Source: a virus
IMG/VR virus record: IMGVR_UViG_3300048548_000653
Coordinates: 1 to 64,000 of that record
Length of the DNA: 64,000 bases
Direction: 5' to 3' (one strand)
Each line of letters begins with the position of its first letter. Positions within the stretch are counted from its first letter, which is position 1. The notes beneath the pieces are model-generated. The model was not told where the DNA came from, made no database searches, and was given only the letters and a program-made list of their open reading frames with translations. Of this stretch, positions 1 to 64,000 are shown piece by piece. Made by a program: the position numbers and the translations under genes.

Positions 1-80
1 AAAAATTTGCTGTAATCAGCAGATTCTTGATGATCCCAGCTATTGTAACTTGCTTCTTTTATAATTTCTCTAAATCTCAC
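1..80 (-). CDS. partial CDS (N-terminus MRFREIIKEASYNSW...), probable virion internal protein
   Basis: GTG at 80 overlaps the upstream stop; open frame to the window edge; shares the M-R-x-x-E-[IL] leader of neighbouring late genes. Confidence 0.55.
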   Translation of the reverse strand, partial: MRFREIIKEASYNSWDHQESADYSKF

Positions 81-1201
81 GCCGGTGTCCACCTTTTCCT
101 TGGTACTAATTTTACATTGCCAAACTTCTTATCCATTCCTGCATAACGAACTCTTCCTTCGCCATTTGTGTCCCAAATGTCTCCTTGTTCGCCTTCAATT
201 TGGTCTATAATTTGATCCTTCATACGTTGTATCATTTTCACAAGTTCAAATATAGCACCAATGGCTTTTGTTCTTTGATTAAGTTCGCCTATTTTGGCTT
301 GCTTTGGAGCACTTACTTTACTGCTTTGCAACCATTGAAAGAAATGCTGTTCACTTAGGCTATCTAATTGTTTTGCTTTTGCTGTTTGATTTACATATGT
401 ATAAATTATATTTTTTAAATCACTTAATCCAGGTACACTTGCTAAAAATTCATCCATTTTAGGACCTTGTGCTTTAACAAATGATTCTACTTTGTCAATT
501 GCTGTTGTATTTACTTTAACTGGCTTTGTGTTATAAACTGGCCCTAAAACAACTACATTTGGATTTAAGTTAAAGGCACTAAAGTCTTGCATAGGTTCCT
601 GTGTTGCATCAGGTGCACCAAATTCTGGAAAGTAAGCGTGTCCGACAACCATTATATTTGCTTTTGCAATTTGTCTACCTAAGTCGCTATCTGCTTTTAC
701 GTGATAGCAAGTTTCGGATTTTGGATTTGGACAAAATGTATACACGCCATTTTTTTGTGCCGGTTGATCTAAAAATAATCCATCAGCATAAACATAACCT
801 ACAAAGTCACTTGGCGTTGCTTTATCAAAATCATTGTATAGACTTGCAAATTTATTACCAAATTCTCTACGTGCAGCAACTTCTTCTGGTGTTTTAGGAT
901 TACCTGATTTATTTATTATAAAGTCTGCTACTTCATCTGCACTTGTAGCGGCAGCTCCTTTACTCCAAGCATTGTGTCCTGCTAATACAAGTGGACCGCC
1001 TTTTTCTGCTCTTCCCCAATATATCTGTGGATTACCGTCCCACTTCATACGTATGCTGTTGCTGCCTTCTTGGCTTGCAAAATCTTTTAAATGTTCCAGA
1101 GCTTCAATTGTCCCGGCACTGCCATAGAAAAATACTAGATCCTCTAAATGGTTAAATGCTCTACCAAGTTGTTTGGCTTCAACTAGTTCTGCATATCTCA
1201 T
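77..1201 (-). CDS. DUF6267-like phage protein with KxDG (ligase motif I-like) sequence
   Basis: HLEDL and RMKWDGNP motifs, C-terminal EGRV...VKLV; MRYAELVE leader. Confidence 0.6.
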   Translation of the reverse strand: MRYAELVEAKQLGRAFNHLEDLVFFYGSAGTIEALEHLKDFASQEGSNSIRMKWDGNPQIYWGRAEKGGPLVLAGHNAWSKGAAATSADEVADFIINKSGNPKTPEEVAARREFGNKFASLYNDFDKATPSDFVGYVYADGLFLDQPAQKNGVYTFCPNPKSETCYHVKADSDLGRQIAKANIMVVGHAYFPEFGAPDATQEPMQDFSAFNLNPNVVVLGPVYNTKPVKVNTTAIDKVESFVKAQGPKMDEFLASVPGLSDLKNIIYTYVNQTAKAKQLDSLSEQHFFQWLQSSKVSAPKQAKIGELNQRTKAIGAIFELVKMIQRMKDQIIDQIEGEQGDIWDTNGEGRVRYAGMDKKFGNVKLVPRKRWTPA

Positions 1202-1941
1202 AACATTCTCACGCTGTTCAAAGTTAAGCCTGCTAGTTGTTTAATTCTATCCAACTCTACTGATTCTGTTTTCCAGTTACGATCTTGCTCTAGTTCTGCC
1301 ATTAATGCATCTGCTTCGTTAGGTGGCAACTTTGCCATTATGGTTTCTAAGCTACCAAGATCGTTAGCATTTGCGGCATCGCCTAACAATGCTTTTGCAA
1401 TATCATTTAGATCGCTAGAAATAAATTCACCTGCTTTATTTTGTTCTGTGCGGTAAAATAAACCTTTCCAAGCACTCCACAACATACCTTTGGCTTTTGC
1501 AAGTTTTGCAATAGCAAGTTGCTTGTGTATACCTTTATACTTAGAACCTTGTGGTATGTCGTGTTTATGAAATTTGCTTACAACGGCTGCATCATCAACT
1601 ACCATTATATCTAATTGATGACTTTCGCCGCCAAGTGGCATTTGTACGTGTACATTTGTGCCTATAACTTTTGTGTTGAAACCTTTTTGGGTAATGTAAT
1701 TACTCAATGCTTGTTTTGCTTCTTTAACGTTTGTGCTTTTAAAATAACTTATCACAGCATTAGCATCAACAATTACATCTAAGTCCCCAGAGCGTTTACC
1801 TGGTGTAGGTGTAGCAGCACTGCCTACAGGAATACATTCTATACCTGTGCCTTTGAGAATCTTATTGTTCACTAGATCTAAAAGTTCTTCTATAGCATTG
1901 TGATCAAAATCACTAGTACCATCAAATACTCTGCCGCCCAT
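1198..1941 (-). CDS. Pol-beta superfamily nucleotidyltransferase
   Basis: GS-x10-GDLDV motif plus third Asp in QLDIM; C-terminal ESVELDRIKQLAGL. Confidence 0.65.
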   Translation of the reverse strand: MGGRVFDGTSDFDHNAIEELLDLVNNKILKGTGIECIPVGSAATPTPGKRSGDLDVIVDANAVISYFKSTNVKEAKQALSNYITQKGFNTKVIGTNVHVQMPLGGESHQLDIMVVDDAAVVSKFHKHDIPQGSKYKGIHKQLAIAKLAKAKGMLWSAWKGLFYRTEQNKAGEFISSDLNDIAKALLGDAANANDLGSLETIMAKLPPNEADALMAELEQDRNWKTESVELDRIKQLAGLTLNSVRML

Positions 1942-1978
1942 CTTTTTCTCCTGTTATAGAGTATTTATCGCCTAGTAT

Positions 1979-2007
1979 ATATTAACATAAAGAACTTATT
2001 ATGTCAA
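1979..2007 (-). promoter_or_regulatory. sigma70-type promoter
   Basis: TTGACA-N17-TAATAT on the minus strand; a TAAATA late-type site follows near 1962-1967. Confidence 0.6.
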
Positions 2008-2162
2008 TCTTTTTCTATTTCACACTTACCTTGCTTGCCACAATGTGGACAATGGAATGTATATCTATCAATACACATTTTTTCCATTGTTGCATATGTA
2101 AACCAATTTTTACACTTGATACAAGTTAGATGCCAAATAGTTTCTTTTACTGCTCGAAACAT
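2004..2162 (-). CDS. small Zn-ribbon protein, 52 aa (not in ORF track)
   Basis: MFRAVKETIWHLTCIKCKNW...FHCPHCGK, two CxxC pairs; ATG overlaps the upstream TAA. Confidence 0.65.
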   Translation of the reverse strand: MFRAVKETIWHLTCIKCKNWFTYATMEKMCIDRYTFHCPHCGKQGKCEIEKD

Positions 2163-2386
2163 TATTTTACCCTTTTGAAAAAGCCTTCAGGTGAATGTAT
2201 AGCAGTTATAAGTTCTTCCCACATTTTTGGATTCAATTCAAGTACAAATTCGACATCTAGTGCTTCATCATCTTGTGTAATATAAACTATATCGTCGTAT
2301 GAACGTACTTTAATATCACCGTAAGTGCCGGTGTCATCCATTACAGTTATGCAAATCTCATCGTGATCAAATTCTACTGTATACAT
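2162..2386 (-). CDS. hypothetical phage protein
   Basis: 74 aa ORF preceded by TAAATA. Confidence 0.6.
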   Translation of the reverse strand: MYTVEFDHDEICITVMDDTGTYGDIKVRSYDDIVYITQDDEALDVEFVLELNPKMWEELITAIHSPEGFFKRVK

Positions 2387-2409
2387 AAAAGTATTTAGTT
2401 TTCTTAGTT

Positions 2410-2484
2410 TGGCATAGGTGCAAAGAATCGAACTCTGTCTTTCGGATTTGGAATCCGACGTGCAACCATTAACACTTCACCCAT
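2410..2484 (-). tRNA. tRNA-Trp(CCA)
   Basis: Cloverleaf; anticodon arm TCGGA-TTCCAAA-TCCGA; GTTCGATTC T-loop; encoded CCA. Confidence 0.92.
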
Positions 2485-2488
2485 AAGA

Positions 2489-2565
2489 TGGTACTCCCCG
2501 AGGGACTCGAACCCCCAACCAAAGCGTTATGAGCGCTCTGCTCTAACCAATTGAGCTAGAGGAGT
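2489..2565 (-). tRNA. tRNA with CAT anticodon, probably Ile2 (lysidine) rather than Met
   Basis: Loop CTCATAA; C4-G69 and C5-G68 pairs typical of TilS substrates; A73; encoded CCA. Confidence 0.85.
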
Positions 2566-2573
2566 GTTATTCT

Positions 2574-2647
2574 TGGAGCGGGTAAGGAGAATCGAACTCC
2601 TGTCTTCAGATTGGAAATCTGTAATAATACCATTATACGATACCCGC
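2574..2647 (-). tRNA. tRNA-Gly(TCC)
   Basis: GCGGGTA/TACCCGC acceptor stem, U73, loop TTTCCAA, encoded CCA. Confidence 0.92.
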
Positions 2648-2649
2648 TT

Positions 2650-2739
2650 TGGCAGTGAGACTGGGATTCGAACCCAGGGAACGCTTTCACGTTCTTCGGA
2701 TTAGTAATCCGACGCTTTCGGCCACTCAGCCACCTCACC
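2650..2739 (-). tRNA. tRNA-Ser with ACT anticodon
   Basis: Long variable arm GAACG-TGAAAG-CGTTC, G73, anticodon arm TCGGA-TTACTAA-TCCGA, encoded CCA. Confidence 0.88.
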
Positions 2740-2930
2740 TAATCTATTAGAAAGTTTATATCCTCTAAGTCTTCTCGTAAAACAAAATCATCAGGTAACT
2801 TTACACCATTGCCTTCTTTAATGTGTTCGACCATCTGCTTTATGTCACGAATACTAAAATTTGTATGCTTGTTTATAACATTCGTTGCTTCTACAAAGTT
2901 TGCATTTGGTTTGTATCCAATTACCATCAT
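2739..2930 (-). CDS. hypothetical protein
   Basis: Translationally coupled ORF. Confidence 0.55.
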   Translation of the reverse strand: MMVIGYKPNANFVEATNVINKHTNFSIRDIKQMVEHIKEGNGVKLPDDFVLREDLEDINFLID

Positions 2931-3112
2931 TTTGTTTTTACTCCAATATCATTGAGCATCTGTGATGCAAGTGCAGTAGTGCGCAATTGAGTTTCAAGAA
3001 ATTCCATTTCGTCACAAATACTTTGAGCTTGAATTGTTTCCCAAAGTAAACCGTGTGTCCTATAAGGCTGTGTAAATGTGTGCTCGATACTGTAAAATTT
3101 CATATAACTCAT
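2927..3112 (-). CDS. hypothetical protein
   Basis: AGGAG RBS; early promoter upstream. Confidence 0.55.
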   Translation of the reverse strand: MSYMKFYSIEHTFTQPYRTHGLLWETIQAQSICDEMEFLETQLRTTALASQMLNDIGVKTK

Positions 3113-3172
3113 TGTCTACTCCTACATAAACAAAATACTACAAGTTACTGTATCAGTCAACCGAAAAATGTA

Positions 3173-3385
3173 TTAATTATCCACCCATTCAACTTCATCT
3201 ATATCATAGATTAAATCAAAAGGCACAACCGCTTGCTCTGAAGAAGACAAATCCTGTACCTTAACAAGTTTTTTATCTACATCTCGTAGTAAAATTAAAC
3301 CAAACTTTTCTTCATCGTTTACTTTATATTTACAGGCATATGATTCACCTGGTGTAATATCTAAAATATCAATCATCTTTATCAA
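3173..3385 (-). CDS. hypothetical protein (possible SH3-like barrel)
   Basis: ORF within operon. Confidence 0.5.
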   Translation of the reverse strand: MIKMIDILDITPGESYACKYKVNDEEKFGLILLRDVDKKLVKVQDLSSSEQAVVPFDLIYDIDEVEWVDN

Positions 3386-3569
3386 ACTCTACTATGTTAT
3401 CATTTCGTACTATACTTAGCTTCGGCTTTTTTACATCTTCAAAAACACGATCAAATGTTTCATCAATATCCTCAGGCAAGTCTTCAAACTCAAAGTCTAA
3501 TTTTTCTTCGATTCTTTCAAGTCTGTCTATAATATCATACAGAATTGTAAATATCTCATTGCCAGACAT
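3369..3569 (-). CDS. hypothetical acidic protein
   Basis: Coupled to upstream stop codon. Confidence 0.55.
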   Translation of the reverse strand: MSGNEIFTILYDIIDRLERIEEKLDFEFEDLPEDIDETFDRVFEDVKKPKLSIVRNDNIVEFDKDD

Positions 3570-4081
3570 TATTTTGCCCTTAATTTTACTTCAACAGGAA
3601 TACGGTCACCAACACGGTAATCATTAAACGTGTAAGCTGTACCGCCAAATCCATTCCACTGGAATCTAATTTTATAATCTTTTATAACAGTGACTTGTTC
3701 TCTTGTCATAACTTCAGTACACTGACGTTCGTTTCTATACCCTGTAACAACTTGTTGAGATTGTTTGTTATCTGCTGCAATAACTCCACCTAAAATTGCA
3801 CCTATAGCAGCACCCTTATCTTTTCCTGTGGCACCTTTTCCTAACAGTCCGCCAATAATCATACCGCCTAGTACATCACCGCCGCTTGCGCCGTTGCCTT
3901 GAGTTTGGCCATAAATCGGAACACTTACATCTTGACATTGTGTAGTAGGTGTATTTCTATAAACTGATTCGTATCTTGGATTAATTTGGGTTACAGTTGC
4001 ATAAACTGTTTCCGCTTGAGCTGATATTGCAGTCGTTGCGATTGTTGCAAGGATAGCAGTAGTTGTTAGTAATTTTTTCAT
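3569..4081 (-). CDS. secreted glycine-zipper 2TM protein
   Basis: Signal peptide; GGDVLGGMIIGGLLG...GAAIGAILGGVIA. Confidence 0.75.
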   Translation of the reverse strand: MKKLLTTTAILATIATTAISAQAETVYATVTQINPRYESVYRNTPTTQCQDVSVPIYGQTQGNGASGGDVLGGMIIGGLLGKGATGKDKGAAIGAILGGVIAADNKQSQQVVTGYRNERQCTEVMTREQVTVIKDYKIRFQWNGFGGTAYTFNDYRVGDRIPVEVKLRAK

Positions 4082-4137
4082 AGTAGCCTCCGTGTGCCTA
4101 TATTTATTTTATAACACAATAAAAAATAATAGTCAAC

Positions 4138-4677
4138 CTAATTTTTCCAAAATCCTGATATTTGTAAGGTATACTTTGGTGTTAGTCCTGCATTAGCACT
4201 TAGATGTAAATGATCGCTATCCCAAATAAATCCGTCACCTGCACTCCAATGTGTGCTTGTTTGCCATTGTTTATCTTTGTCTTGATAGTTAATAAAATGC
4301 CCTGGTGCCCAGTCTTCTAGGTAAATGTTAGCACGAACTTTTTTTCTGTCATCACCGGGATACATATTGTTTATTTTAAAAAAGGTATCTCTGTGCATTG
4401 TGATAGTGTTACCCGGTGGCTGAAGTATTGTGCTTACAGTTATAGGCTCAATGTTGAGTTTTGCACCTATTTCATTGTAATCTATATCACCATTATCAAA
4501 CCATAGTTGTTGTATTTTGGTGTTATCTTCACTGTAACTTTCAGGAAATCCGCCAAATGTTTTATGTATGTCTTCTTGCTCACGCACCTGATAACTGATA
4601 CAACTACCTTTGTGTTGCTCATAATCTGCATTCAAGAATACATTAAAATTATAATCTAATTTAGTTGTAAGTATCAA
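4138..4677 (-). CDS. 2OG-Fe(II) oxygenase / cupin-like protein
   Basis: PGNTITMHRD (HxD), HLSANAG, KYTLQISG. Confidence 0.7.
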   Translation of the reverse strand: MILTTKLDYNFNVFLNADYEQHKGSCISYQVREQEDIHKTFGGFPESYSEDNTKIQQLWFDNGDIDYNEIGAKLNIEPITVSTILQPPGNTITMHRDTFFKINNMYPGDDRKKVRANIYLEDWAPGHFINYQDKDKQWQTSTHWSAGDGFIWDSDHLHLSANAGLTPKYTLQISGFWKN

Positions 4678-5021
4678 TAGTTTGCTGTGTCCTCTGTACC
4701 GTTACCATAGTACTTATCAATTTCCGTTGATGTAACACGATCGTAACGGAAACTTCTCCACGCACTTGGTTCAATATCAATTGCCCATACTACTAAAGTT
4801 TTTTCTTCTAGGTTGCGTATTTTAGTTTGACTCAGTTTATCATCACGTTGAGCAGGAGGTAACATACTAGGTATTAATGTACACTTCATTTTACGTTCAT
4901 CGCCACTGAGTTTTTTAAATGTTACATCTACAATTTCATTACCTAACATTTCTACTAATTCTTCTTTAGTAGGGATGCCTTTAAGTGCTGCTACTGTTTC
5001 CTGTACTTTGGTTGTACTCAT
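4674..5021 (-). CDS. WYL-like SH3 barrel protein (DUF2693-like)
   Basis: VTFKKLSGDERKMKCTL ... WRSFR. Confidence 0.7.
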   Translation of the reverse strand: MSTTKVQETVAALKGIPTKEELVEMLGNEIVDVTFKKLSGDERKMKCTLIPSMLPPAQRDDKLSQTKIRNLEEKTLVVWAIDIEPSAWRSFRYDRVTSTEIDKYYGNGTEDTANY

Positions 5022-5604
5022 TTACTTTCTCCAATATGTTATTCCAACTTACGTCTGGATTTCCTCTAATACTCAAAACAACTCTCAATTTATCAGTATC
5101 GTTGCGAGCTCTGTGCATAACGTCTGTGCGTAAAAGTGTAACGCCATTGATCACACAAGACTCTGCACATATATAATCATCGTGTAGTCCTTGTGGCATT
5201 GTGGCAACACCGCCGTGTACAATATTTTCATTGCCAAAATCATTTACATCATCTTCAAACCATTCATTGTAACCACATTCGCCATTTAAAATAGGAATGT
5301 TGATTGCCCATTGTCTCATTACATCACTGTCCGCTACTTTATCTCGATGTAAAAATAATTTTTTATTTGGCTTTGTTACAAATACCTTAATTGTATCTAC
5401 ATCAATGTCAAATTGATTTAAAATATTATCAATAGGCCAGTTATAATCTGTAGCATTAATCAAGTAACTAGTATAGGCATTTATAAAATTAGAATTAAAT
5501 TTAATTTCTTTTGGGTTATCTATATAGTAGCCAATATTTTCTTTATAGGTATTCAACATACCTTCTTGATCAAAATCAATATTTATTGACTTACTGTATT
5601 TCAT
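4981..5604 (-). CDS. 2OG-Fe(II) oxygenase-like protein
   Basis: [24 protein letters not shown]. Confidence 0.65.
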
Positions 5605-6218
5605 CTACCATCTATAACTTTGTCTGCTAGTCCTGCATCCACTGCTTCTTGTGCTGATAGGAATGTATCAAACTTCATAGTGTCAAACAGTTCTTCAAAG
5701 GTTTTGCCTGCACTGTTATGTTTTACGTACAACTCAGTTAGACGCTTGTTAAGCCTCTTACCTTCATCAAATGAACGTATGGCATCTTCCATTTGTAGTT
5801 CTTGTACGTGTACACTACCGCTTGTGCCACGTGTACCCGAGCTTACTCTGTGAATCATTGTACGTGATTCTGGTAAAACATATCTATGTCCAGCGGCACC
5901 AGCTTGTGCTAGGAAACTGCCCATACTTGCTGCCTGTCCCATTACCATTGTATGCACAGGTGCTTTTACAAATTGCATTGTGTCATAAATTGCAAGTCCT
6001 GATGTAACACTACCACCTGGGCTGTTTACATACAACTTGATTGGCTTATTTTGATTTTGACTTTCTAAGAATAGCATCTGTGCTACAATAAGATTTGCCA
6101 TAGTGTCTTCAACAACACCTTGCATCATAATAATACGGTCTTTTAGCAGACGACTATAAATGTCATAACTGCGTTCACCTTTAGATTCACTTTCTACAAC
6201 AATAGGTACGAGTGGCAT
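5601..6218 (-). CDS. clpP: ATP-dependent Clp protease proteolytic subunit
   Basis: [33 protein letters not shown] (Ser), MIH (His), DTFLSAQEA (Asp). Confidence 0.95.
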
Positions 6219-6265
6219 AAATTATTCCTTCTTTTTGTTTATTGTATACTATTTTTTATGATTGG

Positions 6266-7537
6266 TCAATCATAAAGTTTTTTTAATTTATCTAATAAAT
6301 TAACCATTTGAGGGTACAAATAATCTTTATAACTTTGATTACGTGCAGCATCCAAAATAACAGTTTCTCTATATAATTTTTTCTGTTTACCTTTTTTTAT
6401 ATTTTCTGGAACATCCATTGCTTTTTCAACAAATTCTTTTAGAACGTCTAATCCCAAATACTGGTCTCTGTCTTCTGGTTCATCTATATTACTAATTTTT
6501 TTATGTACATCTTTCAACATTTTATTTGGTAAACTTGAAATATGTATTCCTCTGTGTTGTGGATATACTTCACTGTAAACAATGTTAATTTTCTTTTGCA
6601 ATTTTTTAGCCCAATTTACATAGTCAGGAACATTATGTAAGTTGTGTGCTGTCACAACCATATTTAAGTCAATTAATTCTACATTGTCTAAAGCTGCATA
6701 ATTTTTAACATTTTTGTTCAAAATATTCCAGTCAGCTTCGTGTCTGATATATTCATAAACTTTATCTGTGCCGTCGATACTAAACGTGTTAAAATTTTTC
6801 TTAAAATGTTTTATAATATCAATAACTCTGTCATCAATCATTGTTGCATTTGTATGAAAGTGTAATGTTGTATCTTGAGCAGCTCCTGTTTTAATATATT
6901 GCTCTAATAACCGTATTATATGTTTGTCATAAAATGGTTCACCGCCGCTTGCTTTTAAAGTTTTTATCTTGTGTGTATTTTCATACAACCATTCAAATTG
7001 TTTAGATTTGGCTGCTTCTTTGCGGGGATATTTGTGAGCCATAGCACCGGTGATATTGGCAAATTCATTTCTAGTGCCTTGTGCTTCTAATATATCAAAA
7101 TCTATGTTTAACCTATTACTATTTGACACATCGCACATTCTACAACGAAGATTGCACACATTGCTTAAAGTAATATCAATAGTAGCTAATTGGGGATTTT
7201 TTAGTTCCTTTTTCGGCATTGAATCTCTGCCTTGAGGTAAACTATACATTCTAAAACTTGTTTGCCCGTTATCTTCAAGTTTCCAGCAGATGTCACATAA
7301 AGGATTTCTTACACCCTTCAATGCATCTTTTCTAAGCTGCTGCATCTCTTTAGAATTAAATAATTCTTCTGGTGTTTTTAAATCCATATTTTCAATTTGC
7401 AATCCTTCATTGTATGTATTAAACATCATACAACAAGGTGAAGTAGCTGCAAGTTTTTCTCCTTCCCACATTTTAAGTGTAATTTCGTGGAAAGGATAAT
7501 AACAGAACGTATTATCCTTGTTTGGTTGATTTTTCAA
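6266..7537 (-). CDS. radical SAM protein with N-terminal twitch/SPASM-like Cys cluster
   Basis: CNLRCRMC, SGGEPF, FSIDG; N-terminal C..P, PCC and CDIC. Confidence 0.85.
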   Translation of the reverse strand: MKNQPNKDNTFCYYPFHEITLKMWEGEKLAATSPCCMMFNTYNEGLQIENMDLKTPEELFNSKEMQQLRKDALKGVRNPLCDICWKLEDNGQTSFRMYSLPQGRDSMPKKELKNPQLATIDITLSNVCNLRCRMCDVSNSNRLNIDFDILEAQGTRNEFANITGAMAHKYPRKEAAKSKQFEWLYENTHKIKTLKASGGEPFYDKHIIRLLEQYIKTGAAQDTTLHFHTNATMIDDRVIDIIKHFKKNFNTFSIDGTDKVYEYIRHEADWNILNKNVKNYAALDNVELIDLNMVVTAHNLHNVPDYVNWAKKLQKKINIVYSEVYPQHRGIHISSLPNKMLKDVHKKISNIDEPEDRDQYLGLDVLKEFVEKAMDVPENIKKGKQKKLYRETVILDAARNQSYKDYLYPQMVNLLDKLKKLYD

Positions 7538-7787
7538 TATTTTGTAGCCTTGATTTCAATACCAAATTTTCAACGAGTATTTTGGTCATACTTGCCATCA
7601 TAATAGTTTCTCTATAATGTTCTGGTGTTTCATACATCTGAGTAAGTACATTGTTTGCTACCATATCATAGGCAGCGTCTTCACTCATATTTAAAAAACT
7701 ATAATCAATTGAATCTTTTACATCAATATCTTTTGCAAGTTCAATAATCTTTCCAATTGCTTCTGTTTTTGATAATTTTTCTGTCAT
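7512..7787 (-). CDS. hypothetical protein
   Basis: ORF within operon; likely start MTEK. Confidence 0.55.
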   Translation of the reverse strand: MTEKLSKTEAIGKIIELAKDIDVKDSIDYSFLNMSEDAAYDMVANNVLTQMYETPEHYRETIMMASMTKILVENLVLKSRLQNIEKSTKQG

Positions 7788-8011
7788 TGGTTTACATACT
7801 CCGGCCAAGTAGATGCAAATTTATCTGCATCTGATTTATTTTCAAAATAAAACGTATCTTCATAGTTATCAGTATATATTGACACATCCCATTGCTGTTT
7901 AAGTAATGCTTTACAAAAGTCTTTGCCTCGACTACGCAAATCACTATGTAGCCTTACAGTATATCCAGGCTTCCAAGCTAACTTGTATTCAAATATTTCT
8001 ATAGGCGTCAA
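7784..8011 (-). CDS. hypothetical phage protein
   Basis: Coupled ORF. Confidence 0.55.
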   Translation of the reverse strand: MTPIEIFEYKLAWKPGYTVRLHSDLRSRGKDFCKALLKQQWDVSIYTDNYEDTFYFENKSDADKFASTWPEYVNQ

Positions 8012-8211
8012 TGCAAGTATCCGTAAGCTTCTTCTTTGTTGACATCAATGCCCCATTTTTCTTGTATTAAATTTACAATTGCATCAGGAATATCTTCGTC
8101 TTCGGCACCTTGAGGTACCCATATACCTTTTAAGTTGCCGTTTGTATCTAAAATAAATCCATAATCGTCTTCATCTATTGTATCTTCGAATCCTAAGTAA
8201 TCGTGACTCAT
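8008..8211 (-). CDS. hypothetical protein
   Basis: GGAG RBS before MSHDY. Confidence 0.55.
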   Translation of the reverse strand: MSHDYLGFEDTIDEDDYGFILDTNGNLKGIWVPQGAEDEDIPDAIVNLIQEKWGIDVNKEEAYGYLH

Positions 8212-8369
8212 CACTACTCCCCTAATGTAAAGTGTCTTCCTCGCTATAATTCTCATATTCTTTGATGCAAATAATGTCTTCTGCTTTTCCATCAAATGTA
8301 TTTAATGCATCGGTCAAATTCATAGCATAGATATGATGTTCAACTTTTAAAGTATCAATTACAAATGTT

Positions 8370-8582
8370 TTAATCATCCTGCGTTTCCCAATGCTTCAAT
8401 ATTTCTAGTTTTTCGCCTTGACCTTTGGTTTTGATGTAGCCATTTTTTATTAAACTATCAATGACTCCTTCAACCAAATATGCTTGATTTTCTTTATCAC
8501 CTATATAGCGTCCTACAAAAGTAAAAATTATTGCAGTACCAAATAACCAATAAGTTACTTCATTGTATAATATATCTAACAT
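8370..8582 (-). CDS. small membrane protein
   Basis: One TM segment; TAAATA directly upstream. Confidence 0.55.
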   Translation of the reverse strand: MLDILYNEVTYWLFGTAIIFTFVGRYIGDKENQAYLVEGVIDSLIKNGYIKTKGQGEKLEILKHWETQDD

Positions 8583-8589
8583 AATGTAT

Positions 8590-9312
8590 TTACACCTTTT
8601 GTGATCTAAGTTTTACGTAATTCAAACGAGTCATTGGCGTTTTAGTATCACGCTCAACATCAGTGCCTTTTATACGAGCAACAATATCATATGTTTCTCC
8701 AACAGCATACAAAAGCTTGTTTGTAAAACAAACAAGGTTATTGCCAATAGCACCGAAATGCATATAAGCAGGTTCGCTTATCCAGTCACCGTTCAAAGGA
8801 ATAACTTTTAATATTTCAATCTCACTGGGTTCAAGTTTATCACCTACAAGATGTTTGCTTTCTGTAAACTCAGTTTTGATTCTTTGCTTGTATAATCTGT
8901 CCTTTACTTGTCGTTCAATAAAAGCAGGTAAGTATGCCAATAAACCAATACGTCCAATGGGCATTTCGTCACTGCTATATGCTGCAAACAAATCTGCTTC
9001 AAACTGTGGTAAATCACCCATTGCTAACAAAGTGTAACGGCGCATATGTTTCTTGCCTTCAGCAACGTCTGCACGGTCTTGATCTGTGACTACAAGTGGA
9101 GTAAAATCTTCTGGAATAAAAGGACTTTGCTCGTTGTGCGCACTAGCGGTATACGCAATAAGTTCTTTGTTGCTGTAAGTTGGCGGGTTTTCGCTGTGTC
9201 TGCGTGTATGTTTTTCATAGCCTTTGTTAGCCTTATAAGCCGCATAAGCAAGCTCTATCAAGTATTCTGTTTTGTATGCTGTCATATCAACTGATGCCCT
9301 TGTGTGTGCCAT
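8590..9312 (-). CDS. hypothetical protein, possible C-terminal OB fold
   Basis: The promoter at 9329-9357 places the start at 9312 or 9285; ends TRLNYVK. Confidence 0.6.
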   Translation of the reverse strand: MAHTRASVDMTAYKTEYLIELAYAAYKANKGYEKHTRRHSENPPTYSNKELIAYTASAHNEQSPFIPEDFTPLVVTDQDRADVAEGKKHMRRYTLLAMGDLPQFEADLFAAYSSDEMPIGRIGLLAYLPAFIERQVKDRLYKQRIKTEFTESKHLVGDKLEPSEIEILKVIPLNGDWISEPAYMHFGAIGNNLVCFTNKLLYAVGETYDIVARIKGTDVERDTKTPMTRLNYVKLRSQKV

Positions 9313-9328
9313 ATAATGTTTATATATT

Positions 9329-9357
9329 TTTATAGCAGCTGGATTGTATATTGTCAA
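9329..9357 (-). promoter_or_regulatory. sigma70-type promoter
   Basis: TTGACA-N17-TATAAA. Confidence 0.65.
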
Positions 9358-9365
9358 GCTTTTTA

Positions 9366-10289
9366 TTACGTTTCTTCAAACAAATTTGTTGTAAAAAATT
9401 GTTTGTCCATTTTATCAAACATTGCTTTATCACGCTCAATCAATATTGCATTTCTGCCACAAGTATCGGCAGCAATTCCTGTGCTACCGCTTCCTGCAAA
9501 TGTATCTAATATTGTATCACCTTTGTTGCTTAGTAGTTCAATAAAGTATTGTAATAATTCTACTGGTTTTTGTGTTGGATGTATTTTGTTTACTATGCCG
9601 CCACTGAATGTAATTGTATTTGGTATAATTGCTTGTATTTTACCATTTTCAACTTTTCGTTTTGCAATCATTTGTTCTGCTTCAAACAAAGCGTCAGTAA
9701 AAATTTCATCCATACTTGTTTTGTTTATATTATTTTTTACCATTTTATAAACAATACTACTAACTTTATCAGCAACTGCATATCTATCTACAATGTTACC
9801 CCAGTCGGTGGCACTGTTAAATGTTCTTGGTCCTTTGGGCTTGATACCCCACAATATATATTCGCAACCACTTACTGGATTTACTTTCCTATTGAATGGA
9901 ACTGCTGCTGGCTTTTTCCAAGTAAAGACACGCTTAGGTTCAAAGCCATTTGCCTCCATAATTTTATATAGATAAGATACATATTGATCACTTATAAACA
10001 CTGCAAAGGCAGCACCTTTACGCATTTTAGCAAACCATAATTTGCTCCATTCATCGAGTTGTAATAAAAATTCTTCGTGTGTAACACTATCCCAATCTTC
10101 ATCAAACCCTTCGCCAAACTTTTGATTGTGTATACTATTTTTGTTTTCACCAGTTTCTTTATCAACCCATTCCGGCTTTGCGCCCTTATCGCTGATGTTA
10201 TATGGTGGATCTGTAAGTAATAAATCTATGCTGCCGTCTGCAACGTTATCAAGTTGTTCTTGCATAGCACCTTGATAAGTTGTAATCAT
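9366..10289 (-). CDS. beta-class N4-C/N6-A DNA methyltransferase
   Basis: DLLLTDPPYN, HPTQKP, LDTFAGSGSTG. Confidence 0.92.
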   Translation of the reverse strand: MITTYQGAMQEQLDNVADGSIDLLLTDPPYNISDKGAKPEWVDKETGENKNSIHNQKFGEGFDEDWDSVTHEEFLLQLDEWSKLWFAKMRKGAAFAVFISDQYVSYLYKIMEANGFEPKRVFTWKKPAAVPFNRKVNPVSGCEYILWGIKPKGPRTFNSATDWGNIVDRYAVADKVSSIVYKMVKNNINKTSMDEIFTDALFEAEQMIAKRKVENGKIQAIIPNTITFSGGIVNKIHPTQKPVELLQYFIELLSNKGDTILDTFAGSGSTGIAADTCGRNAILIERDKAMFDKMDKQFFTTNLFEET

Positions 10290-11488
10290 TATAGACCTTT
10301 CAATGGCTCTACGCCCATCCAATTATGCCAAGCACTTGTAGCACGGCTCCAGTAAACTGTTTTCCAATTAGCAACATCGCTAAAGTTAGTTTCTTTAATT
10401 ATACATTGATTATTTTCAATGTCAAGTACAACAAACATAGGTTCATTAAGAAACTGTGTAGCAATAATACTTATTTCTTTGACTGCATTTTCACCCCACA
10501 AGCGGCTTACCAATGTATTGATCGTAAAATCAATAGGGTGTAAACTTCCTTCGTTCCATAATGCTTCAGGACGTCCACCTGCGTCAGGCATACCTAAGCC
10601 ATTATGTTCTGGTGTATTTTGGATATAAGTATAAAACTCTTTATATGATGTTTTAGCTACAAATTTGGATAATGCATCTCTATCAGTGCCACCTACCCAA
10701 TCAGTAATTGCTTTAACTTCAGGACAAAGTTCAGCGGCATATTTTACAAAATCATTTCTATTGTGTGTTGCTACACTATATAAAAATTTGCCTGTTGTAG
10801 TGTATGTATCAATAAATTCTGCGAATGCACTTAAATTAACTTTGCCACCAGTGCCTCTACCTTTTGCACTTACACCTTGTCCATCTACATAAAAGTCTGC
10901 AATTTTATGATTGCTACCTTTTGGAAAATATACAGTGTGTCCTTTCAATACAAAAGAATATGCACAAAGGACTTCACCGTAATCGCTTGTAATTCTGTTT
11001 ACATCTGCTTCACGTATAGCTTCTAACCCTTCAATTGGCCATTCTGTTTCTACATTGTACAACAAACTAAGTAAAAAATCGCTAAATTCACTGTCTGCAA
11101 TACCAGCTCTTACTGCTGTTGCAAACTCTTGCTTGTTATCAAATGTTTTACCATTCAATCCTAGTGCATCAGGTGTAAATTGTTTACGAGACATATTGCC
11201 TTCTTTTGGTACATTGAATTGTACACCAACTTTTTCACCTTTGAAGTTTACAACCAATCCTTGGTCTCCGTAGTCTGGACTTCTGCTGTAATATTTGTAA
11301 GGTACAGTGTTGTATGTAAGTCCGACATTGGCAAGACTTTCTTGTAACTGCTCAAATGTATTGAGTCCGCAATTACTTTTAAAACGTAAATGCACCGGTG
11401 TTTCACCGTTGTGCCTTGTAACACGATCTTTGTTCAGTGACAATTTTTCAACTAAAAAATTTCTAAGTTCAGTTTCAGGGTACTTCAT
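10289..11488 (-). CDS. putative PD-(D/E)xK restriction endonuclease
   Basis: DYGE...IADFYVDGQGVSAK; coupled to the MTase gene. Confidence 0.55.
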   Translation of the reverse strand: MKYPETELRNFLVEKLSLNKDRVTRHNGETPVHLRFKSNCGLNTFEQLQESLANVGLTYNTVPYKYYSRSPDYGDQGLVVNFKGEKVGVQFNVPKEGNMSRKQFTPDALGLNGKTFDNKQEFATAVRAGIADSEFSDFLLSLLYNVETEWPIEGLEAIREADVNRITSDYGEVLCAYSFVLKGHTVYFPKGSNHKIADFYVDGQGVSAKGRGTGGKVNLSAFAEFIDTYTTTGKFLYSVATHNRNDFVKYAAELCPEVKAITDWVGGTDRDALSKFVAKTSYKEFYTYIQNTPEHNGLGMPDAGGRPEALWNEGSLHPIDFTINTLVSRLWGENAVKEISIIATQFLNEPMFVVLDIENNQCIIKETNFSDVANWKTVYWSRATSAWHNWMGVEPLKGL

Positions 11489-11883
11489 ACCTGCGTCCAC
11501 TTCTTGCTTGCTAAGTTGTTTTCTTCAGCCCAGCGAATAAACAAACCTGTTTCACGACCGTGTGCTTCAATTTCACTAGGTCTATCCCAATACTCGATAT
11601 GACTTTCACTGTTTTGTGCAAGTTGTCCTAATTCATACTGTTTTACGTGTACAATTTCGTGTGCTAATGTAGTCAATAAATCACGTAAACGCAAACTACG
11701 CTTTATATCGATTTCATATTCGCCGTTGTCTACTTGCACACATCCACCAAGACTGTGCTCATTTGTAAGTCTACGAAAGTAAACTTCGATATCTGGATTA
11801 ATTTTAAACTTGTTACACACAAACTCAATTATGCTATAGGCATATCTACGTTGCTGTTTAGTTCCGCCTTGTACATAAATCAT
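11485..11883 (-). CDS. zincin metallopeptidase (SprT/ImmA-like)
   Basis: TLAHEIVHVKQ, PSEIEA. Confidence 0.8.
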   Translation of the reverse strand: MIYVQGGTKQQRRYAYSIIEFVCNKFKINPDIEVYFRRLTNEHSLGGCVQVDNGEYEIDIKRSLRLRDLLTTLAHEIVHVKQYELGQLAQNSESHIEYWDRPSEIEAHGRETGLFIRWAEENNLASKKWTQV

Positions 11884-11910
11884 TGTACCCTCATACGTTG
11901 CTTATATACT

Positions 11911-11939
11911 AATATAGCACATAGTATAACGATTGTCAA
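11911..11939 (-). promoter_or_regulatory. sigma70-type promoter
   Basis: TTGACA-N17-TATATT. Confidence 0.65.
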
Positions 11940-11940
11940 C

Positions 11941-12159
11941 CTATAATCTTCGGGTAATGCGACCCTTCTCAAGGTCATAAGGAGTCATTTCAATTAAAAC
12001 CCTGTCACCTGCGACTAGTCTTATCTTAAACTGGCGCATTTTACCGCCTGTATAACATATTACTAAATGTTTATTATCAAGTTCTACCTTAAACATTTGA
12101 TTTGGCAGCACATCAATTATGCTGCCTTCTACTTCTATTATATCACTATTTTTTGCCAT
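11941..12159 (-). CDS. infA: translation initiation factor IF-1
   Basis: IEVEG..VLPNQMFKVELDN..GKMR..IRLVAGDRV..TPYDLEKGRI. Confidence 0.95.
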   Translation of the reverse strand: MAKNSDIIEVEGSIIDVLPNQMFKVELDNKHLVICYTGGKMRQFKIRLVAGDRVLIEMTPYDLEKGRITRRL

Positions 12160-12328
12160 TGTCTACTTTTGTAATGGAGATGCTGCCTTTCTCATCTTGT
12201 GTTATCCTTAAAACATCACCAGGCTTCCAGCCCATTTTTTCACTAACTTCATCTGGAATTTTCATAAGAACGTTATCAGGATTATCTGGATCATCCTCAA
12301 ATATTTCCTCAACTTTATATTCTATCAT
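12146..12328 (-). CDS. AbrB/MazE-like DNA-binding protein
   Basis: LMKIPDEVSEKMGWKPGDVL. Confidence 0.75.
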   Translation of the reverse strand: MIEYKVEEIFEDDPDNPDNVLMKIPDEVSEKMGWKPGDVLRITQDEKGSISITKVDNGKK

Positions 12329-12335
12329 ATGCTAT

Positions 12336-13058
12336 TTATGCCTTCCATACTGAAGCATAGTAACCCTTACCGTTTGTATCGCCGCCATAGTTCTCAACTT
12401 CAACACCATCATACTCAACTTCGGTAATTGTATCTTCTCCATTTAAATATTCCGTAGTACGGATTCTCAGTTTTTTGATATCAAATTCGCCTACAGTTTC
12501 GGCTACGCCTTCAAAGAAACAGCCTTTTTCACTGCTGTACATTTGTGCAATATATTCCGTACCTTCTGGCGTATCGCTGCATACATCCATTTCGACTAAT
12601 GTTTCCCAATCTTCGTCGCTATCAACACAATCCGAAATGTTTTTATTTTCAATAACATCTGCAATCCATTTGCCGTTATATTCATCCGATTCTACTTCGT
12701 CTACAGTAATGTTTGAACTACTATATTCACCGCCCCAACTGTGTTCAAATTCAGTAGGTGCTTCGTACCAACTACTGCGCCAACTTTCTCCGTCAGCATC
12801 GGGACTCATTAAAAAGTCTGCCTCAGAAGGAATTTCAGTAATTTCGTCAAAATCAAAATCGCCGTCTTCCGAGTTGACTAGGTAATTGACAAGATCGTTA
12901 TCGCCGTGTTCCTCTACTTGTTTGTTCCAAAACTCAAATGCTGGTTTAGTCAAGCTCATATATGCCGACTCGCCGCCATATCCATTTATAATAATTTTAT
13001 AGTAACGAGGTCCAATAATCTCATCAACTAATTCTTTTTTTTCTTCACTGGTTGCCAT
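12336..13058 (-). CDS. acidic hypothetical phage protein
   Basis: Start moved downstream of the TTGACC-N17-TACACT promoter. Confidence 0.65.
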   Translation of the reverse strand: MATSEEKKELVDEIIGPRYYKIIINGYGGESAYMSLTKPAFEFWNKQVEEHGDNDLVNYLVNSEDGDFDFDEITEIPSEADFLMSPDADGESWRSSWYEAPTEFEHSWGGEYSSSNITVDEVESDEYNGKWIADVIENKNISDCVDSDEDWETLVEMDVCSDTPEGTEYIAQMYSSEKGCFFEGVAETVGEFDIKKLRIRTTEYLNGEDTITEVEYDGVEVENYGGDTNGKGYYASVWKA

Positions 13059-13125
13059 AGTTTCTTCCATTCTATATTCTAACACGACTAGTGTAACATA
13101 AATATTCTTGGAGGTCAACCTTTTT

Positions 13126-14052
13126 ATGAATTCAACATTAGTTTGTGTAATATGTGATAGAGATTTATGGAACTTTGAATTACTAGTAAGATCTATAAAC
13201 AAATTTTTACAGCCTTGTAGATTAGTTTTTATTTACAATGAAGATGCAGCAAGATATCCTCATTTTAGAAAATGGTATAAAGAAACTTGTGATCCTCTTT
13301 TAGTAAAATTTGATACAAAACTATATCATAAGGATTTATTTTTTAATGATTATGACTTGAATGACATAGAATATAGGCTACATACTGAGCCTATTTATAA
13401 TCAACAATTGTTAAAGTTATTTGTATCAGATATAGTCACAACAGAAAATTACACTGTATTTGATTGTAAAAACTTTTTTGTAAAGCCTTGTAGATTAAGT
13501 GACGTAAAACAAACACATCCTGAAGATATATCATTTGCCGATCATTATTTGAGATCTTGGTGTATGGTTTGCTGTGCAAAGCTAGATGTAAGATTTAGAG
13601 GTGTGCAACATTTAAAACTTAGTACGAATATAACTCCATTTGTTATGAAGAAGAAATCAGTACAAAAACTTGTAAAACATTTCAAAGGCAAAAAAGAATT
13701 GCACAAGTGGATGCTAAGTTGGTGCGGTGAATATTCTAATATGGCTGAATTTTATCTATATGAAATATATTGCATTGCAAAAGGTATACAAGATCAAGGA
13801 AATGTACCAGGTAACACATTAACCATTTGGGAGCATTGTTTTAAAGATCCGCGAATGTTAAAAGGATTAGAATTTTATATAAAAAGTGAAGAGCATAATG
13901 CAGCTTTAATGGGATACAAATATTTTGTAGCTGGATTACATACACATACAAGAAAATATTTAGATCCTAAAGATATAAAAGAATTATTCAAATACTTTGA
14001 TATGGAAGACTGTTGGCCGGAACGAGGATGCCCTTTTATAAAGGCAGTTTAA
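13126..14052 (+). CDS. glycosyltransferase-like protein (DUF6492-like)
   Basis: RSI.KF, QQLLKL, FDCKNFF, EFYLY. Confidence 0.55.
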   Translation: MNSTLVCVICDRDLWNFELLVRSINKFLQPCRLVFIYNEDAARYPHFRKWYKETCDPLLVKFDTKLYHKDLFFNDYDLNDIEYRLHTEPIYNQQLLKLFVSDIVTTENYTVFDCKNFFVKPCRLSDVKQTHPEDISFADHYLRSWCMVCCAKLDVRFRGVQHLKLSTNITPFVMKKKSVQKLVKHFKGKKELHKWMLSWCGEYSNMAEFYLYEIYCIAKGIQDQGNVPGNTLTIWEHCFKDPRMLKGLEFYIKSEEHNAALMGYKYFVAGLHTHTRKYLDPKDIKELFKYFDMEDCWPERGCPFIKAV

Positions 14053-14095
14053 TGGTAAATACCTATAGAGCGTGAGGGCGCTTATTGGAGCAAGA

Positions 14096-14374
14096 ATGGA
14101 CTTTTTATCACTAGTAGCTGATGTTGGTTTTCCTATTGCCGCAGCGGGTGCCGCAGGGGGATTTGTTTTTTTAACACTGAAGTTTATACTAGCAGGTGTT
14201 ACTTCAAGTGTCACAACACTAAAAAATATAATTGGGCAACTGGATAATCGTGTCCAAACTATGAATAATGATCTTGTTAAGATTGATGCATTATTAAGTT
14301 ATGCATTAAACGTTAGACCAAATACAGATCGAATCGCAGCAAATGAAGGAAAAGATGATGCCAGACGGGACTGA
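14096..14374 (+). CDS. GFPI-type membrane plus coiled-coil protein (holin-like), paralog 1
   Basis: VGFPIAA TM segment; LDNRVQTMNNDL. Confidence 0.7.
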   Translation: MDFLSLVADVGFPIAAAGAAGGFVFLTLKFILAGVTSSVTTLKNIIGQLDNRVQTMNNDLVKIDALLSYALNVRPNTDRIAANEGKDDARRD

Positions 14375-14552
14375 TGACAAAGGCAAGTTAGAACTTGCAA
14401 TAAGAATTTTAGGAAACGAATTAGTTGCATTTAGAATGGACGTAGACGATTTCAAAATGAAATGGCTAGTTATGGGAGTAGTTGCTATAGTAGCACTAGG
14501 TTGGACTGCTGGAGAATTTGGGCCAGCACTAATTAGTATGTTCGGTGAATAA
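14355..14552 (+). CDS. small membrane protein
   Basis: GKLELAIRILGNEL followed by a TM segment. Confidence 0.6.
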   Translation: MMPDGTDDKGKLELAIRILGNELVAFRMDVDDFKMKWLVMGVVAIVALGWTAGEFGPALISMFGE

Positions 14553-14906
14553 ATGGATTTAGGCAAGGTAATAGCAGAGTATGGATTTCCTATTGTTGCA
14601 ACAATGGGTATGGCCTACTTTATATTCTTTATTTGGAAATGGGTTACAAATGAAATTGACGTAGTTATTGGTCAAGCAATGGGTACACTAATTAAACTTG
14701 TTGACCGTGTGCGTATGCTAGACAATGATCTTATCCGTTTAAACAGTAAACTAAGTATGGTTTTAGAATATCGTGCAAAACTTAATCCTCAACGTCAAGA
14801 CGAGTTACAACGTTTAGTTGATGAATACAAAACCCAAAGCAATGATTTTGATTCAGGTGGCAACAAAGAAACTAAAGAGCCGTTAAAAAAGAGAACGGCA
14901 AGGTGA
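14553..14906 (+). CDS. GFPI-type membrane plus coiled-coil protein, paralog 2
   Basis: YGFPIVA TM segment; LVDRVRMLDNDL. Confidence 0.7.
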   Translation: MDLGKVIAEYGFPIVATMGMAYFIFFIWKWVTNEIDVVIGQAMGTLIKLVDRVRMLDNDLIRLNSKLSMVLEYRAKLNPQRQDELQRLVDEYKTQSNDFDSGGNKETKEPLKKRTAR

Positions 14907-15028
14907 GCGGTCCTGTTCGCCAGTGTAAAACTTGCGGACACGATTGCCATTGCAATAAGCCGGATTGTTCTAAGTGTGTAAATGATGTTTGCTTCAGATG
15001 TGATTGCGAAGATAAAATAAAAAAATAA
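14903..15028 (+). CDS. Cys-rich metallothionein-like peptide, 41 aa (not in ORF track)
   Basis: GTG overlaps the upstream TGA; MSGPVRQCKTCGHDCHCNKPDCSKCVNDVCFRCDCEDKIKK. Confidence 0.6.
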   Translation: MSGPVRQCKTCGHDCHCNKPDCSKCVNDVCFRCDCEDKIKK

Positions 15029-15036
15029 GTAAATGT

Positions 15037-15309
15037 ATGAGATATTATATTGGACAATGCGAATATAAATGGTCGCACGTCAACAAGCCAATGGAAGCGA
15101 TGTGGATACAACGAGAAATTGGTGCAGATATTTTTAAAACAGTAGAAGAAAATGATTGGCAGTGGGTTTGGTTACGTACTAATAGTCAAACTTTACCAGA
15201 AGACATTTATTGTCGTTGTGACATTTACGTAGAAATACCAAATAGCAAACAGGGTACTTTGTTTATGTTAAAGTATCCTAGCGCAAAACTAGTGGAGAAA
15301 GCATTATGA
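15037..15309 (+). CDS. hypothetical protein
   Basis: ORF within operon. Confidence 0.6.
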   Translation: MRYYIGQCEYKWSHVNKPMEAMWIQREIGADIFKTVEENDWQWVWLRTNSQTLPEDIYCRCDIYVEIPNSKQGTLFMLKYPSAKLVEKAL

Positions 15310-15533
15310 TGTGGGTAGACTATAATATTGATAGTATTCCTGGCGGTAAAGGATTTAAGGTGAAGGGCGATTGGGAAGGTGAAGTAATGGGTGTAGCTCA
15401 AGATGGCACACAAAAAGATCATTGGTTATACAAGCCCGGCGATGTATTTGTTGTAAATGAAAGTGGTTGGTTAGTTAAGACTGACGAAGTGAATGCACTT
15501 CTTCTGAAACACGAGAGTACGAATTCTGAATAA
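15306..15533 (+). CDS. hypothetical protein
   Basis: Coupled ORF. Confidence 0.6.
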   Translation: MMWVDYNIDSIPGGKGFKVKGDWEGEVMGVAQDGTQKDHWLYKPGDVFVVNESGWLVKTDEVNALLLKHESTNSE

Positions 15534-16143
15534 CTTCGGCAACCTGATGTGATACCATAGTTTCATAATGCGTGTGTGCTAGTTCTACCTTATCCATATC
15601 ATTCCTTGATTGCATACTTTCAAGTGTAACAACGCCGTCATTAGGGCCTCCGTGATATGGTACCATTCCGCTAGTAGTAATTATCTGTGTCCAAGGAATG
15701 TTTAATTTTACATCAGTTGCATTTTTTATAGGCAAACTTCTACGACCTACATCTCTAAATAATGGATAACTAGGAACAATATATTTTGCCCAGTCTGCTG
15801 TCCAGCTTCCAGCAAACGGTGTGCTAATACTTACACCTCCTACTATTCTATGCATCTGTGTTAGGTGTAAAGCATATAATCCACCCATACTGTGTCCTAT
15901 GACAAAGTGTGGTCCTTTGTTTTGAATTTGTTCGCTTATCTTATCAAGATTATAGTAAAACTTATCAGCACTACTATAATTTACAAAAATTTCATTTGTA
16001 AATTTAGTTTTATTTCGTAAATAATTAAAACTTAAACTAGTTTGGTTTGCCCCGTGTATCCAAATAACATTTATGTCATCGGTTTTACGCTTTTCTTCAA
16101 CAAAAGGCTTATTAAAATAATTCTTGAACAATAAATGCAGCAT
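15475..16143 (-). CDS. alpha/beta hydrolase
   Basis: WIHGA, GHSMGG, STPFAGS, NDGVV, HYE. Confidence 0.85.
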   Translation of the reverse strand: MLHLLFKNYFNKPFVEEKRKTDDINVIWIHGANQTSLSFNYLRNKTKFTNEIFVNYSSADKFYYNLDKISEQIQNKGPHFVIGHSMGGLYALHLTQMHRIVGGVSISTPFAGSWTADWAKYIVPSYPLFRDVGRRSLPIKNATDVKLNIPWTQIITTSGMVPYHGGPNDGVVTLESMQSRNDMDKVELAHTHYETMVSHQVAEVIQNSYSRVSEEVHSLRQS

Positions 16144-16146
16144 ATA

Positions 16147-18192
16147 TTATTTACTTGTGGCCACAAAAACGCCATTCCAATCTGAAGGCAAGTCTTGTGT
16201 TTTCATATACTCGCATCGTTCAATCCACATATCATAATATTTTTCCATTCTATGGTCAAAATTAGTGTATATTGTTTTACATAAACGTATAGCTTCATCC
16301 CAGTCCTGTGCTTTATATGCAGTATGCATATCGGCGTGTCTACGTTGGGGAACAGACCAAGCAGGTGGACCGCCATCGAGTACTGTATATATACTAAGTC
16401 CTACACTTTTGCCTTTGACTTGCAAGTCATCTACTTTGAGATAGAAGAAATCGTCTTTTGTTTGCTCGTATGTAGATTCTCCAACAAGTAGTAGACATCC
16501 GTACTCTTTACACTTGCTTTCTACTCTTGCTGCGGTGCTGACAGCGTCTCCAAGGACATCATATGAATGACGTTTAGTACTTCCCATTTCACCAAGGTAA
16601 CCCAACCCTGTGTTGATACCAGCACCCATACCAACAGCAGGACGACCATCAGGTATAATAACTTTTTCATTAAATTTTTCCACTGCTTTAAGCATATCTA
16701 AGCCACACTGTACTGCTGAACGAGCGTGGTTAGGATCATCTATAGGCGCATTGTGTATGTGCATACTTGCATCGCCTATGTACTTGATAATCATTCCATC
16801 CATATCTAAAACAGGTTGTGTAATACTGTCCATATAGCCATTCATAATTTTAGTAAGACCTTTAACATCATCACCAAAAGATTCACCTAGTGGTGTAAAT
16901 CCACGCAAATCACTGAACACTATACTAACTTCTTTTTTCATTCCTTCTTTGATTAAAGCAGGATTTTCTTGTAACATACGCACAACTGTAGGAGATGCAT
17001 ATCCAGCAAACTGTTTTTTGATAGCGTTCTTTTGTAAAAACTCGTCAACAAACTTTAATACATAACGTATTAATCCTACAAGAATTAAAAATGCAGCAGG
17101 TAAAGCACCGTCTACGAGCAAGGCATACTGTGCAAAAATATAGTTGCTACCATAAATGCTGCCGCCAACTGCAAGCACAAAAAAGGCTATACCTACATAT
17201 GTCCATCGTGCGATTAAAATTAGTACTATACCTACTGCTATAAAGGCGGCTAACTCTGCCCACTGTTCTGCGTCTGGATGTCTGCTAATATTTGATTGAT
17301 TAAACACTGTTCCTAGCATTGCTGCTTGTACTTCGTGTGGAAATACGCTGCCTGCTGCTGTTGCTAGTGGCTGTGTAAGCCCTGCTGCTGTTGGTCCTAC
17401 AAACACTATACCGCCAGCAAAGTCATCTGGTAAGTCTACTGCGCTCACGCTTTTGCTGCGTTGGCTCCAGTCTATCCACACTTCGCCTGTAGGTGATGTT
17501 TGTATTATACCAAACTGCGGTATGCGTAGTTTGTCTACACCCATAGGTGATAGTTTGATTTGGAACGAAGGATCACCTGCTAGAACACGTAGCACTTCCA
17601 TTGTAACATTTGGATACAATGTGCCGCCGCTTTCAACCACTAAAGGTATTCGTCTTGTTACGCCGTCTACTTCTGCCCAACTGTTGGTTATTCCACTGCC
17701 TACTGCCGAGAATTCCACATCAGGTACATTAGCAATAATACCAGGAACACTAGGAATGGTACCAATATAATCGCTGTTAACAATAGTAGCACCAGGATTG
17801 ATCGCTTCATTCTTATTCTCCTCTGCACCCAACATTGTAACGATAACAGGCAATTGCTGCATAGTTAAGGCTAATGTAGCATCTTCACCTGATCTGTCTG
17901 TTTCCGACATCAACACATTGAACACCACTAGTCCAGCGCCTCTGGCATATAAATCCTCTATAAGGCTACCATAATCACCTCTCGGCCACGGCCATTGTCC
18001 GTATGCCTCTAAACTTGGTTCATCGATGTTCACTGTGTAAATGTTGTTTTCAACAGGTTGTTGATTTACAATAAGTGTGTCAAAGTATCGTAGTTTAAGA
18101 CTTTCTAAAAATGGTGGATTACTTTGCATTACCCACGCAAGAATGCCCAAAACTATAATGCTCCATATTGGGGAAAATATTAGTTTTTTCAT
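16147..18192 (-). CDS. CHASE2-domain class III adenylate/guanylate cyclase
   Basis: GQWPWPR, DGVTRRIPL, TM bundle, FSDLRGFT, KYIGDA, GAGINTG, YDVLGDAVSTAARVE, VKGK. Confidence 0.92.
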   Translation of the reverse strand: MKKLIFSPIWSIIVLGILAWVMQSNPPFLESLKLRYFDTLIVNQQPVENNIYTVNIDEPSLEAYGQWPWPRGDYGSLIEDLYARGAGLVVFNVLMSETDRSGEDATLALTMQQLPVIVTMLGAEENKNEAINPGATIVNSDYIGTIPSVPGIIANVPDVEFSAVGSGITNSWAEVDGVTRRIPLVVESGGTLYPNVTMEVLRVLAGDPSFQIKLSPMGVDKLRIPQFGIIQTSPTGEVWIDWSQRSKSVSAVDLPDDFAGGIVFVGPTAAGLTQPLATAAGSVFPHEVQAAMLGTVFNQSNISRHPDAEQWAELAAFIAVGIVLILIARWTYVGIAFFVLAVGGSIYGSNYIFAQYALLVDGALPAAFLILVGLIRYVLKFVDEFLQKNAIKKQFAGYASPTVVRMLQENPALIKEGMKKEVSIVFSDLRGFTPLGESFGDDVKGLTKIMNGYMDSITQPVLDMDGMIIKYIGDASMHIHNAPIDDPNHARSAVQCGLDMLKAVEKFNEKVIIPDGRPAVGMGAGINTGLGYLGEMGSTKRHSYDVLGDAVSTAARVESKCKEYGCLLLVGESTYEQTKDDFFYLKVDDLQVKGKSVGLSIYTVLDGGPPAWSVPQRRHADMHTAYKAQDWDEAIRLCKTIYTNFDHRMEKYYDMWIERCEYMKTQDLPSDWNGVFVATSK

Positions 18193-18359
18193 TTATTCAA
18201 ATCTATCCAAACACAATCTACAGTTTGATTTCTATCTGTCACAAGCACTGCTGCTTTACTTAATGCTGTAACACAATCTTCTTTGTCAGCATAATTAGCT
18301 AAGTGATAAAGTTCCATTTCCTGAGTGCTTGTTAGTGCTAACCATATTAGTGCCCACAT
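18189..18359 (-). CDS. small secreted two-Cys protein, 56 aa (not in ORF track)
   Basis: MWALIWLALTS...EDC...VDCVW; stop overlaps the cyclase ATG. Confidence 0.6.
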   Translation of the reverse strand: MWALIWLALTSTQEMELYHLANYADKEDCVTALSKAAVLVTDRNQTVDCVWIDLNK

Positions 18360-18523
18360 AATACTTTCTCCACTAGTGCTGACTTTAAATGCTCACCATT
18401 TTTAACTAGAAACTCTCTAATGTGTTTGTTGCTTGCGTCTGCTAATATCGACATTTCTTCTCCAACCATTACTGTATCTGCAGGTAATTTGTCAGCCACA
18501 GGTATTTCCTTTTCAAATTTCAT
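18347..18523 (-). CDS. hypothetical protein
   Basis: AAGGAGAGGGCA before the ATG. Confidence 0.55.
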   Translation of the reverse strand: MKFEKEIPVADKLPADTVMVGEEMSILADASNKHIREFLVKNGEHLKSALVEKVLCGH

Positions 18524-18543
18524 TGCCCTCTCCTTACGAGTAT

Positions 18544-18918
18544 TTACCAAGTTTTTTTATTTAACTTAGCTTTTAATGAATCCTGCTCTTCACGCTTCTT
18601 CCTGGCTTTCTCAACTTCTGCCATAGTATCTTCATACCAGTTTTCATTGTTTACTTTAGCAGTCTTTTTCCGTACTCTGGGTTGGGAATGTCCGGGTACT
18701 TCCAATATAGTACTGGGCTCTTTTTCTCTTTTGGTTTCAATTTGAATCCTTTGTGCTGGTGGCGGAAAATTGTTACGGAGTCGTTTGATTCGTTCTTGTA
18801 GTTCTTTTTGTTTTGACTCATAGTATCTTTCATACATTTTTTCCTTAAAACGTTTGTCTACCATTTCTATTATAAATGGTTGTAAAAAACGTGCAAGTAA
18901 ACGGCCTAACATTACCAA
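18544..18918 (-). CDS. hypothetical basic protein
   Basis: ORF within operon. Confidence 0.5.
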   Translation of the reverse strand: MVMLGRLLARFLQPFIIEMVDKRFKEKMYERYYESKQKELQERIKRLRNNFPPPAQRIQIETKREKEPSTILEVPGHSQPRVRKKTAKVNNENWYEDTMAEVEKARKKREEQDSLKAKLNKKTW

Positions 18919-19394
18919 CTTCCATTAATTTTTCCGATTATGTAAACTACAAACACAAGCAAACCTGCACCTATAATTGCTGCTATTGACCCAACTATCC
19001 ATTCTACAATAACTTGTTTGCGTTCTTCTTTTGCATAAACTTCGGCAGCACGTTTTTTACGCATTTCACCTTCAATGCGTACAATTTCGTCCCAAGCACT
19101 TGGACCGTAGTAAAAGCTGATGTGCGTTTTCATTTCTTCACGCATTTCTTTTGCTTTCTGTTTGTGTCCCCAAATTTCTAGAGCATTTTGCTCTATTTGA
19201 CTTGCGCCAAACAGTTTTTTGAACATTGGTGGATTTTGTGCTTGTTTGTGTGAAAAGTCTAAATCACTCATTGCGCCTGCCCACTGCGATAGTGTGCCTG
19301 CCATATCGTGCAGTTCTTTTCCGGTGTCTATTGCTGACTTGATTCCGCGATATGCTGCCGTGGCCAGACCAATAGCTGATACTGGATCTATCAT
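18912..19394 (-). CDS. C-terminally membrane-anchored coiled-coil phage protein
   Basis: MIDPVSAIG...; C-terminal TM segment. Confidence 0.7.
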   Translation of the reverse strand: MIDPVSAIGLATAAYRGIKSAIDTGKELHDMAGTLSQWAGAMSDLDFSHKQAQNPPMFKKLFGASQIEQNALEIWGHKQKAKEMREEMKTHISFYYGPSAWDEIVRIEGEMRKKRAAEVYAKEERKQVIVEWIVGSIAAIIGAGLLVFVVYIIGKINGSW

Positions 19395-19436
19395 TTGCCC
19401 TCATTTCTAGTAGATGCCCTCTACTAAAGGTATTTA

Positions 19437-21344
19437 TCAAAACTGGATTTTAAGACCAACACTTAACATATTGCTACTAGCGTCATCACTGATACTTCTT
19501 TGAAAGTCGCCTACAAACTTTACATTTTCTGTAACTTGCTTGTCAATGCCAATACCAATATTTGTAGTACCTTCGGTGGTTCTACTAATATGTGCTGTAC
19601 CAAAGTCGAGATCAAAATTAGCACCTAGTGTAGCATAACGATACGATTCATCAATTGCTTCGTGAACTATAGCACTTTGTACACTTCCTGTTTCTGTATA
19701 AGCATCTGTTGAACGCTTGCCTGCTACAATACCTAGCACTGGACGAACTTGTCCTGTGTTTGGTTCAACTTCTACATTTACCCAAGTGTCACTAATAGCA
19801 TATTCGCCTTGGTTAGTAAAGGTACCAATGTGTCTTTCATATGTAATATCTTGACTAGCACGATTGATTGTACCACGTACTGTGAATTCATCTAATGCTT
19901 TGCTTGCTCCTACGCCCATATGTAGAGTGGTCATATCACCTGTACTACAAGCGTCAGCTTTTGTAGTTATTCTGTTGATACCACCTTCAATGGTGATTAA
20001 ATCGTCTGTAGTGGTCGATCCACCGATACCTAACACACGACTTTCAGCACTACATCCGTGCCCTAAATCTGATGTAATACGGCTACCAGCTACATAATCA
20101 GCAAAACCCAAACTGTGTAAGTCTACAGCTTGTCCAATCTTTTTACCAGTGTCCATACGTCCTGTAAAGCTGCCTGGGTCAGTTACAGTTGATACTGCTA
20201 CTGAATCTGCTGCTGCGCTTGAAGTAAGTGTGCCATCAGTGTATGTATTAGTAACCATAGGTGTTGTAACTATTGTAGTAGTTTCTCTTGCTATAGTTTG
20301 CACGCCTGCTGCTGTTGTGCTATTGTGTGTAGTTTGTGACTGTGTTAGCACTGGCATACTAGTGTCTACAACAGTTTCAGTTGTAATCACTGGTTCTGCT
20401 GCTCCGGCTGCTGCGTCTGTAGCACTACCAACATCTTCTAATGTACCCCAACTACTGATGTCACCACCGCCACCTGCGCCTGCTGTAATAGCAGCATCGG
20501 CAGCATCAAACGCACTTGGTCCAAATATGTATGCGTAACTTGCTGTAAGTATATCGCCTGTGCTTACATCGGCCCAGTTCCAACTTAGTCCAATAGTGTT
20601 GTCGCCTGTGTTTGTGTTTGACTCTGAGTCAAAAGCATTTTCTGTATAAGCATCTGCCTCTGTTGACCAGCCTGTAATACCTGCATCAACGTTAGAGTCT
20701 GTAGAGTACAGTCCTAGGGCATAGCGTGATACTGTTGCTTCTGCAAATGCTACGTTACTATCTGGAATAACACCATAACCTAGCACGTTGTCTGTAGCAC
20801 TAGTATCGCCTGCTTCTGGCATAGCATCTGGATCAATAAAGCGTCCAAAGCTAAGTGCAGTAGCATCACTACCTGCTGTAATCTGTGTGCCAATCTCAAT
20901 GTGTTCTGATGTATCACCTAATGTATATGTGTTTTCTATTTCCCATCCACTGTGAGCAGAATTTGTACCAGTCCAAGTAAGTGAATTATCACCGTTTGTT
21001 AAACCATCTGCATCTACCCAAGTACTTCCGCCCTGGTTATTATTTTTGCTGTTAGTACCATCTATCTTAATAGCAAAGCCATCAAACGGTGAACCTGGTG
21101 TTAGGTAGTCGCCTTGTGCGCTATCTGCTGGAAATGTGCCTGAACCTGTGCTGTCAAACTGTAGTCCTGGACGAGTGCTTCCGCCTGATCCAAAAGTACC
21201 TGCTGTGCCATTCACTCCGGCTTTTACATAACTGTTTTCTAGTACACCCATACCTGTTGCTGTTGTACTAATGCTACTTGTATCTGCTAATGCTGTTGTA
21301 CCAAGTAGTGCTGCCATTACACTGGCAATCATTATTCTTTTCAT
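19437..21344 (-). CDS. autotransporter-like outer-membrane protein
   Basis: Signal peptide, Thr/Gly/Asp-rich passenger, Thr-rich linker, beta-barrel ending LSVGLKIQF. Confidence 0.7.
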   Translation of the reverse strand: MKRIMIASVMAALLGTTALADTSSISTTATGMGVLENSYVKAGVNGTAGTFGSGGSTRPGLQFDSTGSGTFPADSAQGDYLTPGSPFDGFAIKIDGTNSKNNNQGGSTWVDADGLTNGDNSLTWTGTNSAHSGWEIENTYTLGDTSEHIEIGTQITAGSDATALSFGRFIDPDAMPEAGDTSATDNVLGYGVIPDSNVAFAEATVSRYALGLYSTDSNVDAGITGWSTEADAYTENAFDSESNTNTGDNTIGLSWNWADVSTGDILTASYAYIFGPSAFDAADAAITAGAGGGGDISSWGTLEDVGSATDAAAGAAEPVITTETVVDTSMPVLTQSQTTHNSTTAAGVQTIARETTTIVTTPMVTNTYTDGTLTSSAAADSVAVSTVTDPGSFTGRMDTGKKIGQAVDLHSLGFADYVAGSRITSDLGHGCSAESRVLGIGGSTTTDDLITIEGGINRITTKADACSTGDMTTLHMGVGASKALDEFTVRGTINRASQDITYERHIGTFTNQGEYAISDTWVNVEVEPNTGQVRPVLGIVAGKRSTDAYTETGSVQSAIVHEAIDESYRYATLGANFDLDFGTAHISRTTEGTTNIGIGIDKQVTENVKFVGDFQRSISDDASSNMLSVGLKIQF

Positions 21345-21406
21345 TTTTTACCCTCTTGTTATGATGCCGGTTGCGCCCTCACGCCGCGGTCCATATTCTT
21401 TGATTG

Positions 21407-21754
21407 TTATTTAAGCATAATCTCCAATCCAAAAACTACGCCGATATCTTTACTTTCTATGCCTGGTGCTAAGAACATTCTCATTTTACCTACGTCATAT
21501 GTGCCTCTGACATACGGAGTAAGTGATCCATTGTTGTAGCCTGTTACAAGTGCAGCTTCAAAACCAAAGTTGTTTATTTCTTGTCTGTGTCCTGCATATA
21601 CACTTAAATTTTCTAAACTGTTATAATATGCGCCTGTGATAAAATTTTCGTGTTCAAACCTAATATGGGGATGTACACTATTGTAGTGATCGTCAAATCC
21701 AAGATGTAAACTTAAACCTAAACTTAATGTGAATGCTTCAATTATACTATTCAT
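21407..21754 (-). CDS. small outer-membrane beta-barrel protein
   Basis: LSLH, GAYYNS, SVYAG, LVTGY; alternating-strand pattern. Confidence 0.6.
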   Translation of the reverse strand: MNSIIEAFTLSLGLSLHLGFDDHYNSVHPHIRFEHENFITGAYYNSLENLSVYAGHRQEINNFGFEAALVTGYNNGSLTPYVRGTYDVGKMRMFLAPGIESKDIGVVFGLEIMLK

Positions 21755-22434
21755 TAGTTGTTCCTATTAACAGACAAACTACAACCATTACTGTTAGTAC
21801 AATATCCTGTGACGCTATAATGGCTAGATGCAGTTGAAACATTCTGAGTAAGTTCAAAGTTGTATGCACCGCCTGAATTTGTTAAGTCAACTTCTGCTTC
21901 TGCATATTCAGTTCCTCTTTGCATAACATCAACTGAGTGTCCGTCTCCTGTGAGTACAACATCTGCCCATTTTTGCCCACCATTGCCTCTTTGGTACAAG
22001 TTAACTTCGTTGTCATCACCTTGTATTTCTACAAAGCCATCGTGTCCTTGTTTTCCCATTTGCGTATGGTTAACTTCATTGTTATCACCATTTACTATAT
22101 TTGCAAGGTGATGTGCTGCGCCTCCACCACTTCTGTTTGTGTCTGTTTGCGCACTTCCCACTGTGTTTCCATCTCCAGTTATAGTCCAATATGCTTCGTG
22201 TCCACCTTCTTCGTCTATGTCAATAGTGCCATCTACGTGCATACCTTGACGAATTGTAATATTGTTAGAACCACCATTGCTGTTTAAACTAACATAGTTG
22301 TCCTCGCTACGCTGTTGCACTTCCAATTCAAGGTTGTCGCCTGCTTGGTTTATATAGATTTCGTTACTAAAAGCCACGTTGGGAAATATTAATACTATTC
22401 CCGCCGCCCACGCCAACACGGTAGCCGTATGCAT
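21754..22434 (-). CDS. curlin-like repeat secreted protein 2
   Basis: Signal peptide, NEIYINQAG, repeated GDxN-x-V-x-x-x-Q-x-G units. Confidence 0.7.
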   Translation of the reverse strand: MHTATVLAWAAGIVLIFPNVAFSNEIYINQAGDNLELEVQQRSEDNYVSLNSNGGSNNITIRQGMHVDGTIDIDEEGGHEAYWTITGDGNTVGSAQTDTNRSGGGAAHHLANIVNGDNNEVNHTQMGKQGHDGFVEIQGDDNEVNLYQRGNGGQKWADVVLTGDGHSVDVMQRGTEYAEAEVDLTNSGGAYNFELTQNVSTASSHYSVTGYCTNSNGCSLSVNRNN

Positions 22435-23485
22435 AGAAGCCCTCCTGTTCCATATCTATATTATATCCATAACCTTGATCCAATGTAAGTTGGAATATGT
22501 GTTGATCGCCTTCTTGCCTACGCACTATAAAATTAGGATAATTTTCATCGTAAAAAATATTAGTTTCAGGGTCTAGTCCTAAAAGCTTTACATCTAATAA
22601 TTCTTGGTTTTGTACAGAAAGTTCGTCAATCCACTGTGCTAGTATTTCTGCCAACTGTCTCTCCATTTCGTCAATCCACACAGGATTCAAGTAAGTCATA
22701 TTATCCAAATCTGTAACCCAAATACTTTTTATATTTTCAACTAAAGGATCTCTATCTAACTCGTCAAAATTTAAAAAGTCAATGTCTAATAAATTTGTAT
22801 TTGGATAGGTTTTGGTTATTTCTTCTGTGTAAGGTGAAACTTTACGTACAAGCAACATTGCTGTAAGCATATTCTCAGGTAAATCTAATATTACACTTGG
22901 GCCTGGAGTTGCACCTCTATGTGGCACCACAGTGGTTTGATAAGCTTGATTCATTATAATTTGACCAACATCTGATTCTACTGATATTTCTCCTATAACA
23001 CAAGAACCACTAGCGTCACAACTTGGTAACAGTGTTATCATTGATCCACCTACTTCGTCAATAATCATCATAAAGTCTGTGCCTCGCACGTTTATTGTAG
23101 CACTTGGTGTTCTTATATTCACTCTTTGTCTGCTATTCTTTGCTATTTGTCCTGATGCATATCTAACTGCTCCTAGTGTGGCTTTCATACTCAGCGCACC
23201 AGTTTTTGTGTTGGGATCATATATAAATTCGTCTATGGTCATACGTGAATGTTCTGTTACATCAACACGAGTGTCATCTATAAAGTCCATACGCATTGAA
23301 CCTTTGCCTGTAACGATCCTATCGTTCATTTCAAGACCAAGTCCTACTTCGCCAGTGTATTTTTCTGCTTCACGCTGAATTGTGCTAGAACCTTTATGTT
23401 CTGCTATTTTGCCAATATTTGCATACACTGGGGTTGTTAGTAATAATGCACTAATCAGACTGCGTAATATCAACGTCTTGTCCAT
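22367..23485 (-). CDS. secreted FecR-domain protein
   Basis: Signal peptide; MNDRIVTG, F.DDT, IDEFIYDP, RTPSATINVRGTDF. Confidence 0.85.
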   Translation of the reverse strand: MDKTLILRSLISALLLTTPVYANIGKIAEHKGSSTIQREAEKYTGEVGLGLEMNDRIVTGKGSMRMDFIDDTRVDVTEHSRMTIDEFIYDPNTKTGALSMKATLGAVRYASGQIAKNSRQRVNIRTPSATINVRGTDFMMIIDEVGGSMITLLPSCDASGSCVIGEISVESDVGQIIMNQAYQTTVVPHRGATPGPSVILDLPENMLTAMLLVRKVSPYTEEITKTYPNTNLLDIDFLNFDELDRDPLVENIKSIWVTDLDNMTYLNPVWIDEMERQLAEILAQWIDELSVQNQELLDVKLLGLDPETNIFYDENYPNFIVRRQEGDQHIFQLTLDQGYGYNIDMEQEGFYAYGYRVGVGGGNSINISQRGF

Positions 23486-24188
23486 CGCCTGAGAATGTAG
23501 CATCTACTGTGTTATCTTTTACACCACTTTGTTTAATTTTGTAGTTGCTGCCGCCGCCGGTGATATCTAGTGTTACACTGTGTCCTGCGCTGTCTCCATC
23601 GCCGTCTTGATCTATTTCGACTAACACACCGCCTTGTTCTGTTGTGTAAGTTGATGATGAGTCTGAGGTTGTAGCTGACGAAAGTGTAGAATTATTGTCT
23701 ATTGTAACATTGACTACCGCACTTGTGCCGTCAACTTCTGTGATCAATATGCTTCCGTCGCCCTCTACTGTAAAATCAATTTGCGCTCCGTCTGCATCTG
23801 CTGTTTCACCAATTTCTAAATAATACTTGTTGGTATCTCCTGTAGTTGCAATATTCAGTGTGACGTTTTCACAGTTTACACCTGAGGTATTATCGCAGAC
23901 TAAATCAACAAAATTGTTGTTGCCTGTAAAAGTCCAAGTACCAGTATATGTATTACCTTTTATTTTTGCATCAATTATGTTTGCATTACCTGTTTGAGTA
24001 ATACTAAAAGTCATATCATCGCCATCAAGCATTGCGTCGGTGGTTGAATCACCAAATTCGTTGTCAGTCCCATCTTGTGTAATATCTAAATCAAGGGTGT
24101 CACCTATTTGTGTAATGTAAATCTCGTTTGCATTTGCTGCACTTACGAGAACCAATGATAGGATGAACCCATATAATATTGCCCTCAT
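23451..24188 (-). CDS. curlin-like repeat secreted protein 1
   Basis: GGAGGTG RBS; signal peptide; NEIYITQIGD.LDLDITQDG.DN repeats. Confidence 0.75.
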   Translation of the reverse strand: MRAILYGFILSLVLVSAANANEIYITQIGDTLDLDITQDGTDNEFGDSTTDAMLDGDDMTFSITQTGNANIIDAKIKGNTYTGTWTFTGNNNFVDLVCDNTSGVNCENVTLNIATTGDTNKYYLEIGETADADGAQIDFTVEGDGSILITEVDGTSAVVNVTIDNNSTLSSATTSDSSSTYTTEQGGVLVEIDQDGDGDSAGHSVTLDITGGGSNYKIKQSGVKDNTVDATFSGDGQDVDITQSD

Positions 24189-24218
24189 ATTTTTCCACCT
24201 CCGGCTTTTAGCCAAATA

Positions 24219-24278
24219 TATTTATAATATGTTGATATTATTATAAATACAATGTTATTTAGTGTAAATATTTTTACA
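24219..24278. promoter_or_regulatory. back-to-back TATAAATA late promoters plus TGTAAA-N4-TTTACA palindrome
   Basis: 11-bp inverted repeat at 24219-24229/24239-24249; palindrome at 24263-24278. Confidence 0.55.
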
Positions 24279-24294
24279 GTAAAGCGGGTATATA

Positions 24295-24564
24295 ATGAAA
24301 CTAAATACAGTTATGATGGCATTAAAACAAGCAGAAAAAAATCATAAAGAACAGCAGGCCTTTTGGGATGTATTTGACGAGATATGGCCGCCCGAAGAAA
24401 GACAAGATGATAAATGTTTGCACCAAGAAGTAGACGATTTTATAATAGATAGGATTGCAGCGGCTCTAAAAGAGTGCAATCACAATCGCACACACACTGC
24501 TGATAAGTTAGGAATAAAAAGAGAAACCTTATTGGCTAAGATGAAGAAGTACTGTCTTGTTTAA
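24295..24564 (+). CDS. Fis-type (HTH_8) DNA-binding protein
   Basis: IAAALKECNHNRTHTADKLGIKRETLLAKMKKY. Confidence 0.85.
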   Translation: MKLNTVMMALKQAEKNHKEQQAFWDVFDEIWPPEERQDDKCLHQEVDDFIIDRIAAALKECNHNRTHTADKLGIKRETLLAKMKKYCLV

Positions 24565-25336
24565 ATTTCCATAGATTTTGTGCAGCACCTTGATAAATCA
24601 TTTCAATTACTGCGGCCTCGATGGCTTGACGCACGGCATAATTTGATGCTTCATTTACACTATATCCAGTTTCGATTTCTAATGCTTGTGTACCTAAATC
24701 AAAAAACTTGAATGCGTTTGCACCTTGTCTGTAACTAGCAATTGATTTTTCTGCTGCTACGCTTACCAATACACGACCTGTGCTTACGCTTACAAGACGC
24801 ATTGCAACTGTCACAGTATCAACTCTATATTCTACCGCAGTACCGATTCCCATATACATAGCACCATTGCCGCCTGTAGAAATATTACTGTCATATCCTA
24901 TAATACCGCCTTCTAGTAATATACCTGCAAATTTCATAGGTGATAGAGAAACTTCTTTTTCACCATAGTTTTCCCTTGTATTGCGTATAACCTGACGTTC
25001 TTTGATCACGTGATCCATTCCACCTCGTTCTACAACTTCAAACCAAGTACCGTTGCCTGCTTGCAATAGTGCATCTATTACCCAAACTTCTGCACCTTGT
25101 GTAACTGCACTACTCAAGTTTGAAATACTTTCAGAGGGTTTACGTTGCCCTGTTTTATCTGCAAACTCATAAACACCTACTGTCATTACAGGACCATCCA
25201 ATGGCTGAAGTTTATTTAATTCTTCTACCATTGGATTATCCTGCACTTTTGCAGCATTTTGCAGCATAGTTGGAACTTCTCCTTGTGTTGCACAACCTGC
25301 AACAAATAACATTGCTAATATTGCTATAAATTTCAA
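24536..25336 (-). CDS. csgG: CsgG/HfaB-family curli secretion lipoprotein
   Basis: Lipobox VAGC, VYEFADKTGQRKP, AVTQGA, WFEVVER, EGGIIGYD, YRVDTVTV.MRLVSV.TG. Confidence 0.9.
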   Translation of the reverse strand: MKFIAILAMLFVAGCATQGEVPTMLQNAAKVQDNPMVEELNKLQPLDGPVMTVGVYEFADKTGQRKPSESISNLSSAVTQGAEVWVIDALLQAGNGTWFEVVERGGMDHVIKERQVIRNTRENYGEKEVSLSPMKFAGILLEGGIIGYDSNISTGGNGAMYMGIGTAVEYRVDTVTVAMRLVSVSTGRVLVSVAAEKSIASYRQGANAFKFFDLGTQALEIETGYSVNEASNYAVRQAIEAAVIEMIYQGAAQNLWKFKQDSTSSS

Positions 25337-25806
25337 AAGTTAAATTCCCCCATTCCTGGTATCACTATTTCCGTGTAGCCATCTGGACCATCGATAATAA
25401 GTGTTATACTTCCTGTGACTTCATCTTTGCTCCAAGCAATTTCTGCTCCTTCAACTTCTGTGGTTCCTGAATTAGAACACGCAGGCTGATCATCTGCTCC
25501 GCAGGCTGCAAACATATTGTCAACTAACTGTTTACTAAGTGTAGCATATATACGTGATTCTAAGTTACGGATAAACTTATTAAGCACCGTGTTTTCAAGT
25601 TCACGCTCAATGCGTTCTGCTTCACGTTCCGCATCTTTTCTGATATCTTCTTTACGATTAAAAGTAAGTTGTTCAAGGCTCAACATATGAGCACTGTAGC
25701 CTTGTCCTGTAAATGTAGGAGATTTAAAATTGTGTACTAAATCGCCGCTGGCTACTCCGGGGGTAACCATTAATATGAAAAAAATAATTTTAAAATAATA
25801 TTGCAT
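25333..25806 (-). CDS. csgF: CsgF-like curli assembly protein
   Basis: Signal peptide then LVHNFKSPTFTG, resembling the CsgF N-terminal pore-binding peptide; adjacent to csgG. Confidence 0.75.
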   Translation of the reverse strand: MQYYFKIIFFILMVTPGVASGDLVHNFKSPTFTGQGYSAHMLSLEQLTFNRKEDIRKDAEREAERIERELENTVLNKFIRNLESRIYATLSKQLVDNMFAACGADDQPACSNSGTTEVEGAEIAWSKDEVTGSITLIIDGPDGYTEIVIPGMGEFNF

Positions 25807-25838
25807 AAAGCTATTTATTAACAAAAAAGTTGAGAATA

Positions 25839-26909
25839 TTAAATCATTGCTTTGTTTAAAGTAAGTTGAGCCCATTGTTCTCGGCCAGCACCTGCTTGTG
25901 TTGGTATAACACTGATTGATAAGCCGCCTGCGTGTCCGCCTGTTCTGAATGCTTGTAAATCTGCTGCATTTTTTAGCATTGCAGTTTTTTGATTAGGAAT
26001 ACTCATTAGCAATAGTGCATCAAAGTCGTCTCTATTTTTATACCATTCAAAGTTTGCAGCCAAATAAGCTAGTTCAACTTGTGCTGTGTCTTCAGTTGTT
26101 GCAATTTTATCTGCAACTGATGCAGCATAATTCTCCATATCCATTTGCAGTAAATCAAGCATTAATGCTTTTCTTACCTTTTGGTTTTCTGGAACATTTG
26201 TAGGAAGGTCTTGATTTAAAGCAGCCATAAAAGGTCCTAGTCCGAGACTTCCGCCTTTTTGTCCAATGGCTCCAATTACTGACGGTATTTTTTCTTCATA
26301 CTTTTGTAGGACTGCACGTTTTGCTTTTTGACTTCCGCCACCGTAACCGATACGTCCACCACTAGAACTCATAGCTGCTTTAAGTTCTACTTTCCCAATT
26401 CCATCTATTTCTAAATCGCCTTCGCCTTGTGCAAGTCTAATTTTGTTTGATAAACAGGCTAGTCCATATTCGCCTGGACCTTTTTGTTTTTTACCTACAC
26501 CATATGCTGCTAATTTTCTAAAAGCTGCACCTCCGGCTTCGTCTCCAAACACTGCGCTAAAGGTATTGAGTGGCTTTGACAGAGATGTAATATCTACTAC
26601 GCCGCCGCCTTCTAATCTTTTAAGAAGAGCGCTCATTGTTTTATAATCGCTTTCGATTGTACTAAAAATTTTAGTCATATCTTGGCGCACTAGTAACTTT
26701 TCTTTTTGACCCATATTTTCATCTTGAAGAGGAATATCAAAAGCATTGTCAATGTTACTACTAATAGTACCACTGTTAAGTATTTTCCATATTCTATCTA
26801 ATAAATTAGCTTCATCTTGATTATCTGCCGACAATCCGGATATAGTTGATATAATTTGATCTTTTTCTTGACTTAAGTCTGTGTATTCAACAAGGTCTTT
26901 ATAACGCAT
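25839..26909 (-). CDS. PD-(D/E)xK nuclease-like protein with virion-type leader
   Basis: GPGE...GDL...VELKA; MRYKDLVE leader; TAAATA upstream. Confidence 0.55.
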   Translation of the reverse strand: MRYKDLVEYTDLSQEKDQIISTISGLSADNQDEANLLDRIWKILNSGTISSNIDNAFDIPLQDENMGQKEKLLVRQDMTKIFSTIESDYKTMSALLKRLEGGGVVDITSLSKPLNTFSAVFGDEAGGAAFRKLAAYGVGKKQKGPGEYGLACLSNKIRLAQGEGDLEIDGIGKVELKAAMSSSGGRIGYGGGSQKAKRAVLQKYEEKIPSVIGAIGQKGGSLGLGPFMAALNQDLPTNVPENQKVRKALMLDLLQMDMENYAASVADKIATTEDTAQVELAYLAANFEWYKNRDDFDALLLMSIPNQKTAMLKNAADLQAFRTGGHAGGLSISVIPTQAGAGREQWAQLTLNKAMI

Positions 26910-26930
26910 TTTTCACTCCTGATATTGTAT

Positions 26931-27617
26931 TTAGTCAATGTCAGGGAATAAACATTCCTGTACGAATACTCGTACATCCTCTTCGTCGAGTCCTAAACTG
27001 GTCATTGTTTTAGGAGTGTGCGGATTTTGTTTTTGATAATGTGCATAACGATTCTGTGCTGTTTTTACTTCGTCTGTATCTGCTGTATGATTATGATTAC
27101 CAATGTCTGTAAGATAAGCATCTACACTGTCTAAACTCAACTCTAACAGTTGATCAAGTTCTTCACGTTTGTTCACATTGCCTGCTGCTACCATATGCGG
27201 TGAGAAGATTGCTTGAGCCCATTCAGGTAGTTCACGTTCTTTGCGCCATTCAAGTTTGCTTACTTCGTCACCAAATGCTTCAATCATTGGATGATCGGCA
27301 TCTATAGTTCTACTGTAGTCGTGGAAGAACCCTGTAATTTTATTTTTACCAGCAATAACATCTAGTCCAAAAACAGGACCGTTATTGTCTAGTCTTGGAA
27401 AAACACAACAATGCATCATCCACAAACCTTTGGTTTCACGCACATCCACAACATCAATGTGTGCTCTACGATAGCTGTCACTTTGCCATACTCTGTTTAA
27501 CCAACCAGGCTGATTGAATCTATCCATTCCTGGCTCTTGTATTTCTGTACCCGTAGCGTCAAATGCATCAATTAACCTGTCTTGTATTTCTATTAAGGTT
27601 TCCCAAACTTCACTCAT
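26931..27617 (-). CDS. pcyX: ferredoxin-dependent bilin reductase, PcyX type
   Basis: RRAHIDVVD, LWMMHCCVFP, FGLDVIAG, FHDYS, LPEWA..IFS, QKQNPHT. Confidence 0.85.
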   Translation of the reverse strand: MSEVWETLIEIQDRLIDAFDATGTEIQEPGMDRFNQPGWLNRVWQSDSYRRAHIDVVDVRETKGLWMMHCCVFPRLDNNGPVFGLDVIAGKNKITGFFHDYSRTIDADHPMIEAFGDEVSKLEWRKERELPEWAQAIFSPHMVAAGNVNKREELDQLLELSLDSVDAYLTDIGNHNHTADTDEVKTAQNRYAHYQKQNPHTPKTMTSLGLDEEDVRVFVQECLFPDID

Positions 27618-28137
27618 TATTTAATTCCTCAAACAATTTGGTTGCATATTTAAAACAAATATTTGCTTCCTCTGCCATTTCGTCATCCAACACAGTACGA
27701 ACTTTTATTTTAAGGTCTTCGACATTATCAAAATCATACATAACACCTTTTGTAAATGGAATACGTTTTTTAATCATTTGACCTCCATACATATCTCCAA
27801 AGTGTCTAACATAAACGTGGGCCATTAGTTCATCACTATCAAGTGTAGGAAGGTAATTAATATAATCTACAGCACTAGGTTTTAGTTTATCTTTTGTTCT
27901 TTTAAAACCATATTCGTGTTCTAATTCTTTTAAATCAATACTAATGCGTTTGGCTCTGCGTATGTCTTCAATGCCGTCTAAGTCAGCTAATGATTCAAGA
28001 GAACCGTAGATAATAAATTGATTGTACAAGTAGGTGTGATATTGTTCAGGAGTAATACCATTCATAAGTTTCCTGGCAAATGCTGTTCTTTCAGCATTTT
28101 GATGATTCTCCCAAGTAAGTTCTTTAAGTTTGCTCAT
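27610..28137 (-). CDS. hemO: heme oxygenase
   Basis: LKELTWENHQNAE, AHVYVRHFGDMYGGQMI, EANICF. Confidence 0.92.
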   Translation of the reverse strand: MSKLKELTWENHQNAERTAFARKLMNGITPEQYHTYLYNQFIIYGSLESLADLDGIEDIRRAKRISIDLKELEHEYGFKRTKDKLKPSAVDYINYLPTLDSDELMAHVYVRHFGDMYGGQMIKKRIPFTKGVMYDFDNVEDLKIKVRTVLDDEMAEEANICFKYATKLFEELNNE

Positions 28138-28436
28138 TCTTCCTCAATTTTTACATTTAGCTGAAACCCATTTTGCCTTGCTAAATTTACAGTTTCCGTA
28201 GCTTTTTGTTCTGCTATTTCGTAACTATATATACCTGCAACTCCGCTTCCTTCTTCGTGAATTTGAATGGTTAAAGCAGAAGCAGTTTCAAAAGAGTGTT
28301 TGAATATTTCTTGTAAAATACTTACAACAAAATCCATTGGTGTTTTATCATCATTAAGGAAAATGACTTTGCAATCCTTAGGTTCTGAAATATCAATTTC
28401 AATTTTTTCGTCAATTACTACATCAGTTTTATTCAT
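28134..28436 (-). CDS. clpS: ClpS N-degron adaptor
   Basis: VIFLNDDKTPMDFV, IHEEGSG, YEIAEQK. Confidence 0.93.
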   Translation of the reverse strand: MNKTDVVIDEKIEIDISEPKDCKVIFLNDDKTPMDFVVSILQEIFKHSFETASALTIQIHEEGSGVAGIYSYEIAEQKATETVNLARQNGFQLNVKIEEE

Positions 28437-28446
28437 ATTTTTCTCC

Positions 28447-28474
28447 TAAAAATGGGGGGCTGTTACTCCCCCAT
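28447..28474 (-). terminator. hairpin/terminator after hsp20
   Basis: TGGGGGAGTAACAGCCCCCCA followed by TTTTT. Confidence 0.55.
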
Positions 28475-28479
28475 AACTA

Positions 28480-28926
28480 TTAGCCTTCAATTGCATCAAA
28501 GTTTTTGATAGAAATTTTCTTTGGTTTCTGTGCTTCTGGTACATTGCGCACCAAATGAATGTTAAGCATACCTAGTTCAAGCCCGGCTTGTTCTACTTCA
28601 ATATGCTCTGCTAGAGTAAACTCTCTACGGAAGTTGCGTCCGCCAATACCTTTGTGTAGGTAGTTAACTTCTTCATCTCCTTTAGGAGTAGTACCTTCAA
28701 CAGTCAATACATTTTTCTCCAATGTAATGTCTAAATTGTCCATACCAAATCCAGCAACCGCCAACGAGATCATATATTCGTCTTCGTTGATTTCTACTAC
28801 ATTGTATGGTGGGTAACCTTGTGATTTACTGTTTGCAAACTCTTTGTTGAGTTGGTTAAACATTCTATCAAAGCCAATAGTTGCTCTGTGAAATTCAGGT
28901 AGGTTTAGTGTTTGTAATCTTGTCAT
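28480..28926 (-). CDS. small heat-shock protein Hsp20 (IbpA-like)
   Basis: IGFDRMF, YPPYNV, LAVAGF, YLHKGIG.R.FRREFTLAE. Confidence 0.93.
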   Translation of the reverse strand: MTRLQTLNLPEFHRATIGFDRMFNQLNKEFANSKSQGYPPYNVVEINEDEYMISLAVAGFGMDNLDITLEKNVLTVEGTTPKGDEEVNYLHKGIGGRNFRREFTLAEHIEVEQAGLELGMLNIHLVRNVPEAQKPKKISIKNFDAIEG

Positions 28927-28976
28927 TTGTTTCTCCTTATAAAGCAAGAATTATATTGAGCCCTTTCGGCGCTCAC
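28927..28976 (-). promoter_or_regulatory. ROSE-like RNA thermometer
   Basis: 5' hairpin TGAGC-GCCGAAAGG-GCTCA, then TTCTTGCTT-TAT-AAGGAGAA, in which UUGCU pairs with the SD. Confidence 0.7.
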
Positions 28977-28978
28977 AG

Positions 28979-30118
28979 TTATTTACCAATTGTCGATGAT
29001 TCATACACCGAATTGTGTGTTTGTGAGCAACGAATAAAAGTTGCACACTTACTAAGTTGCTTGAGTTTTAATGCACCTGTATAGGTACACGCACTACGCA
29101 CTCCTCCAAGGATCTCTTGTACTGTTCTAGCTACAGGTCCTCTATAAGGCACAAGCACTGTGCGTCCTTCTGATGAACGATAATTTTTTAGTCCACCAAA
29201 ATGCTTGTCATTTGCACTTTCACTACTCATACCGTAGAATTGCACAAAATGTTTTTCTTTAAACTTTCGAGTCCTTCCATCATCCTGGAATTCATCTGTA
29301 ATATACTTTCTAGTAATTACTTCGCCGCCGCCTTCATCGTGCCCAGCAAGCATACCACCAAGCATAACAAAATCTGCACCGGCTGCAAAGGCTTTAGCGA
29401 CATCTCCAGAGCTATTACACCCACCGTCAGCAATAATGTGACCACCAAGTCCGTGTGCTGCATCAGCGCATTCGATGACTGCAGATAGTTGCGGATATCC
29501 CACACCAGTTTGTATCCTAGTAGTGCAAACAGACCCGGGACCAATGCCCACTTTAACAATATCAGCTCCTGCAAGAATAAGTTCCTCCGTCATTTCTCGT
29601 GTAACAACATTACCTGCAATGATTACCAAGTCTGGAAAATCGTCTCTTACTTTACGAACGTGTTGTGCAAAGTGATCGCTGTAACCATTGGCAATGTCCA
29701 TACATACATATTTAAGCCTGTAGTCACATTCTTTTTTCACTTTCAATAATTTGTTATAATCACTTTCGCCTGTGCCAATACTCATTGCAACATTTTCAGT
29801 ACGTTCAAGCCCAATATCAGAATTAAAATATTCTATCAACTCTTCAGCACTGAAAGTTTTTACAAGACAAGTAAACATTTCGCCTTCTGCTAATTTATCA
29901 GCCATACGAAACGTTCCGACACCATCCATATTGCTTGCCATAATAGGAATACCCATATAATGATATTCATCAGGCAATGGTTCTGCAATGTCGTGATCAT
30001 AATGCCGAAATTGAAACTTACGATTTAATTTCACTTGTTTCCGGCTATGCAATGTACTGCGTTTTGGACGTATAAGAACGTCTTTGTAATCTAATTTAAT
30101 GTCTTCTTCGAGACGCAT
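28979..30118 (-). CDS. guaC: GMP reductase
   Basis: [40 protein letters not shown]. Confidence 0.95.
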
Positions 30119-30382
30119 TTAATAACCTAACTGATCTTTTAATTTTATTTGATTTCTTTTGAATCGTCTAATGGCAGCTTTTTTTGCAAGTCTTTTTTTA
30201 GTGCCTTTACTTTCAAAATATTCACGCTTTCTTAGCTCTTGCATTAATCCATCTTCTGAGATCTTTTTCTTGAGCTTTCGCATTGCTTTGGTTACATCGT
30301 TGTTTATTACATTAACTTGTAAACCTTGTTTGTTCCAGTCGTCGTTATGTTTTTTTCGATTGTTTTTCATTTTGTCCTTCAT
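30119..30382 (-). CDS. rpsU: ribosomal protein bS21
   Basis: V.V.NNDV.KAMRKLKKK...ELRKREYFE. Confidence 0.88.
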   Translation of the reverse strand: MKDKMKNNRKKHNDDWNKQGLQVNVINNDVTKAMRKLKKKISEDGLMQELRKREYFESKGTKKRLAKKAAIRRFKRNQIKLKDQLGY

Positions 30383-30755
30383 TGGGTTCAGCTAGCCAAG
30401 TTAGATCATATATTCTATTAAGGCTAAGTTTAGTATAAGGTGTAACATCGTCTTTTGTCAAGTAAAAAACGTTGGGTAAACTAATTAAGTAACTAGAAAA
30501 TTTCTTTTCTAAAATTGGCATTTGATCTAAATCCAAAATAACAGTTTCGCATATTTTTGCTATTGCAAGTAACCACGCAATATCTGTTTCTTCTTCTGTT
30601 TGTGGATCATACAAATAAACATTAATTGATGTGCTTACAGTTTCAAGATATTTTTGAAAATCATTACGCACATCTGTACTGGGATTTACTAGTAATATAT
30701 TTTTGTTTTGATTGTGTAAAATATCCGGTGCTGTAATTACATTAATCTTTGTCAT
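30345..30755 (-). CDS. hypothetical phage protein
   Basis: INVITAPDI; coupled ORF. Confidence 0.65.
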   Translation of the reverse strand: MTKINVITAPDILHNQNKNILLVNPSTDVRNDFQKYLETVSTSINVYLYDPQTEEETDIAWLLAIAKICETVILDLDQMPILEKKFSSYLISLPNVFYLTKDDVTPYTKLSLNRIYDLTWLAEPNEGQNEKQSKKT

Positions 30756-32937
30756 TCGAACCTATTTTCTGCCATACGCTTTCTTGGTTTTGTTCATTGT
30801 TTTGTACGTAACCTGTGTATTGTTTGCCTTTGGCATCCTTTGCTATAAAAGATATATCCCAAGGCAAATTATCAATGTTACCTAATATATATTGTTCTTT
30901 TACATCTTTGGCGGTTTGATCTGGATTTTTTAGTTTCCATAACCGTTTAGCTTCTTTAAACTCTTCGTCGGTTTGTTCTTTATGTTCTACTTCTAATCGT
31001 CGTTGTTCTTGTCTGGATTCAAGAACTCTGTCGGCAACACTTCTTCCATCATAGCCGGTTCTATCATTGTTATACAACTTGGCATAGGAGACTGAATCAA
31101 AGTCTTCTCTGGTACTGGTTCCTGTTCCTGGCTCTCTGGTATTTTCTTCAAGTCGTCCAACATCGTCTCGTGATTGTGCATATTCATCATACTGATGATC
31201 ATTGCTTTTATTGTCATTGTTATTTCCCTCCGAGCCTAGCCGAAGACGCTCCTGTCTGCGCATCTCAAATGTGGCTTGGCTCGCTATAAGCAAAAGGACC
31301 GCTAATGGATCGAATACAAATATAATTACTATAATTACCCATCTTACCGCTTCCTCTAGTACATCTTTATCAGCTTCATCGTAAATGAATTCTGCAAGAT
31401 ATTTAATTGGTCCTACTTCTGCTTCAAGTTTCCTATATTCTGCTTGTAGAGTATACTTGTCTTCAGTTAAACTGTCAATAGTATTATTAAATTCTACAAT
31501 CTTTTTCTGTTGAGCATTTACTAATACTTCAACGTCTGTGTCTTTGCCTACTGTTAGGCTATCACGCAATCTTTGTATAAGATTATTGCTGGCTGCAATT
31601 TGTGACTCTGCACCGGCTCTAAGATCTTTTATAGTTTGTCTGGCAGCATTGATACGTGGATCGTCTGCTTTACGTAAGACAGTAATTTGCTCTTGAGCAG
31701 TTTGCCTTGCACTCCTATTAGAAGGAATATCAGTATTCAAAACATTGTCAATCTTTAATTGTATATTAGATTTTGTTTCTTTGGCTTCATCAATACTATT
31801 TGATCTAATTTGATCAATTGCATCTAAAAGACTTTGCTTACGCTGTAGTATAGTTTCAGTCTGCGGTCCACGCAAATCTTTTACTAGATCTGTTAGTCGT
31901 GTTCTTTCAACATCTAAGGTGCCTTGTGCTTGTGTTCTTAATTCTATTGCTTGTGTTTGTAATGTGTTTATACGTGATTGCTGTGCGTCTACCCATTTAG
32001 CAAGAGCAGTTCTAGTGTTTCCGCCAAATAGCCCGTCACTGGTAACACCTATAACCGCCTGACCTTCTTGTATCTTGGCACGTTCTGTACTTTGCAATTT
32101 ATTAGTAGTAACTACAATTGCATTTTCTATATCGGCAATCTGTTGCTGTAATGCTTCAATTGCACTGTTGTCGATACTTACTTCACTTATACGTTGTTCG
32201 TATTCATTTGCTTGTGTGTTGATACGTTGTAAATCTTCATCTAGTTGTGCAATCTGATCGTTATAGGGTTGCACTTGCTCTTCTATACTTGCAACTGTAG
32301 TAGTTTCTAATTCTCCTCTGTAGCTATCAGCTACATCTCTTAGACGCTGTAATTCGTTATCTAAACTTGTAATTTCTTCTTCGTATACAGCCACACGATC
32401 TTCTAAATTATCCAGTTGTGTTTGTATGATTACATTTTGTTCATCTATAGCAGGTTGTATACGTTCGTAGGCAGTATCGATACGAGTTTGTTCTTTATCT
32501 ATTTGTGCTTGAGTTTCGTTGTTGCCAATGCCTACACTTGCTTCAGCATCAGCAATACGTGTTTCTGCTCTACTAATCAAGTCTTGTATTCTTAGCACTT
32601 CTTTATCAATGCGTTCTATTTGTGCTAAGCCTTCTTCGGCAGCACTAGTTTGTTCGATATGTGCTTTTGATAAGAAACCAAAAATACCCATACTTGTTAT
32701 AAACATTAAAACTATTACACTGATACTGAGATAAGTTTTGAGCCACCATTTTGCTTTATCCCAATACCAATGTAGCCATACTGCCGTAACAAGTTTTCCA
32801 ACTTCAAGAGCTGTGCCCATAACTATAATAGGTATGGCGGCTGCTGCAAAAATTGCCACAAGGCCGCTTACCGAGTAGTAGATAGCAACGGCGCTAATAG
32901 TAAGCGCCGTTATCATTACAAAGAAACCAAATATCAT
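30742..32937 (-). CDS. multi-TM long coiled-coil protein with embedded peptidoglycan-binding-like motif
   Basis: Three N-terminal TM segments, heptad repeats, Q..IGV..DGLFGGNTRTAL, EVGPIKY, IFVFDPLA TM segment. Confidence 0.7.
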   Translation of the reverse strand: MIFGFFVMITALTISAVAIYYSVSGLVAIFAAAAIPIIVMGTALEVGKLVTAVWLHWYWDKAKWWLKTYLSISVIVLMFITSMGIFGFLSKAHIEQTSAAEEGLAQIERIDKEVLRIQDLISRAETRIADAEASVGIGNNETQAQIDKEQTRIDTAYERIQPAIDEQNVIIQTQLDNLEDRVAVYEEEITSLDNELQRLRDVADSYRGELETTTVASIEEQVQPYNDQIAQLDEDLQRINTQANEYEQRISEVSIDNSAIEALQQQIADIENAIVVTTNKLQSTERAKIQEGQAVIGVTSDGLFGGNTRTALAKWVDAQQSRINTLQTQAIELRTQAQGTLDVERTRLTDLVKDLRGPQTETILQRKQSLLDAIDQIRSNSIDEAKETKSNIQLKIDNVLNTDIPSNRSARQTAQEQITVLRKADDPRINAARQTIKDLRAGAESQIAASNNLIQRLRDSLTVGKDTDVEVLVNAQQKKIVEFNNTIDSLTEDKYTLQAEYRKLEAEVGPIKYLAEFIYDEADKDVLEEAVRWVIIVIIFVFDPLAVLLLIASQATFEMRRQERLRLGSEGNNNDNKSNDHQYDEYAQSRDDVGRLEENTREPGTGTSTREDFDSVSYAKLYNNDRTGYDGRSVADRVLESRQEQRRLEVEHKEQTDEEFKEAKRLWKLKNPDQTAKDVKEQYILGNIDNLPWDISFIAKDAKGKQYTGYVQNNEQNQESVWQKIGSNDKD

Positions 32938-32949
32938 TATATTATTTAA

Positions 32950-33432
32950 TCACTCCCACCGGTAGAATATATGCGCACCTATCCTACCTACTAATTGTAG
33001 TGTCTTTGCCCAACGTGGAGACACATATGTAGCGTGATAATGTGTTGCGCCTTCGGTAATGCCACGATATTTGTCAAACTTAATTATTCCCCAAGCAATC
33101 ATTTGTGCTTCAGCCCAACGATCTTGATCCTGTGGATTATCTGACTTACCATCACAGTACCAGCTAAATTGGCAATTCTTTTTTCCTTTTTTATATCCAT
33201 CGTGTACAACATCACAAATTGTGTTTGGATAGCGGCTGTCATTTACTCGATTTAAAACCACATCTGCCACTGCTGCTTTATCGGCAAGATTACTCCCTCT
33301 TGCTTCATAATAAACATTTAGAGCTAGACAATGTTCTTGAGGATGAGAGCCAAAGTCAAATAAGTTATTTTGTGCTTCTGCTTCTACACTAGATGCAGCC
33401 AGCAAAAAAACTGCTGTTAAAAATTTTTTCAT
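32950..33432 (-). CDS. SleB-like cell wall hydrolase (Hydrolase_2)
   Basis: CLALNVYYEARG, VLNRV..YPNTIC.VV, CQFSW, GATHYHA, IGAHIFY. Confidence 0.92.
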   Translation of the reverse strand: MKKFLTAVFLLAASSVEAEAQNNLFDFGSHPQEHCLALNVYYEARGSNLADKAAVADVVLNRVNDSRYPNTICDVVHDGYKKGKKNCQFSWYCDGKSDNPQDQDRWAEAQMIAWGIIKFDKYRGITEGATHYHATYVSPRWAKTLQLVGRIGAHIFYRWE

Positions 33433-33444
33433 ATCTACCTTTTA

Positions 33445-33801
33445 TTAATTTCTGCGCATTGCGGAGATGTCTTTTGCATCTTCTTTTCTATCCGCAAATA
33501 CTGGTACCATATTGCTCTTGTGCATTGTTGCAATACCTAGTAATTGGCGTTCACCTGAATATACCATAGACTCTTTTGCTGGACCGTGTCCTGCAATATT
33601 ATTGCCTAATTTGACTGTTTCATTTGTACTGTAATCAGGTATCTCGTTTGTGTGCTTGGCTGTGCTTTTGCCAACTCCCATAGACTCAAGCCACTTTTCG
33701 TGTTCTGCTTGTTTCGCTGCAAGACGTTTATTCCTGCTAGTCTTTTGTTTACGATTATACTTTGTGGTGGTCATATAAGGACCAACTAAGTGCATCGACA
33801 T
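33445..33801 (-). CDS. hypothetical phage protein
   Basis: GIATMHKSNMVPVF; early promoter upstream. Confidence 0.7.
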   Translation of the reverse strand: MSMHLVGPYMTTTKYNRKQKTSRNKRLAAKQAEHEKWLESMGVGKSTAKHTNEIPDYSTNETVKLGNNIAGHGPAKESMVYSGERQLLGIATMHKSNMVPVFADRKEDAKDISAMRRN

Positions 33802-33831
33802 AATAAACTCCTGTATTGTTATTACTACATT

Positions 33832-33860
33832 AGTATATACAGGAGCTATTACTTTGTCAA
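33832..33860 (-). promoter_or_regulatory. sigma70-type promoter
   Basis: TTGACA-N17-TATACT. Confidence 0.7.
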
Positions 33861-33861
33861 C

Positions 33862-34101
33862 CTAAAAACTTCGAGGTCTATTGTATTGTTTTAAATTGCT
33901 ACGATCTCTCGGCTTTGGCATTTGTTTGCCCGTCATAGAATTGTATTTCTCACTATGTTCTTTTAAATAAGCTAATCTATCTATAAGCCATTGATAGTTA
34001 GGATGAGTTTCATCTATTCGTTTCAACTGATCTTCTACATTTGAAACTGCACGATGTATCCAGCTCCTAATTTCTGCAATTGTTGTGTAATTAGTGTTCA
34101 T
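33862..34101 (-). CDS. hypothetical protein
   Basis: ORF. Confidence 0.5.
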   Translation of the reverse strand: MNTNYTTIAEIRSWIHRAVSNVEDQLKRIDETHPNYQWLIDRLAYLKEHSEKYNSMTGKQMPKPRDRSNLKQYNRPRSF

Positions 34102-34109
34102 TAGCTAAT

Positions 34110-34586
34110 TTACTTTCCTTCCATAAGTTTTTCAGCTTCCTCGACTGCTTCTTTACTTACCACACCTTCACGCAACAGTTTCTCTCTATTGGCCATATGC
34201 TTCATTTGTATTTCTTCTTTACTACCGCCAAAGTATGCAACGCAATGTCCTTCTGCTATCATAATATCAGTCACTAAGTCGCCATTTGGTGCTCTAAAGT
34301 CACCCAAGATGCGGCCAAACTTGCCCTTCATATCTTCGCCGTGTTTGTTTTCAGTTGTGATAAGTTTTCCACCATTCTCAAGTAATTCTTTTAATCTTTT
34401 CTTTGCAGCCAGTCCAAAAACTTTTTCTACTTTATCACTAGTGCGTGATTCTGGGGTATCAATGCCCATAATTCTTACACGCTCATCTTTTAACCATACG
34501 TTGAATCCTAGGTCAATGTCTACGTCTACTGTATCACCGTCAACGCATTTAAGTAGTATTACGTCATATTCATTTTGTGTTTGCAT
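34110..34586 (-). CDS. thermonuclease (SNase-like)
   Basis: VDGDTVD, RVRIMGIDTPESRT, GKFGRILG. Confidence 0.9.
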   Translation of the reverse strand: MQTQNEYDVILLKCVDGDTVDVDIDLGFNVWLKDERVRIMGIDTPESRTSDKVEKVFGLAAKKRLKELLENGGKLITTENKHGEDMKGKFGRILGDFRAPNGDLVTDIMIAEGHCVAYFGGSKEEIQMKHMANREKLLREGVVSKEAVEEAEKLMEGK

Positions 34587-34620
34587 TTTTTGCCCTCTCT
34601 AAATAATGTGCCCGTATTAT

Positions 34621-35175
34621 TTATGGAGAAGTATTCTGATGCCACACTGCTAATTCAAATATTTGTATATCTTGGGGTTGATCTAACACCCATTTAACCG
34701 TTTCTGCAACTTTACTAGGCGGCATTTTCTTAATATGCCTGAGAAACTTTATCATATCAGTGTCTGTCCAACCAATAATTAAATTTGTTACTCTACAATT
34801 AAAAGTACTAACACCGGCTCTCATACGTAATGTTTTGGCTTTAACATTTTCATCTAGTTCTTGCTTGTTTTTAACGTAGTTACCAAACCCTGCTTGGAAT
34901 TCTGGATATTTACTAGAACTATTCATATTGATAATAGTTTTATGTTTATATTTCCAATCTTCCCAAAACAAATCAAATAATTTTGTTTGATAATTTTGAA
35001 ACTGTGCATTGTTTATAAAAACATCTGCATCTTTTGCAAGCTCATATATTGCATCAGGTTCATTTATGTTATAACCATTTGTTCTACTAAAACCAACAAT
35101 TTCGTGTTCATTCTCTAACAGTTGTTTAATTGCATTGCCAATTCCTTTGGTATGGCCTGTTAATGCAATCTTCAC
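34621..35175 (-). CDS. short-chain dehydrogenase/reductase
   Basis: TGHTKGIG, FINNA, YVKNK. Confidence 0.85.
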   Translation of the reverse strand: MKIALTGHTKGIGNAIKQLLENEHEIVGFSRTNGYNINEPDAIYELAKDADVFINNAQFQNYQTKLFDLFWEDWKYKHKTIINMNSSSKYPEFQAGFGNYVKNKQELDENVKAKTLRMRAGVSTFNCRVTNLIIGWTDTDMIKFLRHIKKMPPSKVAETVKWVLDQPQDIQIFELAVWHQNTSP

Positions 35176-36860
35176 GCTAACATTTCTTCCTGTTTTAATG
35201 ATTGTACGTGATTTATCAATTTAAGTTCAGTGTGATAATTATCAATCCATTGTCTGTTTTTTTGATAAACATCCTGTGGTACAACTTTAGCTGTTAATAT
35301 TTTCACTGACTCTAAATGATTGTATCCTAAACTACGTAGCCTTGGATACGCCCAGAAATTGGTGTTGTAACTAAAGTGTCTTTCAAATGCTGTCTTAGGA
35401 TGATCCACTAACATTTTTTCCCATTCGATTGCAATTTTTTGTGCATCGTGTAGGTCCATACTGTTATGCTTCCAATAGTAGTTTGGATAATATTCTAAAT
35501 GTATTCCGTATGGGTTATCAGGCTTACCTGTAAATGCAGGAGACTTACTATCGTTACCGTCACTTACAAAGAATAATTCATATTGTATTTTGTCTAGCAC
35601 TGTTTGCTCTTGGAACCATTCTGCTGTTTTTATCAAACTTTCTTTTGTTTCGCCAGGCAATCCAATAATCATACTAGCAAGAATAAAAACATCGTCTTGT
35701 GCAACTTCACGCATCCAAACTAATATTTCTTTCATACGTTCTGGATCTAATCCTTTACCTGCAAGTTTACCTGCTGTATGATCAAGTGTTTCTACACCCA
35801 AGAACACACCTTTGCAACCCATATCAATCATTTTATGCCACATTTCAGGATACTTACTAAACATATCGGGCCTACAATAACTAATCCATTCCATTTTAAA
35901 CGGCAAACTTTTTATGACACTGTGTAACATATCTATTTTTGCTGGACTGTCGTTAACTGTATCATCTGTGAGCATATATCCTGTGACACCAAAGTTTTCA
36001 TAGTTGTACATAAGTTCTTCACGCAAACAATCTTTGTCCTTAATAAGTGTGCCTCTAATGTCATAGAAACAAAACTTACAACCAAACCTACAACCTTTGC
36101 TTACCTCAAGTGGTAACCATTCGCCATTCTTAATAGCCATTGAGTGTTGATAGTTGCTTTGTAATACTTTTGCACCAGTTGATGCCATTTTTGTTTCGTT
36201 GATAAAAAAGATACCATTTTTTTCGTGTACCTTTTTTGGATCAAGATTTCCATTTAAAAATTCTACTATGGTATCTTCTGCATAGCCATTAAACACATAG
36301 TTAATGTGTTTTTGGAAAGCTACCGGAAATTTTGCCTCTGGTCTTGTTTTAAAATGTATTTTATACCATAAGTCGGTTATAGCGCCACCTAGTATAAATT
36401 CTATATCAGGATTTATATCCTTAATTTTACTAAACCATTCATCTACTTGTCGTTGTCTTGTAAACCATAGGTTAAAATCTTGTGCTCTTGGATTAAATGT
36501 ATTCAACAAAAATGTTGTGCTTAATCCAATATAAACTGTGTCTTCATTTATAAAATTTTCTAAGTAATCGTGAAAGTGCTCAATTTTTGTAAACCAATCA
36601 ATAACTACAACTTCCCAGTCAGGACAATTTTGATGTACAGCACTTGCCACTGCATAAGGACCCATATACCTACTCCAAAAAGTATATTTGTTATTAGATG
36701 AAATCATTTTGACTTCATACTTTTTGTTTGATTTTTCTTGTTGTTCAATATGCAAATTATTAAACGTGTCTTCATCTAAATCTTGCAAAGAGTCTTGTGT
36801 TTGTCCAGAGATGTCATTATCAAATATATCGTTGAGTAGAATGATTCTGTTCTTACGCAT
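35172..36860 (-). CDS. B12-binding-type radical SAM protein
   Basis: KGCRFGCKFC, DDTVND, GVET, IIGLPGET. Confidence 0.85.
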   Translation of the reverse strand: MRKNRIILLNDIFDNDISGQTQDSLQDLDEDTFNNLHIEQQEKSNKKYEVKMISSNNKYTFWSRYMGPYAVASAVHQNCPDWEVVVIDWFTKIEHFHDYLENFINEDTVYIGLSTTFLLNTFNPRAQDFNLWFTRQRQVDEWFSKIKDINPDIEFILGGAITDLWYKIHFKTRPEAKFPVAFQKHINYVFNGYAEDTIVEFLNGNLDPKKVHEKNGIFFINETKMASTGAKVLQSNYQHSMAIKNGEWLPLEVSKGCRFGCKFCFYDIRGTLIKDKDCLREELMYNYENFGVTGYMLTDDTVNDSPAKIDMLHSVIKSLPFKMEWISYCRPDMFSKYPEMWHKMIDMGCKGVFLGVETLDHTAGKLAGKGLDPERMKEILVWMREVAQDDVFILASMIIGLPGETKESLIKTAEWFQEQTVLDKIQYELFFVSDGNDSKSPAFTGKPDNPYGIHLEYYPNYYWKHNSMDLHDAQKIAIEWEKMLVDHPKTAFERHFSYNTNFWAYPRLRSLGYNHLESVKILTAKVVPQDVYQKNRQWIDNYHTELKLINHVQSLKQEEMLA

Positions 36861-36927
36861 TAATAAACCTTTTTGTATTTTTTATTATTATACTACAGAA
36901 TAGAATAATATGCAACTATTTATAGAC

Positions 36928-36952
36928 AAAAAAAGAGCCCGGAGGCTCTTTT
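36928..36952 (-). terminator. intrinsic terminator after porin
   Basis: AAAAGAGCCTCCGGGCTCTTTTTTT. Confidence 0.7.
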
Positions 36953-36974
36953 AAATTTTTGTTTATTTTATAGT

Positions 36975-37766
36975 TTAGAATGAAAATCCAACTGATACTG
37001 ATGGAGTTAATTCTTCTTTATCGATATTATAGTTCACTCCGCCTTCGAGCTCAGCGCCACCTAGCAACATAGTATATTCACCACCGATATTTTGTAGTGC
37101 GTCATCTTGATCACCGTTTGTGTATGCTGTTAAACCACCAAGTCCTGCTGTACCTTCGTATGCAAATTTACTCGCATCCATATCATATGACATAGCGCCG
37201 CCTAATACTGCTCCGCCAAAAGCAAAGTCGCTTACACCGCCGCCGATTACTGTGTTTTCACTGTCCAGGTTATAATCTAATGCGCCTGTAACACTTGCAA
37301 TACCTGCGTCTACAGTGTATGCACCTTGCACGTTACTGATATCTGTTACATCAGTTGTCCAATCAGTAAAACCAAGTGCTACACTTGCTGCACCTGCTGT
37401 AACTTTAACAGATTCAGTCATAACTGGCGCTGTCAATGTGTGATTGCCTTCTGCATCTGGCATTACACCGTTGTCGTCGCCAATTGCAATTCCAACACTA
37501 TTTACAGTTGTACCAACTGTCCAATTGTCTAGTGTAATTGAACCGCCGTCTACTGCACTTAAATCTAGATCAACAGTTGCCAATCCACTAGCATTGATAT
37601 CTAAATCAAGTGCCATTGCACCACCCCATTTGTCTGTGGTTGCATTTTCTGAGAATGTTAACTCAACTTCGCCTGATAGTGTCGGTCCCGATACTACTGC
37701 TGGCGCTTCAGCAAATGCCGCTCCCGCGACGAACATTGCTGCTATTGTGGTAAATACGTTACGCAT
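36975..37766 (-). CDS. alphaproteobacterial porin-like outer-membrane protein
   Basis: Signal peptide, LSGEVEL, beta-strand pattern, terminal VGFSF. Confidence 0.8.
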   Translation of the reverse strand: MRNVFTTIAAMFVAGAAFAEAPAVVSGPTLSGEVELTFSENATTDKWGGAMALDLDINASGLATVDLDLSAVDGGSITLDNWTVGTTVNSVGIAIGDDNGVMPDAEGNHTLTAPVMTESVKVTAGAASVALGFTDWTTDVTDISNVQGAYTVDAGIASVTGALDYNLDSENTVIGGGVSDFAFGGAVLGGAMSYDMDASKFAYEGTAGLGGLTAYTNGDQDDALQNIGGEYTMLLGGAELEGGVNYNIDKEELTPSVSVGFSF

Positions 37767-37911
37767 AATAATTTCCTTCTTTTTTGTTATGTGTTCATAA
37801 AGCAAAGGGCAAGTTCGACGCTTGCCCTTTCGCTGTGTTATTTATTACAAGCGTTGCTGTGAGTGCAACATTTTGTTATAATCTGAAATTTATGTTGTTT
37901 TTATGCAACAT

Positions 37912-38340
37912 CTATAGATCAGCCAGTAATGCTTTCATTTTCTTTTTAGACTTGCCACGCATTTTCATATCAGTGATTGCATCTAAATTAGATGTATCGT
38001 CACCAACGACTACCATTGCAATCATTCCCATTGATTTGTGTGGGGTACATTGGTATAGGTAAATGCCTGGAGCATCAAATGTAATAGCAACTTCTTTACC
38101 ATTCTTTGATTTCTTAGGTGCATCCCAGCCATCTGGACCTGCAATAAATTCTACATTGTGACCTTTTGAAGTTGGTACCCAAGTAATTGTATCGCCTACA
38201 TCGATACGAGCAATGTCTTCGGAGTAAACCATTTTAGCTCCGTCGTCACGTTTGTTTAACATTTCAATTGTTGTGTCTGCGGCTAGTGCTGGTGTCGCCA
38301 TAACTGCAAGCAATCCTAGTGTAGTCAATAGTTTAATCAT
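37912..38340 (-). CDS. pseudoazurin (type 1 copper protein)
   Basis: Signal peptide, MLNK, GHNVE, YQCTPHKSMGM; all four Cu ligands present. Confidence 0.93.
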   Translation of the reverse strand: MIKLLTTLGLLAVMATPALAADTTIEMLNKRDDGAKMVYSEDIARIDVGDTITWVPTSKGHNVEFIAGPDGWDAPKKSKNGKEVAITFDAPGIYLYQCTPHKSMGMIAMVVVGDDTSNLDAITDMKMRGKSKKKMKALLADL

Positions 38341-38361
38341 ATTTTTTCCTTTTCTATATAA

Positions 38362-38580
38362 TTATCCGCCCGGTACAAATTTATTTTTTGGTTTGTACCA
38401 AATTTTTTGGTCGTGTAGTCTGCCGAGTAATTCTTGTATCTCGTGCATTTCTTTTTTGAGCATATCACTTGTTTCGCCGTTAGCAATTGCCATTCCCCTG
38501 CGTCCTGCCTTGGCTCTAAGTGCTTGCTCTATAATTTCAATATCTCTTACTGAAAGAGTAAATTTAATATTAGGCTTCAT
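38362..38580 (-). CDS. hypothetical protein
   Basis: LSVRDIEIIE.AL...LLGRLHDQK. Confidence 0.65.
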   Translation of the reverse strand: MKPNIKFTLSVRDIEIIEQALRAKAGRRGMAIANGETSDMLKKEMHEIQELLGRLHDQKIWYKPKNKFVPGG

Positions 38581-38806
38581 CGGGTACCTCTACCACGTTT
38601 TGATTTTCTGGTAAGCATAGAACAGATGTTATTGAGTCATTGAAGCCTGCTTTTGCTATAACTTCTACTGCCAGTCTATCACTGTTATCGGGATTCATAA
38701 CATACTCCACACATTCTTCTTTGGAATTAAATTCTAGTATTGGAATTATAAAAGGGTCTGCTAATGCCATTGTAACGATAATTAAAAATTTCATAAACTG
38801 TTCCAT
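38570..38806 (-). CDS. small secreted two-Cys protein
   Basis: Hydrophobic N-terminus, F.SKEEC. Confidence 0.55.
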   Translation of the reverse strand: MEQFMKFLIIVTMALADPFIIPILEFNSKEECVEYVMNPDNSDRLAVEVIAKAGFNDSITSVLCLPENQNVVEVPDEA

Positions 38807-38918
38807 TCAACCTTTACATATTGTGCGTCTAATTCATCTCTGTACTCAATTGCATCCAAAACACAATTAAATACACGTCTAACAGTACTATCTGAAAAAT
38901 ATCCTATAATTTCAATCA

Positions 38919-39128
38919 TTACCAAACTCCTAATGTTTTAGCATTGCCTGCTATAATAAAGCAACAAGTTAATATGTGTAAGACAATCCAAAATGTTCTA
39001 AATGCTAATGCACGCCTTACATCTGTTTGTGTTATGGGTAAGAACTCTGGCTTGTCATCGTCATCAAGGCCTATTGGCATTCCTACTGTCCTTGCCCACA
39101 TTTTTAAAAAGCGTCTTTGTCCGCTCAA
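38919..39128 (-). CDS. small membrane protein
   Basis: WARTVG...RTFW...FIIAGN. Confidence 0.6.
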   Translation of the reverse strand: MSGQRRFLKMWARTVGMPIGLDDDDKPEFLPITQTDVRRALAFRTFWIVLHILTCCFIIAGNAKTLGVW

Positions 39129-39538
39129 GTTCTATTACCTCTTAGGGCAAAGTACATACCACCTACCCATAACAATACGTGTAAGTTATCATACAGTAAA
39201 ACGTCCCAAAAACTTGCTGGTTCTCCTATCCAAATAACTCCTGTCATAATACTTGCAATGGTAATACCGCTGAAGCGTGTAATTAAATCACCAATTTCTT
39301 TGGTCTTTTTCACATAACCTAGCAATCCGCCGATTAATATACCTATTGCTCCACCTATTTCACCAAGTACAACAAAAGTCCAAACCAACAATGTTAGTCC
39401 AAAGGATTCTGCTGTATCAACATCAATAGGCCATTTGTCTAATCCTTGCTGTAAGAAAACAACAATGATTGGTATACGTATGAGCCAATGTGTCATACAA
39501 AATTCTGGTATTTTACTTGTAATAGTTTTTAAGGACAT
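39125..39538 (-). CDS. DoxX-family membrane protein
   Basis: LIRIP..VVFLQQGLDK, GEIGG, ITRFSG; four TM segments. Confidence 0.75.
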   Translation of the reverse strand: MSLKTITSKIPEFCMTHWLIRIPIIVVFLQQGLDKWPIDVDTAESFGLTLLVWTFVVLGEIGGAIGILIGGLLGYVKKTKEIGDLITRFSGITIASIMTGVIWIGEPASFWDVLLYDNLHVLLWVGGMYFALRGNRT

Positions 39539-39759
39539 TTGAAATTTTTACACCCATTTAAGTTAGTAGGAGCATATACACTCCCATCATATTGCGAACC
39601 TGTTTTAGCTTCGCCTGTTTCTACACCAAAGTTACAACTGGTTACTGCTAGGAAAAAAGCAAGTGCTCCATACACTGTCCATTTGGTCCATTTCATAAAC
39701 TCGCCAAAAGTTTGCTCCGATGTAGCTTGAGCAACTGGTCGCGGATCTAGCTCCCCCAT
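39529..39759 (-). CDS. possible aa3 cytochrome c oxidase subunit IV-like peptide
   Basis: GAGGAG RBS; MGELD...EQTFGEFMK plus TM segment resembles the alphaproteobacterial subunit IV GEMD..Q.TF.GF motif. Confidence 0.45.
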   Translation of the reverse strand: MGELDPRPVAQATSEQTFGEFMKWTKWTVYGALAFFLAVTSCNFGVETGEAKTGSQYDGSVYAPTNLNGCKNFKCP

Positions 39760-39932
39760 CCAGCAAACTCCTCTTTGTTTTTCATACGTTCGTGACGTGT
39801 TGGCAGATAATGTTCGGTTATACCCAAACAGTCCCAACCTGTTTCTGCAAGCCACTCAGCTAGGTGAGTTTTACTTGTAAACTTCATAGAGAATGTTTCT
39901 CCAGATTGTCTATTTAAAATGGTATAATTCAT
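39747..39932 (-). CDS. hypothetical protein
   Basis: Coupled ORF starting MNYTIL. Confidence 0.5.
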   Translation of the reverse strand: MNYTILNRQSGETFSMKFTSKTHLAEWLAETGWDCLGITEHYLPTRHERMKNKEEFAGWGS

Positions 39933-40102
39933 TTGTTCAGTCCAAAGCAAGGTAAAATATTTAAATTACAATAACGGCCGTAATCTTCTAATCCAACCAT
40001 CATCATAAGCATTAATACGGGTAAAACAGCAATAACAAAGAATATAACTAAGAAAGCCCAGCCTAATCCTTTGGTTGTGCAATATTGTGTTTGTTCACTC
40101 AT
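39929..40102 (-). CDS. small membrane protein, 57 aa (not in ORF track)
   Basis: MSEQTQYCTTKGLGWAFLVI...; overlaps both neighbours by 4 nt. Confidence 0.6.
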   Translation of the reverse strand: MSEQTQYCTTKGLGWAFLVIFFVIAVLPVLMLMMMVGLEDYGRYCNLNILPCFGLNK

Positions 40103-40461
40103 TCGTGTTCGCCTCCCGCTGCACGGCCGTTGTACTTACGACCAGACTTCATAATGTTGTTTAGTGACGCTGGATTGTTTTCTGCTTGACGGAATGTCAC
40201 AACTGTGATTGTGATACCGCTGATGAGCAATATGTGGAAGGCTGCACTAATACCAAAAGCCAAATAACTTCCTACCATTACAGCAAAGATACCACTCCAA
40301 ATAAAGAATAGACATTGAAAGATCATATGACCTACCATAGGGTCTAAGTTGCGTAGTGGTGACTTTTCTACTGTCATAACGCTGTCCCACATCTCGCGTG
40401 GCATAGTAATTAGTGATGAAATAGTTGTTGCCCAACCAATGGGTTTACTTGGTTTATTCAT
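40099..40461 (-). CDS. 2-TM membrane protein
   Basis: SPLRNLDP..HMIFQ.L..IWS; ends GGEHE. Confidence 0.7.
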   Translation of the reverse strand: MNKPSKPIGWATTISSLITMPREMWDSVMTVEKSPLRNLDPMVGHMIFQCLFFIWSGIFAVMVGSYLAFGISAAFHILLISGITITVVTFRQAENNPASLNNIMKSGRKYNGRAAGGEHE

Positions 40462-40543
40462 TTAAGTCTCCTGTGTGTATGTACTATATATAGCAGGGTT
40501 TGACCATAAAGTCAACCCTGCTAGGGTGTGTAAAAGTGTAGCA

Positions 40544-41455
40544 CTATATAGTATTTTTTTCCTGTATAAAATTATTGTAATTACTAATTCTAAATGTAAT
40601 TCTATGTAACACACGTTCAGCAAGTATTTCTGGATCGTTTTGATCACGCTTATGTAAAGTTAATAATTGATCCATTAACACAATATCTCCTGGTTCGTAC
40701 CAATGCTGATAAATGTATTTGTCTTGGAACATATGATCATATAAACGTTGAAACAGTGTTTCGTCTTGTGTAATTATTTTACATTTATTGTTAGTGTAAA
40801 AGTAAATGCCTTTGACACCTGCGATGTTTTGTTGGAGCAACCACATTTTATAAGGACCATCTTCGCCGTCCTTTTTCATCATTTTGTACTGTGTTTCGTT
40901 TAGTCCTTTTGCCCAAACCTCTGGTGTATAGCTATATTCACAATGCACACCTTCTAATTCTTTTTTAAAGTCATCATCTAAATCATTGTATGCTAGATTT
41001 GTATTCAAATAACTTGTGCTAGTATTTTCACAACCTTCGTAACCTTGTAGTGCTACACCATCAGCACGATCCAATCCGTTTAAGTTGGCGTGCCAATCTA
41101 AAATACCACTGCTGAATATACCAGTTGTAATACCTTTTTTATTTTTTTTACCTGTCGTTCTTTGTATAGGATATAGTTCTTTGTCTTTATCCCATTTGTC
41201 AGTGTTAGGAGGAGTCTTACCAATATAAAACTCCCCTTCTTTTGTATAAATCATTTGTCTGTAGTTAGCAACTGTGCCTATACGTTCCACAAAATTAACA
41301 AACCAATATGGTAATCTTTCTTGATGCTTTAATACAACTATTAAGTCTTTGCGTAAGATATTTTTTATTTTATCAGCATCACTATCACTTAAATTTGTAA
41401 TGTCAACATTATTAATTTGTGTAGCTACACCGTTTAAACTTTCTACTTGCATCAT
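40544..41455 (-). CDS. TauD/TfdA-family dioxygenase
   Basis: WHAN, AYNDL, H.Y.PGDIVLMDQ..TLHKR, RVLHRI. Confidence 0.8.
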   Translation of the reverse strand: MMQVESLNGVATQINNVDITNLSDSDADKIKNILRKDLIVVLKHQERLPYWFVNFVERIGTVANYRQMIYTKEGEFYIGKTPPNTDKWDKDKELYPIQRTTGKKNKKGITTGIFSSGILDWHANLNGLDRADGVALQGYEGCENTSTSYLNTNLAYNDLDDDFKKELEGVHCEYSYTPEVWAKGLNETQYKMMKKDGEDGPYKMWLLQQNIAGVKGIYFYTNNKCKIITQDETLFQRLYDHMFQDKYIYQHWYEPGDIVLMDQLLTLHKRDQNDPEILAERVLHRITFRISNYNNFIQEKNTI

Positions 41456-41877
41456 TTTCTGTCTGATTTCTTTGGCATTGTAAATAATGCTCTAACGTGA
41501 TGAGGATGCTCTTTACAAGGTTGTCTAGCAAATACTACCCAACGAAATCCTTGAGCAGCAGACCAGTCTGGATATTCTTGCGCTATAAACTCTTTCATAC
41601 TTGTGCCTGTGGTAAACACATCATCACAGATCATAATCTGATCATTAGGATCGCCACTTGCATATTCTTGCATTGCTTCTGCAAATGGTAATCCACCTCT
41701 TGGTATACCTACTGCTTTGTAAAAAGGTCTATCTTGGTATTCCATAACCATTCTTGCTATGGCTCGCCATTCATCTGGATGTATTGCATCACATTCTAGT
41801 TTCCAACTCAATGGCAAACCTGCGTGTGATATAAAGTCTCCTGCTTCAAATAGTCTTGCATTTGTTCTATGTGGCAA
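41452..41877 (-). CDS. type I phosphoribosyltransferase (orotate PRT-like)
   Basis: GDFISHAG, GIPRGG, ICDDVFTTGTS. Confidence 0.8.
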   Translation of the reverse strand: MPHRTNARLFEAGDFISHAGLPLSWKLECDAIHPDEWRAIARMVMEYQDRPFYKAVGIPRGGLPFAEAMQEYASGDPNDQIMICDDVFTTGTSMKEFIAQEYPDWSAAQGFRWVVFARQPCKEHPHHVRALFTMPKKSDRK

Positions 41878-42682
41878 TGCTGGCTCCTGTAATCATTTTA
41901 ATATTCGTACTTATTTTAGCATTAAATGCTTCGTCTGTCAAATCATAATATAAGCCTTCGGATAATGCTCTTGAAAAACTTGCTGTAATACCTTTGTTTA
42001 TTGATAACCTTTGACACGCTTCTGCTGTACTATATCCACCACTTAGAAATACAACCTTTTCAACATTATCAAACACTGTAAGATTATGATACAAGTTGGG
42101 TACTTCGGGTGGTGTTAGTTTGAGGATGCACTTGCCTGGAAACTCGTCCAAAAATTCATATAATTGATACATAAGAGTATCTTCAACTTGTTCTTTGATT
42201 GGATGATTGATAGGTACTTCTGGTTCAATAATAGGTACAAGTCCGTAATCAAAAATAGTACGAGCTAGTGTAAACTGTTGCTTGAGTACAGGATGTACCA
42301 TTCCCTCACCGTGTACAATACTGCGCATCTTTGTACCATAAATCTTAGGACCAATACCGTTTGTAGCAAACTCCAACATCTGCTTTACTGGAAACTGTTT
42401 GAGTGTTCCGTCAGCATCACATCCACTGTCAATCTTTAGGAACGTGTCAATACCTTTTTCATCCAAAACGTTAACCATACCACGTGTGACTGTGTCCTGG
42501 TAGAGGATTGCTGCCCAGATGTTTGAATCGTTGAAGTCAGGTGAGTTAACCATACGCATACGCATTTCGTGTACACGTTCCATTTTGTTGTCTTCTGTGT
42601 ACTCACGTCCGTAGCGTTCTAGTACGCCACCTGTCGAACCACCACTGTGATCCATTGCTGCAATAAATCTGCGATCACTCAT
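41867..42682 (-). CDS. class I fructose-bisphosphate aldolase
   Basis: FIAAMDHSGGST, FLKIDSG, GTKMRS, VPIIEPEV, LKLT, LSGGYS, ASFSRAL. Confidence 0.92.
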   Translation of the reverse strand: MSDRRFIAAMDHSGGSTGGVLERYGREYTEDNKMERVHEMRMRMVNSPDFNDSNIWAAILYQDTVTRGMVNVLDEKGIDTFLKIDSGCDADGTLKQFPVKQMLEFATNGIGPKIYGTKMRSIVHGEGMVHPVLKQQFTLARTIFDYGLVPIIEPEVPINHPIKEQVEDTLMYQLYEFLDEFPGKCILKLTPPEVPNLYHNLTVFDNVEKVVFLSGGYSTAEACQRLSINKGITASFSRALSEGLYYDLTDEAFNAKISTNIKMITGASIAT

Positions 42683-43013
42683 ATGACTCTCCTGTTTCAC
42701 GGAAGAAGTTTTCACTCCAAAATGCCTTGTCGTCAATCCATACATCGTAGTTCTCTTTTTTGCCTACGCTGAGTTCGTGAAATTTAGCACCCCATTCAAC
42801 TAATTGATTGTTTGTTAAGTTAAAATAATCTACACCACTTACGCAGCCTCGTGCTGTCATATATTTAATTGTATGACCTGCATCGTACAATGCATTTACT
42901 CGTGCAATGCGTTCTGGCATTGGGATATGATTTGCATAATCCTTCTTGCCGCCGCTGTCTGGAATGATTACTTCCTTGCATATAGTTCCGTCGATGTCAA
43001 TTACATATTTCAT
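42675..43013 (-). CDS. HAD-like phosphatase (capsule-biosynthesis type)
   Basis: DIDGTIC, TARG, IDDKA. Confidence 0.8.
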   Translation of the reverse strand: MKYVIDIDGTICKEVIIPDSGGKKDYANHIPMPERIARVNALYDAGHTIKYMTARGCVSGVDYFNLTNNQLVEWGAKFHELSVGKKENYDVWIDDKAFWSENFFRETGESYE

Positions 43014-43083
43014 TAAATGTCCTTTTTATAAAAGAATAGCCGACCCTAGATTATAGAGACGGCTATTTGTTTTCTTATTTAAT

Positions 43084-43698
43084 TTATTTACTATCTTCTG
43101 AAAGTCGTCCATTAATATACTTTAGTAGTAATCCGTATGCTGGTAAGAAAATAACCAACCCTACGCCAATCTTCAGTACTGTTTGTGATCCTGCAATCTC
43201 CATCCAGTTTGCTGCCATATACTCATCTGCTGAGTTGTTGAATGCCACCCAAAAGAAAGTGTAACTATCAATAATATTGGCTGCTACTGTTGATACAGCT
43301 GGTGCTAACCACCAAGCCTTATACTTTTCACGCAAATACTGGAAGACATAAACGTCTAACATTGTTCCAATAGCATAGGCTGTTGCACTTGCAAAACCAA
43401 TACGCAGTGCCACTGATTGTGGTGCGCCTTCAAGCATTACAACTGCAATGCTTCCGATGATTGCCAACGGATATGCCGCTGCAATTGTTGCTCGAGCAAT
43501 ATTCTTACCTAACATTCTAACTGTTAAGTCAGTTGCTAAAACAACTAATGGGAACGTAAATGCTGCCCAAGTTAATTTGATACCAGCTATTTCTACTGGA
43601 ATAGCAACTAGTGCATTACTTACTGTGATAACAACTACGTGTAATAACACTAGTTTGAGCAACATACTTCTATCAATGTTTTTAAAAATTCCTATCAT
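43084..43698 (-). CDS. yhhQ: VUT-family queuosine-precursor transporter
   Basis: SNALV, TWAAFTFP..LATDLTVR, RIGFASA.AY, LDVYVF, IDSYTFF. Confidence 0.88.
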   Translation of the reverse strand: MIGIFKNIDRSMLLKLVLLHVVVITVSNALVAIPVEIAGIKLTWAAFTFPLVVLATDLTVRMLGKNIARATIAAAYPLAIIGSIAVVMLEGAPQSVALRIGFASATAYAIGTMLDVYVFQYLREKYKAWWLAPAVSTVAANIIDSYTFFWVAFNNSADEYMAANWMEIAGSQTVLKIGVGLVIFLPAYGLLLKYINGRLSEDSK

Positions 43699-43715
43699 AC
43701 AATTCTCCCTTGTTT

Positions 43716-44003
43716 TGGAATGAGGCCCGTTCTGTTGCTAGGTGGAACCCATACCCCGCATACCTAATTAGGCTGCAATTGCCATTGCTGGCGCACGATT
43801 GTCATTTGCAATTGTGAATGTTGACCAATAACGCAGTCATCCGGTAAACTCCACTTCACTTTCACACCTGTCGATCCTAGTTCAGCCCCATCATAATTAC
43901 TCTATGCCGTAAATTTGTAGTTTTTACGCTACAAAGTAATTATGGTGGAGCTGCCGGGTACTGCCCCCGGGTCCAGTATGCGTTCACGTTGCTTCAACGT
44001 CTA
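43716..44003 (-). ncRNA. ssrA: permuted two-piece tmRNA, alphaproteobacterial type
   Basis: Acceptor piece ...GACCCGGGGGCAGTACCCGGCAGCTCCACCA (ends 43943), then spacer, then GGGGCTGAACTAGGATCGAC (starts 43889); tag ANDNRAPAMAIAA* at 43809-43768; outer ends approximate. Confidence 0.92.
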
Positions 44004-44010
44004 CAGTCTA

Positions 44011-44039
44011 TTTATAACATAGATTTAAGCTTGTGTCAA
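44011..44039 (-). promoter_or_regulatory. ssrA promoter (sigma70 -10 overlapping TATAAATA)
   Basis: TTGACA-N17-TATAAATA. Confidence 0.7.
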
Positions 44040-44047
44040 CAGACAAG

Positions 44048-44260
44048 TTACCATTTAGTAGATTTAATTTTTTGAAGTTGACGCTGAGATTTTACTGCAT
44101 TAAGACAGTTTAATATTTTGCGCTGTTTTTGAAACGGTCTAGAATATCCATTCTTGTTTTGCCAAGTCTTATCTTGTTCCATTTCTTTTGACAGGGCTTC
44201 GCCTAACATTTTTTCCATAAACATAAGTTCATCGTCAGTTAGTAATTGTATCTTGTTCAT
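44048..44260 (-). CDS. hypothetical protein
   Basis: Likely start MNKIQ. Confidence 0.5.
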   Translation of the reverse strand: MNKIQLLTDDELMFMEKMLGEALSKEMEQDKTWQNKNGYSRPFQKQRKILNCLNAVKSQRQLQKIKSTKW

Positions 44261-44447
44261 ACCGTTTTCTCCACTCTTGTTCAAAGTTCTCATCATATTC
44301 ATAAAGAGGTGCACCATCTGCGCCGTCACGCCATAGACGATTAAAATAACTATTGTAACTACTTATGACTGTGTTGGGTGATGCGTCGAGGTGGCCTTTA
44401 ACCATATAGAATATTCTGTATTCTTCTTTAAGGTCGTTTCTCAACAT
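44235..44447 (-). CDS. hypothetical phage protein
   Basis: TAAATA upstream; YRIFYMVKGHL. Confidence 0.6.
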   Translation of the reverse strand: MLRNDLKEEYRIFYMVKGHLDASPNTVISSYNSYFNRLWRDGADGAPLYEYDENFEQEWRKRYEQDTITN

Positions 44448-44492
44448 ACTGTATTTACAAAATTGTTATACATTGGGCGCTAACATAGGTTA

Positions 44493-45245
44493 TTAATTAG
44501 ACTTTATAAGTTCGATAACAGTGGCACTAGGGTCAACGGTTCCAAACCTGTATCTATACGGAGTTTTATGATGACTACCGTGATATAGTAAGTCAAACCA
44601 GCATAGTAAATATTTTGCCTTATCCCAATCTTGTACCTCACCGTACCAATGTCCCCAAGTATTAACTATTGAAGATTGAGTTAATACCAGTATACAATGA
44701 AAACAATACAATGAAAATAAAATTGGTGAAATGAAGAACAAACCAAGTAACACACAAACATTTATTAAGATATAGTAATCAGTAGTAAATTTCATTAATT
44801 TAGAACGTTTGTACAATAAACCGTAACTTAATTCTTGTAATTTTTTATCTTTTGGTGTAGGCCAAATAAACCAACCTACAAAAAATGCGCCTATTCTTCC
44901 GTAAATTTTTGGAGAATGAGGATCTCCATCTTTGTCACTAAATTTATGATGAGTGGTATGTGAAGAAACCCAAACAGGTATAGGACCAGCACCGGATAAT
45001 GTTGATAAGAAGACTAATGTATAATGCCAAAATTTATTAGTTTTAAAAGATTGATGAGTAAAATATCGATGATATCCAACACTTGTTGAAAATAGGGCTA
45101 ATAAATATGCAATTAATATTAATAAAATACAGACTATAAGTGGAAGTATGTAAAAAGAATATATTATTCCTATTATTGCAGGTATATGTATTACCCACAA
45201 ATGTATATAATTTTTTTGTATAGTTTGAACATTAGAGTTTTTCAT
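44493..45245 (-). CDS. membrane fatty-acid desaturase (delta-9-like)
   Basis: GYHRYFTH, HTTHHK.SD...DPHSP, NTWGH, HGSHH. Confidence 0.9.
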   Translation of the reverse strand: MKNSNVQTIQKNYIHLWVIHIPAIIGIIYSFYILPLIVCILLILIAYLLALFSTSVGYHRYFTHQSFKTNKFWHYTLVFLSTLSGAGPIPVWVSSHTTHHKFSDKDGDPHSPKIYGRIGAFFVGWFIWPTPKDKKLQELSYGLLYKRSKLMKFTTDYYILINVCVLLGLFFISPILFSLYCFHCILVLTQSSIVNTWGHWYGEVQDWDKAKYLLCWFDLLYHGSHHKTPYRYRFGTVDPSATVIELIKSN

Positions 45246-45252
45246 TTAATAT

Positions 45253-45516
45253 TTATGTAAACTGTCTTTCCAGAAGATTATAATCTTCTAATGTAGTAAT
45301 CATATCGCCAGCTAGATAAAAATTCATTTCTTTCAATAGTTCTTCGTCACTGCTATAAACACCAGCACATATATAATTATTTTTATCTATGTATTTTATG
45401 ATCTCGTCTTTGTTTTTCCAATTAGGAAACCGTATCAAACATCTTGCTGTATCTTCACAAACCATAATAGTTGTAGGAACTAATTGGTATTTGTCTTCAA
45501 ATTCATATTTTATCAT
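45253..45516 (-). CDS. hypothetical protein
   Basis: Coupled ORF. Confidence 0.5.
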   Translation of the reverse strand: MIKYEFEDKYQLVPTTIMVCEDTARCLIRFPNWKNKDEIIKYIDKNNYICAGVYSSDEELLKEMNFYLAGDMITTLEDYNLLERQFT

Positions 45517-45695
45517 TATATGTCGTTCTTCATTTGCTGTATTTCTTGTCTACGATCTGTAATTAGTTTTTTTAGATCATTAAGTGCCTGCCTTGCACGA
45601 ACCGCACTAACCTTTACACCATTCTCTTCAAAGTTTTCTATTTCTTTGAGATATGTTGCAAATGCTAATTTAAGTTGTTCGTGTGTGTCACTCAT
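45516..45695 (-). CDS. small histone-H1-like (Hc1-type) helical protein, 59 aa (not in ORF track)
   Basis: MSDTHEQL...FEENGVKVSAVRARQALNDLKKLITDRRQEIQ. Confidence 0.65.
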   Translation of the reverse strand: MSDTHEQLKLAFATYLKEIENFEENGVKVSAVRARQALNDLKKLITDRRQEIQQMKNDI

Positions 45696-46260
45696 CCAGT
45701 ATTATCTCGCACACTTTTTTCCAGTCATCTACTCTTTCTACTTCAGGATGATGAAACCAAGTGTTCCAAGGATGGCTAATTAGAATAGGCTTCAAACCAA
45801 ACTTCAATCCTGTTACAGCATTTTCAGGTTTATCTTCTAACCAATACAAGCCTGTTCCGTCATACTGTTCAAGTATGTGATCTTTAGGACCATTAGCCGT
45901 AACATAATGCATTTTGTCAAAAGTCTTTTTACCAAACAAGTATCTTAGATGTCGATTCCTAGTTTCTTGAACATACTCATTTGTTCCAACTGCTGTGCAA
46001 ATATCAATCTCAAAGCCATTGTCTACAAGTTTTTGCACACCTTCTTTTGCATCACGTAGATAAGCTAAATGTGATATCCAAACGCTTTCGTTGAAGTCTT
46101 TTATAAGTCCTTCAGCTTGATCTCTATTGATATCATATCGCAGATTGACTGCATAGTTGTCTGGACTTTGTATAGCAAAGCCTTCTTCTTCCATCCACTC
46201 GTTGAATTTTGTATTCCAATCCAGTAATACTCCGTCAACATCTGTAATTATTTTTTTCAT
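45688..46260 (-). CDS. HAD-family 5'-nucleotidase-like protein
   Basis: TDVDGVLLDW, WLEDKPENA, HPWN. Confidence 0.85.
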   Translation of the reverse strand: MKKIITDVDGVLLDWNTKFNEWMEEEGFAIQSPDNYAVNLRYDINRDQAEGLIKDFNESVWISHLAYLRDAKEGVQKLVDNGFEIDICTAVGTNEYVQETRNRHLRYLFGKKTFDKMHYVTANGPKDHILEQYDGTGLYWLEDKPENAVTGLKFGLKPILISHPWNTWFHHPEVERVDDWKKVCEIILDE

Positions 46261-46279
46261 AGATCTCTCTTTCTATATT

Positions 46280-46308
46280 ATTATAGTAAATTATTACAGA
46301 ATTGTCAA
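46280..46308 (-). promoter_or_regulatory. consensus sigma70 promoter
   Basis: TTGACA-N17-TATAAT. Confidence 0.8.
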
Positions 46309-46311
46309 GTG

Positions 46312-46659
46312 TTAACTGTTTGCGTGTACTGTTGATTGAGTCACTGAAGTAATTTTTGCACCACAGCCGTATGTATCGTCTTTACGTCCTATGTTAAGAT
46401 TGTTAGCAAATACATTTGCGCTGTGTGTAGCTAGGCCTGTTTGATGTGTGCTACATCCAGGAATGGTGTGTGCTACTTCGTTATCGCCTTTTCTAACAAC
46501 CCCTACATTTTCTACAAAAACATCGCTACTACCGTCTGCTGTTACTATGTTTTGTGGAGCAGCATCGCAAGCAATGCCGTCATCAGGATCAGCATCACCA
46601 ACACTCACGTGAATTGTGTTTACTATATCTACTCCATCTTTTCTTGCAACTAAAGGCAT
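46312..46659 (-). CDS. PAAR-like spike tip (T4 gp5.4-like)
   Basis: VARK, GSSDVFV, VVRKGD..H, VFAN..IGRKDD..CG. Confidence 0.8.
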   Translation of the reverse strand: MPLVARKDGVDIVNTIHVSVGDADPDDGIACDAAPQNIVTADGSSDVFVENVGVVRKGDNEVAHTIPGCSTHQTGLATHSANVFANNLNIGRKDDTYGCGAKITSVTQSTVHANS

Positions 46660-46667
46660 AAATTTTC

Positions 46668-46961
46668 CTAAGCTAATGCAATTCCTGTGGTGCTTTGTAC
46701 ATATTGCTTTGCCATATTATCTTCTGTTTTATGGCAAAAAACCACTGCACTTTTATTTATTTTGATATTGCTTTTAGGATCTACTGTAAAAGTATATGGA
46801 CCTAATCCAATACCCTCAGGAGTAGACATTAATGCCATAGGCTTTGTAATTGTAATTGTCGTATTATCCTCTTCAACAAATCGGCAGACAATTTCATCAC
46901 CTCCTGCGGCTGTTTTAATGGTTACAGTATCATTCATTTTATATGGTGCTTCTAATAACAT
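46668..46961 (-). CDS. Sm-like phage protein
   Basis: DTVTIK..GDEIV.R, ends Y.QSTTGI. Confidence 0.6.
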   Translation of the reverse strand: MLLEAPYKMNDTVTIKTAAGGDEIVCRFVEEDNTTITITKPMALMSTPEGIGLGPYTFTVDPKSNIKINKSAVVFCHKTEDNMAKQYVQSTTGIALA

Positions 46962-47212
46962 TATAGTGTATATCCTGTTCCTGTATAGTTTGTATTTTCG
47001 ACATATGAAAGTAATTGTTCATATCCGCCTACTTTATGTCCGTTAATTACTATTTGTGGAAATGTGCGAGCTTCTGGAAATTCTTCTAAAACTCTTTCTC
47101 TTTCAAAGTCTTTTCCCATTTCTAAATATTCAAACTCAAAGTTACTTTTTTCACAAAACATCTTTGCCTTTGTACAACTCGGACACGCCGGTTTTCCCCA
47201 AATTTGTATCAT
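46961..47212 (-). CDS. glutaredoxin
   Basis: CPSC, ARTFPQI, VGGY. Confidence 0.92.
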   Translation of the reverse strand: MIQIWGKPACPSCTKAKMFCEKSNFEFEYLEMGKDFERERVLEEFPEARTFPQIVINGHKVGGYEQLLSYVENTNYTGTGYTL

Positions 47213-48312
47213 AGTGAAAATCCTTTTAGGCTGTCTTTGCTTACGTCTTGTTTGATACCACCAATAACATATGATTCAACTTCTGTCTCTTGTGGAGCAA
47301 CTTGTAGCCCAGAGCTACTTAACCAATGTTGTGTCCAAGGAAGTGGGTTGGTATTCACTGGTTGATCAAATATTGCTTGCATACCTAGTGCTTTTAATCT
47401 ACGGTTTGCAATGTACTCGACATATTGATTTAATAACGTTGTGTTTAACCCAATCATTGATCCGTCTTTGAAAAGGTATTCTGCCCAATCTTTTTCTTCA
47501 GCTACACATTCACGCCATAAGTCGTAAACTTCCTCTTGGCAGTCTTTTGCAATTTTGGCCATTTCTGGATCGTCTTTGCCGTTTGCCCACAACTTCAATA
47601 CGTGTGTGCTTAGTGCTAGATGCTGTGCTTCGTCACGAGCAATTAATGAGATAATCTTTGCAGACCCTTCCATTAATTTTAGTTCGCCAAAGCCAAACGT
47701 ACAAGCAAAACTTACGTAAAAACGTAGTCCTTCTAATATATTAACTGTCATCATTGCTAGATACATTTTCTTCTTAACATCATACATCGAACCTTCGCCA
47801 CGATGGAAATATGCATCTGCTGCTTCGTTGAATGCATCGTAGTGTTTGGTTACACTAGTTGCTCTAGCAATAATTTTTTCATCATCTAGAATAGTGTCAA
47901 ACACTTCTGCAGGATCAGCATACACATTTTTCATAATGTGTGTATAACTGCGTGAATGGATTGTTTCAAAGAAATCCCAAGTAACAATACAGCCCTCTAG
48001 TTCAGGAAGTGATACGTGTGGCAAAAATGCTAAACAAGGGCCACGTCCTTGTACACTGTCGAGCAGTGTTTGATACTTTAGATTTGCTGTAAAGATGTGC
48101 TTCTGTTCTGGACGGAAGTTTGCAAAGTCAGCTCTATCTTTTTGTAGACTTACTTCTTCAGGACGCCAAAAGTATCCTAGCATTGTTTGATTCAATTTAT
48201 CAAACACTGGAAATTTAAACACATCATAACGCTGTGTGTTTTGATCTGCTCCGAAGAACATATTCTGTTTTGTGAAGTCTACCTTCTCTTTATTAAAAAC
48301 TGTCTTTGACAT
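47209..48312 (-). CDS. nrdB: ribonucleotide reductase class Ia beta subunit
   Basis: FWRPEEV, LDSVQGR, ETIHSRSY, EGLRFYVSF, RDEAQH, QVAPQE. Confidence 0.97.
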   Translation of the reverse strand: MSKTVFNKEKVDFTKQNMFFGADQNTQRYDVFKFPVFDKLNQTMLGYFWRPEEVSLQKDRADFANFRPEQKHIFTANLKYQTLLDSVQGRGPCLAFLPHVSLPELEGCIVTWDFFETIHSRSYTHIMKNVYADPAEVFDTILDDEKIIARATSVTKHYDAFNEAADAYFHRGEGSMYDVKKKMYLAMMTVNILEGLRFYVSFACTFGFGELKLMEGSAKIISLIARDEAQHLALSTHVLKLWANGKDDPEMAKIAKDCQEEVYDLWRECVAEEKDWAEYLFKDGSMIGLNTTLLNQYVEYIANRRLKALGMQAIFDQPVNTNPLPWTQHWLSSSGLQVAPQETEVESYVIGGIKQDVSKDSLKGFSL

Positions 48313-48345
48313 TTAGATTCCTCTTTCTGTGTATCTCTATAGATA

Positions 48346-48374
48346 ACTATACAGCCATTAAGGCTGTATGTCAA
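48346..48374 (-). promoter_or_regulatory. sigma70-type promoter
   Basis: TTGACA-N17-TATAGT. Confidence 0.65.
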
Positions 48375-48386
48375 CTAGTTTTGTAT

Positions 48387-50705
48387 TTATATTGCGCAGG
48401 CTTCGCAGTATTCTTCATACTCGTCATCTGTGCCAGTAAATTCACCACGTGCCAAAGGTTGATCTACTTGTGTTTCTTCCTGTAATTCACTTGGATCAGT
48501 TTTATAATCATAAGTGTTTTGATAATAACTAGTTTTCCATCCTAGTTTATATGTTTGTAATAGGTCTTGTATCATTACACTCATTGGAACTTCATTGTCA
48601 GGATATTGTGTAGGATTGTAACTCCAGTTGCCACTAATTGCTTGATCAAAGAACTTTTGCATAACTGCAACAACATTTATATATCCTTGATTACCATTCA
48701 TTTCCCATAACAATGTGTAATAGTTCTTTAGAGTTTGGTACTGTGGAACAATCTGCTTAAGAGGCCCTTTTTTACTCTTCTTAACGGACAGGTAACCTCT
48801 AGGTGGCTCGATTCCATTTGTTGCGTTCGACACAACGGAACTGCTCTCTGAAGGCATTTGTGCGGACAATGTGCTGTGCCTAAGACCGAATTCCAATATG
48901 TCTTTCCTAAGAGATGCCCAATCATAATTTAACTTATTCTCTACAATGTTATCGACATCTTTCTTATATGTGTCAATAGGAAGAATGCCGTCTGAGTATT
49001 TAGTGCGGTCAAAGTAGTCACAAGCACCACGTTCCTGCGCTAAGTTGTTGCTGGCTTTTAACAAATAGTATTGAAATGCTTCTGTCAAATCGTGTACAAG
49101 TTTCCACGCTCTGTCTTCTTCGTAACTCACGTGATTTTTAGCAAGGTAATGTGCAAGTCCAATATAGCCTACACCAAGTGAACGTCTTGCCTTTGTGCTA
49201 ATCTCTGCAGCCTTGATTGGATAACGTTGGTAATCAATTATTTCTTCTAAAGCTCTTACTGCTAAATCACATAATTCTTCTAAATCATCTAATGTTTTTA
49301 TTGTGCCAATATTAATAGCACTTAAAATACACAAAGCTATTTCGCCTTCACTATCATCTATATGAGTAAGTGGTTTTGTTGGAAGTGTAATTTCTTGACA
49401 TAGATTACTCATATAAACAGTGTCTTTAAATGAACTGTGCGTGTTACAATGATCAACATTCATAATATAAATGCGTCCAGTTTCTGCACGTTCTTTGATC
49501 AATGCTGAAAATAGTTCCATTGCATCAACTTTCTGTTTTTTGATGCTAGTTTTTCGCTCGTACATTTCGTACATTTCTTTAAACACGTCAGGATCCCCAA
49601 AATATGCTTCGTATAATCCTGGTACGTCGTGGGGGCTAAACAATGTAATGTCGCCGCCCCCGAGCAACCTTTCGTACATTGTTTTGTTAAGTTGAATAGA
49701 ATAATCCAACTTACGAACTCTATTATCTTCTGTGCCTTTGTTGTTCTTGAGTACAAGTATGTCCTCAATCTCTTGATGCCAAAACGGGAAGTGCGTTGTA
49801 GCACTACCGCCACGTACACCATTCTGTGTGCAACAACGCACTGTTGATTCAAACTTCTTTAGGAATGGGATGATTCCTGTGTGCGCAACTTCGCCTCCTC
49901 GAATTTTTGAATTAACTCCTCTGATGCGCCCTGCGTTAATGCCGATGCCAGCTCTCTGCGCTGTGTAACGTCCAATAGACATATCACTGGCAAAAATGGA
50001 ATCAAGCGTGTCATCCGAATCAACGAGGACACAGGAGGCAAACTGTCTGACTGGTGTGCGCACTCCGGCCATAACCGGCGTTGGGATATTGATTCTAAAA
50101 AGTGAGGTCGCATCGTAGTATCTCCTTACATAGTGCATACGTGTTTCTTTAGGATAATTTGCAAATAACGTAGCTGCAATCATCATATACATAAACTGTG
50201 GCGTTTCAAATAATTGTCCATTGGAACGATCTTGGCAAAGGTATTTGTCTACAACTTGTCTTAGTCCAGCGTAGGTAAAGTTCTCGTCACGCTTGTGATT
50301 AATATAGCTATCTAAACGTTCAACTTCCTCAGATGTATAATTATTAAAAATGTCAGAATCATAAACACCTCGTTCAATATTTTTCTCAATCATTTCTTGC
50401 AATGAACAAGATTCGTAACCTCCAAATACTTCTTTATTGGTTCCATACGAAAGCAATCTTGCTGCTGCGTATTGATAGTTTGGGTTTTCCAAACTAATTA
50501 GGTCATTTGCACTTCTAACTAAAATTTCTTGAATTTCTTTTGAGCTCATACCATTATAAAATTGAATATTTGCGTTCATTTCGATTAAACTACTACTTAC
50601 TCCAGCTAAATCCTTACAAGCGTGTTCTACTACTTTGTGGATTTTATCTATGTTTAGCTCTTCTTGTTCGCCATTACGCTTAACGATCATGGTATTATCA
50701 CTCAT
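48387..50705 (-). CDS. nrdA: ribonucleotide reductase class Ia alpha subunit
   Basis: ATP cone VKRNG, QFASC, SNLCQEI, ALCILS, KTSYY, terminal CEAC. Confidence 0.97.
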   Translation of the reverse strand: MSDNTMIVKRNGEQEELNIDKIHKVVEHACKDLAGVSSSLIEMNANIQFYNGMSSKEIQEILVRSANDLISLENPNYQYAAARLLSYGTNKEVFGGYESCSLQEMIEKNIERGVYDSDIFNNYTSEEVERLDSYINHKRDENFTYAGLRQVVDKYLCQDRSNGQLFETPQFMYMMIAATLFANYPKETRMHYVRRYYDATSLFRINIPTPVMAGVRTPVRQFASCVLVDSDDTLDSIFASDMSIGRYTAQRAGIGINAGRIRGVNSKIRGGEVAHTGIIPFLKKFESTVRCCTQNGVRGGSATTHFPFWHQEIEDILVLKNNKGTEDNRVRKLDYSIQLNKTMYERLLGGGDITLFSPHDVPGLYEAYFGDPDVFKEMYEMYERKTSIKKQKVDAMELFSALIKERAETGRIYIMNVDHCNTHSSFKDTVYMSNLCQEITLPTKPLTHIDDSEGEIALCILSAINIGTIKTLDDLEELCDLAVRALEEIIDYQRYPIKAAEISTKARRSLGVGYIGLAHYLAKNHVSYEEDRAWKLVHDLTEAFQYYLLKASNNLAQERGACDYFDRTKYSDGILPIDTYKKDVDNIVENKLNYDWASLRKDILEFGLRHSTLSAQMPSESSSVVSNATNGIEPPRGYLSVKKSKKGPLKQIVPQYQTLKNYYTLLWEMNGNQGYINVVAVMQKFFDQAISGNWSYNPTQYPDNEVPMSVMIQDLLQTYKLGWKTSYYQNTYDYKTDPSELQEETQVDQPLARGEFTGTDDEYEEYCEACAI

Positions 50706-50726
50706 ATTATCTCCTGTTACTTTAAA

Positions 50727-51152
50727 TTAATTATACTGAGGCAGTTTAGAATATTGAACTTCTGAAACCAATTTATTTTGCCTATAAAATCCAACACTAC
50801 CATTATTATAAATTCCAATTGTTATATTGTCAACTGAAAGTAGATACAAATACCTACTTTTATCTCTGTCTAGTGTTATGTTTATCTTAAAATTGGCCTC
50901 AGAAAAACGGTCTGTTAATTGTAATGTGTAAAAAATTGCAAGTAATTTTTTAAATTCACAATAATCATTTTGTTGAATCATTTCCCAAGGATCGGGCCAA
51001 GTTGTTTCATCATATGGATCTGTACTAATTGCATTTGTAGGAATGTTATTCCAAAAATCAAACAGAAGTTTAAATGGATCTGCACTAGTTTCTACAGTAT
51101 TTCTTAATTTTTTCCAAACGGTTATTCTCTTGTAATAATCTAATGGAAACAT
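50727..51152 (-). CDS. hypothetical phage protein
   Basis: DPYD..TWPDPWE; start MFPL. Confidence 0.65.
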   Translation of the reverse strand: MFPLDYYKRITVWKKLRNTVETSADPFKLLFDFWNNIPTNAISTDPYDETTWPDPWEMIQQNDYCEFKKLLAIFYTLQLTDRFSEANFKINITLDRDKSRYLYLLSVDNITIGIYNNGSVGFYRQNKLVSEVQYSKLPQYN

Positions 51153-51153
51153 A

Positions 51154-52764
51154 TTAAAACATATAAGTGCTAGTAAATGTAAAGTCGTCTGAGCCAACAC
51201 CTTCGTCTAGTGTTAGATTTTTAACTTCAATCAAAATTTTGTTTGCAGATAAATTTGCTCTAAATTCTAAAGCATTTAATAATGTACTATTACCAGTAAA
51301 GGTGAAATCATCTCCAAAGTCAACGGTGCTAGTGCTTAATGACTTATTCCATTCAAAACGCCAAGTGCCTCTTCTTGCAACTGGACCCGGAGTGTTGTTT
51401 GCAGTATATCTATATTCTACAAGGATGACACCTTTATCCACTGGTGCAGGTAAGCCCATAAAATATTCATAATCAAGTTTACCTAAAATACTTGTACTTA
51501 CAGGAAAACTTAATTCAACTTTATTTGGTCCTTCAACTTCGGGTGGATAAAGTGCTGTGTTCAGTAAAGGATCAACTGTTAAATCTGCTGTACGTTGAAA
51601 AAAGTCACCAGTGCTAACGTTGCCATCTTTTCCAAATCTAATTACACTATCGGTTGCATTTTGGCTATTTGCTCCATCAGTGCCCACAAAATTAAATTTG
51701 TTATTTCTCGATGTGTTGTATTTGCCGTTGTCAATAATAATAGCCTGAGCATCTATATTATTAAAAAGCATATTTTCTAGAGTATTGTATTGCGGACCTG
51801 TCTGCTGACCTGCTGCACCAATAATGCTATCAATACCAAATTTAAAACCATAACCACAAGTTTCAATTCTTCCACCATCAAATTGATTATAACTAGTATC
51901 GTCATCTGACAAATATGCGTAGGCCATATTTTCAACGTTTACGTTTTTAAAAATGTTTTGATTAGAGTCTAATGAACCTATACTTCCACTACGTAATTTA
52001 AAAGCGCCATAATCAACATCAGCACTGTCTCCAAAACTCCATTGTCCAACAATTCTCAAATTAGTAAATAGACTATCTCTACAATTTTGTAATATAACAG
52101 TTCCACCGTAACTACTATGAGTTATTGTCATATCACGTAAAGTGATGTATCTTGGTTGATTTGTACTGTCGTTTGTGCTGTCATCTGCATAATTACCACT
52201 ACCAACACTTTCACCATTTTTGGTATAGAATGCATTAGCACCTGTGCAGGTAATCAATGTTTTACCTATACCATCGCCGACAATGTTTGCAAATGGAGGA
52301 ATAAAGATTGAACTAGTAACTTGATATTCGCCTGCCGGTATACGCAATGTAATATTTTTATTAGCACCGCCTATAGGTGATAAAAACAATTGATCAACTG
52401 CTCTTTGTAATGCTGCTGTTTGATCTGAGCCATCGCCTGTTGCACCAAAGTCTGTGACACTTACAATATCATCTAGTTTTTGTGCAATAGAACGCTGAAT
52501 AGGAGTTGCACCAGTAGCACCCGTCTGCACATTGTCATTAGTTCTATATGTGTATTGTCCTACTAGATCAAGAATGTTGCTTTTTAATGTAAGTATTTCT
52601 GTGTTACCTGTAGCAGGAGCACCTTCACTTACACTACCATTACCTATATAAAGTTTTTGTAGATCAACTGCCCATCCTAGTTCACCACTTGAAAGTTGCG
52701 GCACACCCGATACCCTAGCTTTACCTCTACGATTTTGTATCCTTGAAATCTGTACAACGGCCAT
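51154..52764 (-). CDS. virion tail-associated protein with pectate-lyase-like beta-helix
   Basis: MAVVQISRIQNRRG, GELGW, VSVTDFGATGDG.DQTAALQRA, IPAGEY. Confidence 0.8.
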   Translation of the reverse strand: MAVVQISRIQNRRGKARVSGVPQLSSGELGWAVDLQKLYIGNGSVSEGAPATGNTEILTLKSNILDLVGQYTYRTNDNVQTGATGATPIQRSIAQKLDDIVSVTDFGATGDGSDQTAALQRAVDQLFLSPIGGANKNITLRIPAGEYQVTSSIFIPPFANIVGDGIGKTLITCTGANAFYTKNGESVGSGNYADDSTNDSTNQPRYITLRDMTITHSSYGGTVILQNCRDSLFTNLRIVGQWSFGDSADVDYGAFKLRSGSIGSLDSNQNIFKNVNVENMAYAYLSDDDTSYNQFDGGRIETCGYGFKFGIDSIIGAAGQQTGPQYNTLENMLFNNIDAQAIIIDNGKYNTSRNNKFNFVGTDGANSQNATDSVIRFGKDGNVSTGDFFQRTADLTVDPLLNTALYPPEVEGPNKVELSFPVSTSILGKLDYEYFMGLPAPVDKGVILVEYRYTANNTPGPVARRGTWRFEWNKSLSTSTVDFGDDFTFTGNSTLLNALEFRANLSANKILIEVKNLTLDEGVGSDDFTFTSTYMF

Positions 52765-52791
52765 TCTTAACTCCTGAATTATTGTTAGTAT

Positions 52792-53676
52792 TTAGCCGTT
52801 GATTAAGTTAAACTGATTCTTCAACTGTGCAACTACCGCTTGCCTAGTAATGCCCATCCTTTCAGCTATCTCATTATTAGATAGATTTGCGTGATAAAAG
52901 TCAAGTAATTGTTTTAATCTTTCTTCTGTCCAACCCTTCCTTTTGTTCATATAGTCACGGTGTTCCTTATTATATTTCGCTCTTAAAACAGGATCTTTCA
53001 TACGCTCTCTTCGCTGTTTAGCTCTGTGTATTGGATCACCAGTCAACCCGTGCTTGTAATTAGCATTACCAAATCCGCTACGATTTTTGCTGTAATTTGC
53101 TTTAGTTTCTTCGCTATGACGGAACCCAAGACCGCCATTTAATTTTGCACGTGACGCCACTATTTTTTCAATAGTTTCTTTTGGTTGCTTTTTACCTAGC
53201 AAATGTGGAACTAATTCGCCGCTTGCAAACATACGTTTTTTTGTTTCGCTTTGTCTTTTGTTCATTTCAGCTGTAGGCTTCCAGCCTTTCCTACGTGTAG
53301 CCCACTCGTTTTTCATCCATTGACGTTTAGCTTCTCTTTGTTCCTCTGTCAATTTTCTGCCATACATATGATTATTAGGTCCTGATTGATCTATGTATCT
53401 TGGATCGCCTATTCCAACATTGTAATATCTATTCCAACATCTTTTTTTCCTGTTCTTTAGATATGTGTGCTCTACAAATGCTATTTCTTCTTTAGTGCCT
53501 GTAAAAATAATTCTACGTCTAAATCCTTGAGGAATGTTATCCTTTGTAAAACTCTCCATCAACGTAGATGAATGAGTATAACTATTGTCTGGACTGCCTT
53601 GATGCTTTCCTATGTAATACATTTTGTTTTTTGCATCATACCAAATGTAAACAAAGCCGTCATCCGTGTTTTTCAT
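52792..53676 (-). CDS. free-standing GIY-YIG (Seg-like) homing endonuclease with NUMOD3-like repeats and C-terminal HTH
   Basis: GFVYIW...YYIGKH, FRRRI, E, YYN; MYGRKLTEE, HSEETK; SNNEIAERMGITRQAV. Confidence 0.85.
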   Translation of the reverse strand: MKNTDDGFVYIWYDAKNKMYYIGKHQGSPDNSYTHSSTLMESFTKDNIPQGFRRRIIFTGTKEEIAFVEHTYLKNRKKRCWNRYYNVGIGDPRYIDQSGPNNHMYGRKLTEEQREAKRQWMKNEWATRRKGWKPTAEMNKRQSETKKRMFASGELVPHLLGKKQPKETIEKIVASRAKLNGGLGFRHSEETKANYSKNRSGFGNANYKHGLTGDPIHRAKQRRERMKDPVLRAKYNKEHRDYMNKRKGWTEERLKQLLDFYHANLSNNEIAERMGITRQAVVAQLKNQFNLING

Positions 53677-54343
53677 AATACTGCCTGCATCTATTCCACC
53701 ACTCTTGTTCCCACTCTGCGAACTCGTCTGGCCACAAATCAAACTGCTGATACTCCAAGCCTCTACTGCACATAAAAATGTGTCCTTCACGTATGTCTGT
53801 GCCGTGTACTTCGTTGTGCCCTAATGCATATGCTGTAAGCTGTAAATAATAATCCTCTACCCATTCAGGCTTTTTGGGTTTATTGGTTTGCTTAAAATCC
53901 ATAATACAAGGATTGCCTTTGTATTGTCCTACCAAGTCAGTAGTACCTGCATAAATGTTAGGAACATAAAGGGGTACTTCGCTTCCCCATATCTCATCTA
54001 CGTGTACCATTGCTTCATCACGTATGACACAAGCCATTTGATATGCTTGTTGTGCATAAGGATTACTACCTGCACTTTCTGTCCACACGCCGTTGTCAAC
54101 ATAGTCTTCAAGATACTTGTGCATACGTGTGCCTACGCCGCTGGCTTCGGTTACAATCTCTTGTGCTTTTTGTTCACCTACACGTTTTTTCCACGCAATA
54201 AGATGACTCATATCTTTGGTACCGCTAAGAATAGTAGTTACGCTTGCTACTGGTGCACCACCTGGTGCAGCGTAACGGCGTTTGCCATTTACTTCTACAC
54301 GTTTTAATTTTTCGTATGTATACTTAGGTTTGATTAATGTCAT
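53660..54343 (-). CDS. PD-(D/E)xK RecB-like exonuclease
   Basis: SVTTIL, GTRMH, YAGTTDL, DFKQ, QLTAYA. Confidence 0.88.
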   Translation of the reverse strand: MTLIKPKYTYEKLKRVEVNGKRRYAAPGGAPVASVTTILSGTKDMSHLIAWKKRVGEQKAQEIVTEASGVGTRMHKYLEDYVDNGVWTESAGSNPYAQQAYQMACVIRDEAMVHVDEIWGSEVPLYVPNIYAGTTDLVGQYKGNPCIMDFKQTNKPKKPEWVEDYYLQLTAYALGHNEVHGTDIREGHIFMCSRGLEYQQFDLWPDEFAEWEQEWWNRCRQYYEKHG

Positions 54344-54357
54344 ACGTTATGATAACA

Positions 54358-54654
54358 TTAAAGATCGGATAAGTCAACGGCTCGTTTTGCCATTTTTCCT
54401 ACACTGTCTCCATCAGCACCGCCTTTTGGTGCTTTGTCAACGAAACTTACTTCTTCCTGTGTGTAGTGTCCAATTAGTCCTTTGATTCTTTCGTCTGCTT
54501 GGTAAGCTGCATCAAATGTTTCATAGTTAAACTGTGGAACTTCATTGTTGTCCATCATTTTGTCTAAATCTTCAAATGAAATAGACTGGACACCTTCTGA
54601 CTTCAATAGTCGAAGTAATCGATAAAGATTGTCGCTGTTTACTTCTTCAGTTAC
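54358..54654 (-). CDS. ORF lacking a good start, probably reached by -1 frameshift from the upstream gene
   Basis: Open from the slippery site (VTEEVNSDNLYRLL...) to TAA at 54358; only an SD-less TTG near the start. Confidence 0.6.
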   Translation of the reverse strand, partial: VTEEVNSDNLYRLLRLLKSEGVQSISFEDLDKMMDNNEVPQFNYETFDAAYQADERIKGLIGHYTQEEVSFVDKAPKGGADGDSVGKMAKRAVDLSDL

Positions 54655-55835
54655 TTTTTTTTTGAAAGTGTACGTGCTAGTTTACGTGAGTCAACACTTT
54701 CACTCGGTGCTGCTCTACGATCGCCTCTCATAGCTTTTAATTTTGCAAGTGCTTGTGGATTTAATTTCAATACACCTGCATCAATCATCATTTTTACAGC
54801 CGGATCATCTAGCATAAATTCTGCAGGAACTTTGTTTCCATCTTTATCAAATGTCCAATATTGTTTACCTTTGATATTTTGTTTTGGTCCTGAACCAAAC
54901 TTATTTTGAATACTTTTTTGTAAATTTAGATCTGCAGGATCGTTGCTGTCCATTCCACCAAACTCGTCTAGTTCAACACTTTCACGTGTCTCTCTGCCTG
55001 CTGGTTCTTCGCCGCCTGCTGCTGCTGGTGCTGCTGCAAAATCATCATCTGCGGGTGGCACAACACCTGCTGCATCATCCATATCAACGGTTGGCTCTAA
55101 GCCTGCAGCCATATCGTCGCCGCCCATTGGAGGCTGCATTTCACCTTCGCCTGTCAACATCATAACACCACTACTCAGTGCGCCTCTAGTTGACTCTAAT
55201 GAAGCATAAAGTTCGTCCAAGCTTGCTTTGATTGTTTCAACATACTGGTTACTTTGATCTACGCCCATTTCGTCTCTAACAGCATCAGCAAGATCCAACA
55301 TTGATTCTGTTTTCATTTCTGCTGTATCTTCCATCCAACCTGTTACTCTGTCAACCATATCCTTAGCTGCCATAACAATCTCTGCTTGGTCTTCTGCACC
55401 TTCACGTACAACAGATTCTTTTGCTTCTGCATCTGCTTTTTTGTTACCAGCATCGACCATTGCTTTGATACCTTTAGACTTTTTGTCTTTGGCTGCTTTT
55501 TTCATTGGCTCTTTTTTGTCGCCATCTTTATCCAAATCAAGGAAATCTGGCTTTGCACCTTCTAGCATATCATCATCAATGTCACCACGTTCACTAATTT
55601 CAGCATTTAACACATCTAAAAATAATTTAGATTTTTGATACTCATCGCTTTCAACTACATTACTAAAACTTTCGTTCATTTCGATTTGACTTAGTCTTGT
55701 TCTAAGTTTGTTACGAGCATTATGTAATTGTGCTAGTGTAAAAGATTCTAATGCAATGCGTTTTCCGAAACGTTTTGCAAGGCTTTCGTTTAATTTTTTT
55801 GCTGTTACTGGTTTAGCGAACTCTGAAATATTCAT
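54651..55835 (-). CDS. acidic prohead-core/scaffold-like virion protein
   Basis: TAAATA promoter, repeated ES/LE motifs, KPDFLDLDKDGDKKEPMK, AEIVMAAKDMVD. Confidence 0.65.
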   Translation of the reverse strand: MNISEFAKPVTAKKLNESLAKRFGKRIALESFTLAQLHNARNKLRTRLSQIEMNESFSNVVESDEYQKSKLFLDVLNAEISERGDIDDDMLEGAKPDFLDLDKDGDKKEPMKKAAKDKKSKGIKAMVDAGNKKADAEAKESVVREGAEDQAEIVMAAKDMVDRVTGWMEDTAEMKTESMLDLADAVRDEMGVDQSNQYVETIKASLDELYASLESTRGALSSGVMMLTGEGEMQPPMGGDDMAAGLEPTVDMDDAAGVVPPADDDFAAAPAAAGGEEPAGRETRESVELDEFGGMDSNDPADLNLQKSIQNKFGSGPKQNIKGKQYWTFDKDGNKVPAEFMLDDPAVKMMIDAGVLKLNPQALAKLKAMRGDRRAAPSESVDSRKLARTLSKKK

Positions 55836-55869
55836 TGGTGATTTCCTATGTTATTAAAAGTATTTATCT

Positions 55870-56283
55870 CTAGTAAAAGATTATTTGTTCTAATTTATTA
55901 TTAATTGCACGTAGTTCGTCGTATGCAACACTTAATCTAATATCTAGCACATCTTTTTTGTGGTCATCTTTAGTTTTATCTATTGTATGTTGATAAAATC
56001 TTGCATCTAATTCGTGTTTTTGTATTTTTTGATCTAAAACTAGGATGTAATTTATCTTTTCATTTTCATTATATAATTTTGCTATTGCAAGAGCACTATG
56101 CTTACTATAAACTGATCCTATTTGTTCTTGTTTTTTACTATCAAATAAAATAAAGCTTTTGTCTTTTAGTTGGCGTATAACAACAGGTCCAATGCGTATA
56201 GAGTTACCTACCTTTACAGGCAAAGGATGTTTCTTCACTCCACAAGAAATGAGAGTTTTTAATTCATTAATTAGATGCTGCAT
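55870..56283 (-). CDS. hypothetical phage protein
   Basis: LPVKVGNSIRIG. Confidence 0.65.
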   Translation of the reverse strand: MQHLINELKTLISCGVKKHPLPVKVGNSIRIGPVVIRQLKDKSFILFDSKKQEQIGSVYSKHSALAIAKLYNENEKINYILVLDQKIQKHELDARFYQHTIDKTKDDHKKDVLDIRLSVAYDELRAINNKLEQIIFY

Positions 56284-56476
56284 TATTAACCAGATACTGC
56301 TTTCCTTGATATAAGACTTTTTTAATTATATCTTTTCTTATCAAATTGTCAAGAACATATTGCTGTCTTTCTGTAAATTCTTCGTAATCACATAATGTTT
56401 CCATTTTTGCAAGTAATTTCTTTTCCTCTAAAGAAATTTGTACTCTAAGTTCATTAGTGATTTGTTTAAAATTCAT
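56267..56476 (-). CDS. hypothetical protein (winged-helix-like)
   Basis: ERQQYV..NLIRKD. Confidence 0.6.
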   Translation of the reverse strand: MNFKQITNELRVQISLEEKKLLAKMETLCDYEEFTERQQYVLDNLIRKDIIKKVLYQGKQYLVNNAASN

Positions 56477-56742
56477 TAGACTGCTGTGCTACCAGTTGTA
56501 TTAGCAGCACCCATCGTATCTGGTTGTTGCGCTTGTTGCGCTTTTGATTTTCTTGCAGCGGCAACAGCTAGAGTCGCTGCTCTAACTTGTTCGTCTGCTG
56601 ATTTTTTTTGTAAGGTAAGTTGACGCATTTGGTCTTGAATAGAAACTACACCGTCTTTTGCCTGTTGCAATGCATCTTGTGCTTGCTTAACCGGATCTAC
56701 CATTGGTGCCTCATCTAGTTTTTGTAAATCAGTGATTTTCAT
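56476..56742 (-). CDS. coiled-coil late protein
   Basis: MKITDL leader. Confidence 0.6.
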   Translation of the reverse strand: MKITDLQKLDEAPMVDPVKQAQDALQQAKDGVVSIQDQMRQLTLQKKSADEQVRAATLAVAAARKSKAQQAQQPDTMGAANTTGSTAV

Positions 56743-56999
56743 CTATTCATTGCCTTTACTCTGATACTCGCTGCATTAGTCTTTTTTGTACGTTTTGCTT
56801 TACGAGTCATTTTGCTTCCCATTCTTGCTTTGGTTATTGCTAACCTAAGTCTTTTCTTTACGTCTGGTGGAGCAAAACATTGGGCTACATTTGTAACTGT
56901 TCTACCTTTTCTTGGACCGGAGGTACATCGGTATTTTCTTACTACCTTATTTCCTCTTTTGGCGAATACCTGTCTTTCAAAAAGTTCTCTAATTAACAT
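56739..56999 (-). CDS. highly basic late protein
   Basis: MLIRELFE leader; KYRCTSGPRKGR..QC. Confidence 0.7.
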   Translation of the reverse strand: MLIRELFERQVFAKRGNKVVRKYRCTSGPRKGRTVTNVAQCFAPPDVKKRLRLAITKARMGSKMTRKAKRTKKTNAASIRVKAMNR

Positions 57000-57000
57000 T

Positions 57001-57231
57001 TTACAATTGCATAACGATAACAACTATAGTTGATAATAAACCTGCTACAATTGTGCCTGCTGCTCCTATAATAACTTTTACAAGGCTTTGTTGTCCTGAT
57101 GCCATTTGTTCGGCAATGCCGTCTAGTTTATCTTCAACAGTGCTTAGACGCTTTTCAAATTGTTCGTAGCGTAATGCACACAAATCTACGTGTGCTTCTA
57201 AGCTCTCTTTTTCGATTGATTTAGTCGACAT
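57001..57231 (-). CDS. coiled-coil plus C-terminal TM protein (XhlA/holin-like)
   Basis: LEAHVDLCA.RY, C-terminal TM segment. Confidence 0.65.
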   Translation of the reverse strand: MSTKSIEKESLEAHVDLCALRYEQFEKRLSTVEDKLDGIAEQMASGQQSLVKVIIGAAGTIVAGLLSTIVVIVMQL

Positions 57232-57307
57232 TCATTACTCCAATATATTTACGACAGGAAATAGCCTTTTCGTTACCTAATAAATGCCTAAGTGTTCTAC
57301 CACTGTA

Positions 57308-57679
57308 TTATTTATCATCAACTATACCAAAAAGAATATTAATTTTTTCTCCTTTTGTAATAAAAATTGGCTGATCGAAATTCGCAGTTTCATTTAATTC
57401 GGTCACAAAAGGAACCAGCATAAAATCTTTGCATAGCATTTCTAAATTTAAAGCGTCTTCATATTCAACAGTAAAATTCAATTGCCAAGCTTTATTGTCG
57501 CCAAATACATCGTTTTTAGTTATAAAAGGATCAAAGTTAATAGTTGGGTTTACCCTAAGTCCAATTGTGTTTATCACTGTGAGAAAGTTTTGTTTTTGTC
57601 CATATAAAATTTTGTCTTCTCTTGAAGTCCTTGGATGATTTGTAATATCAACTGTGGTTATTAAATAAAAGTTAGTATG
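57308..57679 (-). CDS. hypothetical phage protein
   Basis: TTVDIT, QNF.T..TIGLR.N. Confidence 0.6.
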   Translation of the reverse strand, partial: HTNFYLITTVDITNHPRTSREDKILYGQKQNFLTVINTIGLRVNPTINFDPFITKNDVFGDNKAWQLNFTVEYEDALNLEMLCKDFMLVPFVTELNETANFDQPIFITKGEKINILFGIVDDK

Positions 57680-58226
57680 CATAGCCGTATTCAATAATAT
57701 CCTTTAGGAATATATCCCAAACCAAGTCTCGTAATTCTGGTGTATATAAATCTTTATAATTGTGTTCTCTAGATAAGTTTAACACAGGCAAGGGCTTATT
57801 GCAACCTAATAGTTCTTGTATCTGTACAAAGTCATCTTCCAGTGTTTCGTATTTGAGTATAATAGTATGTGTACCAAACCAACTGTGCTGTGGAGTATGC
57901 AATCTATACCAATTACGAGCCCAAAGTAAAAAGGGTTGATAACTTAAATTAGTTTCAAAGTTGCTTACTCTACTCAACAACCACTGCTTGAAGTTTGTTC
58001 TGCCGCCGTCGCTGAACATATACCAACTTGCCATCCTTGCCCAAGGATTGCGTACAACACCAAATGTTTTTTGTGTGCGTGGAAAGTATTCGTTGACTTC
58101 TACAATGTGTCCGTGCTTACGGCCTTCAATAGTGGTAAAGTTTGTGTCTAGCCAATTCGAAATACTGGTGCCAGCAGTTTTAGGATTATGTATAAATGTG
58201 ACTTGCTCATTAGGTAGGTGTCGCAT
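57672..58226 (-). CDS. sulfotransferase family 2 protein
   Basis: FIHNPKTAGTS, VRNPW.R.ASWY, KYETL, D...YGY. Confidence 0.85.
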   Translation of the reverse strand: MRHLPNEQVTFIHNPKTAGTSISNWLDTNFTTIEGRKHGHIVEVNEYFPRTQKTFGVVRNPWARMASWYMFSDGGRTNFKQWLLSRVSNFETNLSYQPFLLWARNWYRLHTPQHSWFGTHTIILKYETLEDDFVQIQELLGCNKPLPVLNLSREHNYKDLYTPELRDLVWDIFLKDIIEYGYAY

Positions 58227-58242
58227 ACTATATTTACAGTCA

Positions 58243-58274
58243 CAAAAAAAGGCCCACTTAAAAAGTGAGCCTTA
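58243..58274 (-). terminator. intrinsic terminator
   Basis: AAGGCTCACTT-TTT-AAGTGGGCCTTTTTTT. Confidence 0.7.
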
Positions 58275-58297
58275 ATTATTATTAAGTTAATTAAAAC

Positions 58298-58645
58298 TTA
58301 TGCTGCGTCGAACGCATCCAAATCACGGATAAGAACAACTTGTGATGATAAATCAATACCGTCTACTGTTCCTAATGCTTGGTGTCTAGCTGTCAAAGAC
58401 GCTGCATCTGAATGATGTCCGTCGATGATTGCAAAGATTTTACCTGCTGTACCTGTTGATTTGTACATTAATGGTGAAAACTCACGTACGATTGTTTCAA
58501 TCGCTCCGCCAATTCCGTCTTTTGCTGCTAATGAAGCACCAGCGTCGATTTCGATCGCTGTAATTTGTGATGTGCTGTACTGTTCGCCGTGATCATAACC
58601 TGATCCTGTTCCCGCTACTGGGTTTACTCTTGTGAAAGCTGCCAT
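58298..58645 (-). CDS. small virion structural protein
   Basis: Late promoter, strong RBS, own terminator; MAAFTRVN. Confidence 0.6.
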   Translation of the reverse strand: MAAFTRVNPVAGTGSGYDHGEQYSTSQITAIEIDAGASLAAKDGIGGAIETIVREFSPLMYKSTGTAGKIFAIIDGHHSDAASLTARHQALGTVDGIDLSSQVVLIRDLDAFDAA

Positions 58646-58728
58646 TTTAATCTCCTATGTTCTCTAATGACCACTCCATTCTCTATGGAGTTTCTTATAT
58701 TGTATTTAGTATATTGAGATAAAAACGG

Positions 58729-59598
58729 TTACTTACGGGCTTTTTTTGCACGATTATGCAATATTTTAAGTTGATCTATATATGCAGGACCTGCTTTTAC
58801 AATGTCGTGAACTATCATAACCAACGGAAAGTACGCTGATGCAATGCTTGCAGGTATTGTTTGACCTTTGCTGATCATATTTAAAAAACGACTTACAAAA
58901 GGTAAACTGTTTACTGGCAGTATCAATCTATACATTTGTACGTCTGCCATACCCATTTTATCCGGTGTGCTTATTTTTGGTTCTGGATCAGTAGCATTAA
59001 AATCTTCTAAGTTATTATCACCAGCAAACTTGCTGAACATAGGCATAACATCACTATCACTTAATTTACTTCTAGCCGCAAACAATAAACGTGTAATGGT
59101 TGTTTTTCTTTCTGCTTGTGTGTCAGTGTTAAATGTATTCAGCCTTCTACGTATTTCTCTATATTGAGGATTAGATATATCTAAATCGGATTCTATCAAT
59201 GCTAATGCTTTAATGTCTTCCGGAGTAACACTATCGCCGCTTGCAAGACGTCTAAGGAAGCCATTTAGTTTTCCTACACTAATGACTGTAGTTTTTCTTA
59301 ATTTTGCAGCTGAATCAAAATCTTTTAATTTTTTTAGAGCAGATTCATCACCCATTATAAAATAATAAAGATTGAACAAATCTGTGCTGTCAATTCTAAA
59401 ACGATTATATTCTCTAAACATTACAGTTTTGTATGCATATTTCATAGCATCAGTTTTATGTTTGCGATAAAAACGCATAGCTTGTAAACAAAGGATTGTG
59501 AGGTATGCTTTTTCTTTACAGTCAGTGTAAGATAGCAAACGCTGATTTCTTGCATCACGAGTCATTCTTGACTCCTGTAAATCTTTTATGAAATTCAT
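58729..59598 (-). CDS. hypothetical late protein
   Basis: MNFIKDLQESRM leader. Confidence 0.65.
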   Translation of the reverse strand: MNFIKDLQESRMTRDARNQRLLSYTDCKEKAYLTILCLQAMRFYRKHKTDAMKYAYKTVMFREYNRFRIDSTDLFNLYYFIMGDESALKKLKDFDSAAKLRKTTVISVGKLNGFLRRLASGDSVTPEDIKALALIESDLDISNPQYREIRRRLNTFNTDTQAERKTTITRLLFAARSKLSDSDVMPMFSKFAGDNNLEDFNATDPEPKISTPDKMGMADVQMYRLILPVNSLPFVSRFLNMISKGQTIPASIASAYFPLVMIVHDIVKAGPAYIDQLKILHNRAKKARK

Positions 59599-59849
59599 CT
59601 TCGCTTGCTTTCTTTTATTTTTTCTACACCAACTTTAAATTTTTTACTACTACCAGCTTTGATGCTATTGATCAATCTTCTTTCAAGATCAATAGCTTGC
59701 TCAGTATCATATATTTTATGCACTTGTTCAAGTAGATTTACTGCACTATCAATAATGTTAGTGCCTGTAGTCTGAATAAAATCATCACTGCGTTCTTCAA
59801 CACGTAGATTACTTAATTCTTCTAATATACTTCTAGTGCGTTTTCTCAT
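59595..59849 (-). CDS. hypothetical phage protein
   Basis: RTRSILEEL; TAAATA upstream. Confidence 0.65.
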   Translation of the reverse strand: MRKRTRSILEELSNLRVEERSDDFIQTTGTNIIDSAVNLLEQVHKIYDTEQAIDLERRLINSIKAGSSKKFKVGVEKIKESKRR

Positions 59850-59856
59850 ACTGTAT

Positions 59857-60615
59857 TTATATCATTTTTTCTATGTTGGCAATATAGTTGACCATACTAT
59901 GATCAGAGAAGCTATCAATGCCACCTTGCTTGATACCCATCCACATACCACGCCAGCGATCTTTTGTACGCTGCCAAGTTGTGAGTTTACGCTCTAAGCC
60001 GTGTGCATTCATATAATGTTCTGTGCCGTGATGCACATAACCCATAGCTCTTAATGGCACTCTAGTAACAATATCATTATTGTTTACCCAACGATGATGT
60101 GCTACATTTAAACTACGACAGTAACCACGCCATCCTACTCTTGGCGAACCGTATGTGTACACTTCCTGTATATCTGGCATATCAACATCGCAGTTGCATC
60201 TACTAGCCATAATAGTTGTCATAGCAGCACCTAAACTATGTCCGCAAAACCAAATGTTCTTGTCTCGGTTAGTTTTACGTGCTAGGTCTTCAGATACCAT
60301 AGGCCATAGCTCATCTACTTCTGCTTTGAATCCTCTGTGTACTCTACTGACTGTTTCTGCTATCACTGGTGTTGCTTTCAAATCAGCCTTAATATCGTTA
60401 AACTCACTTGGTTGCGTTCCTCTACAAGCAATTACTAAATCTATCTTATTCATAAATCGATATGCCTGTGCTCCGTCTTTGTTGTAAAATTCTACTGTAG
60501 TAAACCCTAATTTTCTAACATCTTTTTTTACTTGGTCTATATTGTCATTGTATGCTATACTTGCTAGTTTTGCAAATAGTAAACTTCGTTCCATAAATTT
60601 CATTTCTGTAATCAT
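59857..60615 (-). CDS. class 3 lipase
   Basis: ACRGT, VHRGF, GHSLGAA, YTYGSPRVG, NNDIVTRVP, DHSM. Confidence 0.92.
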   Translation of the reverse strand: MITEMKFMERSLLFAKLASIAYNDNIDQVKKDVRKLGFTTVEFYNKDGAQAYRFMNKIDLVIACRGTQPSEFNDIKADLKATPVIAETVSRVHRGFKAEVDELWPMVSEDLARKTNRDKNIWFCGHSLGAAMTTIMASRCNCDVDMPDIQEVYTYGSPRVGWRGYCRSLNVAHHRWVNNNDIVTRVPLRAMGYVHHGTEHYMNAHGLERKLTTWQRTKDRWRGMWMGIKQGGIDSFSDHSMVNYIANIEKMI

Positions 60616-60633
60616 TTTGCCCTCCTAAATAAA

Positions 60634-61155
60634 TTACATCGGTGTGAACCTCACGTTTTCAATTACCCAGTCGATAGGTTCTTCATATGCAAATTGCAGC
60701 ATATACCTATCGTGTTCATTGTTTGTTACACTATGAATCCACTCTCCTGTATTTAATATCACAGCGTTCTCTTTGTAATAGTATGTATGCCTTTTTTCAT
60801 CTGCATCAAAGAAGTCAACAGGAGCAAACACATCCAGTGACGGAGACAGATACCAACTTACACTGCTACTCTTTTTTGTGTATTGGACAAAGTCAATATG
60901 CCTTGGAACTGGGTCGTATGGCGGATTATGTAATAGATAAACATTGTGGGGAAGTATATTCACACATTTTAACAAAGGCTTCATATCAAGGTACGGAACG
61001 TTCCTACTAATGCCGTGCATAGTTCTTTCTTTGTCTTTTTTAGCGTACTGGCCGTATCTAGTATATGTTGCCTTTTTAGCAACCTTTAGCATTTTTTTCC
61101 TAAAGTCGTCTGTGATAAAATGTTTTAGTTCGTGCCAAAAAGGTCCTTGATGCAT
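60634..61155 (-). CDS. 2OG-Fe(II) oxygenase-like protein
   Basis: PRHID, IHSVTN, RYMLQ. Confidence 0.6.
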   Translation of the reverse strand: MHQGPFWHELKHFITDDFRKKMLKVAKKATYTRYGQYAKKDKERTMHGISRNVPYLDMKPLLKCVNILPHNVYLLHNPPYDPVPRHIDFVQYTKKSSSVSWYLSPSLDVFAPVDFFDADEKRHTYYYKENAVILNTGEWIHSVTNNEHDRYMLQFAYEEPIDWVIENVRFTPM

Positions 61156-61190
61156 AATGTCCTCTCTACTTACTATTAATTATACAAAAT

Positions 61191-61219
61191 AAAAAAAATG
61201 GGTGCTAACCTTGGCACCC
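61191..61219 (-). terminator. intrinsic terminator after transporter
   Basis: GGGTGC-CAAGGTTA-GCACCC-ATTTTTTTT. Confidence 0.7.
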
Positions 61220-61256
61220 GGCGTGTGTATTACGTCACAACCCGACCCTATGGGTA

Positions 61257-62228
61257 TTAAAGGCCGTTAGGCACAATAATATAATGGATCATCAACACAA
61301 GTGCAACACTTGCACCCAAGCCTACCATCATCTTACCAAAATCCTTTGCAACAAGTGGAAACACCGACTTGGTTTTCTTCTTGCCAAAGTATGTTGCCAT
61401 TGCCAACTCACGACCTGCTAACAAACCAACAAATACCCAAGTTGTACTCATTGGAATGTCATTCAACTCTTTGAAGAAGTAAAGACACAACCAATAAAAC
61501 AAGTCAATCAAGGTTGCACTTCTAACGTAGCGTGTGTTGTGTTTCTCTAGTACAATCTTTTGGATCTTACCACCACGTTCTCTAAACATAAAGAACAAGC
61601 CTGCAACAAACACAACGCTGACGAACACCATTAAGTCTGCTGGTACTTCACGTGGAAGAAACACTGCAATATTTGCAACATCGTGTGACAACCAAGTGAA
61701 CCACAATCCGCCTGTTGCTACCCATTGTGCAATACGCCAAAACTTTTTATTGCCTTCGCTCACTGGTTTTGTTTCGTCATACCACTTGCCAAAGTATTTG
61801 TGTATAGCAAACCATACTGCATAAGCAAATGCGGCTGCTACACCATAACCCATAATGCTTTTCATCAGCATCTTCTCTAGCACAAAGGTACTAGCAAACA
61901 CTGACAGCACCAAGAAACTTGTGCTAACTGGCACACCCATCCTTGTAAGTGCTACAAGTATAGCAGGTGCGGCTGCGTGATACCATTGTACTTCTTGGAA
62001 AGGTATTTTGTTTAAGCGACCATAACTGATATCGCCTCCGTTCATATACCATCCATACCAGAGTGTATATAATAAAACAGCCGAAGCGGCTGCCCATAAT
62101 ACTTTAAAGTTGAATCGCTCGTTGTTTGATGCCATCCAAGTACCGAGCGTTTGTACTGAATCGTTTGCTATAACTGCATAGGCAGCTAGTAAGAAGCCAA
62201 CAAGGCTCCATAGTGTGAGTAGTTCCAT
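61257..62228 (-). CDS. PiT-like phosphate/anion transporter
   Basis: ANDSVQT and HDVAN repeats, PVSTS and PMSTT; about 9-10 TM segments. Confidence 0.7.
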   Translation of the reverse strand: MELLTLWSLVGFLLAAYAVIANDSVQTLGTWMASNNERFNFKVLWAAASAVLLYTLWYGWYMNGGDISYGRLNKIPFQEVQWYHAAAPAILVALTRMGVPVSTSFLVLSVFASTFVLEKMLMKSIMGYGVAAAFAYAVWFAIHKYFGKWYDETKPVSEGNKKFWRIAQWVATGGLWFTWLSHDVANIAVFLPREVPADLMVFVSVVFVAGLFFMFRERGGKIQKIVLEKHNTRYVRSATLIDLFYWLCLYFFKELNDIPMSTTWVFVGLLAGRELAMATYFGKKKTKSVFPLVAKDFGKMMVGLGASVALVLMIHYIIVPNGL

Positions 62229-62427
62229 TTCGTTCTCCTTTGTTTGACGGCTTTACCCCGTCGCTCACAAATGTAACTTTTATAAGTTACAATTTTAATT
62301 ATCATTTGTCAACCTGATCATAAATAAAACGGCCAGAAAAGAGAAGTTATTCACACCTTCGACCTGACACGTTGAAAAGACAACGGGCGTCCGCCATATA
62401 AGACAGCATTACATATTGGAGAAAACA

Positions 62428-62619
62428 ATGACAACTATAGCAAACCTGCTTGGTAGTGTAATGACTGCGGTCAGACTACCAAGAAGAAAATCAGGATTGA
62501 TGAAGATCAATCACAACCTTGAAACTTATGTTAAGACAGAATTTAACAAAGGTGATCAGGCATACGTCTTAGACTGTATGCTACGTGGAGACACTCTCGA
62601 CAGACGTAACATAATATAA
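62428..62619 (+). CDS. small hypothetical protein
   Basis: GGAG RBS; YVKTEF..D. Confidence 0.6.
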   Translation: MTTIANLLGSVMTAVRLPRRKSGLMKINHNLETYVKTEFNKGDQAYVLDCMLRGDTLDRRNII

Positions 62620-62627
62620 ACTAAAAT

Positions 62628-62659
62628 AGTAGGGCAGCTTCACAGTTGCCCTATTTTTC
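62628..62659 (+). terminator. intrinsic terminator
   Basis: TAGGGCAGC-TTCACA-GTTGCCCTA-TTTTT. Confidence 0.75.
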
Positions 62660-62819
62660 TGGGTGCGCAGATATGCACAGTTGCATTGTACGCATATCGG
62701 GTTTTTGCTATTTGCACTTGTTTTTCACGGTTATACGTGTTAAATATAATTGTAGAAGGAGAAAAACTAACGCAAGTTAGACTCGGATCACACATACATA
62801 TATAGATAGGAAAAAATAA

Positions 62820-63080
62820 ATGACTACTTTAGTAGCAAATACCTTTGAGATTGTTGGATTACACGGCATCGCCAACTTTTTCAAAAAACTAGGTGCCGAA
62901 CTCAAAAGACGTAGACGCATTCGTCAAACAATTAACGAACTATCAAGACTTACAAACCACGAACTAAACGACATTGGTCTTAGTCGCGGAGACATTTGGT
63001 ATGTTGCAAACCAGTCATACCCAAAAGCACTAAGTGGCGAAGCTGTAGAAGCAAACCGCAACTTGAGAGGTTGGGTATAA
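62820..63080 (+). CDS. DUF1127 (YjiS-like) protein
   Basis: RRRRIRQTINELSRLTNHELNDIGLSRGDI. Confidence 0.9.
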   Translation: MTTLVANTFEIVGLHGIANFFKKLGAELKRRRRIRQTINELSRLTNHELNDIGLSRGDIWYVANQSYPKALSGEAVEANRNLRGWV

Positions 63081-63271
63081 TGGAAGCAGTAGGAAACACC
63101 CCCGTACCAACACCAAAGTTTATCAAAACACTTGGCAAATATGTCGTTGCATTTGCAATGGGCGTATGGGCATTTGGTGAATCGGCAGGCAGAGCAAGAG
63201 CAGCCGCTGAACTATCACGCCAAGGCTACTACAAAGAAGCCAAAGCACTTATGTTGGATGACAACAGATGA
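63080..63271 (+). CDS. small hypothetical protein
   Basis: [22 protein letters not shown]. Confidence 0.65.
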
Positions 63272-63489
63272 CAGGTGATATAGCAACAATGGGCGCAATG
63301 ATTGGCGCCGGACTAGCAACATTCGGAATGGGTGGCGCTGCCATCGCAGTAGGAATGATTGTTGGTAGTGTACTCAAAGTTATGCCTAAGAAGCCTGACA
63401 ATGGTACAATGTTTGTCGGTGTTGCATTTGCAGAAGCATTAGGTATATTCGCATTCTTAGTAGCACTCCTACTAATGTTTGCTGTCTAA
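63268..63489 (+). CDS. atpE: F0F1 ATP synthase c subunit homolog with altered loop
   Basis: [38 protein letters not shown]. Confidence 0.9.
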
Positions 63490-63710
63490 TGGTAGGCGAT
63501 CAACACATAGAGATATCAGCACAGGTAGTACAGAAGCTAGGGTTTTATATGTTTGTAGTAATGACTTCATTGCTTATTATATGTATAGCCTTTGGCTTCT
63601 ACGCTGTGATTGATCAGTTCAAACAACCAAATTGGCAAGAAGCGTGTATCGCACAAGGCGGTGTACCAGTACAAATAGAAAAGTCAACATACGACTGCAA
63701 AGGAATATAA
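63489..63710 (+). CDS. small membrane protein
   Basis: TM segment then C..QGG.....C. Confidence 0.6.
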   Translation: MVGDQHIEISAQVVQKLGFYMFVVMTSLLIICIAFGFYAVIDQFKQPNWQEACIAQGGVPVQIEKSTYDCKGI

Positions 63711-63711
63711 T

Positions 63712-63846
63712 ATGTTTAAGAAGTTTATGAAAGCAATGGAATACAGAAGTTATTGTATGGCAATCAGGGAACTTAGAAGCAGAGGCTATTATAAAAAAGC
63801 TGAAGAAATCTCTGAGTACAAACACAAAATGTTTCCGACCTACTAA
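63712..63846 (+). CDS. 44 aa protein, paralog of 63080-63271 (not in ORF track)
   Basis: MFKKFMKAMEYRSYCMAIRELRSRGYYKKAEEI... Confidence 0.6.
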   Translation: MFKKFMKAMEYRSYCMAIRELRSRGYYKKAEEISEYKHKMFPTY

Positions 63847-63913
63847 TAGGTTGACAAACGCTAAATAATACGTTAGATTAATAACACTACACACATACAC
63901 ATAGGAGAATATA

Positions 63914-64000
63914 ATGAGCGTAGACACAAAGTACGGCGAAGCCATCTTTAAACAAACACAGGAAGTTGCTGAAATGTTTAAAGCCGCAATGCCTAAAATC
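63914..64000 (+). CDS. partial CDS (MSVDTKYGEAIFK...)
   Basis: TTGACA-N17-TAGATT promoter and AGGAG RBS. Confidence 0.6.
   Translation, partial: MSVDTKYGEAIFKQTQEVAEMFKAAMPKI

Follow-up and report, generated by a model that had tools for sequence, protein, structure and literature searches.

GAGGGC leader tags in a phage genome and complementary hairpin arrays in its relatives: candidate parts of an antisense control system

Why should one short word, GAGGGC, recur both in hairpin loops and at ribosome-binding sites of a set of phage genes? The question arose from a sequence-only reading of the window, the 64,000-nt stretch of viral DNA analysed here, which had proposed a translational regulon of envelope and lytic genes under a phage RNA-binding protein or small RNA. 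Every site on which that proposal relied was found in place, including both copies of the 12-mer GCGTGAGGGCGC at 14070-14081 (+) and 21373-21384 (-), for which the chance expectation is 0. The raw count shows no enrichment, with 11 GAGGGC in the window against 8.4 +/- 2.8 expected: the signal is positional, not one of abundance. Sense 5′ leaders (-70 to -1) hold 8 of the 14 copies in the contig, which represents about 24% of the genome (CheckV), compared with 17.3% for the remaining GAGGNN words (P = 9e-4) and with an area-based expectation of 6.3% (P = 5e-7); gene calls were heuristic (ORF plus Shine-Dalgarno [SD] score), a bias that the GAGGNN comparison carries equally. These eight copies comprise three hairpin sites and five ribosome-binding sites, and ribosome sites alone (4/14 versus 11.5%) are borderline (P = 0.07). 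The copies at 23760 and 47992, both intracoding, look like chance occurrences. Hydrophobic N-termini are modestly more frequent among tagged genes of the contig (5/10 versus 19/129, P = 0.014); no such association was seen in the relative G004.

At starts 18523, 19394, 34586 and 60615, GAGGGC ends 1 to 5 nt upstream, and its GAGG core stands 3 to 7 nt before the ATG at 18523, 19394, 22434, 34586 and 60615, a normal spacing for an SD sequence. The tags, all on the minus strand, are GAGGGC(A) at 18525-18530 (58-aa gene 18347-18523; 10 nt past TAAATA 18541-18546), 19397-19402 (160-aa gene 18912-19394), 34592-34597 (SNase-type nuclease gene 34110-34586) and, within AGGAGGGC, 60619-60624 (class-3 lipase gene 59857-60615), as well as a GAGGGC at 22439-22444, absent from the earlier list, that precedes the ATG of a curlin-repeat gene by 4 nt (21754-22434; Curlin_rpt match, E = 4e-7). 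The curlin-repeat gene 23451-24188 (-) carries the word over codons 1 to 3 (24181-24186), where it is kept in the G001 orthologue; in G004 the orthologue is tagged at the ribosome-binding site instead. G001 and G004 retain the lipase tag in their orthologues, where the preceding TAAATA leaders are unrelated, and GAGGGC is found in about 20 of about 60 distinct leaders of nuclease orthologues in relatives, again with unrelated upstream sequence. Weaker minus-strand copies include an AGGGCA core at 3575-3580, 5 nt before start 3569, another at 9295-9300, 9 nt before start 9285 (a long spacing), and AGGGUA at 2168-2173 before start 2162. Gene 11485-11883 (-) is preceded by a Sigma70-type promoter (TTGACA 11934-11939, TATATT 11911-11916) and a GAGGGU tag at 11887-11892, so that 11887-11939 has the make-up of an early-type tagged unit; its G002 orthologue shows AGGGCA at the tag position.

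One hairpin site is the leader of the 92-aa membrane-protein gene 14096-14374, preceded by TAAATA at 14056-14061 (+), a putative late-type promoter box. Because relatives show a purine peak 6 to 7 nt downstream of TAAATA, transcription is predicted to start at about 14067-14068, the foot of a hairpin (14067-14083, +) that carries AGAGCGUGAGGGC at 14067-14079, includes the first 12-mer copy, places GAGG in its loop and folds at -7.7 kcal/mol (z -2.0). The gene has its own GGAG SD between this hairpin and the ATG at 14096, and its orthologue leaders keep GAGGGC in 3/3 cases, in differing architectures. Both 12-mers had been described as lying just after a TAAATA; the copy at 21373 lies 23 nt downstream of its TAAATA, within a composite hairpin (21367-21389, -) before the 635-aa signal-peptide gene 19437-21344. 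The stability of this hairpin does not exceed that of shuffled sequence (z -0.3). G001 and G004 have the element in their orthologue leaders as well, and likewise keep a GAGGGU variant at the ribosome-binding site of this gene (21350-21355, -).

The 160-aa gene 18912-19394 is preceded by a hairpin at 19406-19428 (-), with a 9-bp stem, loop GGGCA and GAGGGC at 19416-19421, which starts 2 nt past TAAATA 19431-19436 and has a folding energy of -9.3 kcal/mol (z -2.7). G001 has this hairpin with a single stem substitution that turns A-U into G-U, and in other relatives the position is taken by a different hairpin with UGAGGG in the loop; relatives also retain (A)AGGGCA at the position of the second site of this leader, the tag at 19397-19402. 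This two-site layout of hairpin loop plus ribosome site is shared by the leaders of 18912-19394, 19437-21344 and their orthologues. Before the nuclease gene, the palindrome TAAATAAT-ACGGGCAC-ATTATTTA (34600-34623, -), kept in close relatives, reads TAAATA on both strands. It had been taken for a leader hairpin; the sequence is as described, and the fold is weak as RNA (-2.7 kcal/mol, z -0.4). Since the palindrome contains the TAAATA box itself, a hairpin is unlikely in a transcript starting past that box, and a promoter region is more likely. In all, two of the four leader hairpins are no stabler than shuffled sequence.

Could the word act in cis only, as a strong SD variant, with 5′-terminal hairpins, some with an SD-like loop, protecting late messages from 5′-end-dependent decay and no trans-acting RNA involved? 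A 5′ stem-loop together with a ribosome site stabilises mRNA in the ompA and aprE leaders, as do STAB-SD-type elements. GAGG is the canonical SD core, the hairpins begin at the predicted +1, 6 to 7 nt past TAAATA, and the same word serves as SD in some orthologues and as loop in others. However, the GC extension gains no pairing with the canonical 16S 3′ end, which would require U and G at these positions; the tail of the host may differ. Among leaders of relatives, counted without the two gene families used to fetch these genomes, GAGGGC occurs in 9/177 with TAAATA versus 9/1240 others (P = 1e-4), and GC follows GAGG in 9/45 versus 9/260, a rarity outside TAAATA leaders that would not be expected of a general SD variant. 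In addition, a purely cis-acting role leaves unexplained the complementary arrays, the 10-13-nt matches and the joint loss in G006 described below. We regard it as unlikely.

Related phages also carry the tag. Orthologue tag status agreed between G000 and the three relatives G001, G002 and G004 (counts 8/4/4/122, odds ratio 61, P = 8e-8), although the flanking leader sequence differed. Part of this conservation reflects shared descent. In G004, 22/50 GAGGGC lie within 18 nt of a start versus 9.9% of other GAGGNN words (P = 5e-10). Most tagged genes in relatives are immediate-early and adjoin the hairpin array described below, and the idea of a regulon specific to envelope and lytic genes finds no support. 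In the marine giant phage studied here, the tag is not limited to early genes, as late-type leaders are tagged too. A relative with 91% amino acid identity in the last gene of the contig reaches 3.3 kb beyond the contig end, and this extension contains early promoters, then AGGGCA and GAGGGU. The analysis supports the view that GAGGGC in leaders is functional and under selection and marks a gene set for common post-transcriptional control.

What might read such a mark? The sequence-only reading had suggested looking for an RNA containing UGCCCUC. The contig contains neither a GCCCUC-loop hairpin, in the window or beyond it, nor the ATPase gene concerned; the relatives do have arrays of (U)GCCCUC-loop hairpins. 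Behind their early ATPase gene, 35 of 38 distinct regions contain two to five GCCCTC copies, and GCCCTCACGY is present in 31. The layout runs from the ATPase stop codon through the hairpins and a terminator (stem plus U-run) to GAGGGC-tagged early genes, and the loops read GUGCCCUC, CCGCCCUCA or CGUAUGCCCUCACGC. Stems of at least 6 bp flank 36% of the GCCCTC copies in the arrays, compared with 10.5% of control positions. For seven type-A hairpins, picked for a common register, 96% of cells pair, versus 37-48% with the partner slid; 6/8 pairs show compensatory changes and the loop is near invariant. This covariation bears on the notion that a phage transcription factor binds GAGGGC/GCCCTC as double-stranded DNA, which would make the array a cluster of binding sites. 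The word does occur in both orientations and near promoters; however, in leaders every copy has the sense orientation and an SD-like distance to the ATG, and array copies in hairpin loops with covarying stems point to RNA. Of the readings weighed here, we hold the DNA site to be the least probable.

Complementarity between arrays and leaders extends beyond the hexamer. Over 13 nt, window positions 14067-14079 are exactly complementary to the array hairpin GCCCUCACGCUCU, which is present in 16 of the 33 type-A array hairpins found in relatives. The 12-mer copy at 21373 offers a 10-nt contiguous complement to the type-A array loop, and the tag at 19397-19402 an 8-nt complement (UGAGGGCA) to array loops. 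Where a leader hairpin was compared with the array of its own genome, the match was 13 nt in G004 and 11 nt in G002; one 10-mer has exactly two copies in each of the four genomes and none elsewhere. In G006 the array has decayed, 7/8 early leaders have an ordinary SD such as UAGGAGA, and the tag remains in 1/8. Whole-array duplex energies of tagged leaders gave no separation from a reversed-array control. A search of three array loci against Rfam at E<=1 returned no RNA family, save one chance snoRNA hit, and the RNA-library contigs examined were sparse and assembled without ends. From synteny and the relatives only, we infer that the present phage encodes an array as well; by the same synteny it would lie 7-11 kb past the contig end.

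We consider it fairly probable that a multi-loop antisense RNA, which would probably act as a repressor, targets the GAGGGC tags. GAGGGC(A) words would then serve as address tags on phage mRNAs, placed either over GAGG, the SD core, or in the loop that tops a small hairpin at the transcript's predicted 5′ end. Their partner would be a phage-encoded RNA of two to five adjacent hairpins with exposed (U)GCCCUC loops, presumably the tail of the early ATPase transcript, with which co-transcription is predicted from the layout. Array loops may pair with ribosome-site tags over 6-8 bp, and the special hairpin GCCCUCACGCUCU with 5′ leader hairpins over 10-13 bp, beginning with a loop-loop kiss. Because loops for the ribosome site and for the leader hairpin sit on one RNA, a two-tag leader could be held by two loops of a single molecule. 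Tag and array RNA presumably pair in vivo. Most likely, pairing would deny the 30S subunit access and repress translation; repression rather than activation or stabilisation is our guess, by analogy. Tagged early genes would thereby be shut off, and a few late-type genes (those for the membrane protein, the curli cluster, the nuclease and the lipase) held back.

A protein could read the same word. A phage or host RNA-binding protein of the CsrA, RegA or Com kind, possibly dimeric, might recognise GAGGGC in loop and ribosome site, a layout that recurs across several gene families, and most of the genome is unseen. Within the contig (about 24% of the genome), however, there is no match to CsrA (PF02599) or RegA (PF01818), GAGGGC(A) lacks the GGA core of CsrA sites, and the complementary RNA array is a simpler reader, no candidate protein having been found. 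We give a protein reader little credence; of the original suggestion of an RNA-binding protein or small RNA, it is the latter half that the arrays in relatives bear out. Still less credence goes to a tag that favours ribosomes carrying the phage's own bS21, leading to preferential initiation on tagged messages. The protein is encoded at 30119-30370 (-) and in 7/9 large relatives, and bS21 adjoins the anti-SD helix. Yet no correlation with the tag emerged: both S21-less fragments are incomplete, one of them, G009, having 16 tags, and Melnitz has S21 and no tags in the 50 kb checked. We know of no case in which bS21 reads bases 3′ of the SD.

If the antisense reading is true, entire classes of genes in a large, abundant group of uncultured marine phages are controlled through an antisense RNA that the phages encode themselves and a ribosome-site tag private to them. 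It would add a phage case to the small RNAs with C-rich loops (Cuckoo, RNAIII), and the tag-and-loop pair would be simple and portable, its specificity addressable by compensatory mutation. Possible, rather than probable, is the wider picture of an RNA-only translational timer in marine giant phages. Here, a multi-hairpin RNA cut or read from the early-message tail would recognise a private extension of the ribosome site on immediate-early genes and on chosen late envelope, nuclease and lipase genes, and the 13-nt leader hairpins, as high-affinity kissing partners or decoys, would set the time at which late genes escape repression.

In T4, the control of whole gene classes falls to proteins: RegA and RegB shut off early messages at ribosome sites. 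The control proposed here is similar in acting on early mRNAs as a class via a ribosome-site word, and differs in that RegA and RegB are proteins and that the tag also marks late-type leaders. The CsrA/RsmA system likewise has one site in a hairpin loop and one over the SD, and its CsrB-type sponges are multi-hairpin RNAs with a repeated loop word. There, however, a protein reads a GGA word, whereas the array loops are complementary to the mRNA word, implying RNA-RNA pairing.

The Cuckoo RNAs (CcsR, RSs0680, alpha-r14) of Alphaproteobacteria consist of two to four hairpins behind a gene with which they are co-transcribed, with variable stems, one invariant C-rich anti-SD loop word and a closing terminator hairpin (PMC4615179). 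The arrays of the relatives similarly comprise two to five adjacent hairpins with variable, covarying stems, located behind a gene with which they are probably co-transcribed and followed by a terminator hairpin. An alpha-type tmRNA in the window makes an alphaproteobacterium the probable host of the phage, too. In contrast to the Cuckoo loop CCUCCUCCC, the array loop is (U)GCCCUC; the array is phage-encoded and matches no Rfam family, its predicted targets bear a private GC extension of the SD core, and one of its hairpins matches leader hairpins over 10-13 nt. A second parallel is RNAIII of Staphylococcus aureus (PMC2837412), which uses C-rich hairpin loops to pair with the G-rich SD regions of rot and coa and makes two loop-loop contacts on rot mRNA, the first within the 5′ UTR and the second at the ribosome site. 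This two-site layout is shared with rot by the leaders at 19394 and 21344, the pairing being a prediction in our case, whereas RNase III cleavage and repression have been shown for RNAIII, an unrelated RNA from an unrelated organism.

Across the window, GAGGGC is not enriched (11 copies found versus 8.4 +/- 2.8 expected), and all the sites from which the sequence-only reading had proposed a regulon under a phage RNA-binding protein or sRNA are present. The signal is the position of the word rather than its window-wide count. Counting both strands, the contig has 14 copies, of which 8 lie in sense-strand 5' leaders (-70 to -1), compared to 17% of other GAGGNN words (P=9e-4); with leaders covering 6.3% of the sequence, the excess over area is at P=5e-7. 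Ribosome sites taken alone are borderline in the contig (4/14 versus 11.5%, P=0.07). The identical 12-mer hairpin word at 14070-14081 (+) and 21373-21384 (-) occurs twice in the window where no occurrence is expected.

We refer to GAGGGC(A) in an mRNA leader, either at the ribosome site or in a 5' hairpin, as the tag, with AGGGCA and GAGGGT as weaker forms. Copies are found 1-5 nt ahead of the start codons at 18523, 19394, 22434, 34586, and 60615, and within leader hairpins at 14074, 19416, and 21375. Two leader folds exceed shuffled sequence somewhat in stability, those at 14064-14098 (-7.7 kcal/mol, z -2.0) and 19392-19429 (-9.3 kcal/mol, z -2.7); the composite hairpin at 21367-21389 does not (z -0.3). 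The palindrome at 34600-34623 folds weakly and has the TAAATA box within it. In the contig, hydrophobic N-termini are encoded by 5 of 10 tagged genes versus 19 of 129 (P=0.014), a link that is absent in G004, a 237-kb fragment of a related uncultured phage. Two terminator-like hairpins (37806-37830 and 62631-62652) pair AGGGCA with UGCCCU, placing the tag word in the stem, not the loop, which may be a coincidence.

TAAATA lies no more than 90 nt upstream of 37 of the 135 called genes, among them a virion structural gene and a tail-spike-like gene, while the ribonucleotide reductase genes have TTGACA/TATAAT-type promoters instead. With a purine peak 6-7 nt past TAAATA in the relatives, we infer that TAAATA is a T4-like promoter box of late type; a Melnitz protein used as query for the T4 co-activator gp33 matched nothing in five fragments, which weighs neither way. 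If TAAATA is such a box, the hairpins at 14067 and 19428 would start at about +1. Likewise, eight minus-strand genes (starts 2386, 8582, 12328, 32937, 44447, 45245, 58226, and 59849), in which TAAATA is followed after 4-5 nt by ATG with no Shine-Dalgarno sequence, would have leaderless messages.

Several comparisons argue that the motif is more than a Shine-Dalgarno variant. Among 1,417 distinct leaders, retained after dropping the two gene families used for fetching relatives, GAGGGC occurs in 9 of 177 TAAATA leaders versus 9 of 1240 others (P=1e-4), and GC directly follows GAGG in 9/45 versus 9/260; ordinary Shine-Dalgarno hexamers show no such split. In G004, 22 of 50 GAGGGC copies are no more than 18 nt away from a start, a placement shared by 9.9% of the other GAGGNN words (P=5e-10). 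Tag status is concordant between our contig and its orthologues in three relatives, G001, G002, and G004 (8/4/4/122, odds ratio 61, P=8e-8), often with unrelated flanking sequence: the lipase, nuclease, and 92-aa genes vary in leader architecture, with GAGGGC kept in all. Taken together, the leader classes, the proximity to starts in G004, and the orthologue concordance therefore exceed what Shine-Dalgarno variation would predict, and the hairpins, too, are kept in orthologous leaders; the regulatory element suspected from the window thus survives both comparisons. In the relatives, most tagged genes belong to immediate-early units around the array described below; the window adds a smaller, conserved set of tagged TAAATA-type leaders.

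The window spans the initial 64 kb of a viral contig of 76,977 bp (G+C 36.8%) whose completeness of 24% (CheckV) implies a genome of ~320-350 kb. Uncultured relatives are numerous in IMG/VR, with large fragments (G001, G002, and G004-G009) of up to 357 kb, one rated complete. The sole DNA match among isolates is a 0.66-kb stretch of a cyclase-domain gene, 77.7% identical in the Methylophilales myophage Melnitz, a phage showing no other relationship in its DNA. The shared stretch (16379-17043, inside the gene at 16147-18192 (-)) suggests gene exchange. Melnitz seems unsuited as a model for the tag system, its first 50 kb containing two GAGGGC copies, neither ahead of a start codon. A permuted (two-piece) tmRNA of alphaproteobacterial type (43719-44043 (-); Rfam RF01849, 138 bits) suggests that the host is an alphaproteobacterium; four tRNA genes form an array at 2413-2739 (-), and further products include two curlin-repeat proteins, a FecR-like protein, an SNase-type nuclease, and a class-3 lipase. 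Several studies' marine RNA-seq libraries contain short assembled pieces, some identical to window 13000-25000, which indicate that the phage is marine and possibly transcribed there, with DNA carry-over possible; the 15 runs found were all assembled contigs, and the four compared with 13000-25000 gave patchy cover, without 5' ends or strand, and so speak neither way on transcription starts.

Two less favored explanations call on proteins. One is an RNA-binding protein that reads GAGGGC; neither CsrA nor RegA finds a match in the contig, itself 24% of the genome. The other is ribosomes specialized by bS21 to favor tagged messages. A bS21 gene is present at 30119-30370 (-) (PF01165, 53 bits) and in 7 of the 9 large relatives, among whose incomplete fragments no link between bS21 and tags was demonstrable.

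The sequence-only reading had also suggested a search for a complementary RNA, and arrays of hairpins with GCCCUC loops indeed emerged in the relatives, none being in this contig. In G004, pattern search revealed five GCCCTC copies within 120 nt, which set in where a 368-aa ORF (a putative early ATPase gene) stops and end in a terminator; next come a promoter, TTGACA-N17-TATACT, and a ribosome site with GAGGGCA. At orthologous loci, 35 of 38 distinct downstream regions contain 2-5 GCCCTC copies (GCCCTCACGY in 31), and the next gene carries GAGGGC in 25, or in 32 when AGGGCA and GAGGGT are included. The copies occupy the loops of hairpins, with three loop types seen repeatedly (GUGCCCUC, CCGCCCUCA, and CGUAUGCCCUCACGC), and stems of at least 6 bp flank 36% of them versus 10.5% of control positions. 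Because loop lengths and registers differ, the array hairpins were not placed in a single alignment, and covariation was counted in seven type-A hairpins (one of the types) chosen by the analyst for one common register: 96% of cells pair versus 37-48% with the partner slid, 6 of 8 pairs show compensatory changes, and the 15-nt loop is nearly invariant. Three array loci compared with Rfam at E<=1 matched no RNA family other than one chance snoRNA hit. Literature searches for GAGGGC or GCCCUC in connection with phage returned nothing, and a broader one returned no description of this tag-array system.

The window's leaders match these loops. Positions 14067-14079, AGAGCGUGAGGGC, are the exact complement of GCCCUCACGCUCU, a sequence shared by 16 of the relatives' 33 type-A hairpins, and the second 12-mer copy retains 10 nt of this match. 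The complement reaches 8 nt for the leaders of 19394 and 22434 and 7 nt for those of 18523, 34586, and 60615; with reversed loops as control, 7 nt was reached in just two leaders. Within single relatives, the G004 array has a 13-nt complement in the leader of its own 632-aa gene and the G002 array an 11-nt complement in that of its own 160-aa gene, and each of the four genomes has exactly two occurrences of the shared 10-mer, all of them at such places. Whole-array duplex energies (RNAduplex, every leader of the contig versus the G004 and G002 arrays) did not discriminate, the reversed-array control falling in the same range, and the longest contiguous match to the loops was used in their place.

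For the present phage, the contig contains neither the ATPase gene nor a GCCCUC-loop hairpin; synteny with G002 and G004 predicts an array 7-11 kb past position 76,977. Extension by relatives or exact words did not reach it. Two loci of relatives sharing the last gene extend 2.7 and 3.5 kb upstream of it before they end, or 2.5 and 3.3 kb past the contig end. A relative 91% identical in the last gene (amino acid level) runs 3.3 kb beyond our contig, entering early units: AGGGCA stands behind a promoter of the form TTGACT-N17-TATATT, and the sequence closes with a GAGGGT tag. The exact word from the end of the contig retrieved two short contigs that would lengthen it by 376 and 647 nt, and in one of them a 2-kb overlap is 100% identical; that from the end of L239, a relative's locus, retrieved its own contig alone among viral contigs and none among metagenome contigs. 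Four independent contigs (ours at 76,977, G001, L239, and L240) end within ~3.5 kb of the same gene, probably because early promoter-leader cassettes repeat.

In one relative, G006, the array is decayed to one GCCCUC and one CCCCUC loop, and seven of eight early leaders carry an ordinary Shine-Dalgarno sequence such as UAGGAGA and a different hairpin, the eighth being tagged; tags and array therefore go together. Early leaders of its locus L235 (G006:124119-144118) have a common module, a GAGC-GAACA-GCUC hairpin, then ACUCC, then an ordinary Shine-Dalgarno sequence of the UAGGAGA sort, which may be a self-masking ribosome site in place of the tag system. This joint loss, the exactly complementary arrays, and the 10-13-nt matches are left unexplained by each of five less probable readings: chance, a strong ribosome site acting purely in cis with 5' stabilizer hairpins, a DNA-binding factor, the RNA-binding protein, and the bS21-specialized ribosomes.

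On balance, we consider it probable, with an appreciable margin of doubt, that the tags base-pair with the loops of a multi-hairpin phage RNA, whose array is known from the relatives alone. A leader with one tag in its 5' hairpin and another at the ribosome site could then be held at both by two loops simultaneously, and repression through masking of the ribosome site would, by analogy, be the likeliest outcome. This hold resembles that of RNAIII, which grips the rot mRNA by two loops, one at the 5' UTR and one at the ribosome site (PMC2837412). In build and genomic setting, the phage array is also like the Cuckoo RNAs (PMC4615179) but lacks the loop motif by which that family is recognized; it would be an RNA that works like the Cuckoo RNAs while standing outside their family.

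Follow-up and report, generated by a model that had tools for sequence, protein, structure and literature searches.

A viral type VIII (curli) secretion module with a proposed FecR–CHASE2 sensor pair in an uncultured marine phage

A minus-strand gene block in an uncultured marine phage (IMG/VR virus record IMGVR_UViG_3300048548_000653, 76,977 bases) is a viral type VIII (curli) secretion module of the marine pelagiphage type, found here on a new uncultured contig with extra insertions. Within the window, the stretch of 64,000 nucleotides from position 1 of that record that was analysed, the genes run in the order csgF, csgG, curlin 1, fecR, curlin 2, a PagP-like gene, an autotransporter gene, four small genes, a receptor cyclase gene and a hydrolase gene (Table 1), with overlaps between csgF and csgG, curlin 1 and fecR, and fecR and curlin 2. 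Every gene of this block named in the initial annotation was found where it had been placed, the main parts by Pfam matches. We lean towards an explanation in which a viral curli module is joined to a FecR–CHASE2 sensor pair that is coupled to the pore or the fibre, with accessory genes inserted around them.

A phage-type ribonucleotide reductase and structural matches also within the window mark the sequence as a phage genome, and the closest record belongs to a myophage of the Kyanoviridae. At least 14 metagenome runs on seawater, spread over 13 studies, contain near-identical DNA. RNA libraries from three studies contain short fragments over the cyclase, autotransporter, curlin 2, fecR, csgG and csgF genes, a weak sign of expression, as such contigs cannot prove transcription. 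A 356-amino-acid protein encoded upstream has no match in Pfam.

Table 1 Features of the curli module and its insertions, in window coordinates
Feature	Coordinates	Strand	Description
csgF-like	25333..25806 (open frame to 25875)	-	157 aa from internal ATG; Pfam CsgF E 7.3e-9
csgG	24536..25336	-	266 aa outer-membrane lipoprotein channel; Pfam CsgG E 2.1e-48
HTH_8 (Fis-type) gene	24295..24564	+	89 aa, antisense, between csgG and curlin 1; Pfam E 2e-10
Two mirrored TATAAATA boxes	24219..24249	both orientations	T4-type late-promoter consensus
Curlin-repeat protein 1	23451..24188	-	245 aa from ATG 24188; Pfam Curlin_rpt 23.6 bits
Secreted FecR-domain protein	22367..23503	-	378 aa; Pfam FecR 31.9 bits (cut-off 24)
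Curlin-repeat protein 2	21754..22434	-	226 aa; Pfam Curlin_rpt 30.3 bits, E 4.1e-7
PagP-like protein	21407..21754	-	115 aa; PHROG 3600 'PagP' E 5.7e-12 over part of the profile
Type Va autotransporter-like outer-membrane protein	19437..21344	-	635 aa; AlphaFold and Foldseek
p160	18912-19394	-	160 aa, C-terminal TM anchor; PHROG 32327
p124	18544-18918	-	
p67	18347-18550	-	
p56	18189-18359	-	
Receptor adenylate cyclase	16147..18192	-	681 aa; Pfam CHASE2 E 2.8e-36, Guanylate_cyc E 6.9e-19
Alpha/beta hydrolase	15475..16143	-	222 aa; Pfam Hydrolase_4 and Abhydrolase_6 weak, about cut-off

The core of the block is conserved across phages. Of 50 non-redundant phage loci, 49 keep the order CsgF, CsgG, curlin 1 and FecR ahead of the cyclase and 48 encode curlin 2; with csgG as the anchor, FecR and a CHASE2 cyclase follow downstream in all 36 loci with enough DNA. 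This order holds across cyclase identities down to approximately 44%. The core genes form a conserved module and not a chance neighbourhood, and FecR and the cyclase do co-occur with csgG, one of the points on which the initial annotation had made its proposal depend.

The six-gene core is already known. CsgF, CsgG, CsgA/B, FecR, a second CsgA/B and an adenylate cyclase were described in 2022 in both myo- and podo-pelagiphages (PMC9599517), and the Melnitz record MZ577097 annotates all six core genes in the same order, so that the earlier statements that only csgF and csgG had been noted in marine myophages, and that the complete chain was not known to have been characterized, are out of date. 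As in the pelagiphage type VIII systems (PMC9599517; PMC7029224; Melnitz, PMC9004378), which are likewise marine, the six genes keep the same order and orientation and CsgE is missing; the cyclase shares 51% protein identity with that of Melnitz and 77.7% nucleotide identity over 665 bases. The contig departs from them in its extra genes: the PagP-like gene, the autotransporter gene and the four small ones separate curlin 2 from the cyclase, a hydrolase gene follows the cyclase, and an HTH_8 gene lies antisense within the operon. In the podovirus form of the system, a histidine kinase is reported to precede csgF (PMC9599517), a feature not required of the myovirus form; in the contig, no histidine kinase (HATPase_c) was found. 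What is new here is the identification of the cyclase sensor domain as CHASE2, an addition to the published module, together with the bacterial FecR–barrel–CHASE2 context, the Ser552 substitution and the finding of no phage cAMP receptor. The three papers make no mention of CHASE2, a bacterial FecR–CHASE2 pairing, an autotransporter or PagP.

The features of curli secretion are present at the sequence level: a predicted CsgG channel, a CsgF with its motif and putative secreted subunits with curlin repeats, which would form putative fibres. The CsgF match scores 36.3 bits against a Pfam cut-off of 25.8, and a hydrophobic N-terminus or signal peptide is followed by DLVHNFKSPTFTGQGYS, the CsgF N-terminal motif; in all homologues the pore-binding motif FKSPxFxGxGYS comes directly after the signal peptide. 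The csgG gene starts with a TTG that overlaps the csgF stop, and its product carries the lipobox LFVAGC, with Cys15 invariant in 19 homologues, and shares 39-46% identity with alphaproteobacterial CsgG. Curlin 1, preceded by the Shine-Dalgarno sequence GGAGGT, has a signal peptide followed by NEIYITQIGDTLDLDITQDG and ends in DVDITQSD, while curlin 2 has a signal peptide followed by NEIYINQAGD and the C-terminus GCSLSVNRNN (Pfam Curlin_rpt cut-off, 20.7 bits). Family alignments show N-terminal NEIYIxQxGD strands conserved in both. Sec or lipoprotein signal peptides were found in both curlins, the FecR protein, CsgF, CsgG and the autotransporter, which argues against the alternative, raised in the initial annotation, that the curlin-like proteins are virion components. 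Escherichia coli csgBAC/csgDEFG shares with the phage the CsgG lipoprotein channel, the CsgF N-terminal plug motif and the secreted curlin-repeat subunits, but the phage has another gene order and no detectable CsgE: a search for this gate (PF10627), in which the E. coli control was matched, found none in the 77-kb contig, which is approximately 24% complete.

The FecR protein comprises a signal peptide, a FecR beta domain (approximately residues 31-205), a disordered and helical linker and a small C-terminal domain of six strands that ends in GGGNSINISQRGF. It matches PHROG 37870 (E 2e-89), and its AlphaFold model (pLDDT 72.6) yielded Foldseek matches to BDI_1681 and to the C-terminal signalling domain of PupR (6ovk). 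The periplasmic signalling domain of anti-sigma factors of the PupR type binds an outer-membrane transducer. The fold is likewise that of the periplasmic FecR-type domain in FecA-FecR-FecI signalling, which contacts an outer-membrane protein in that system, but a cleavable signal peptide stands in the phage protein where a cytoplasmic anti-sigma domain and TM helix would be; no ECF sigma factor (Sigma70_r2) was found in the contig. The small domain is C-terminal in all 106 database relatives, and its motif GxNxIxIxQ shows little or no variation among 28 sequences. Alignment of the FecR C-terminus with the curlin 1 family by hhalign covers 11 columns (E 0.014, probability 3%), Pfam Curlin_rpt matches 4 of 27 FecR C-termini (best E 0.003), and a comparison with PDB sequences gave no match. 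The apparent curlin-likeness of this end is a short motif only and is statistically weak.

The cyclase is predicted to consist of a first TM segment, a periplasmic CHASE2 domain, three further TM segments, a class III cyclase domain that matches PDB cyclases and a tail of approximately 75 residues, with TM segments at 3-24 and 308-386. The metal-binding Asp428 and Asp474, along with Lys470, Asp545 and Arg556, are invariant in 57 phage cyclases. On the other hand, Ser552 replaces the transition-state Asn in 57 of 57 main-clade phage cyclases, whereas the bacterial CHASE2 cyclases examined keep this Asn, so that Asp545 and Ser552 in the phages stand against Ser/Thr and Asn in the bacteria. Because of this substitution, the output of the phage cyclases may be low or altered. 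A search for a cNMP_binding domain found none in the contig or in five large relatives, among them the complete genome of Melnitz and one of 221 kb with a completeness rating of 100%; of four SAR11 single-cell genomes, only two encode a cNMP-binding protein, a single borderline one in each.

Bacterial relatives of the phage FecR place the sensor half of the module in another setting. These relatives, in 69 loci mostly from Alphaproteobacteria, share 26-43% identity with the phage FecR domain over approximately residues 10-210. A Slam/type-11-like protein with TPR and a beta-barrel adjoins the FecR gene in 52 of the loci, and a CHASE2 sensor lies within 10 kb of it in 18, in 15 of them together with a Slam-like barrel. 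As the genomes carrying these loci hold only 1-3 CHASE2 genes each, the adjacency of FecR and CHASE2 is not due to chance, and two SAR11 single-cell genomes combine a CHASE2-PP2C protein, a Slam-like protein and FecR. The FecR–CHASE2 link proposed in the initial annotation thus corresponds to a recurrent pairing in bacteria (loci here; PMC5192318, PMC5498481). CsgG, CsgF or curlin occurs near FecR in none of the 69 loci, no FecR, CHASE2 or cyclase gene lies within 10 kb of csgG in the seven alphaproteobacterial genomes with the closest CsgG, and none of 11 phage-like loci has a gene for a TPR plus DUF560/SlipAM-type barrel. The phage module resembles the bacterial Slam–FecR–CHASE2 triad without being a member of it: both have a homologous FecR domain, an outer-membrane barrel gene in the same operon and a CHASE2 sensor of the same topology, often with a class III cyclase, but the phage has CsgG/CsgF and curlins instead of the TPR-barrel, and the part of FecR after the FecR domain is phage-specific. 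Since the FecR relatives keep company with a Slam-like barrel and CHASE2 and not with curli, the phage may have exchanged one outer-membrane partner of such a pair for another.

Two characterized bacterial systems bear comparison. In the NsrA–CyaD1/CyaD2/CyaK–Clr pathway of the alphaproteobacterium Sinorhizobium meliloti, CHASE2 receptor adenylate cyclases likewise need an outer-membrane beta-barrel for activation, NsrA acting upstream of them (PMC7529298, PMC13001267), and cyaD1 is linked with the FecR-domain gene smc02177, a Clr-regulated secreted protein of the same pathway (PMC5498481). The domain layout of the phage protein agrees with that of CyaD1/CyaK-type cyclases, but its catalytic set is incomplete at residue 552; moreover, the S. 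meliloti pathway is chromosomal and senses a plant protein signal, has no curli secretion and has a known receptor, Clr, whereas none was found in the phage. The 'BiofilmReg' operon of Burkholderiales and Pseudomonas aeruginosa, which pairs a LysM-FecR protein with a CHASE2 histidine kinase (PMC5192318), also sets a gene for a secreted FecR-domain protein beside a CHASE2 membrane sensor and is tied to biofilm formation, but its output is a histidine kinase and response regulator, its FecR carries LysM and it has no csg genes.

These comparisons suggest how the module might operate. During infection, CsgG and CsgF would be inserted in the outer membrane of the host, and both curlins would be exported to form a surface fibre, while the FecR-domain protein and the CHASE2 cyclase would act as an extracytoplasmic sensor pair of a type common in bacteria. 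The bacterial pair would work with its dedicated Slam/type-11-like outer-membrane barrel, whose place the curli pore would take in the phage, the bacterial C-terminal part of FecR being replaced by the small beta domain with a curlin-like end strand. In this arrangement, FecR would link the pore or the fibre with the periplasmic CHASE2 domain and adjust the synthesis of cAMP, which would act on a host receptor and not a phage-encoded one. The genes for the autotransporter, the PagP-like protein, the tail-anchored protein, the hydrolase and the HTH protein would be accessory and would add to the remodelling or regulation of the infected cell's envelope. A trans-envelope relay from fibre to FecR to cyclase is plausible but unproven. 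That the phage has in this way rebuilt a bacterial envelope-spanning device, with the curli pore replacing the Slam-like barrel and FecR reporting the surface state to cAMP synthesis, is a proposal we make tentatively and consider unlikely; in that case FecR would be tethered at or through CsgG/CsgF, or else on the fibre, and the surface state would be fibre load, contact or superinfection. If true, it would make this the first trans-envelope signal transduction system encoded by a virus.

It is also possible, though on balance doubtful, that two independent modules have been inherited together, a set of curli fibre genes that serves aggregation, 'sibling capture' or the exclusion of superinfection and a FecR-CHASE2 cyclase sensor for a periplasmic ligand, with no physical coupling between them. 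The separation of the two halves in bacteria is consistent with this, as are the statistical weakness of the similarity between the FecR C-terminus and curlin and the published observation that viral curli regions do not invariably include FecR and the cyclase (PMC9599517). However, independence sits poorly with the position of fecR, which lies between both curlin genes and overlaps each, with the order kept over such cyclase divergence and with the conservation of the phage-specific C-terminal domain of FecR. Furthermore, bacterial FecR relatives nearly always come with a barrel of their own, and the outer-membrane partner therefore seems to be part of the logic of the system.

A role of CsgG/CsgF as a plain pore and not a fibre exporter, serving as a pinholin- or secretin-like lysis timer or an import channel with the curlin-like proteins and FecR only accessory or regulatory, has been proposed for Melnitz and pelagimyophages (PMC9004378, PMC7029224). 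Such a pore would fit the failure to find the CsgE gate, both in this contig and in PMC9599517, and the lack of clumping in Melnitz-infected cells (PMC9004378), and the cyclase could provide a timing signal. We nevertheless judge it improbable, as two curlin-repeat proteins with signal peptides and the conserved N-terminal strands are encoded in essentially every locus, so that canonical CsgG substrates exist, whereas the text of PMC9004378 took csgA/B as absent.

The remaining genes of the block lie outside the core. The initial annotation had counted the autotransporter, the PagP-like protein, the small proteins and the hydrolase as members of the chain, but across the 50 loci they are variable insertions. 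Its 'autotransporter' itself was confirmed by structure prediction: a signal peptide and a Gly/Thr/Asp-rich beta passenger precede a linker helix (399-404) and a 12-strand barrel (419-633; pLDDT approximately 85-93) with a terminal F, and the barrel best matches NalP (1uyo; E 2.6e-7, TMt 0.67, rmsd 3.4), followed by the EstA, BrkA, EspP and Hbp translocators. The signal peptide, linker helix, C-terminal barrel and terminal Phe are those of type Va autotransporters, but the phage protein has no match to Pfam Autotransporter (PF03797) up to E 10. All related clusters are viral, and in a neighbouring Atlas viral cluster 55% of members carry PF03797. The autotransporter gene is present in 16 of the 50 loci and the PagP-like gene in 20. 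The latter had been called a small outer-membrane barrel; PHROG 3600 and an Atlas lead of 0.91 agree with a PagP-like protein, but it is without a signal peptide and has no match in Pfam or among PDB sequences. Likewise, among the supposed membrane proteins encoded by the four small genes (18189..19394 together; variably present, in 9-19 of 50 loci), p160 has a clear C-terminal TM segment and no other does. The hydrolase has a GHSMG nucleophile elbow and no signal peptide, and its gene is found in 12 of the 50 loci, the closest relatives only. It is very improbable that the whole block consists of unrelated morons that share no function and have merely collected in a hypervariable island. The stretch from curlin 2 to the cyclase does differ between loci, with the autotransporter, PagP-like, p160, p124 and hydrolase genes coming and going, and the curli genes of pelagimyophages lie in a hypervariable region (PMC7029224). 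However, the six core genes hold order and orientation in every locus examined while insertions vary around them and the module is common to myo- and podoviruses (PMC9599517), so that synteny largely refutes this reading for the core genes and leaves it standing for the accessory ones.

The antisense HTH_8 gene, absent from the list in the initial annotation, has homologues in 21 related loci that are always antisense, at the same place or just upstream of csgF, and is a candidate regulator of the module. Late promoters of the TAAATA type had also been proposed for the block. This holds for one site: curlin 1 alone has a canonical TATAAATA box, 38 nt upstream of its ATG, with a mirrored one before the HTH gene. 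Over the block as a whole the TAAATA motif is at background density (0.85/kb in the block versus 0.875/kb in the window), and TATAAATA occurs 7 times in the window versus 8.5 expected. Only the position of the two boxes is suggestive; the overall count is not above chance.

With a CsgG relative encoded on at least 590 IMG/VR viral contigs, this cassette ranks with the auxiliary gene sets that are most widespread in marine phages. Reading FecR as a partner of CHASE2 and not as an iron regulator, together with the barrel that accompanies its bacterial relatives, turns the function of the cassette into a question of binding and reconstitution, for which the conserved Asn-to-Ser change and the missing phage cAMP receptor are concrete puzzles. 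The host lineage of related phages lacks csg genes (PMC9599517); through infection, abundant ocean bacteria would therefore acquire a surface structure, and perhaps a signalling input, that they did not have before.

The curli-type genes of this phage belong to a conserved six-gene unit. Using the cyclase as anchor, we retrieved 79 related viral loci, of which 50 are non-redundant and extend at least 6 kb upstream; CsgF, CsgG, curlin 1 and the FecR protein occur in identical order in 49 of these 50, with curlin 2 additionally present in 48. An independent search anchored on CsgG found a relative on at least 590 viral contigs; within the best 80, all of the myovirus type (the podovirus form, which carries a histidine kinase, lies outside this set), a FecR protein and a CHASE2 cyclase are present in all 36 loci having at least 6.5 kb downstream. 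As the order is kept from both anchors, the six core genes form a conserved unit, and the module is real as such. The initial annotation had joined these and several neighbouring genes into one sensing chain; the co-occurrence of FecR and the CHASE2 cyclase with csgG bears out its core, whereas the remaining genes are accessory, all sitting between curlin 2 and the cyclase or immediately behind the latter.

The window forms part of an IMG/VR virus record of 76,977 bases, with a completeness of about 24% (CheckV). Pfam searches, signal-peptide and transmembrane predictions and AlphaFold models confirmed the named genes of the block on the minus strand. Sec signal peptides are predicted at the N-termini of CsgF, both curlins, the FecR protein and a 635-aa protein, and the cyclase topology consists of a single transmembrane segment, the CHASE2 domain and then a transmembrane bundle. 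Neither CsgE, a histidine kinase nor an ECF sigma factor was found in this partial contig.

Features of the curli-FecR-cyclase block and its surroundings, with occurrence in the 50 cyclase-anchored loci
Feature	Position	Strand	Evidence or remark	Loci
Compact gene run	15475-25875	-		
CsgF		-	Pfam E 7e-9	
CsgG		-	Pfam E 2e-48; lipobox	
Two curlin-repeat proteins		-	Pfam 23.6 and 30.3 bits (cut-off 20.7)	
FecR-domain protein		-	Pfam 31.9 bits (cut-off 24)	
FecR stretch matching PDB 5ix9	22367-22560		about residues 316-375 of the model; approximate, unplaced range	
Cyclase	16147-18192	-	Pfam CHASE2 E 3e-36; class III cyclase domain E 7e-19	
Alpha/beta hydrolase		-	weak Pfam match; GHSMG elbow	12/50
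PagP-like gene (115 aa)				20/50
Autotransporter (635 aa)				16/50
p160, small inserted gene	18912-19394	-	C-terminal transmembrane anchor	19/50
p124, small inserted gene	18544-18918	-		9/50
Fis-type HTH gene (HTH_8, 89 aa)	24295-24564	+	antisense, between csgG and curlin 1	
Two TATAAATA boxes	24219-24249			
356-aa protein	25839-26909	-	no Pfam or PHROG match; overlaps csgF start	
Ferredoxin-dependent bilin reductase, heme oxygenase, ClpS	26931-28436	-	immediately upstream of cassette	22/50, 17/50, 15/50 (upstream)

Relatives L003, L006 and L011 share the 356-aa protein overlapping csgF, with 88-90% identity. Cultured pelagimyophages measure roughly 140 kb; cassette-bearing relatives (L041, L028) reach 221 kb (rated 100% complete) and 300 kb (86%; CheckV), so that part of the phage group is of jumbo size.

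Two accessory genes had been read as outer-membrane proteins. The 635-aa protein has no match in a Pfam search. Its AlphaFold model has an overall pLDDT of 66.7, rising to about 85-93 over the C-terminal third, and closes with a 12-strand barrel preceded by a linker helix. By Foldseek the best structural matches are to translocators of NalP, EstA, BrkA, EspP and Hbp, which upholds its designation as an autotransporter. The 115-aa protein, described as a small outer-membrane barrel, is PagP-like by PHROG 3600 alone (E 5.7e-12) and has no signal peptide, Pfam match or PDB sequence match, making its predicted barrel identity less secure than the autotransporter call.

The core itself has been described previously. 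csgF and csgG with adjoining genes were first reported in pelagimyophages in 2020 (PMC7029224), and the pore of Methylophilales phage Melnitz was discussed in 2022 as a possible lysis-timing device (PMC9004378). The view that only csgF and csgG were known in phages is outdated, because a 2022 study of podo- and myo-pelagiphages explicitly describes the six-gene chain of CsgF, CsgG, CsgA/B, FecR, a second CsgA/B and adenylate cyclase, reports its global distribution, presence in metatranscriptomes and likely alphaproteobacterial origin, and treats FecR as an iron-related regulator (PMC9599517). CHASE2, the autotransporter and PagP go unmentioned in these three papers. In Melnitz, the nearest cultured phage, the six core genes are contiguous and annotated as such. 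The present locus is thus a further instance of a published core, carrying accessory envelope genes. At least 14 runs of seawater metagenomes, from 13 studies, contain near-identical DNA, and short fragments of the block appear in RNA libraries of three studies, although such contigs are no proof of transcription, strand or level.

Comparison with bacteria separates the sensor genes from the curli genes. When the phage FecR profile was searched against one genome per prokaryotic species, the ten best loci (L082-L091) were phage contigs binned into MAGs. They carry the full cassette under the bin names Polynucleobacter, Rhodobacteraceae, Legionellales, Pirellulales, Flavobacteriaceae, Pelagibacter TMED203 and Luteolibacter and could be taken for bacterial curli-FecR-cyclase loci; L090 encodes a clamp loader, sliding clamp, DNA ligase and endolysin, identifying it as phage. 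The other 69 loci belong to bacteria, chiefly Alphaproteobacteria; they match the FecR domain only and contain no CsgG, CsgF or curlin. Conversely, in the seven alphaproteobacterial genomes whose CsgG is closest to that of the phage (39-46% identity), no FecR, CHASE2 or cyclase gene lies within 10 kb of it.

In 52 of the 69 bacterial loci, a jackhmmer search seeded with a Pfam-confirmed SlipAM protein placed a Slam/type-11-like TPR and beta-barrel protein directly beside the FecR gene; among 47 of these proteins run against Pfam, TPR_19 was hit in 31, SlipAM in 14 and DUF2860 in 13. CHASE2 proteins lie within 10 kb of the FecR gene in 18 loci, and both CHASE2 and the barrel are present in 15. 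Since no more than one to three CHASE2 genes were counted in any genome checked, the adjacency is not chance. In two SAR11 single-cell genomes, of Pelagibacteraceae (L129, 6617-10564; L154, 6511-10402), the trio forms an operon: a CHASE2-SpoIIE (PP2C) phosphatase is encoded together with a TPR-barrel protein of the Slam-like kind and a FecR-domain protein of 191 aa. This SAR11 operon is a host counterpart of the sensor pair in the phage, and its output is different. One bacterial FecR-domain protein of 806 aa (L102, 9944-12361) carries at its C-terminal end a TbpB_B_D/FHBP_C barrel, the hallmark of proteins exported by type 11 secretion; the C-terminal parts of the other 53 relatives belong to no Pfam family.

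Published cases point the same way. Burkholderiales and Pseudomonas encode a LysM-FecR protein beside a CHASE2 kinase (PMC5192318), the FecR-domain gene smc02177 belongs to the CyaD1/Clr pathway of Sinorhizobium (PMC5498481), and the outer-membrane protein NsrA acts upstream of CHASE2 cyclases (PMC7529298, PMC13001267). The idea that NsrA is itself Slam-like found no support in the literature compared. Together with the bacterial loci, these cases make the FecR-CHASE2 link well grounded by comparison.

The FecR protein model (pLDDT 72.6) comprises a beta domain (about residues 31-205), a disordered stretch, a helix and a six-strand C-terminal domain. For the well-predicted beta domain, Foldseek gives matches to BDI_1681 and PupR, hence to the signalling domain that anti-sigma factors hold in the periplasm and that contacts an outer-membrane transducer in cell-surface signalling. 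Unlike Fec-type regulators, with which it shares this fold, the phage protein has no cytoplasmic anti-sigma part; since the contig also encodes no ECF sigma factor, it is not a regulator of that type.

The region beyond the FecR domain is phage-specific. It ends in a strand, GxNxIxIxQ, that shows no or almost no variation and looks like the terminal strands of the adjoining curlins. We do not call this C-terminus a curlin repeat, because hhalign against the curlin 1 family aligned 11 columns at 3% probability, Pfam Curlin_rpt matched just 4 of 27 C-termini, and there was no PDB sequence match. Searched against 1.84 billion representatives, the C-terminal profile was found solely at the C-terminus of FecR-type proteins, apart from a few short matches in giant Calx-beta or PPC repeat proteins judged uninformative, and in a BFVD fold search every match was another phage entry named 'FecR protein'. 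Foldseek aligned 62 columns of the model with PDB 5ix9 (E 2.8e-3, TMt 0.74, rmsd 1.1, 27% identity), a plug domain that retains MpIBP/LapA-type adhesins in their TolC-like pore. This 'cell-surface anchoring' RIN domain of MpIBP, the adhesin's periplasmic 'plug' (PMC5550230), offers an intriguing lead for the modelled FecR protein. With the curlin homology weak and the 5ix9 match unplaced, physical coupling of the FecR protein to pore or fibre is rated only as plausible.

The main-clade phage cyclases differ from bacterial CHASE2 cyclases at two positions. Both metal-binding Asp residues, Lys470, Asp545 and Arg556 are kept in all 57 main-clade phage cyclases, with Asp545 standing where bacterial CHASE2 cyclases have Ser or Thr. 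The transition-state Asn, which bacterial CHASE2 cyclases keep, is replaced by Ser (residue 552) in all 57. In mammalian cyclase this change strongly lowers turnover, and because of it the phage output may be weak or different. Phage-like loci L087, L091 and L114 retain the bacterial-type residues. No cNMP-binding domain or cAMP receptor is encoded by the contig or by five large relatives, complete genomes included, and one borderline cNMP-binding candidate was found in just 2 of 4 SAR11 single-cell genomes.

The Fis-type HTH gene, overlooked in the initial annotation, has homologues in 21 related loci, antisense every time and either at the same place or directly upstream of csgF; its product may regulate the module. 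General TAAATA late promoters, proposed for the block, were rejected, as TAAATA occurs at background density and TATAAATA is rarer than expected in the window. What survives of that proposal is a canonical TATAAATA at curlin 1 alone, 38 nt upstream of its ATG, with a second, mirror-oriented box preceding the HTH gene.

On the simplest account, the phage module would unite a curli export kit with a FecR-CHASE2 sensor pair, which are separate in bacteria. The bacterial triad has its own outer-membrane barrel beside FecR and CHASE2, and in the phage the curli pore would take that barrel's position. The initial interpretation is partly supported. The proposed function of the module, a trans-envelope relay through FecR to the cyclase, is plausible, and the interest of the locus lies mainly in a testable hypothesis on how the cassette may work.

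What the first reader, a model, noticed from the sequence alone, without database searches (positions are those of the whole stretch)
54358..54670. Candidate programmed -1 ribosomal frameshift extending a prohead-core-like protein
Seen: the 394-aa gene ends TCA AAA AAA AAG TAA, so the classic A_AAA_AAG heptamer lies just before the stop. Eight nt downstream is a stem, GAAGTAA...TTACTTC. The -1 frame is open from that point (KKVTEEVNSDNLYRLLRLLKSEGV...) to 54358. It has stop codons just upstream and no ATG/GTG with an SD near its start. Known: A_AAA_AAG plus a 3' hairpin drives -1 frameshifting in dnaX and IS elements. Inference: two isoforms of about 394 and 490 aa are made at a fixed ratio, in a head-assembly gene rather than the usual tail chaperone. 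Transcriptional slippage on the A9 run would give the same product.
Basis: partly seen in the sequence, partly recalled or inferred. Interest (0 to 1): 0.75.

Follow-up and report, generated by a model that had tools for sequence, protein, structure and literature searches.

The report
Conserved -1 frameshift site, marine phage gene
A late gene of an abundant, uncultured marine T4-like phage ends in a run of nine A's where a one-base backward slip, kept in about 70 independent relatives, adds a 98-residue domain that has no start codon of its own, so one gene very probably makes a 394-residue and a 492-residue protein; the mechanism is a known one, seen here in a new gene family.

Summary
The minus-strand gene 55835..54651 (394 aa) ends TCA AAA AAA AAG TAA, and a 98-codon ORF follows in the -1 frame with no start codon.

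Comparative evidence for recoding is strong.
- Of 89 unique homologous junctions from IMG/VR, 71 lack an ATG. All 70 of these with upstream DNA have the extension in the -1 frame, with an in-phase A_AAA_AAN heptamer in the overlap.
- The other 18 have their own SD and ATG, have lost the A-run, and lie in all three relative frames.
- dN/dS is about 0.1 from the first codon after the A-run.
- No A8 or A10 DNA variant and no in-frame fusion was found.

A head-assembly role is unproven. There is only a conserved late-promoter-like GATAAATA and a weak PHROG "virion structural protein" match.

Ribosomal frameshifting versus transcriptional slippage stays open. A sub-lineage with only six A's plus a conserved 3' stem-loop argues that ribosomal -1 frameshifting suffices. 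The strict A9 elsewhere, preserved even in another phase, suggests transcriptional slippage may contribute.

I put either kind of recoding at about 0.9. It is a new member of a known kind. Earlier notes of this scan report A9 sites in other late genes of marine T4-like phages, and one may be this same family.

The parts
55861..55868 (-). GATAAATA, a T4-type late-promoter-like motif (NATAAATA) 33 nt upstream of the ATG
   Evidence: Read directly. A [G/T]ATAAATA motif lies upstream of the homologous start in 53 of 58 unique loci, 32-49 nt from the ATG in 49 of them. That it acts as a late promoter is inferred from general knowledge of T4-like phages.
55843..55847 (-). Shine-Dalgarno-like AGGAA before the ATG of the main gene
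   Evidence: AGGAA(G) is kept at the same distance in the homologous loci.
54651..55835 (-). Main ORF, 394 aa plus TAA. It has a helical N-domain, a disordered stretch carrying a DLDKDGDKKEP motif, a long helical hairpin (residues 144-228), an acidic disordered region and a C-terminal helix ending LSKKK.
   Evidence: at least 3,994 homologues, all unnamed; AlphaFold mean pLDDT 68. PHROG 14154 at 1e-12. No Pfam match. No PDB sequence match.
54696..54971 (-). Inserted module of about 90 aa (residues about 289-380, DEFGGMDS...LKAMRG). It is absent from most homologues and sits at another position in some.
   Evidence: P0007, P0008, P0010 and P0096 carry it after KDKK, near residue 120. L001-L004 lack it; a small folded unit spanning residues 301-375.
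54655..54663 (-). A9 run, the only homopolymer of 9 or more in the 76,977-nt record
   Evidence: A9 is present in 48 of 54 unique slip-type junctions. The exact motif CTTTC-A9-GTAAC gives 60 IMG/VR hits, 56 of them next to the extension, and there are no A8 or A10 variants next to it.
54654..54660 (-). Slippery heptamer A_AAA_AAG, in phase with the main ORF (K393 AAA, K394 AAG)
   Evidence: An in-phase A_AAA_AAN heptamer is present in all 70 slip-type junctions that have upstream sequence. This includes the sub-lineage with only six or seven A's.
54651..54653 (-). 0-frame stop TAA directly after the heptamer
   Evidence: The stop directly follows the heptamer in about 30 of 54 unique junctions and lies 1-12 codons later in the rest.
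54358..54654 (-). -1-frame extension: 98 codons (VTEEVNSD...AVDLSDL) plus TAA. It comprises a winged-helix-like domain, a disordered linker and a near-invariant C-terminal V..MAKRA motif. The fused product is 492 aa.
   Evidence: 45-sequence alignment; M90, A91 and A94 invariant. (pLDDT 70; fold H-E-H-H-H-E-E). (best matches are winged-helix domains of MCM4, Rpa2 and cullins, E 0.03-0.3, weak). dN/dS is 0.03-0.22 over the whole extension and 0.05-0.28 over the first 20 codons.
54612..54645 (-).
   Evidence: z -0.38; the stem is not in the minimum-energy fold. (no common structure across 54 junctions). (dS in the first 20 codons is as high as in the rest of the extension).

Best explanation
The site is a programmed -1 recoding site at the 3' end of a late phage gene.

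Most ribosomes decode ...L S K K K and stop at TAA, giving the 394-aa protein. A fraction slip back one base while AAA and AAG occupy the P and A sites of A_AAA_AAG (54654-54660). They continue with GTA (Val) in the -1 frame and make a 492-aa protein. That protein carries an extra winged-helix-like domain, a flexible linker and a conserved C-terminal V..MAKRA peptide.

I take ribosomal -1 frameshifting on the heptamer to be the mechanism common to the family. In the window's own lineage there is no conserved 3' stimulator, so the efficiency is probably modest. RNA-polymerase slippage on the A9 run may add to it and gives the identical product.

Shown: the sequence features, their conservation, the frame relationship, the lack of a start codon, and selection on the -1 ORF.
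Inferred: that the slip occurs, its rate, and which machine slips.

My odds are about 0.9 for recoding of either kind. The confidence given below is for the ribosomal mechanism being the main one.
For: 1. Frame and heptamer. Of 89 unique junctions, 71 lack an ATG at the start of the extension. All 70 of these with upstream sequence have the extension in the -1 frame, with an in-phase A_AAA_AAN heptamer inside the short overlap of 10-130 nt. In L017, L043, L056 and L073 the -1 frame opens only 10 nt before the stop, so the shift must occur within the A-run.
2. Anticorrelation with a start codon. The 18 junctions with their own SD and ATG (TAATG, or TAAGGATACAAnATG) have no A-run; the main gene ends AGT AAG AAG, AGC AGA AAG and the like. 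They lie in all three relative frames (4 in -1, 6 in +1, 8 in the same frame), as independent genes should.
3. Selection on the -1 ORF. dN/dS in the -1 ORF is 0.03-0.22, and 0.05-0.28 in the first 20 codons after the A-run. The TTG at 54606 that gene callers use is CTT in L001 and L002.
4. A minimal-heptamer sub-lineage. Ten contigs (L085-L094, 81-100% aa identity) keep only GGA AAA AAG, or TCA AAA AAG, that is six or seven A's, but keep it in phase. The next 66 nt are almost invariant (dS 0.22 against 1.38 for the whole extension). They can form a 21-bp imperfect stem-loop starting right after the heptamer, with one compensatory C-G to U-A change made by two synonymous substitutions.
5. The DNA really is A9. 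Fourteen DNA runs from 13 studies hold 98-100% of the sampled words of this 2.2-kb stretch. Fifty-six independent IMG/VR contigs carry CTTTC-A9-GTAAC next to the extension, and none carries A8 or A10 there.
6. Published efficiency. A_AAA_AAG alone gave 14-16% frameshifting in vitro (bioRxiv 10.1101/2025.10.02.679949, read).
Against: - There is no direct evidence of either product.
- In the window's lineage there is no conserved 3' structure and no upstream SD-like element.
- The strict conservation of nine A's goes beyond what a heptamer needs. Three junctions (L029, L056, L061; TCG or TCT followed by AAA AAA AAA G) keep A9 in a different phase, which looks like selection on run length, the hallmark of transcriptional slippage.
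- The covariation support for the stem-loop in the six-A sub-lineage is thin: one pair, six distinct sequences, and 26 of 500 shuffles reach the observed score.
- The hosts' tRNA-Lys modification and frameshift propensity are unknown.
Confidence: 0.55

Rival explanations
1. Transcriptional slippage is the main mechanism in the A9 lineages, including this window. RNA polymerase stutters on the nine-A template run and inserts one extra A in a fraction of transcripts. This puts the extension in frame and yields the same 492-aa product, as in Thermus thermophilus dnaX.
For: - A9 is kept in 48 of 54 unique slip-type junctions.
- When the Ser codon is TCG or TCT, three junctions (L029, L056, L061) read AAA AAA AAA, restoring nine A's in another phase.
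- There is no conserved 3' structure and no synonymous-site constraint downstream in this lineage.
- This is the only run of 9 or more in the record.
- Earlier unchecked notes of this scan report A9 sites in several other late genes of marine T4-like phages.
Against: - The sub-lineage with six or seven A's keeps the arrangement with only an in-phase heptamer plus a conserved stem-loop. Runs that short slip poorly in transcription (general knowledge).
- The A8 junctions (L017, L043, L073) also keep the in-phase heptamer.
- The only RNA-library contig across the run (X18, 54602-54752, depth 4) shows A9. Contigs drop minority variants, so this is uninformative.
Confidence: 0.33
2. The downstream ORF is a separate gene. 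It is translated by independent or coupled (re)initiation at a non-canonical codon near the A-run, or at the internal TTG at 54606, and no fusion protein is made.
For: - In 18 of 89 junctions the domain is a separate gene with its own ATG, at exactly the position of the A-run Lys codons (MKVSE... against KKVTE...). The domain can therefore work as a free polypeptide.
- Gene callers annotate an 82-aa ORF from the TTG.
- A few junctions read GTG just after the A-run (L024, L109, L112).
Against: - There is no ATG, GTG or TTG between the upstream -1 stop and the conserved N-terminal residues in the window or in most relatives. The codon after the run is usually GTA, GTC, GGC or GAC.
- The TTG at 54606 is not conserved and has no SD. 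The 19 codons before it are under purifying selection.
- Independent genes would not all lie in the -1 frame with an in-phase slippery heptamer (70 of 70).
Confidence: 0.04
3. It is an artefact or decay: a homopolymer sequencing error splitting one ordinary gene, or a pseudogenised fusion.
For: Homopolymers are error-prone on some platforms. A single extra A would fuse the two ORFs.
Against: - The same A9 stands in 56 independent IMG/VR contigs, and 14 read sets from 13 studies hold 98-100% of the stretch's sampled words.
- No A8 or A10 variant lies next to the extension.
- No in-frame fused protein was found among longer proteins, which is only weak evidence.
- Lineages with A6, A7, A8 and A10 runs all still need a -1 shift.
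- Both ORFs are under purifying selection.
Confidence: 0.01

Closest known systems
Escherichia coli dnaX (tau/gamma): -1 ribosomal frameshift at A_AAA_AAG
   Same: It uses the identical slippery heptamer in phase and makes two isoforms of one gene that share an N-terminal body. The six-A sub-lineage also has a stem-loop right after the heptamer.
   Different: In dnaX the shift truncates the protein; here it extends it by a folded domain. dnaX has an upstream SD-like stimulator and a strong 3' hairpin. The window has neither detectable and instead has the stop codon directly after the heptamer. The proteins are unrelated.
Thermus thermophilus dnaX: transcriptional slippage on a run of nine A's (from my own knowledge, Larsen et al. 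2000; also named in earlier scan notes)
   Same: It has an A9 run at the recoding point. Homologous genes in different lineages may use ribosomal or transcriptional slippage as alternatives.
   Different: No RNA heterogeneity has been shown here. The gene is a phage late gene of unknown function, not a replicase subunit.
Phage lambda G/GT tail assembly chaperone and its analogues in tailed phages (Xu, Hendrix and Duda 2004, cited in PMC8163748)
   Same: It is a late phage gene in which a -1 slip near the 3' end adds a C-terminal domain that has no start codon, giving a minor long form beside a major short form. The arrangement is conserved without sequence conservation across phages.
   Different: The gene family and genome position differ. 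Here the gene lies before a PD-(D/E)XK exonuclease and a tail-spike-like gene, not between the tail tube and tape measure genes. The slippery sequence differs (A_AAA_AAG or A9 against G_GGA_AAG). No chaperone role is indicated.
C-terminally extended capsid proteins made by -1 frameshifting (T7 gene 10A/10B; Lactobacillus phage A2 major head protein, Garcia et al. 2004, cited in PMC10885494)
   Same: These are late virion-associated genes with a frameshift close to the stop codon that produces a minor extended isoform.
   Different: The protein here is not a capsid-fold protein. It is predicted to be helical and disordered, and its presence in virions is untested.
Agrobacterium phage Atu_ph07 AUZ94856 (771 aa, PHROG 14154 'virion structural protein') and the following 128-aa ORF AUZ94855
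   Same: This is the only cultured-phage relative found. PHROG 14154 matches the main protein at 1e-12 over residues 109-298, and the fold match has E 2.8e-4. A small ORF follows whose model weakly resembles the extension (rank 34).
   Different: The two are separate genes with a 28-nt gap and their own start, and there is no A-run. The small ORF has no sequence similarity to the extension profile. Both are annotated as hypothetical.

Membership tests
Programmed -1 ribosomal frameshift cassette | Slippery heptamer X_XXY_YYZ in phase with the upstream ORF | tested here: met
   A_AAA_AAG lies at 54654-54660 in phase. An in-phase A_AAA_AAN heptamer is present in all 70 slip-type junctions that have upstream sequence.
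Programmed -1 ribosomal frameshift cassette | Downstream ORF in the -1 frame, without its own initiation signal, conserved and under purifying selection | tested here: met
   dN/dS is about 0.1 from the first codon after the run.
Programmed -1 ribosomal frameshift cassette | 3' stimulatory RNA structure 5-9 nt after the heptamer, or a 5' SD-like stimulator | tested here: not met
   In the window, z is -0.38 and -0.61. There is no common fold across 54 junctions (mean z -1.0). There is no synonymous constraint. A conserved stem-loop is seen only in the six-A sub-lineage. A stimulator is not strictly required for A_AAA_AAG.
Programmed -1 ribosomal frameshift cassette | Two protein products that share an N-terminus are observed | not testable with these tools
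   No proteomic data were available.
Transcriptional slippage site (Thermus dnaX type) | Homopolymer of about 9 or more A/T at the frame junction | tested here: met
   A9 lies at 54655-54663. A9 is present in 48 of 54 junctions, three of them in another phase.
Transcriptional slippage site (Thermus dnaX type) | Length heterogeneity of the run in RNA but not in DNA | tested here: inconclusive
   One RNA-library contig (X18, depth 4) spans the run and shows A9. Contigs drop minor variants. The raw DNA reads (X22) did not cover the site.
Lambda G/GT-type tail assembly chaperone | Position between the major tail/tube gene and the tape-measure gene; TAC family protein | tested here: not met
   The neighbours are small ORFs upstream and, downstream, a PD-(D/E)XK exonuclease (phrog_298, 4e-51), a homing endonuclease and a tail-spike-like protein. 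There is no tail-chaperone PHROG or Pfam match.
   No Pfam match for the protein or for 51 homologues. No PDB match for the profile. The only PHROG match is the generic 14154 'virion structural protein'. No head genes are adjacent. The cultured relatives Melnitz and HTVC008M lack the gene. The helical and acidic composition is compatible with such a role but not diagnostic.
Winged-helix domains (the extension) | H-strand-H-H-strand-strand topology with significant structural similarity to known winged-helix domains | tested here: inconclusive
   The model has pLDDT 70 and pTM 0.50 with a compatible topology. The best Foldseek matches are winged-helix domains of MCM4, Rpa2 and cullins, but with E 0.03-0.3 and TM about 0.45-0.5. 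The VIA libraries were unavailable.

The most novel reading that the evidence does not exclude
Within one gene family, three interchangeable ways of expressing the same C-terminal domain have evolved. Most lineages, including this window, would use RNA-polymerase slippage on a strictly kept A9 run. One lineage would use classical ribosomal -1 frameshifting on a minimal A_AAA_AAG plus a stem-loop. Several lineages encode the domain as a separate gene with SD and ATG. This would be a phage counterpart of the E. coli and Thermus dnaX alternatives. Together with the A9 sites that earlier scan notes report in other late genes, it would suggest that marine T4-like phages use A9 as a general, portable isoform switch.
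Probability: 0.3. Interest if true: 0.7.

Novelty: new member of a known kind. Interest (0 to 1): 0.5.

Why it matters
The gene family is very abundant in seawater. At least 3,994 homologues scored E 1e-5 or better in a capped search, and the window's own sequence is held by 14 read sets. Yet the family is unnamed, and standard annotation splits it into a 394-aa protein and a truncated 82-aa ORF called from a false TTG start, so the 492-aa isoform is missed everywhere.

The family is also a natural comparative series: A9, a minimal heptamer plus hairpin, and a separate gene. That series could be used to separate the requirements of ribosomal and transcriptional slippage in streamlined marine hosts, and to ask why the fused form is never made constitutive.

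For phage biology, it flags a late protein whose function probably depends on a sub-stoichiometric copy carrying a winged-helix-like domain and a conserved C-terminal docking peptide.

Tried and rejected
- BLASTN and TBLASTN of the region, the main protein and the extension against 50,697 phage records found no match. The nearest cultured phages, by another gene, are Methylophilales phage Melnitz and Pelagibacter phage HTVC008M. Profile searches find neither part in them.
- A search for in-frame fused long forms of the extension found none. This is weak evidence.
- RNA evidence: only Logan contigs of RNA libraries were available. One contig covers the run with A9. The raw-read DNA run barely touched the stretch. 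This cannot decide between the two slippage mechanisms.
- The downstream hairpin was rejected as a conserved element for the window's lineage.
- An upstream SD-like stimulator was rejected. Many relatives have TAGG(T) about 14 nt upstream, but it is a conserved Leu-Gly codon pair and is absent from the window (CTAGCACGT).
- TATAAATA as a genome-wide late promoter is not enriched in the window: 7 matches against 8.5 expected. The conserved upstream motif is GATAAATA.
- The Atu_ph07 downstream ORF was rejected as a homologue of the extension (hhalign probability 0.04).
- Pfam on 51 homologues gave nothing meaningful. The ESM Atlas gave only a DUF3008 lead, in 41% of one cluster, which I did not pursue.
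- Literature searches found no paper on this gene or site.
- Complex prediction and the search of protein representatives were not used, because the report does not rest on a binding claim.
Full report
**1. The observation**

All genes around the site lie on the minus strand. The ORF 55835..54651 encodes 394 aa and ends ...CTT TCA AAA AAA AAG TAA.
- The nine-A run occupies 54655-54663. It is the only homopolymer of 9 or more in the whole 76,977-nt virus record, which has 36.8% G+C.
- The heptamer A_AAA_AAG (54654-54660) is in phase with the ORF.
- The -1 frame is closed by a TAA 28 nt upstream of the stop. It is then open from 54681 to the TAA at 54358-54360 and reads T S T Y T F K K K V T E E V N S D N L Y R...
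- That stretch holds no ATG, GTG or TTG before the TTG at 54606.
- A slip on the heptamer would give 394 + 98 = 492 aa.
The 54 nt after the heptamer fold no better than shuffled sequence: -6.3 kcal/mol, z -0.38, with 74 of 200 shuffles at least as good. The minimum-energy fold does not use that stem.
- Six in-phase A_AAA_AAG heptamers occur in the record's 81 larger ORFs. Only this one lies at a gene end followed by a long open -1 frame.

**2. Is the downstream frame a real coding region?**

Yes. TBLASTN with the 99-aa -1 translation finds a homologous domain directly downstream of the homologue of the main gene in about 70 IMG/VR loci, at 29-93% identity.

A 45-sequence alignment shows a conserved domain followed by a variable linker and a near-invariant C-terminal V..MAKRA motif.

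Nei-Gojobori estimates on 14 pairs gave finite dN/dS for 13. The values are 0.03-0.22 over the whole extension and 0.05-0.28 over the first 20 codons after the A-run. Translation in that frame therefore begins at the A-run.

The TTG at 54606 is the start that gene callers and the ESM Atlas record use. It is CTT in L001 and L002 and has no SD.

**3. The comparative test of recoding**

I collected 89 unique junction sequences from IMG/VR and classified them.

*Junctions without a start codon.* Seventy-one have no ATG at the start of the extension. One of these is truncated upstream. In the other 70, the extension lies in the -1 frame relative to a main ORF of 200-450 codons, and an in-phase A_AAA_AAN heptamer lies inside the overlap. 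In L017, L043, L056 and L073 the -1 frame opens only 10 nt before the 0-frame stop, inside or at the A-run. That leaves no other place to change frame.

*Junctions with a start codon.* The remaining 18 have a clear start for the extension.
- The start is either TAATG or a conserved TAAGGATACAAnATG.
- They read M-K-(V/I)-S-(E/D) where the others read K-K-V-T-E.
- In all of them the A-run is gone; the main gene ends AGT AAG AAG TAA, AGC AGA AAG TAA, CGT AAG TAA and similar.
- Their relative frames are spread: 4 in -1, 6 in +1 and 8 in the same frame.

This complete anticorrelation between a start codon and a slippery run is what a functional recoding signal predicts, as is the frame being fixed only when the start is missing. 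Neither chance, independent initiation nor sequencing error predicts it.

Such homologues exist, but only as the complementary state.

**4. The DNA really has nine A's**
- The window's 2.2-kb stretch is held at 98-100% of sampled words by 14 DNA read sets from 13 studies. Some of these may be the source of the window.
- The exact motif CTTTC-A9-GTAAC occurs in 60 IMG/VR stretches, 56 of them next to the extension.
- The A8 version (7 hits) and the A10 version (1 hit) never lie next to the extension.
- No in-frame fused protein was found among longer proteins, which is weak evidence.

A constitutive fusion, one A away, is apparently not tolerated. This argues that both isoforms, or their ratio, matter.

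**5. Which machine slips?**

*For ribosomal -1 frameshifting:*
- Every junction keeps an in-phase heptamer.
- The sub-lineage L085-L094 (ten contigs, 81-100% aa identity) has only GGA AAA AAG TCG TAA, or TCA AAA AAG. That is six or seven A's, which is poor for polymerase slippage (general knowledge).
- In that sub-lineage the 66 nt after the heptamer are almost invariant. Between L085 and L092, dS is 0.22 in the first 20 codons against 1.38 over the whole extension.
- Those 66 nt can form a 21-bp imperfect stem-loop of -17 to -19 kcal/mol. It has one compensatory C-G to U-A pair made by two synonymous changes. Covariation support is thin: six distinct rows, and 26 of 500 shuffles reach the observed score.
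- A_AAA_AAG without stimulators gave 14-16% frameshifting in vitro (10.1101/2025.10.02.679949).

*For transcriptional slippage:*
- Forty-eight of 54 unique slip-type junctions have exactly nine A's.
- When the preceding Ser codon lacks a final A (TCG or TCT), three junctions read AAA AAA AAA G. This restores nine A's in another phase.
- The A9 lineages, including the window, show no conserved 3' structure. Mean z is -1.0 with heterogeneous folds, and the window's z is -0.6. They also show no synonymous constraint downstream.

*RNA data.* The single RNA-library contig across the site (X18, oligo-dT library, 54602-54752, depth 4) has A9. Contigs hide minority variants, and the raw DNA run did not cover the site, so this is uninformative.

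*My odds.* I lean towards ribosomal frameshifting as the common mechanism (0.55) and give transcriptional slippage as the main route in A9 lineages 0.33. Both give the same protein. Recoding of either kind is about 0.9.

The 0-frame stop directly follows the heptamer in about 30 of 54 junctions. Whether it acts as a stimulator is speculation.

**6. What the gene is**

*Main protein.*
Only JGI labels appear among the 120 listed: 'hypothetical protein', and 'uncharacterized protein YajQ (UPF0234 family)' for two. All twelve whose sequences were fetched contain the LSKKK motif, and ten end exactly in it.
- It has no Pfam match, alone or in 51 homologues, and no PDB sequence match.
- PHROG 14154 ("virion structural protein") matches at 1e-12 over residues 109-298. 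That family is the 771-aa hypothetical protein AUZ94856 of Agrobacterium phage Atu_ph07.
- The AlphaFold model (pLDDT 68) shows a helical N-domain, a disordered stretch with a DLDKDGDKKEP motif, a long helical hairpin (residues 144-228), an acidic disordered region and a short C-terminal helix.
- This is compatible with a scaffold-like or assembly protein but is not diagnostic.

*Expression.* A conserved [G/T]ATAAATA motif lies upstream of the start in 53 of 58 unique loci, 32-49 nt from the ATG in 49 of them. By general knowledge of T4-like phages it resembles a late promoter, which points to late expression.

*Extension.* It is modelled (pLDDT 70) as a small helix-strand domain. Its best but weak structural matches are winged-helix domains of MCM4, Rpa2 and cullins.

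*Phage and context.*
- By its adenylate-cyclase-like gene, the phage is related to Methylophilales phage Melnitz (51% aa) and Pelagibacter phage HTVC008M, both Kyanoviridae. Neither has this gene.
- The conserved context is main gene plus extension, then a PD-(D/E)XK exonuclease, then a tail-spike-like protein.
- It is not a head-gene cluster and not the tail-chaperone position.

**7. Comparison with known systems**

The site works like E. coli dnaX (same heptamer) or like Thermus dnaX (A9). In its biological logic it resembles lambda G/GT and the T7 10A/10B or phage A2 head-protein extensions: a late phage gene in which a slip near the stop adds a C-terminal domain to a minority of molecules.

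It is not a member of the tail-chaperone family, because both position and protein family fail the test. It meets the sequence-level criteria of a -1 frameshift cassette except for a stimulator in the window's lineage.

I found no paper describing this gene or site. Earlier notes of this scan are AI notes that I did not check. They report A9 recoding sites in several other late genes of marine T4-like phages, and one (e1-5392704, a 105-residue domain without a start) may be this same family on other DNA.

**8. Verdict**

A programmed -1 recoding event producing 394-aa and 492-aa isoforms is very likely. The hairpin and the head-assembly label are not supported, and the slippage mechanism is undecided. 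This is a new member of a known kind, of moderate interest. Its main value is as an abundant, mis-annotated family and as a natural series (A9, heptamer plus hairpin, separate gene) for studying recoding.

Noticed in passing
window 54696-54971 (residues about 289-380 of the main protein); proteins P0007, P0008, P0010, P0096: A module of about 90 aa (DEFGGMDS...DPAVKMMIDAGVLKLNP...LKAMRG) is inserted near the C-terminus here and in P0001 and P0006. It sits after the KDKK motif (near residue 120) in other homologues and is absent from most. It behaves like a mobile domain, and here it is flanked by the repeated motif (R)ESV(E/D).
   Followed up: partly
window 55861-55868 and the homologous loci L005-L083: A conserved [G/T]ATAAATA motif (T4-type late-promoter-like) lies upstream of the main gene's ATG in 53 of 58 unique loci, 32-49 nt from it in 49 of them. 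Exact TATAAATA is not enriched in the window (7 matches against 8.5 expected).
   Followed up: partly
L085-L094, about positions 1507-1572 (L089: 281-346): In the sub-lineage with only six or seven A's, the 66 nt after the heptamer form a nearly invariant island with a 21-bp imperfect stem-loop and one compensatory pair. This is a probable frameshift stimulator that the A9 lineages lack.
   Followed up: yes
L072 / L075, about positions 3830-3875: There are two tandem TCA-A9-G runs 15 nt apart. A -1 slip on the first meets a stop after two codons, so only the second leads into the extension.
   Followed up: no
window 14553-14906 (+ strand): A second in-phase A_AAA_AAG (TTA AAA AAG) lies at codon 111 of a 118-aa ORF, with the -1 frame open for 45 more codons. 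It may be chance.
   Followed up: no
window 52792-53790 and 53660-54343 (- strand): A GIY-YIG/NUMOD3 homing-endonuclease-like ORF with a C-terminal HTH follows the PD-(D/E)XK exonuclease gene. As listed, from a GTG start, it overlaps the exonuclease gene's 3' end by 131 nt, so its true start is probably further downstream.
   Followed up: no
window 16147-18192 (- strand): A 681-aa adenylate/guanylate-cyclase-domain protein is 51% identical to that of Methylophilales phage Melnitz and 34% identical to that of Pelagibacter phage HTVC008M. This places the phage among marine T4-like (Kyanoviridae) pelagimyophage relatives.
   Followed up: partly
MF403008.1 32108-34838 (L125 8109-10839): In Agrobacterium phage Atu_ph07, the 771-aa PHROG 14154 protein is followed after 28 nt by a 128-aa ORF with its own start. 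That ORF has a weak fold resemblance to the extension but no sequence similarity.
   Followed up: partly
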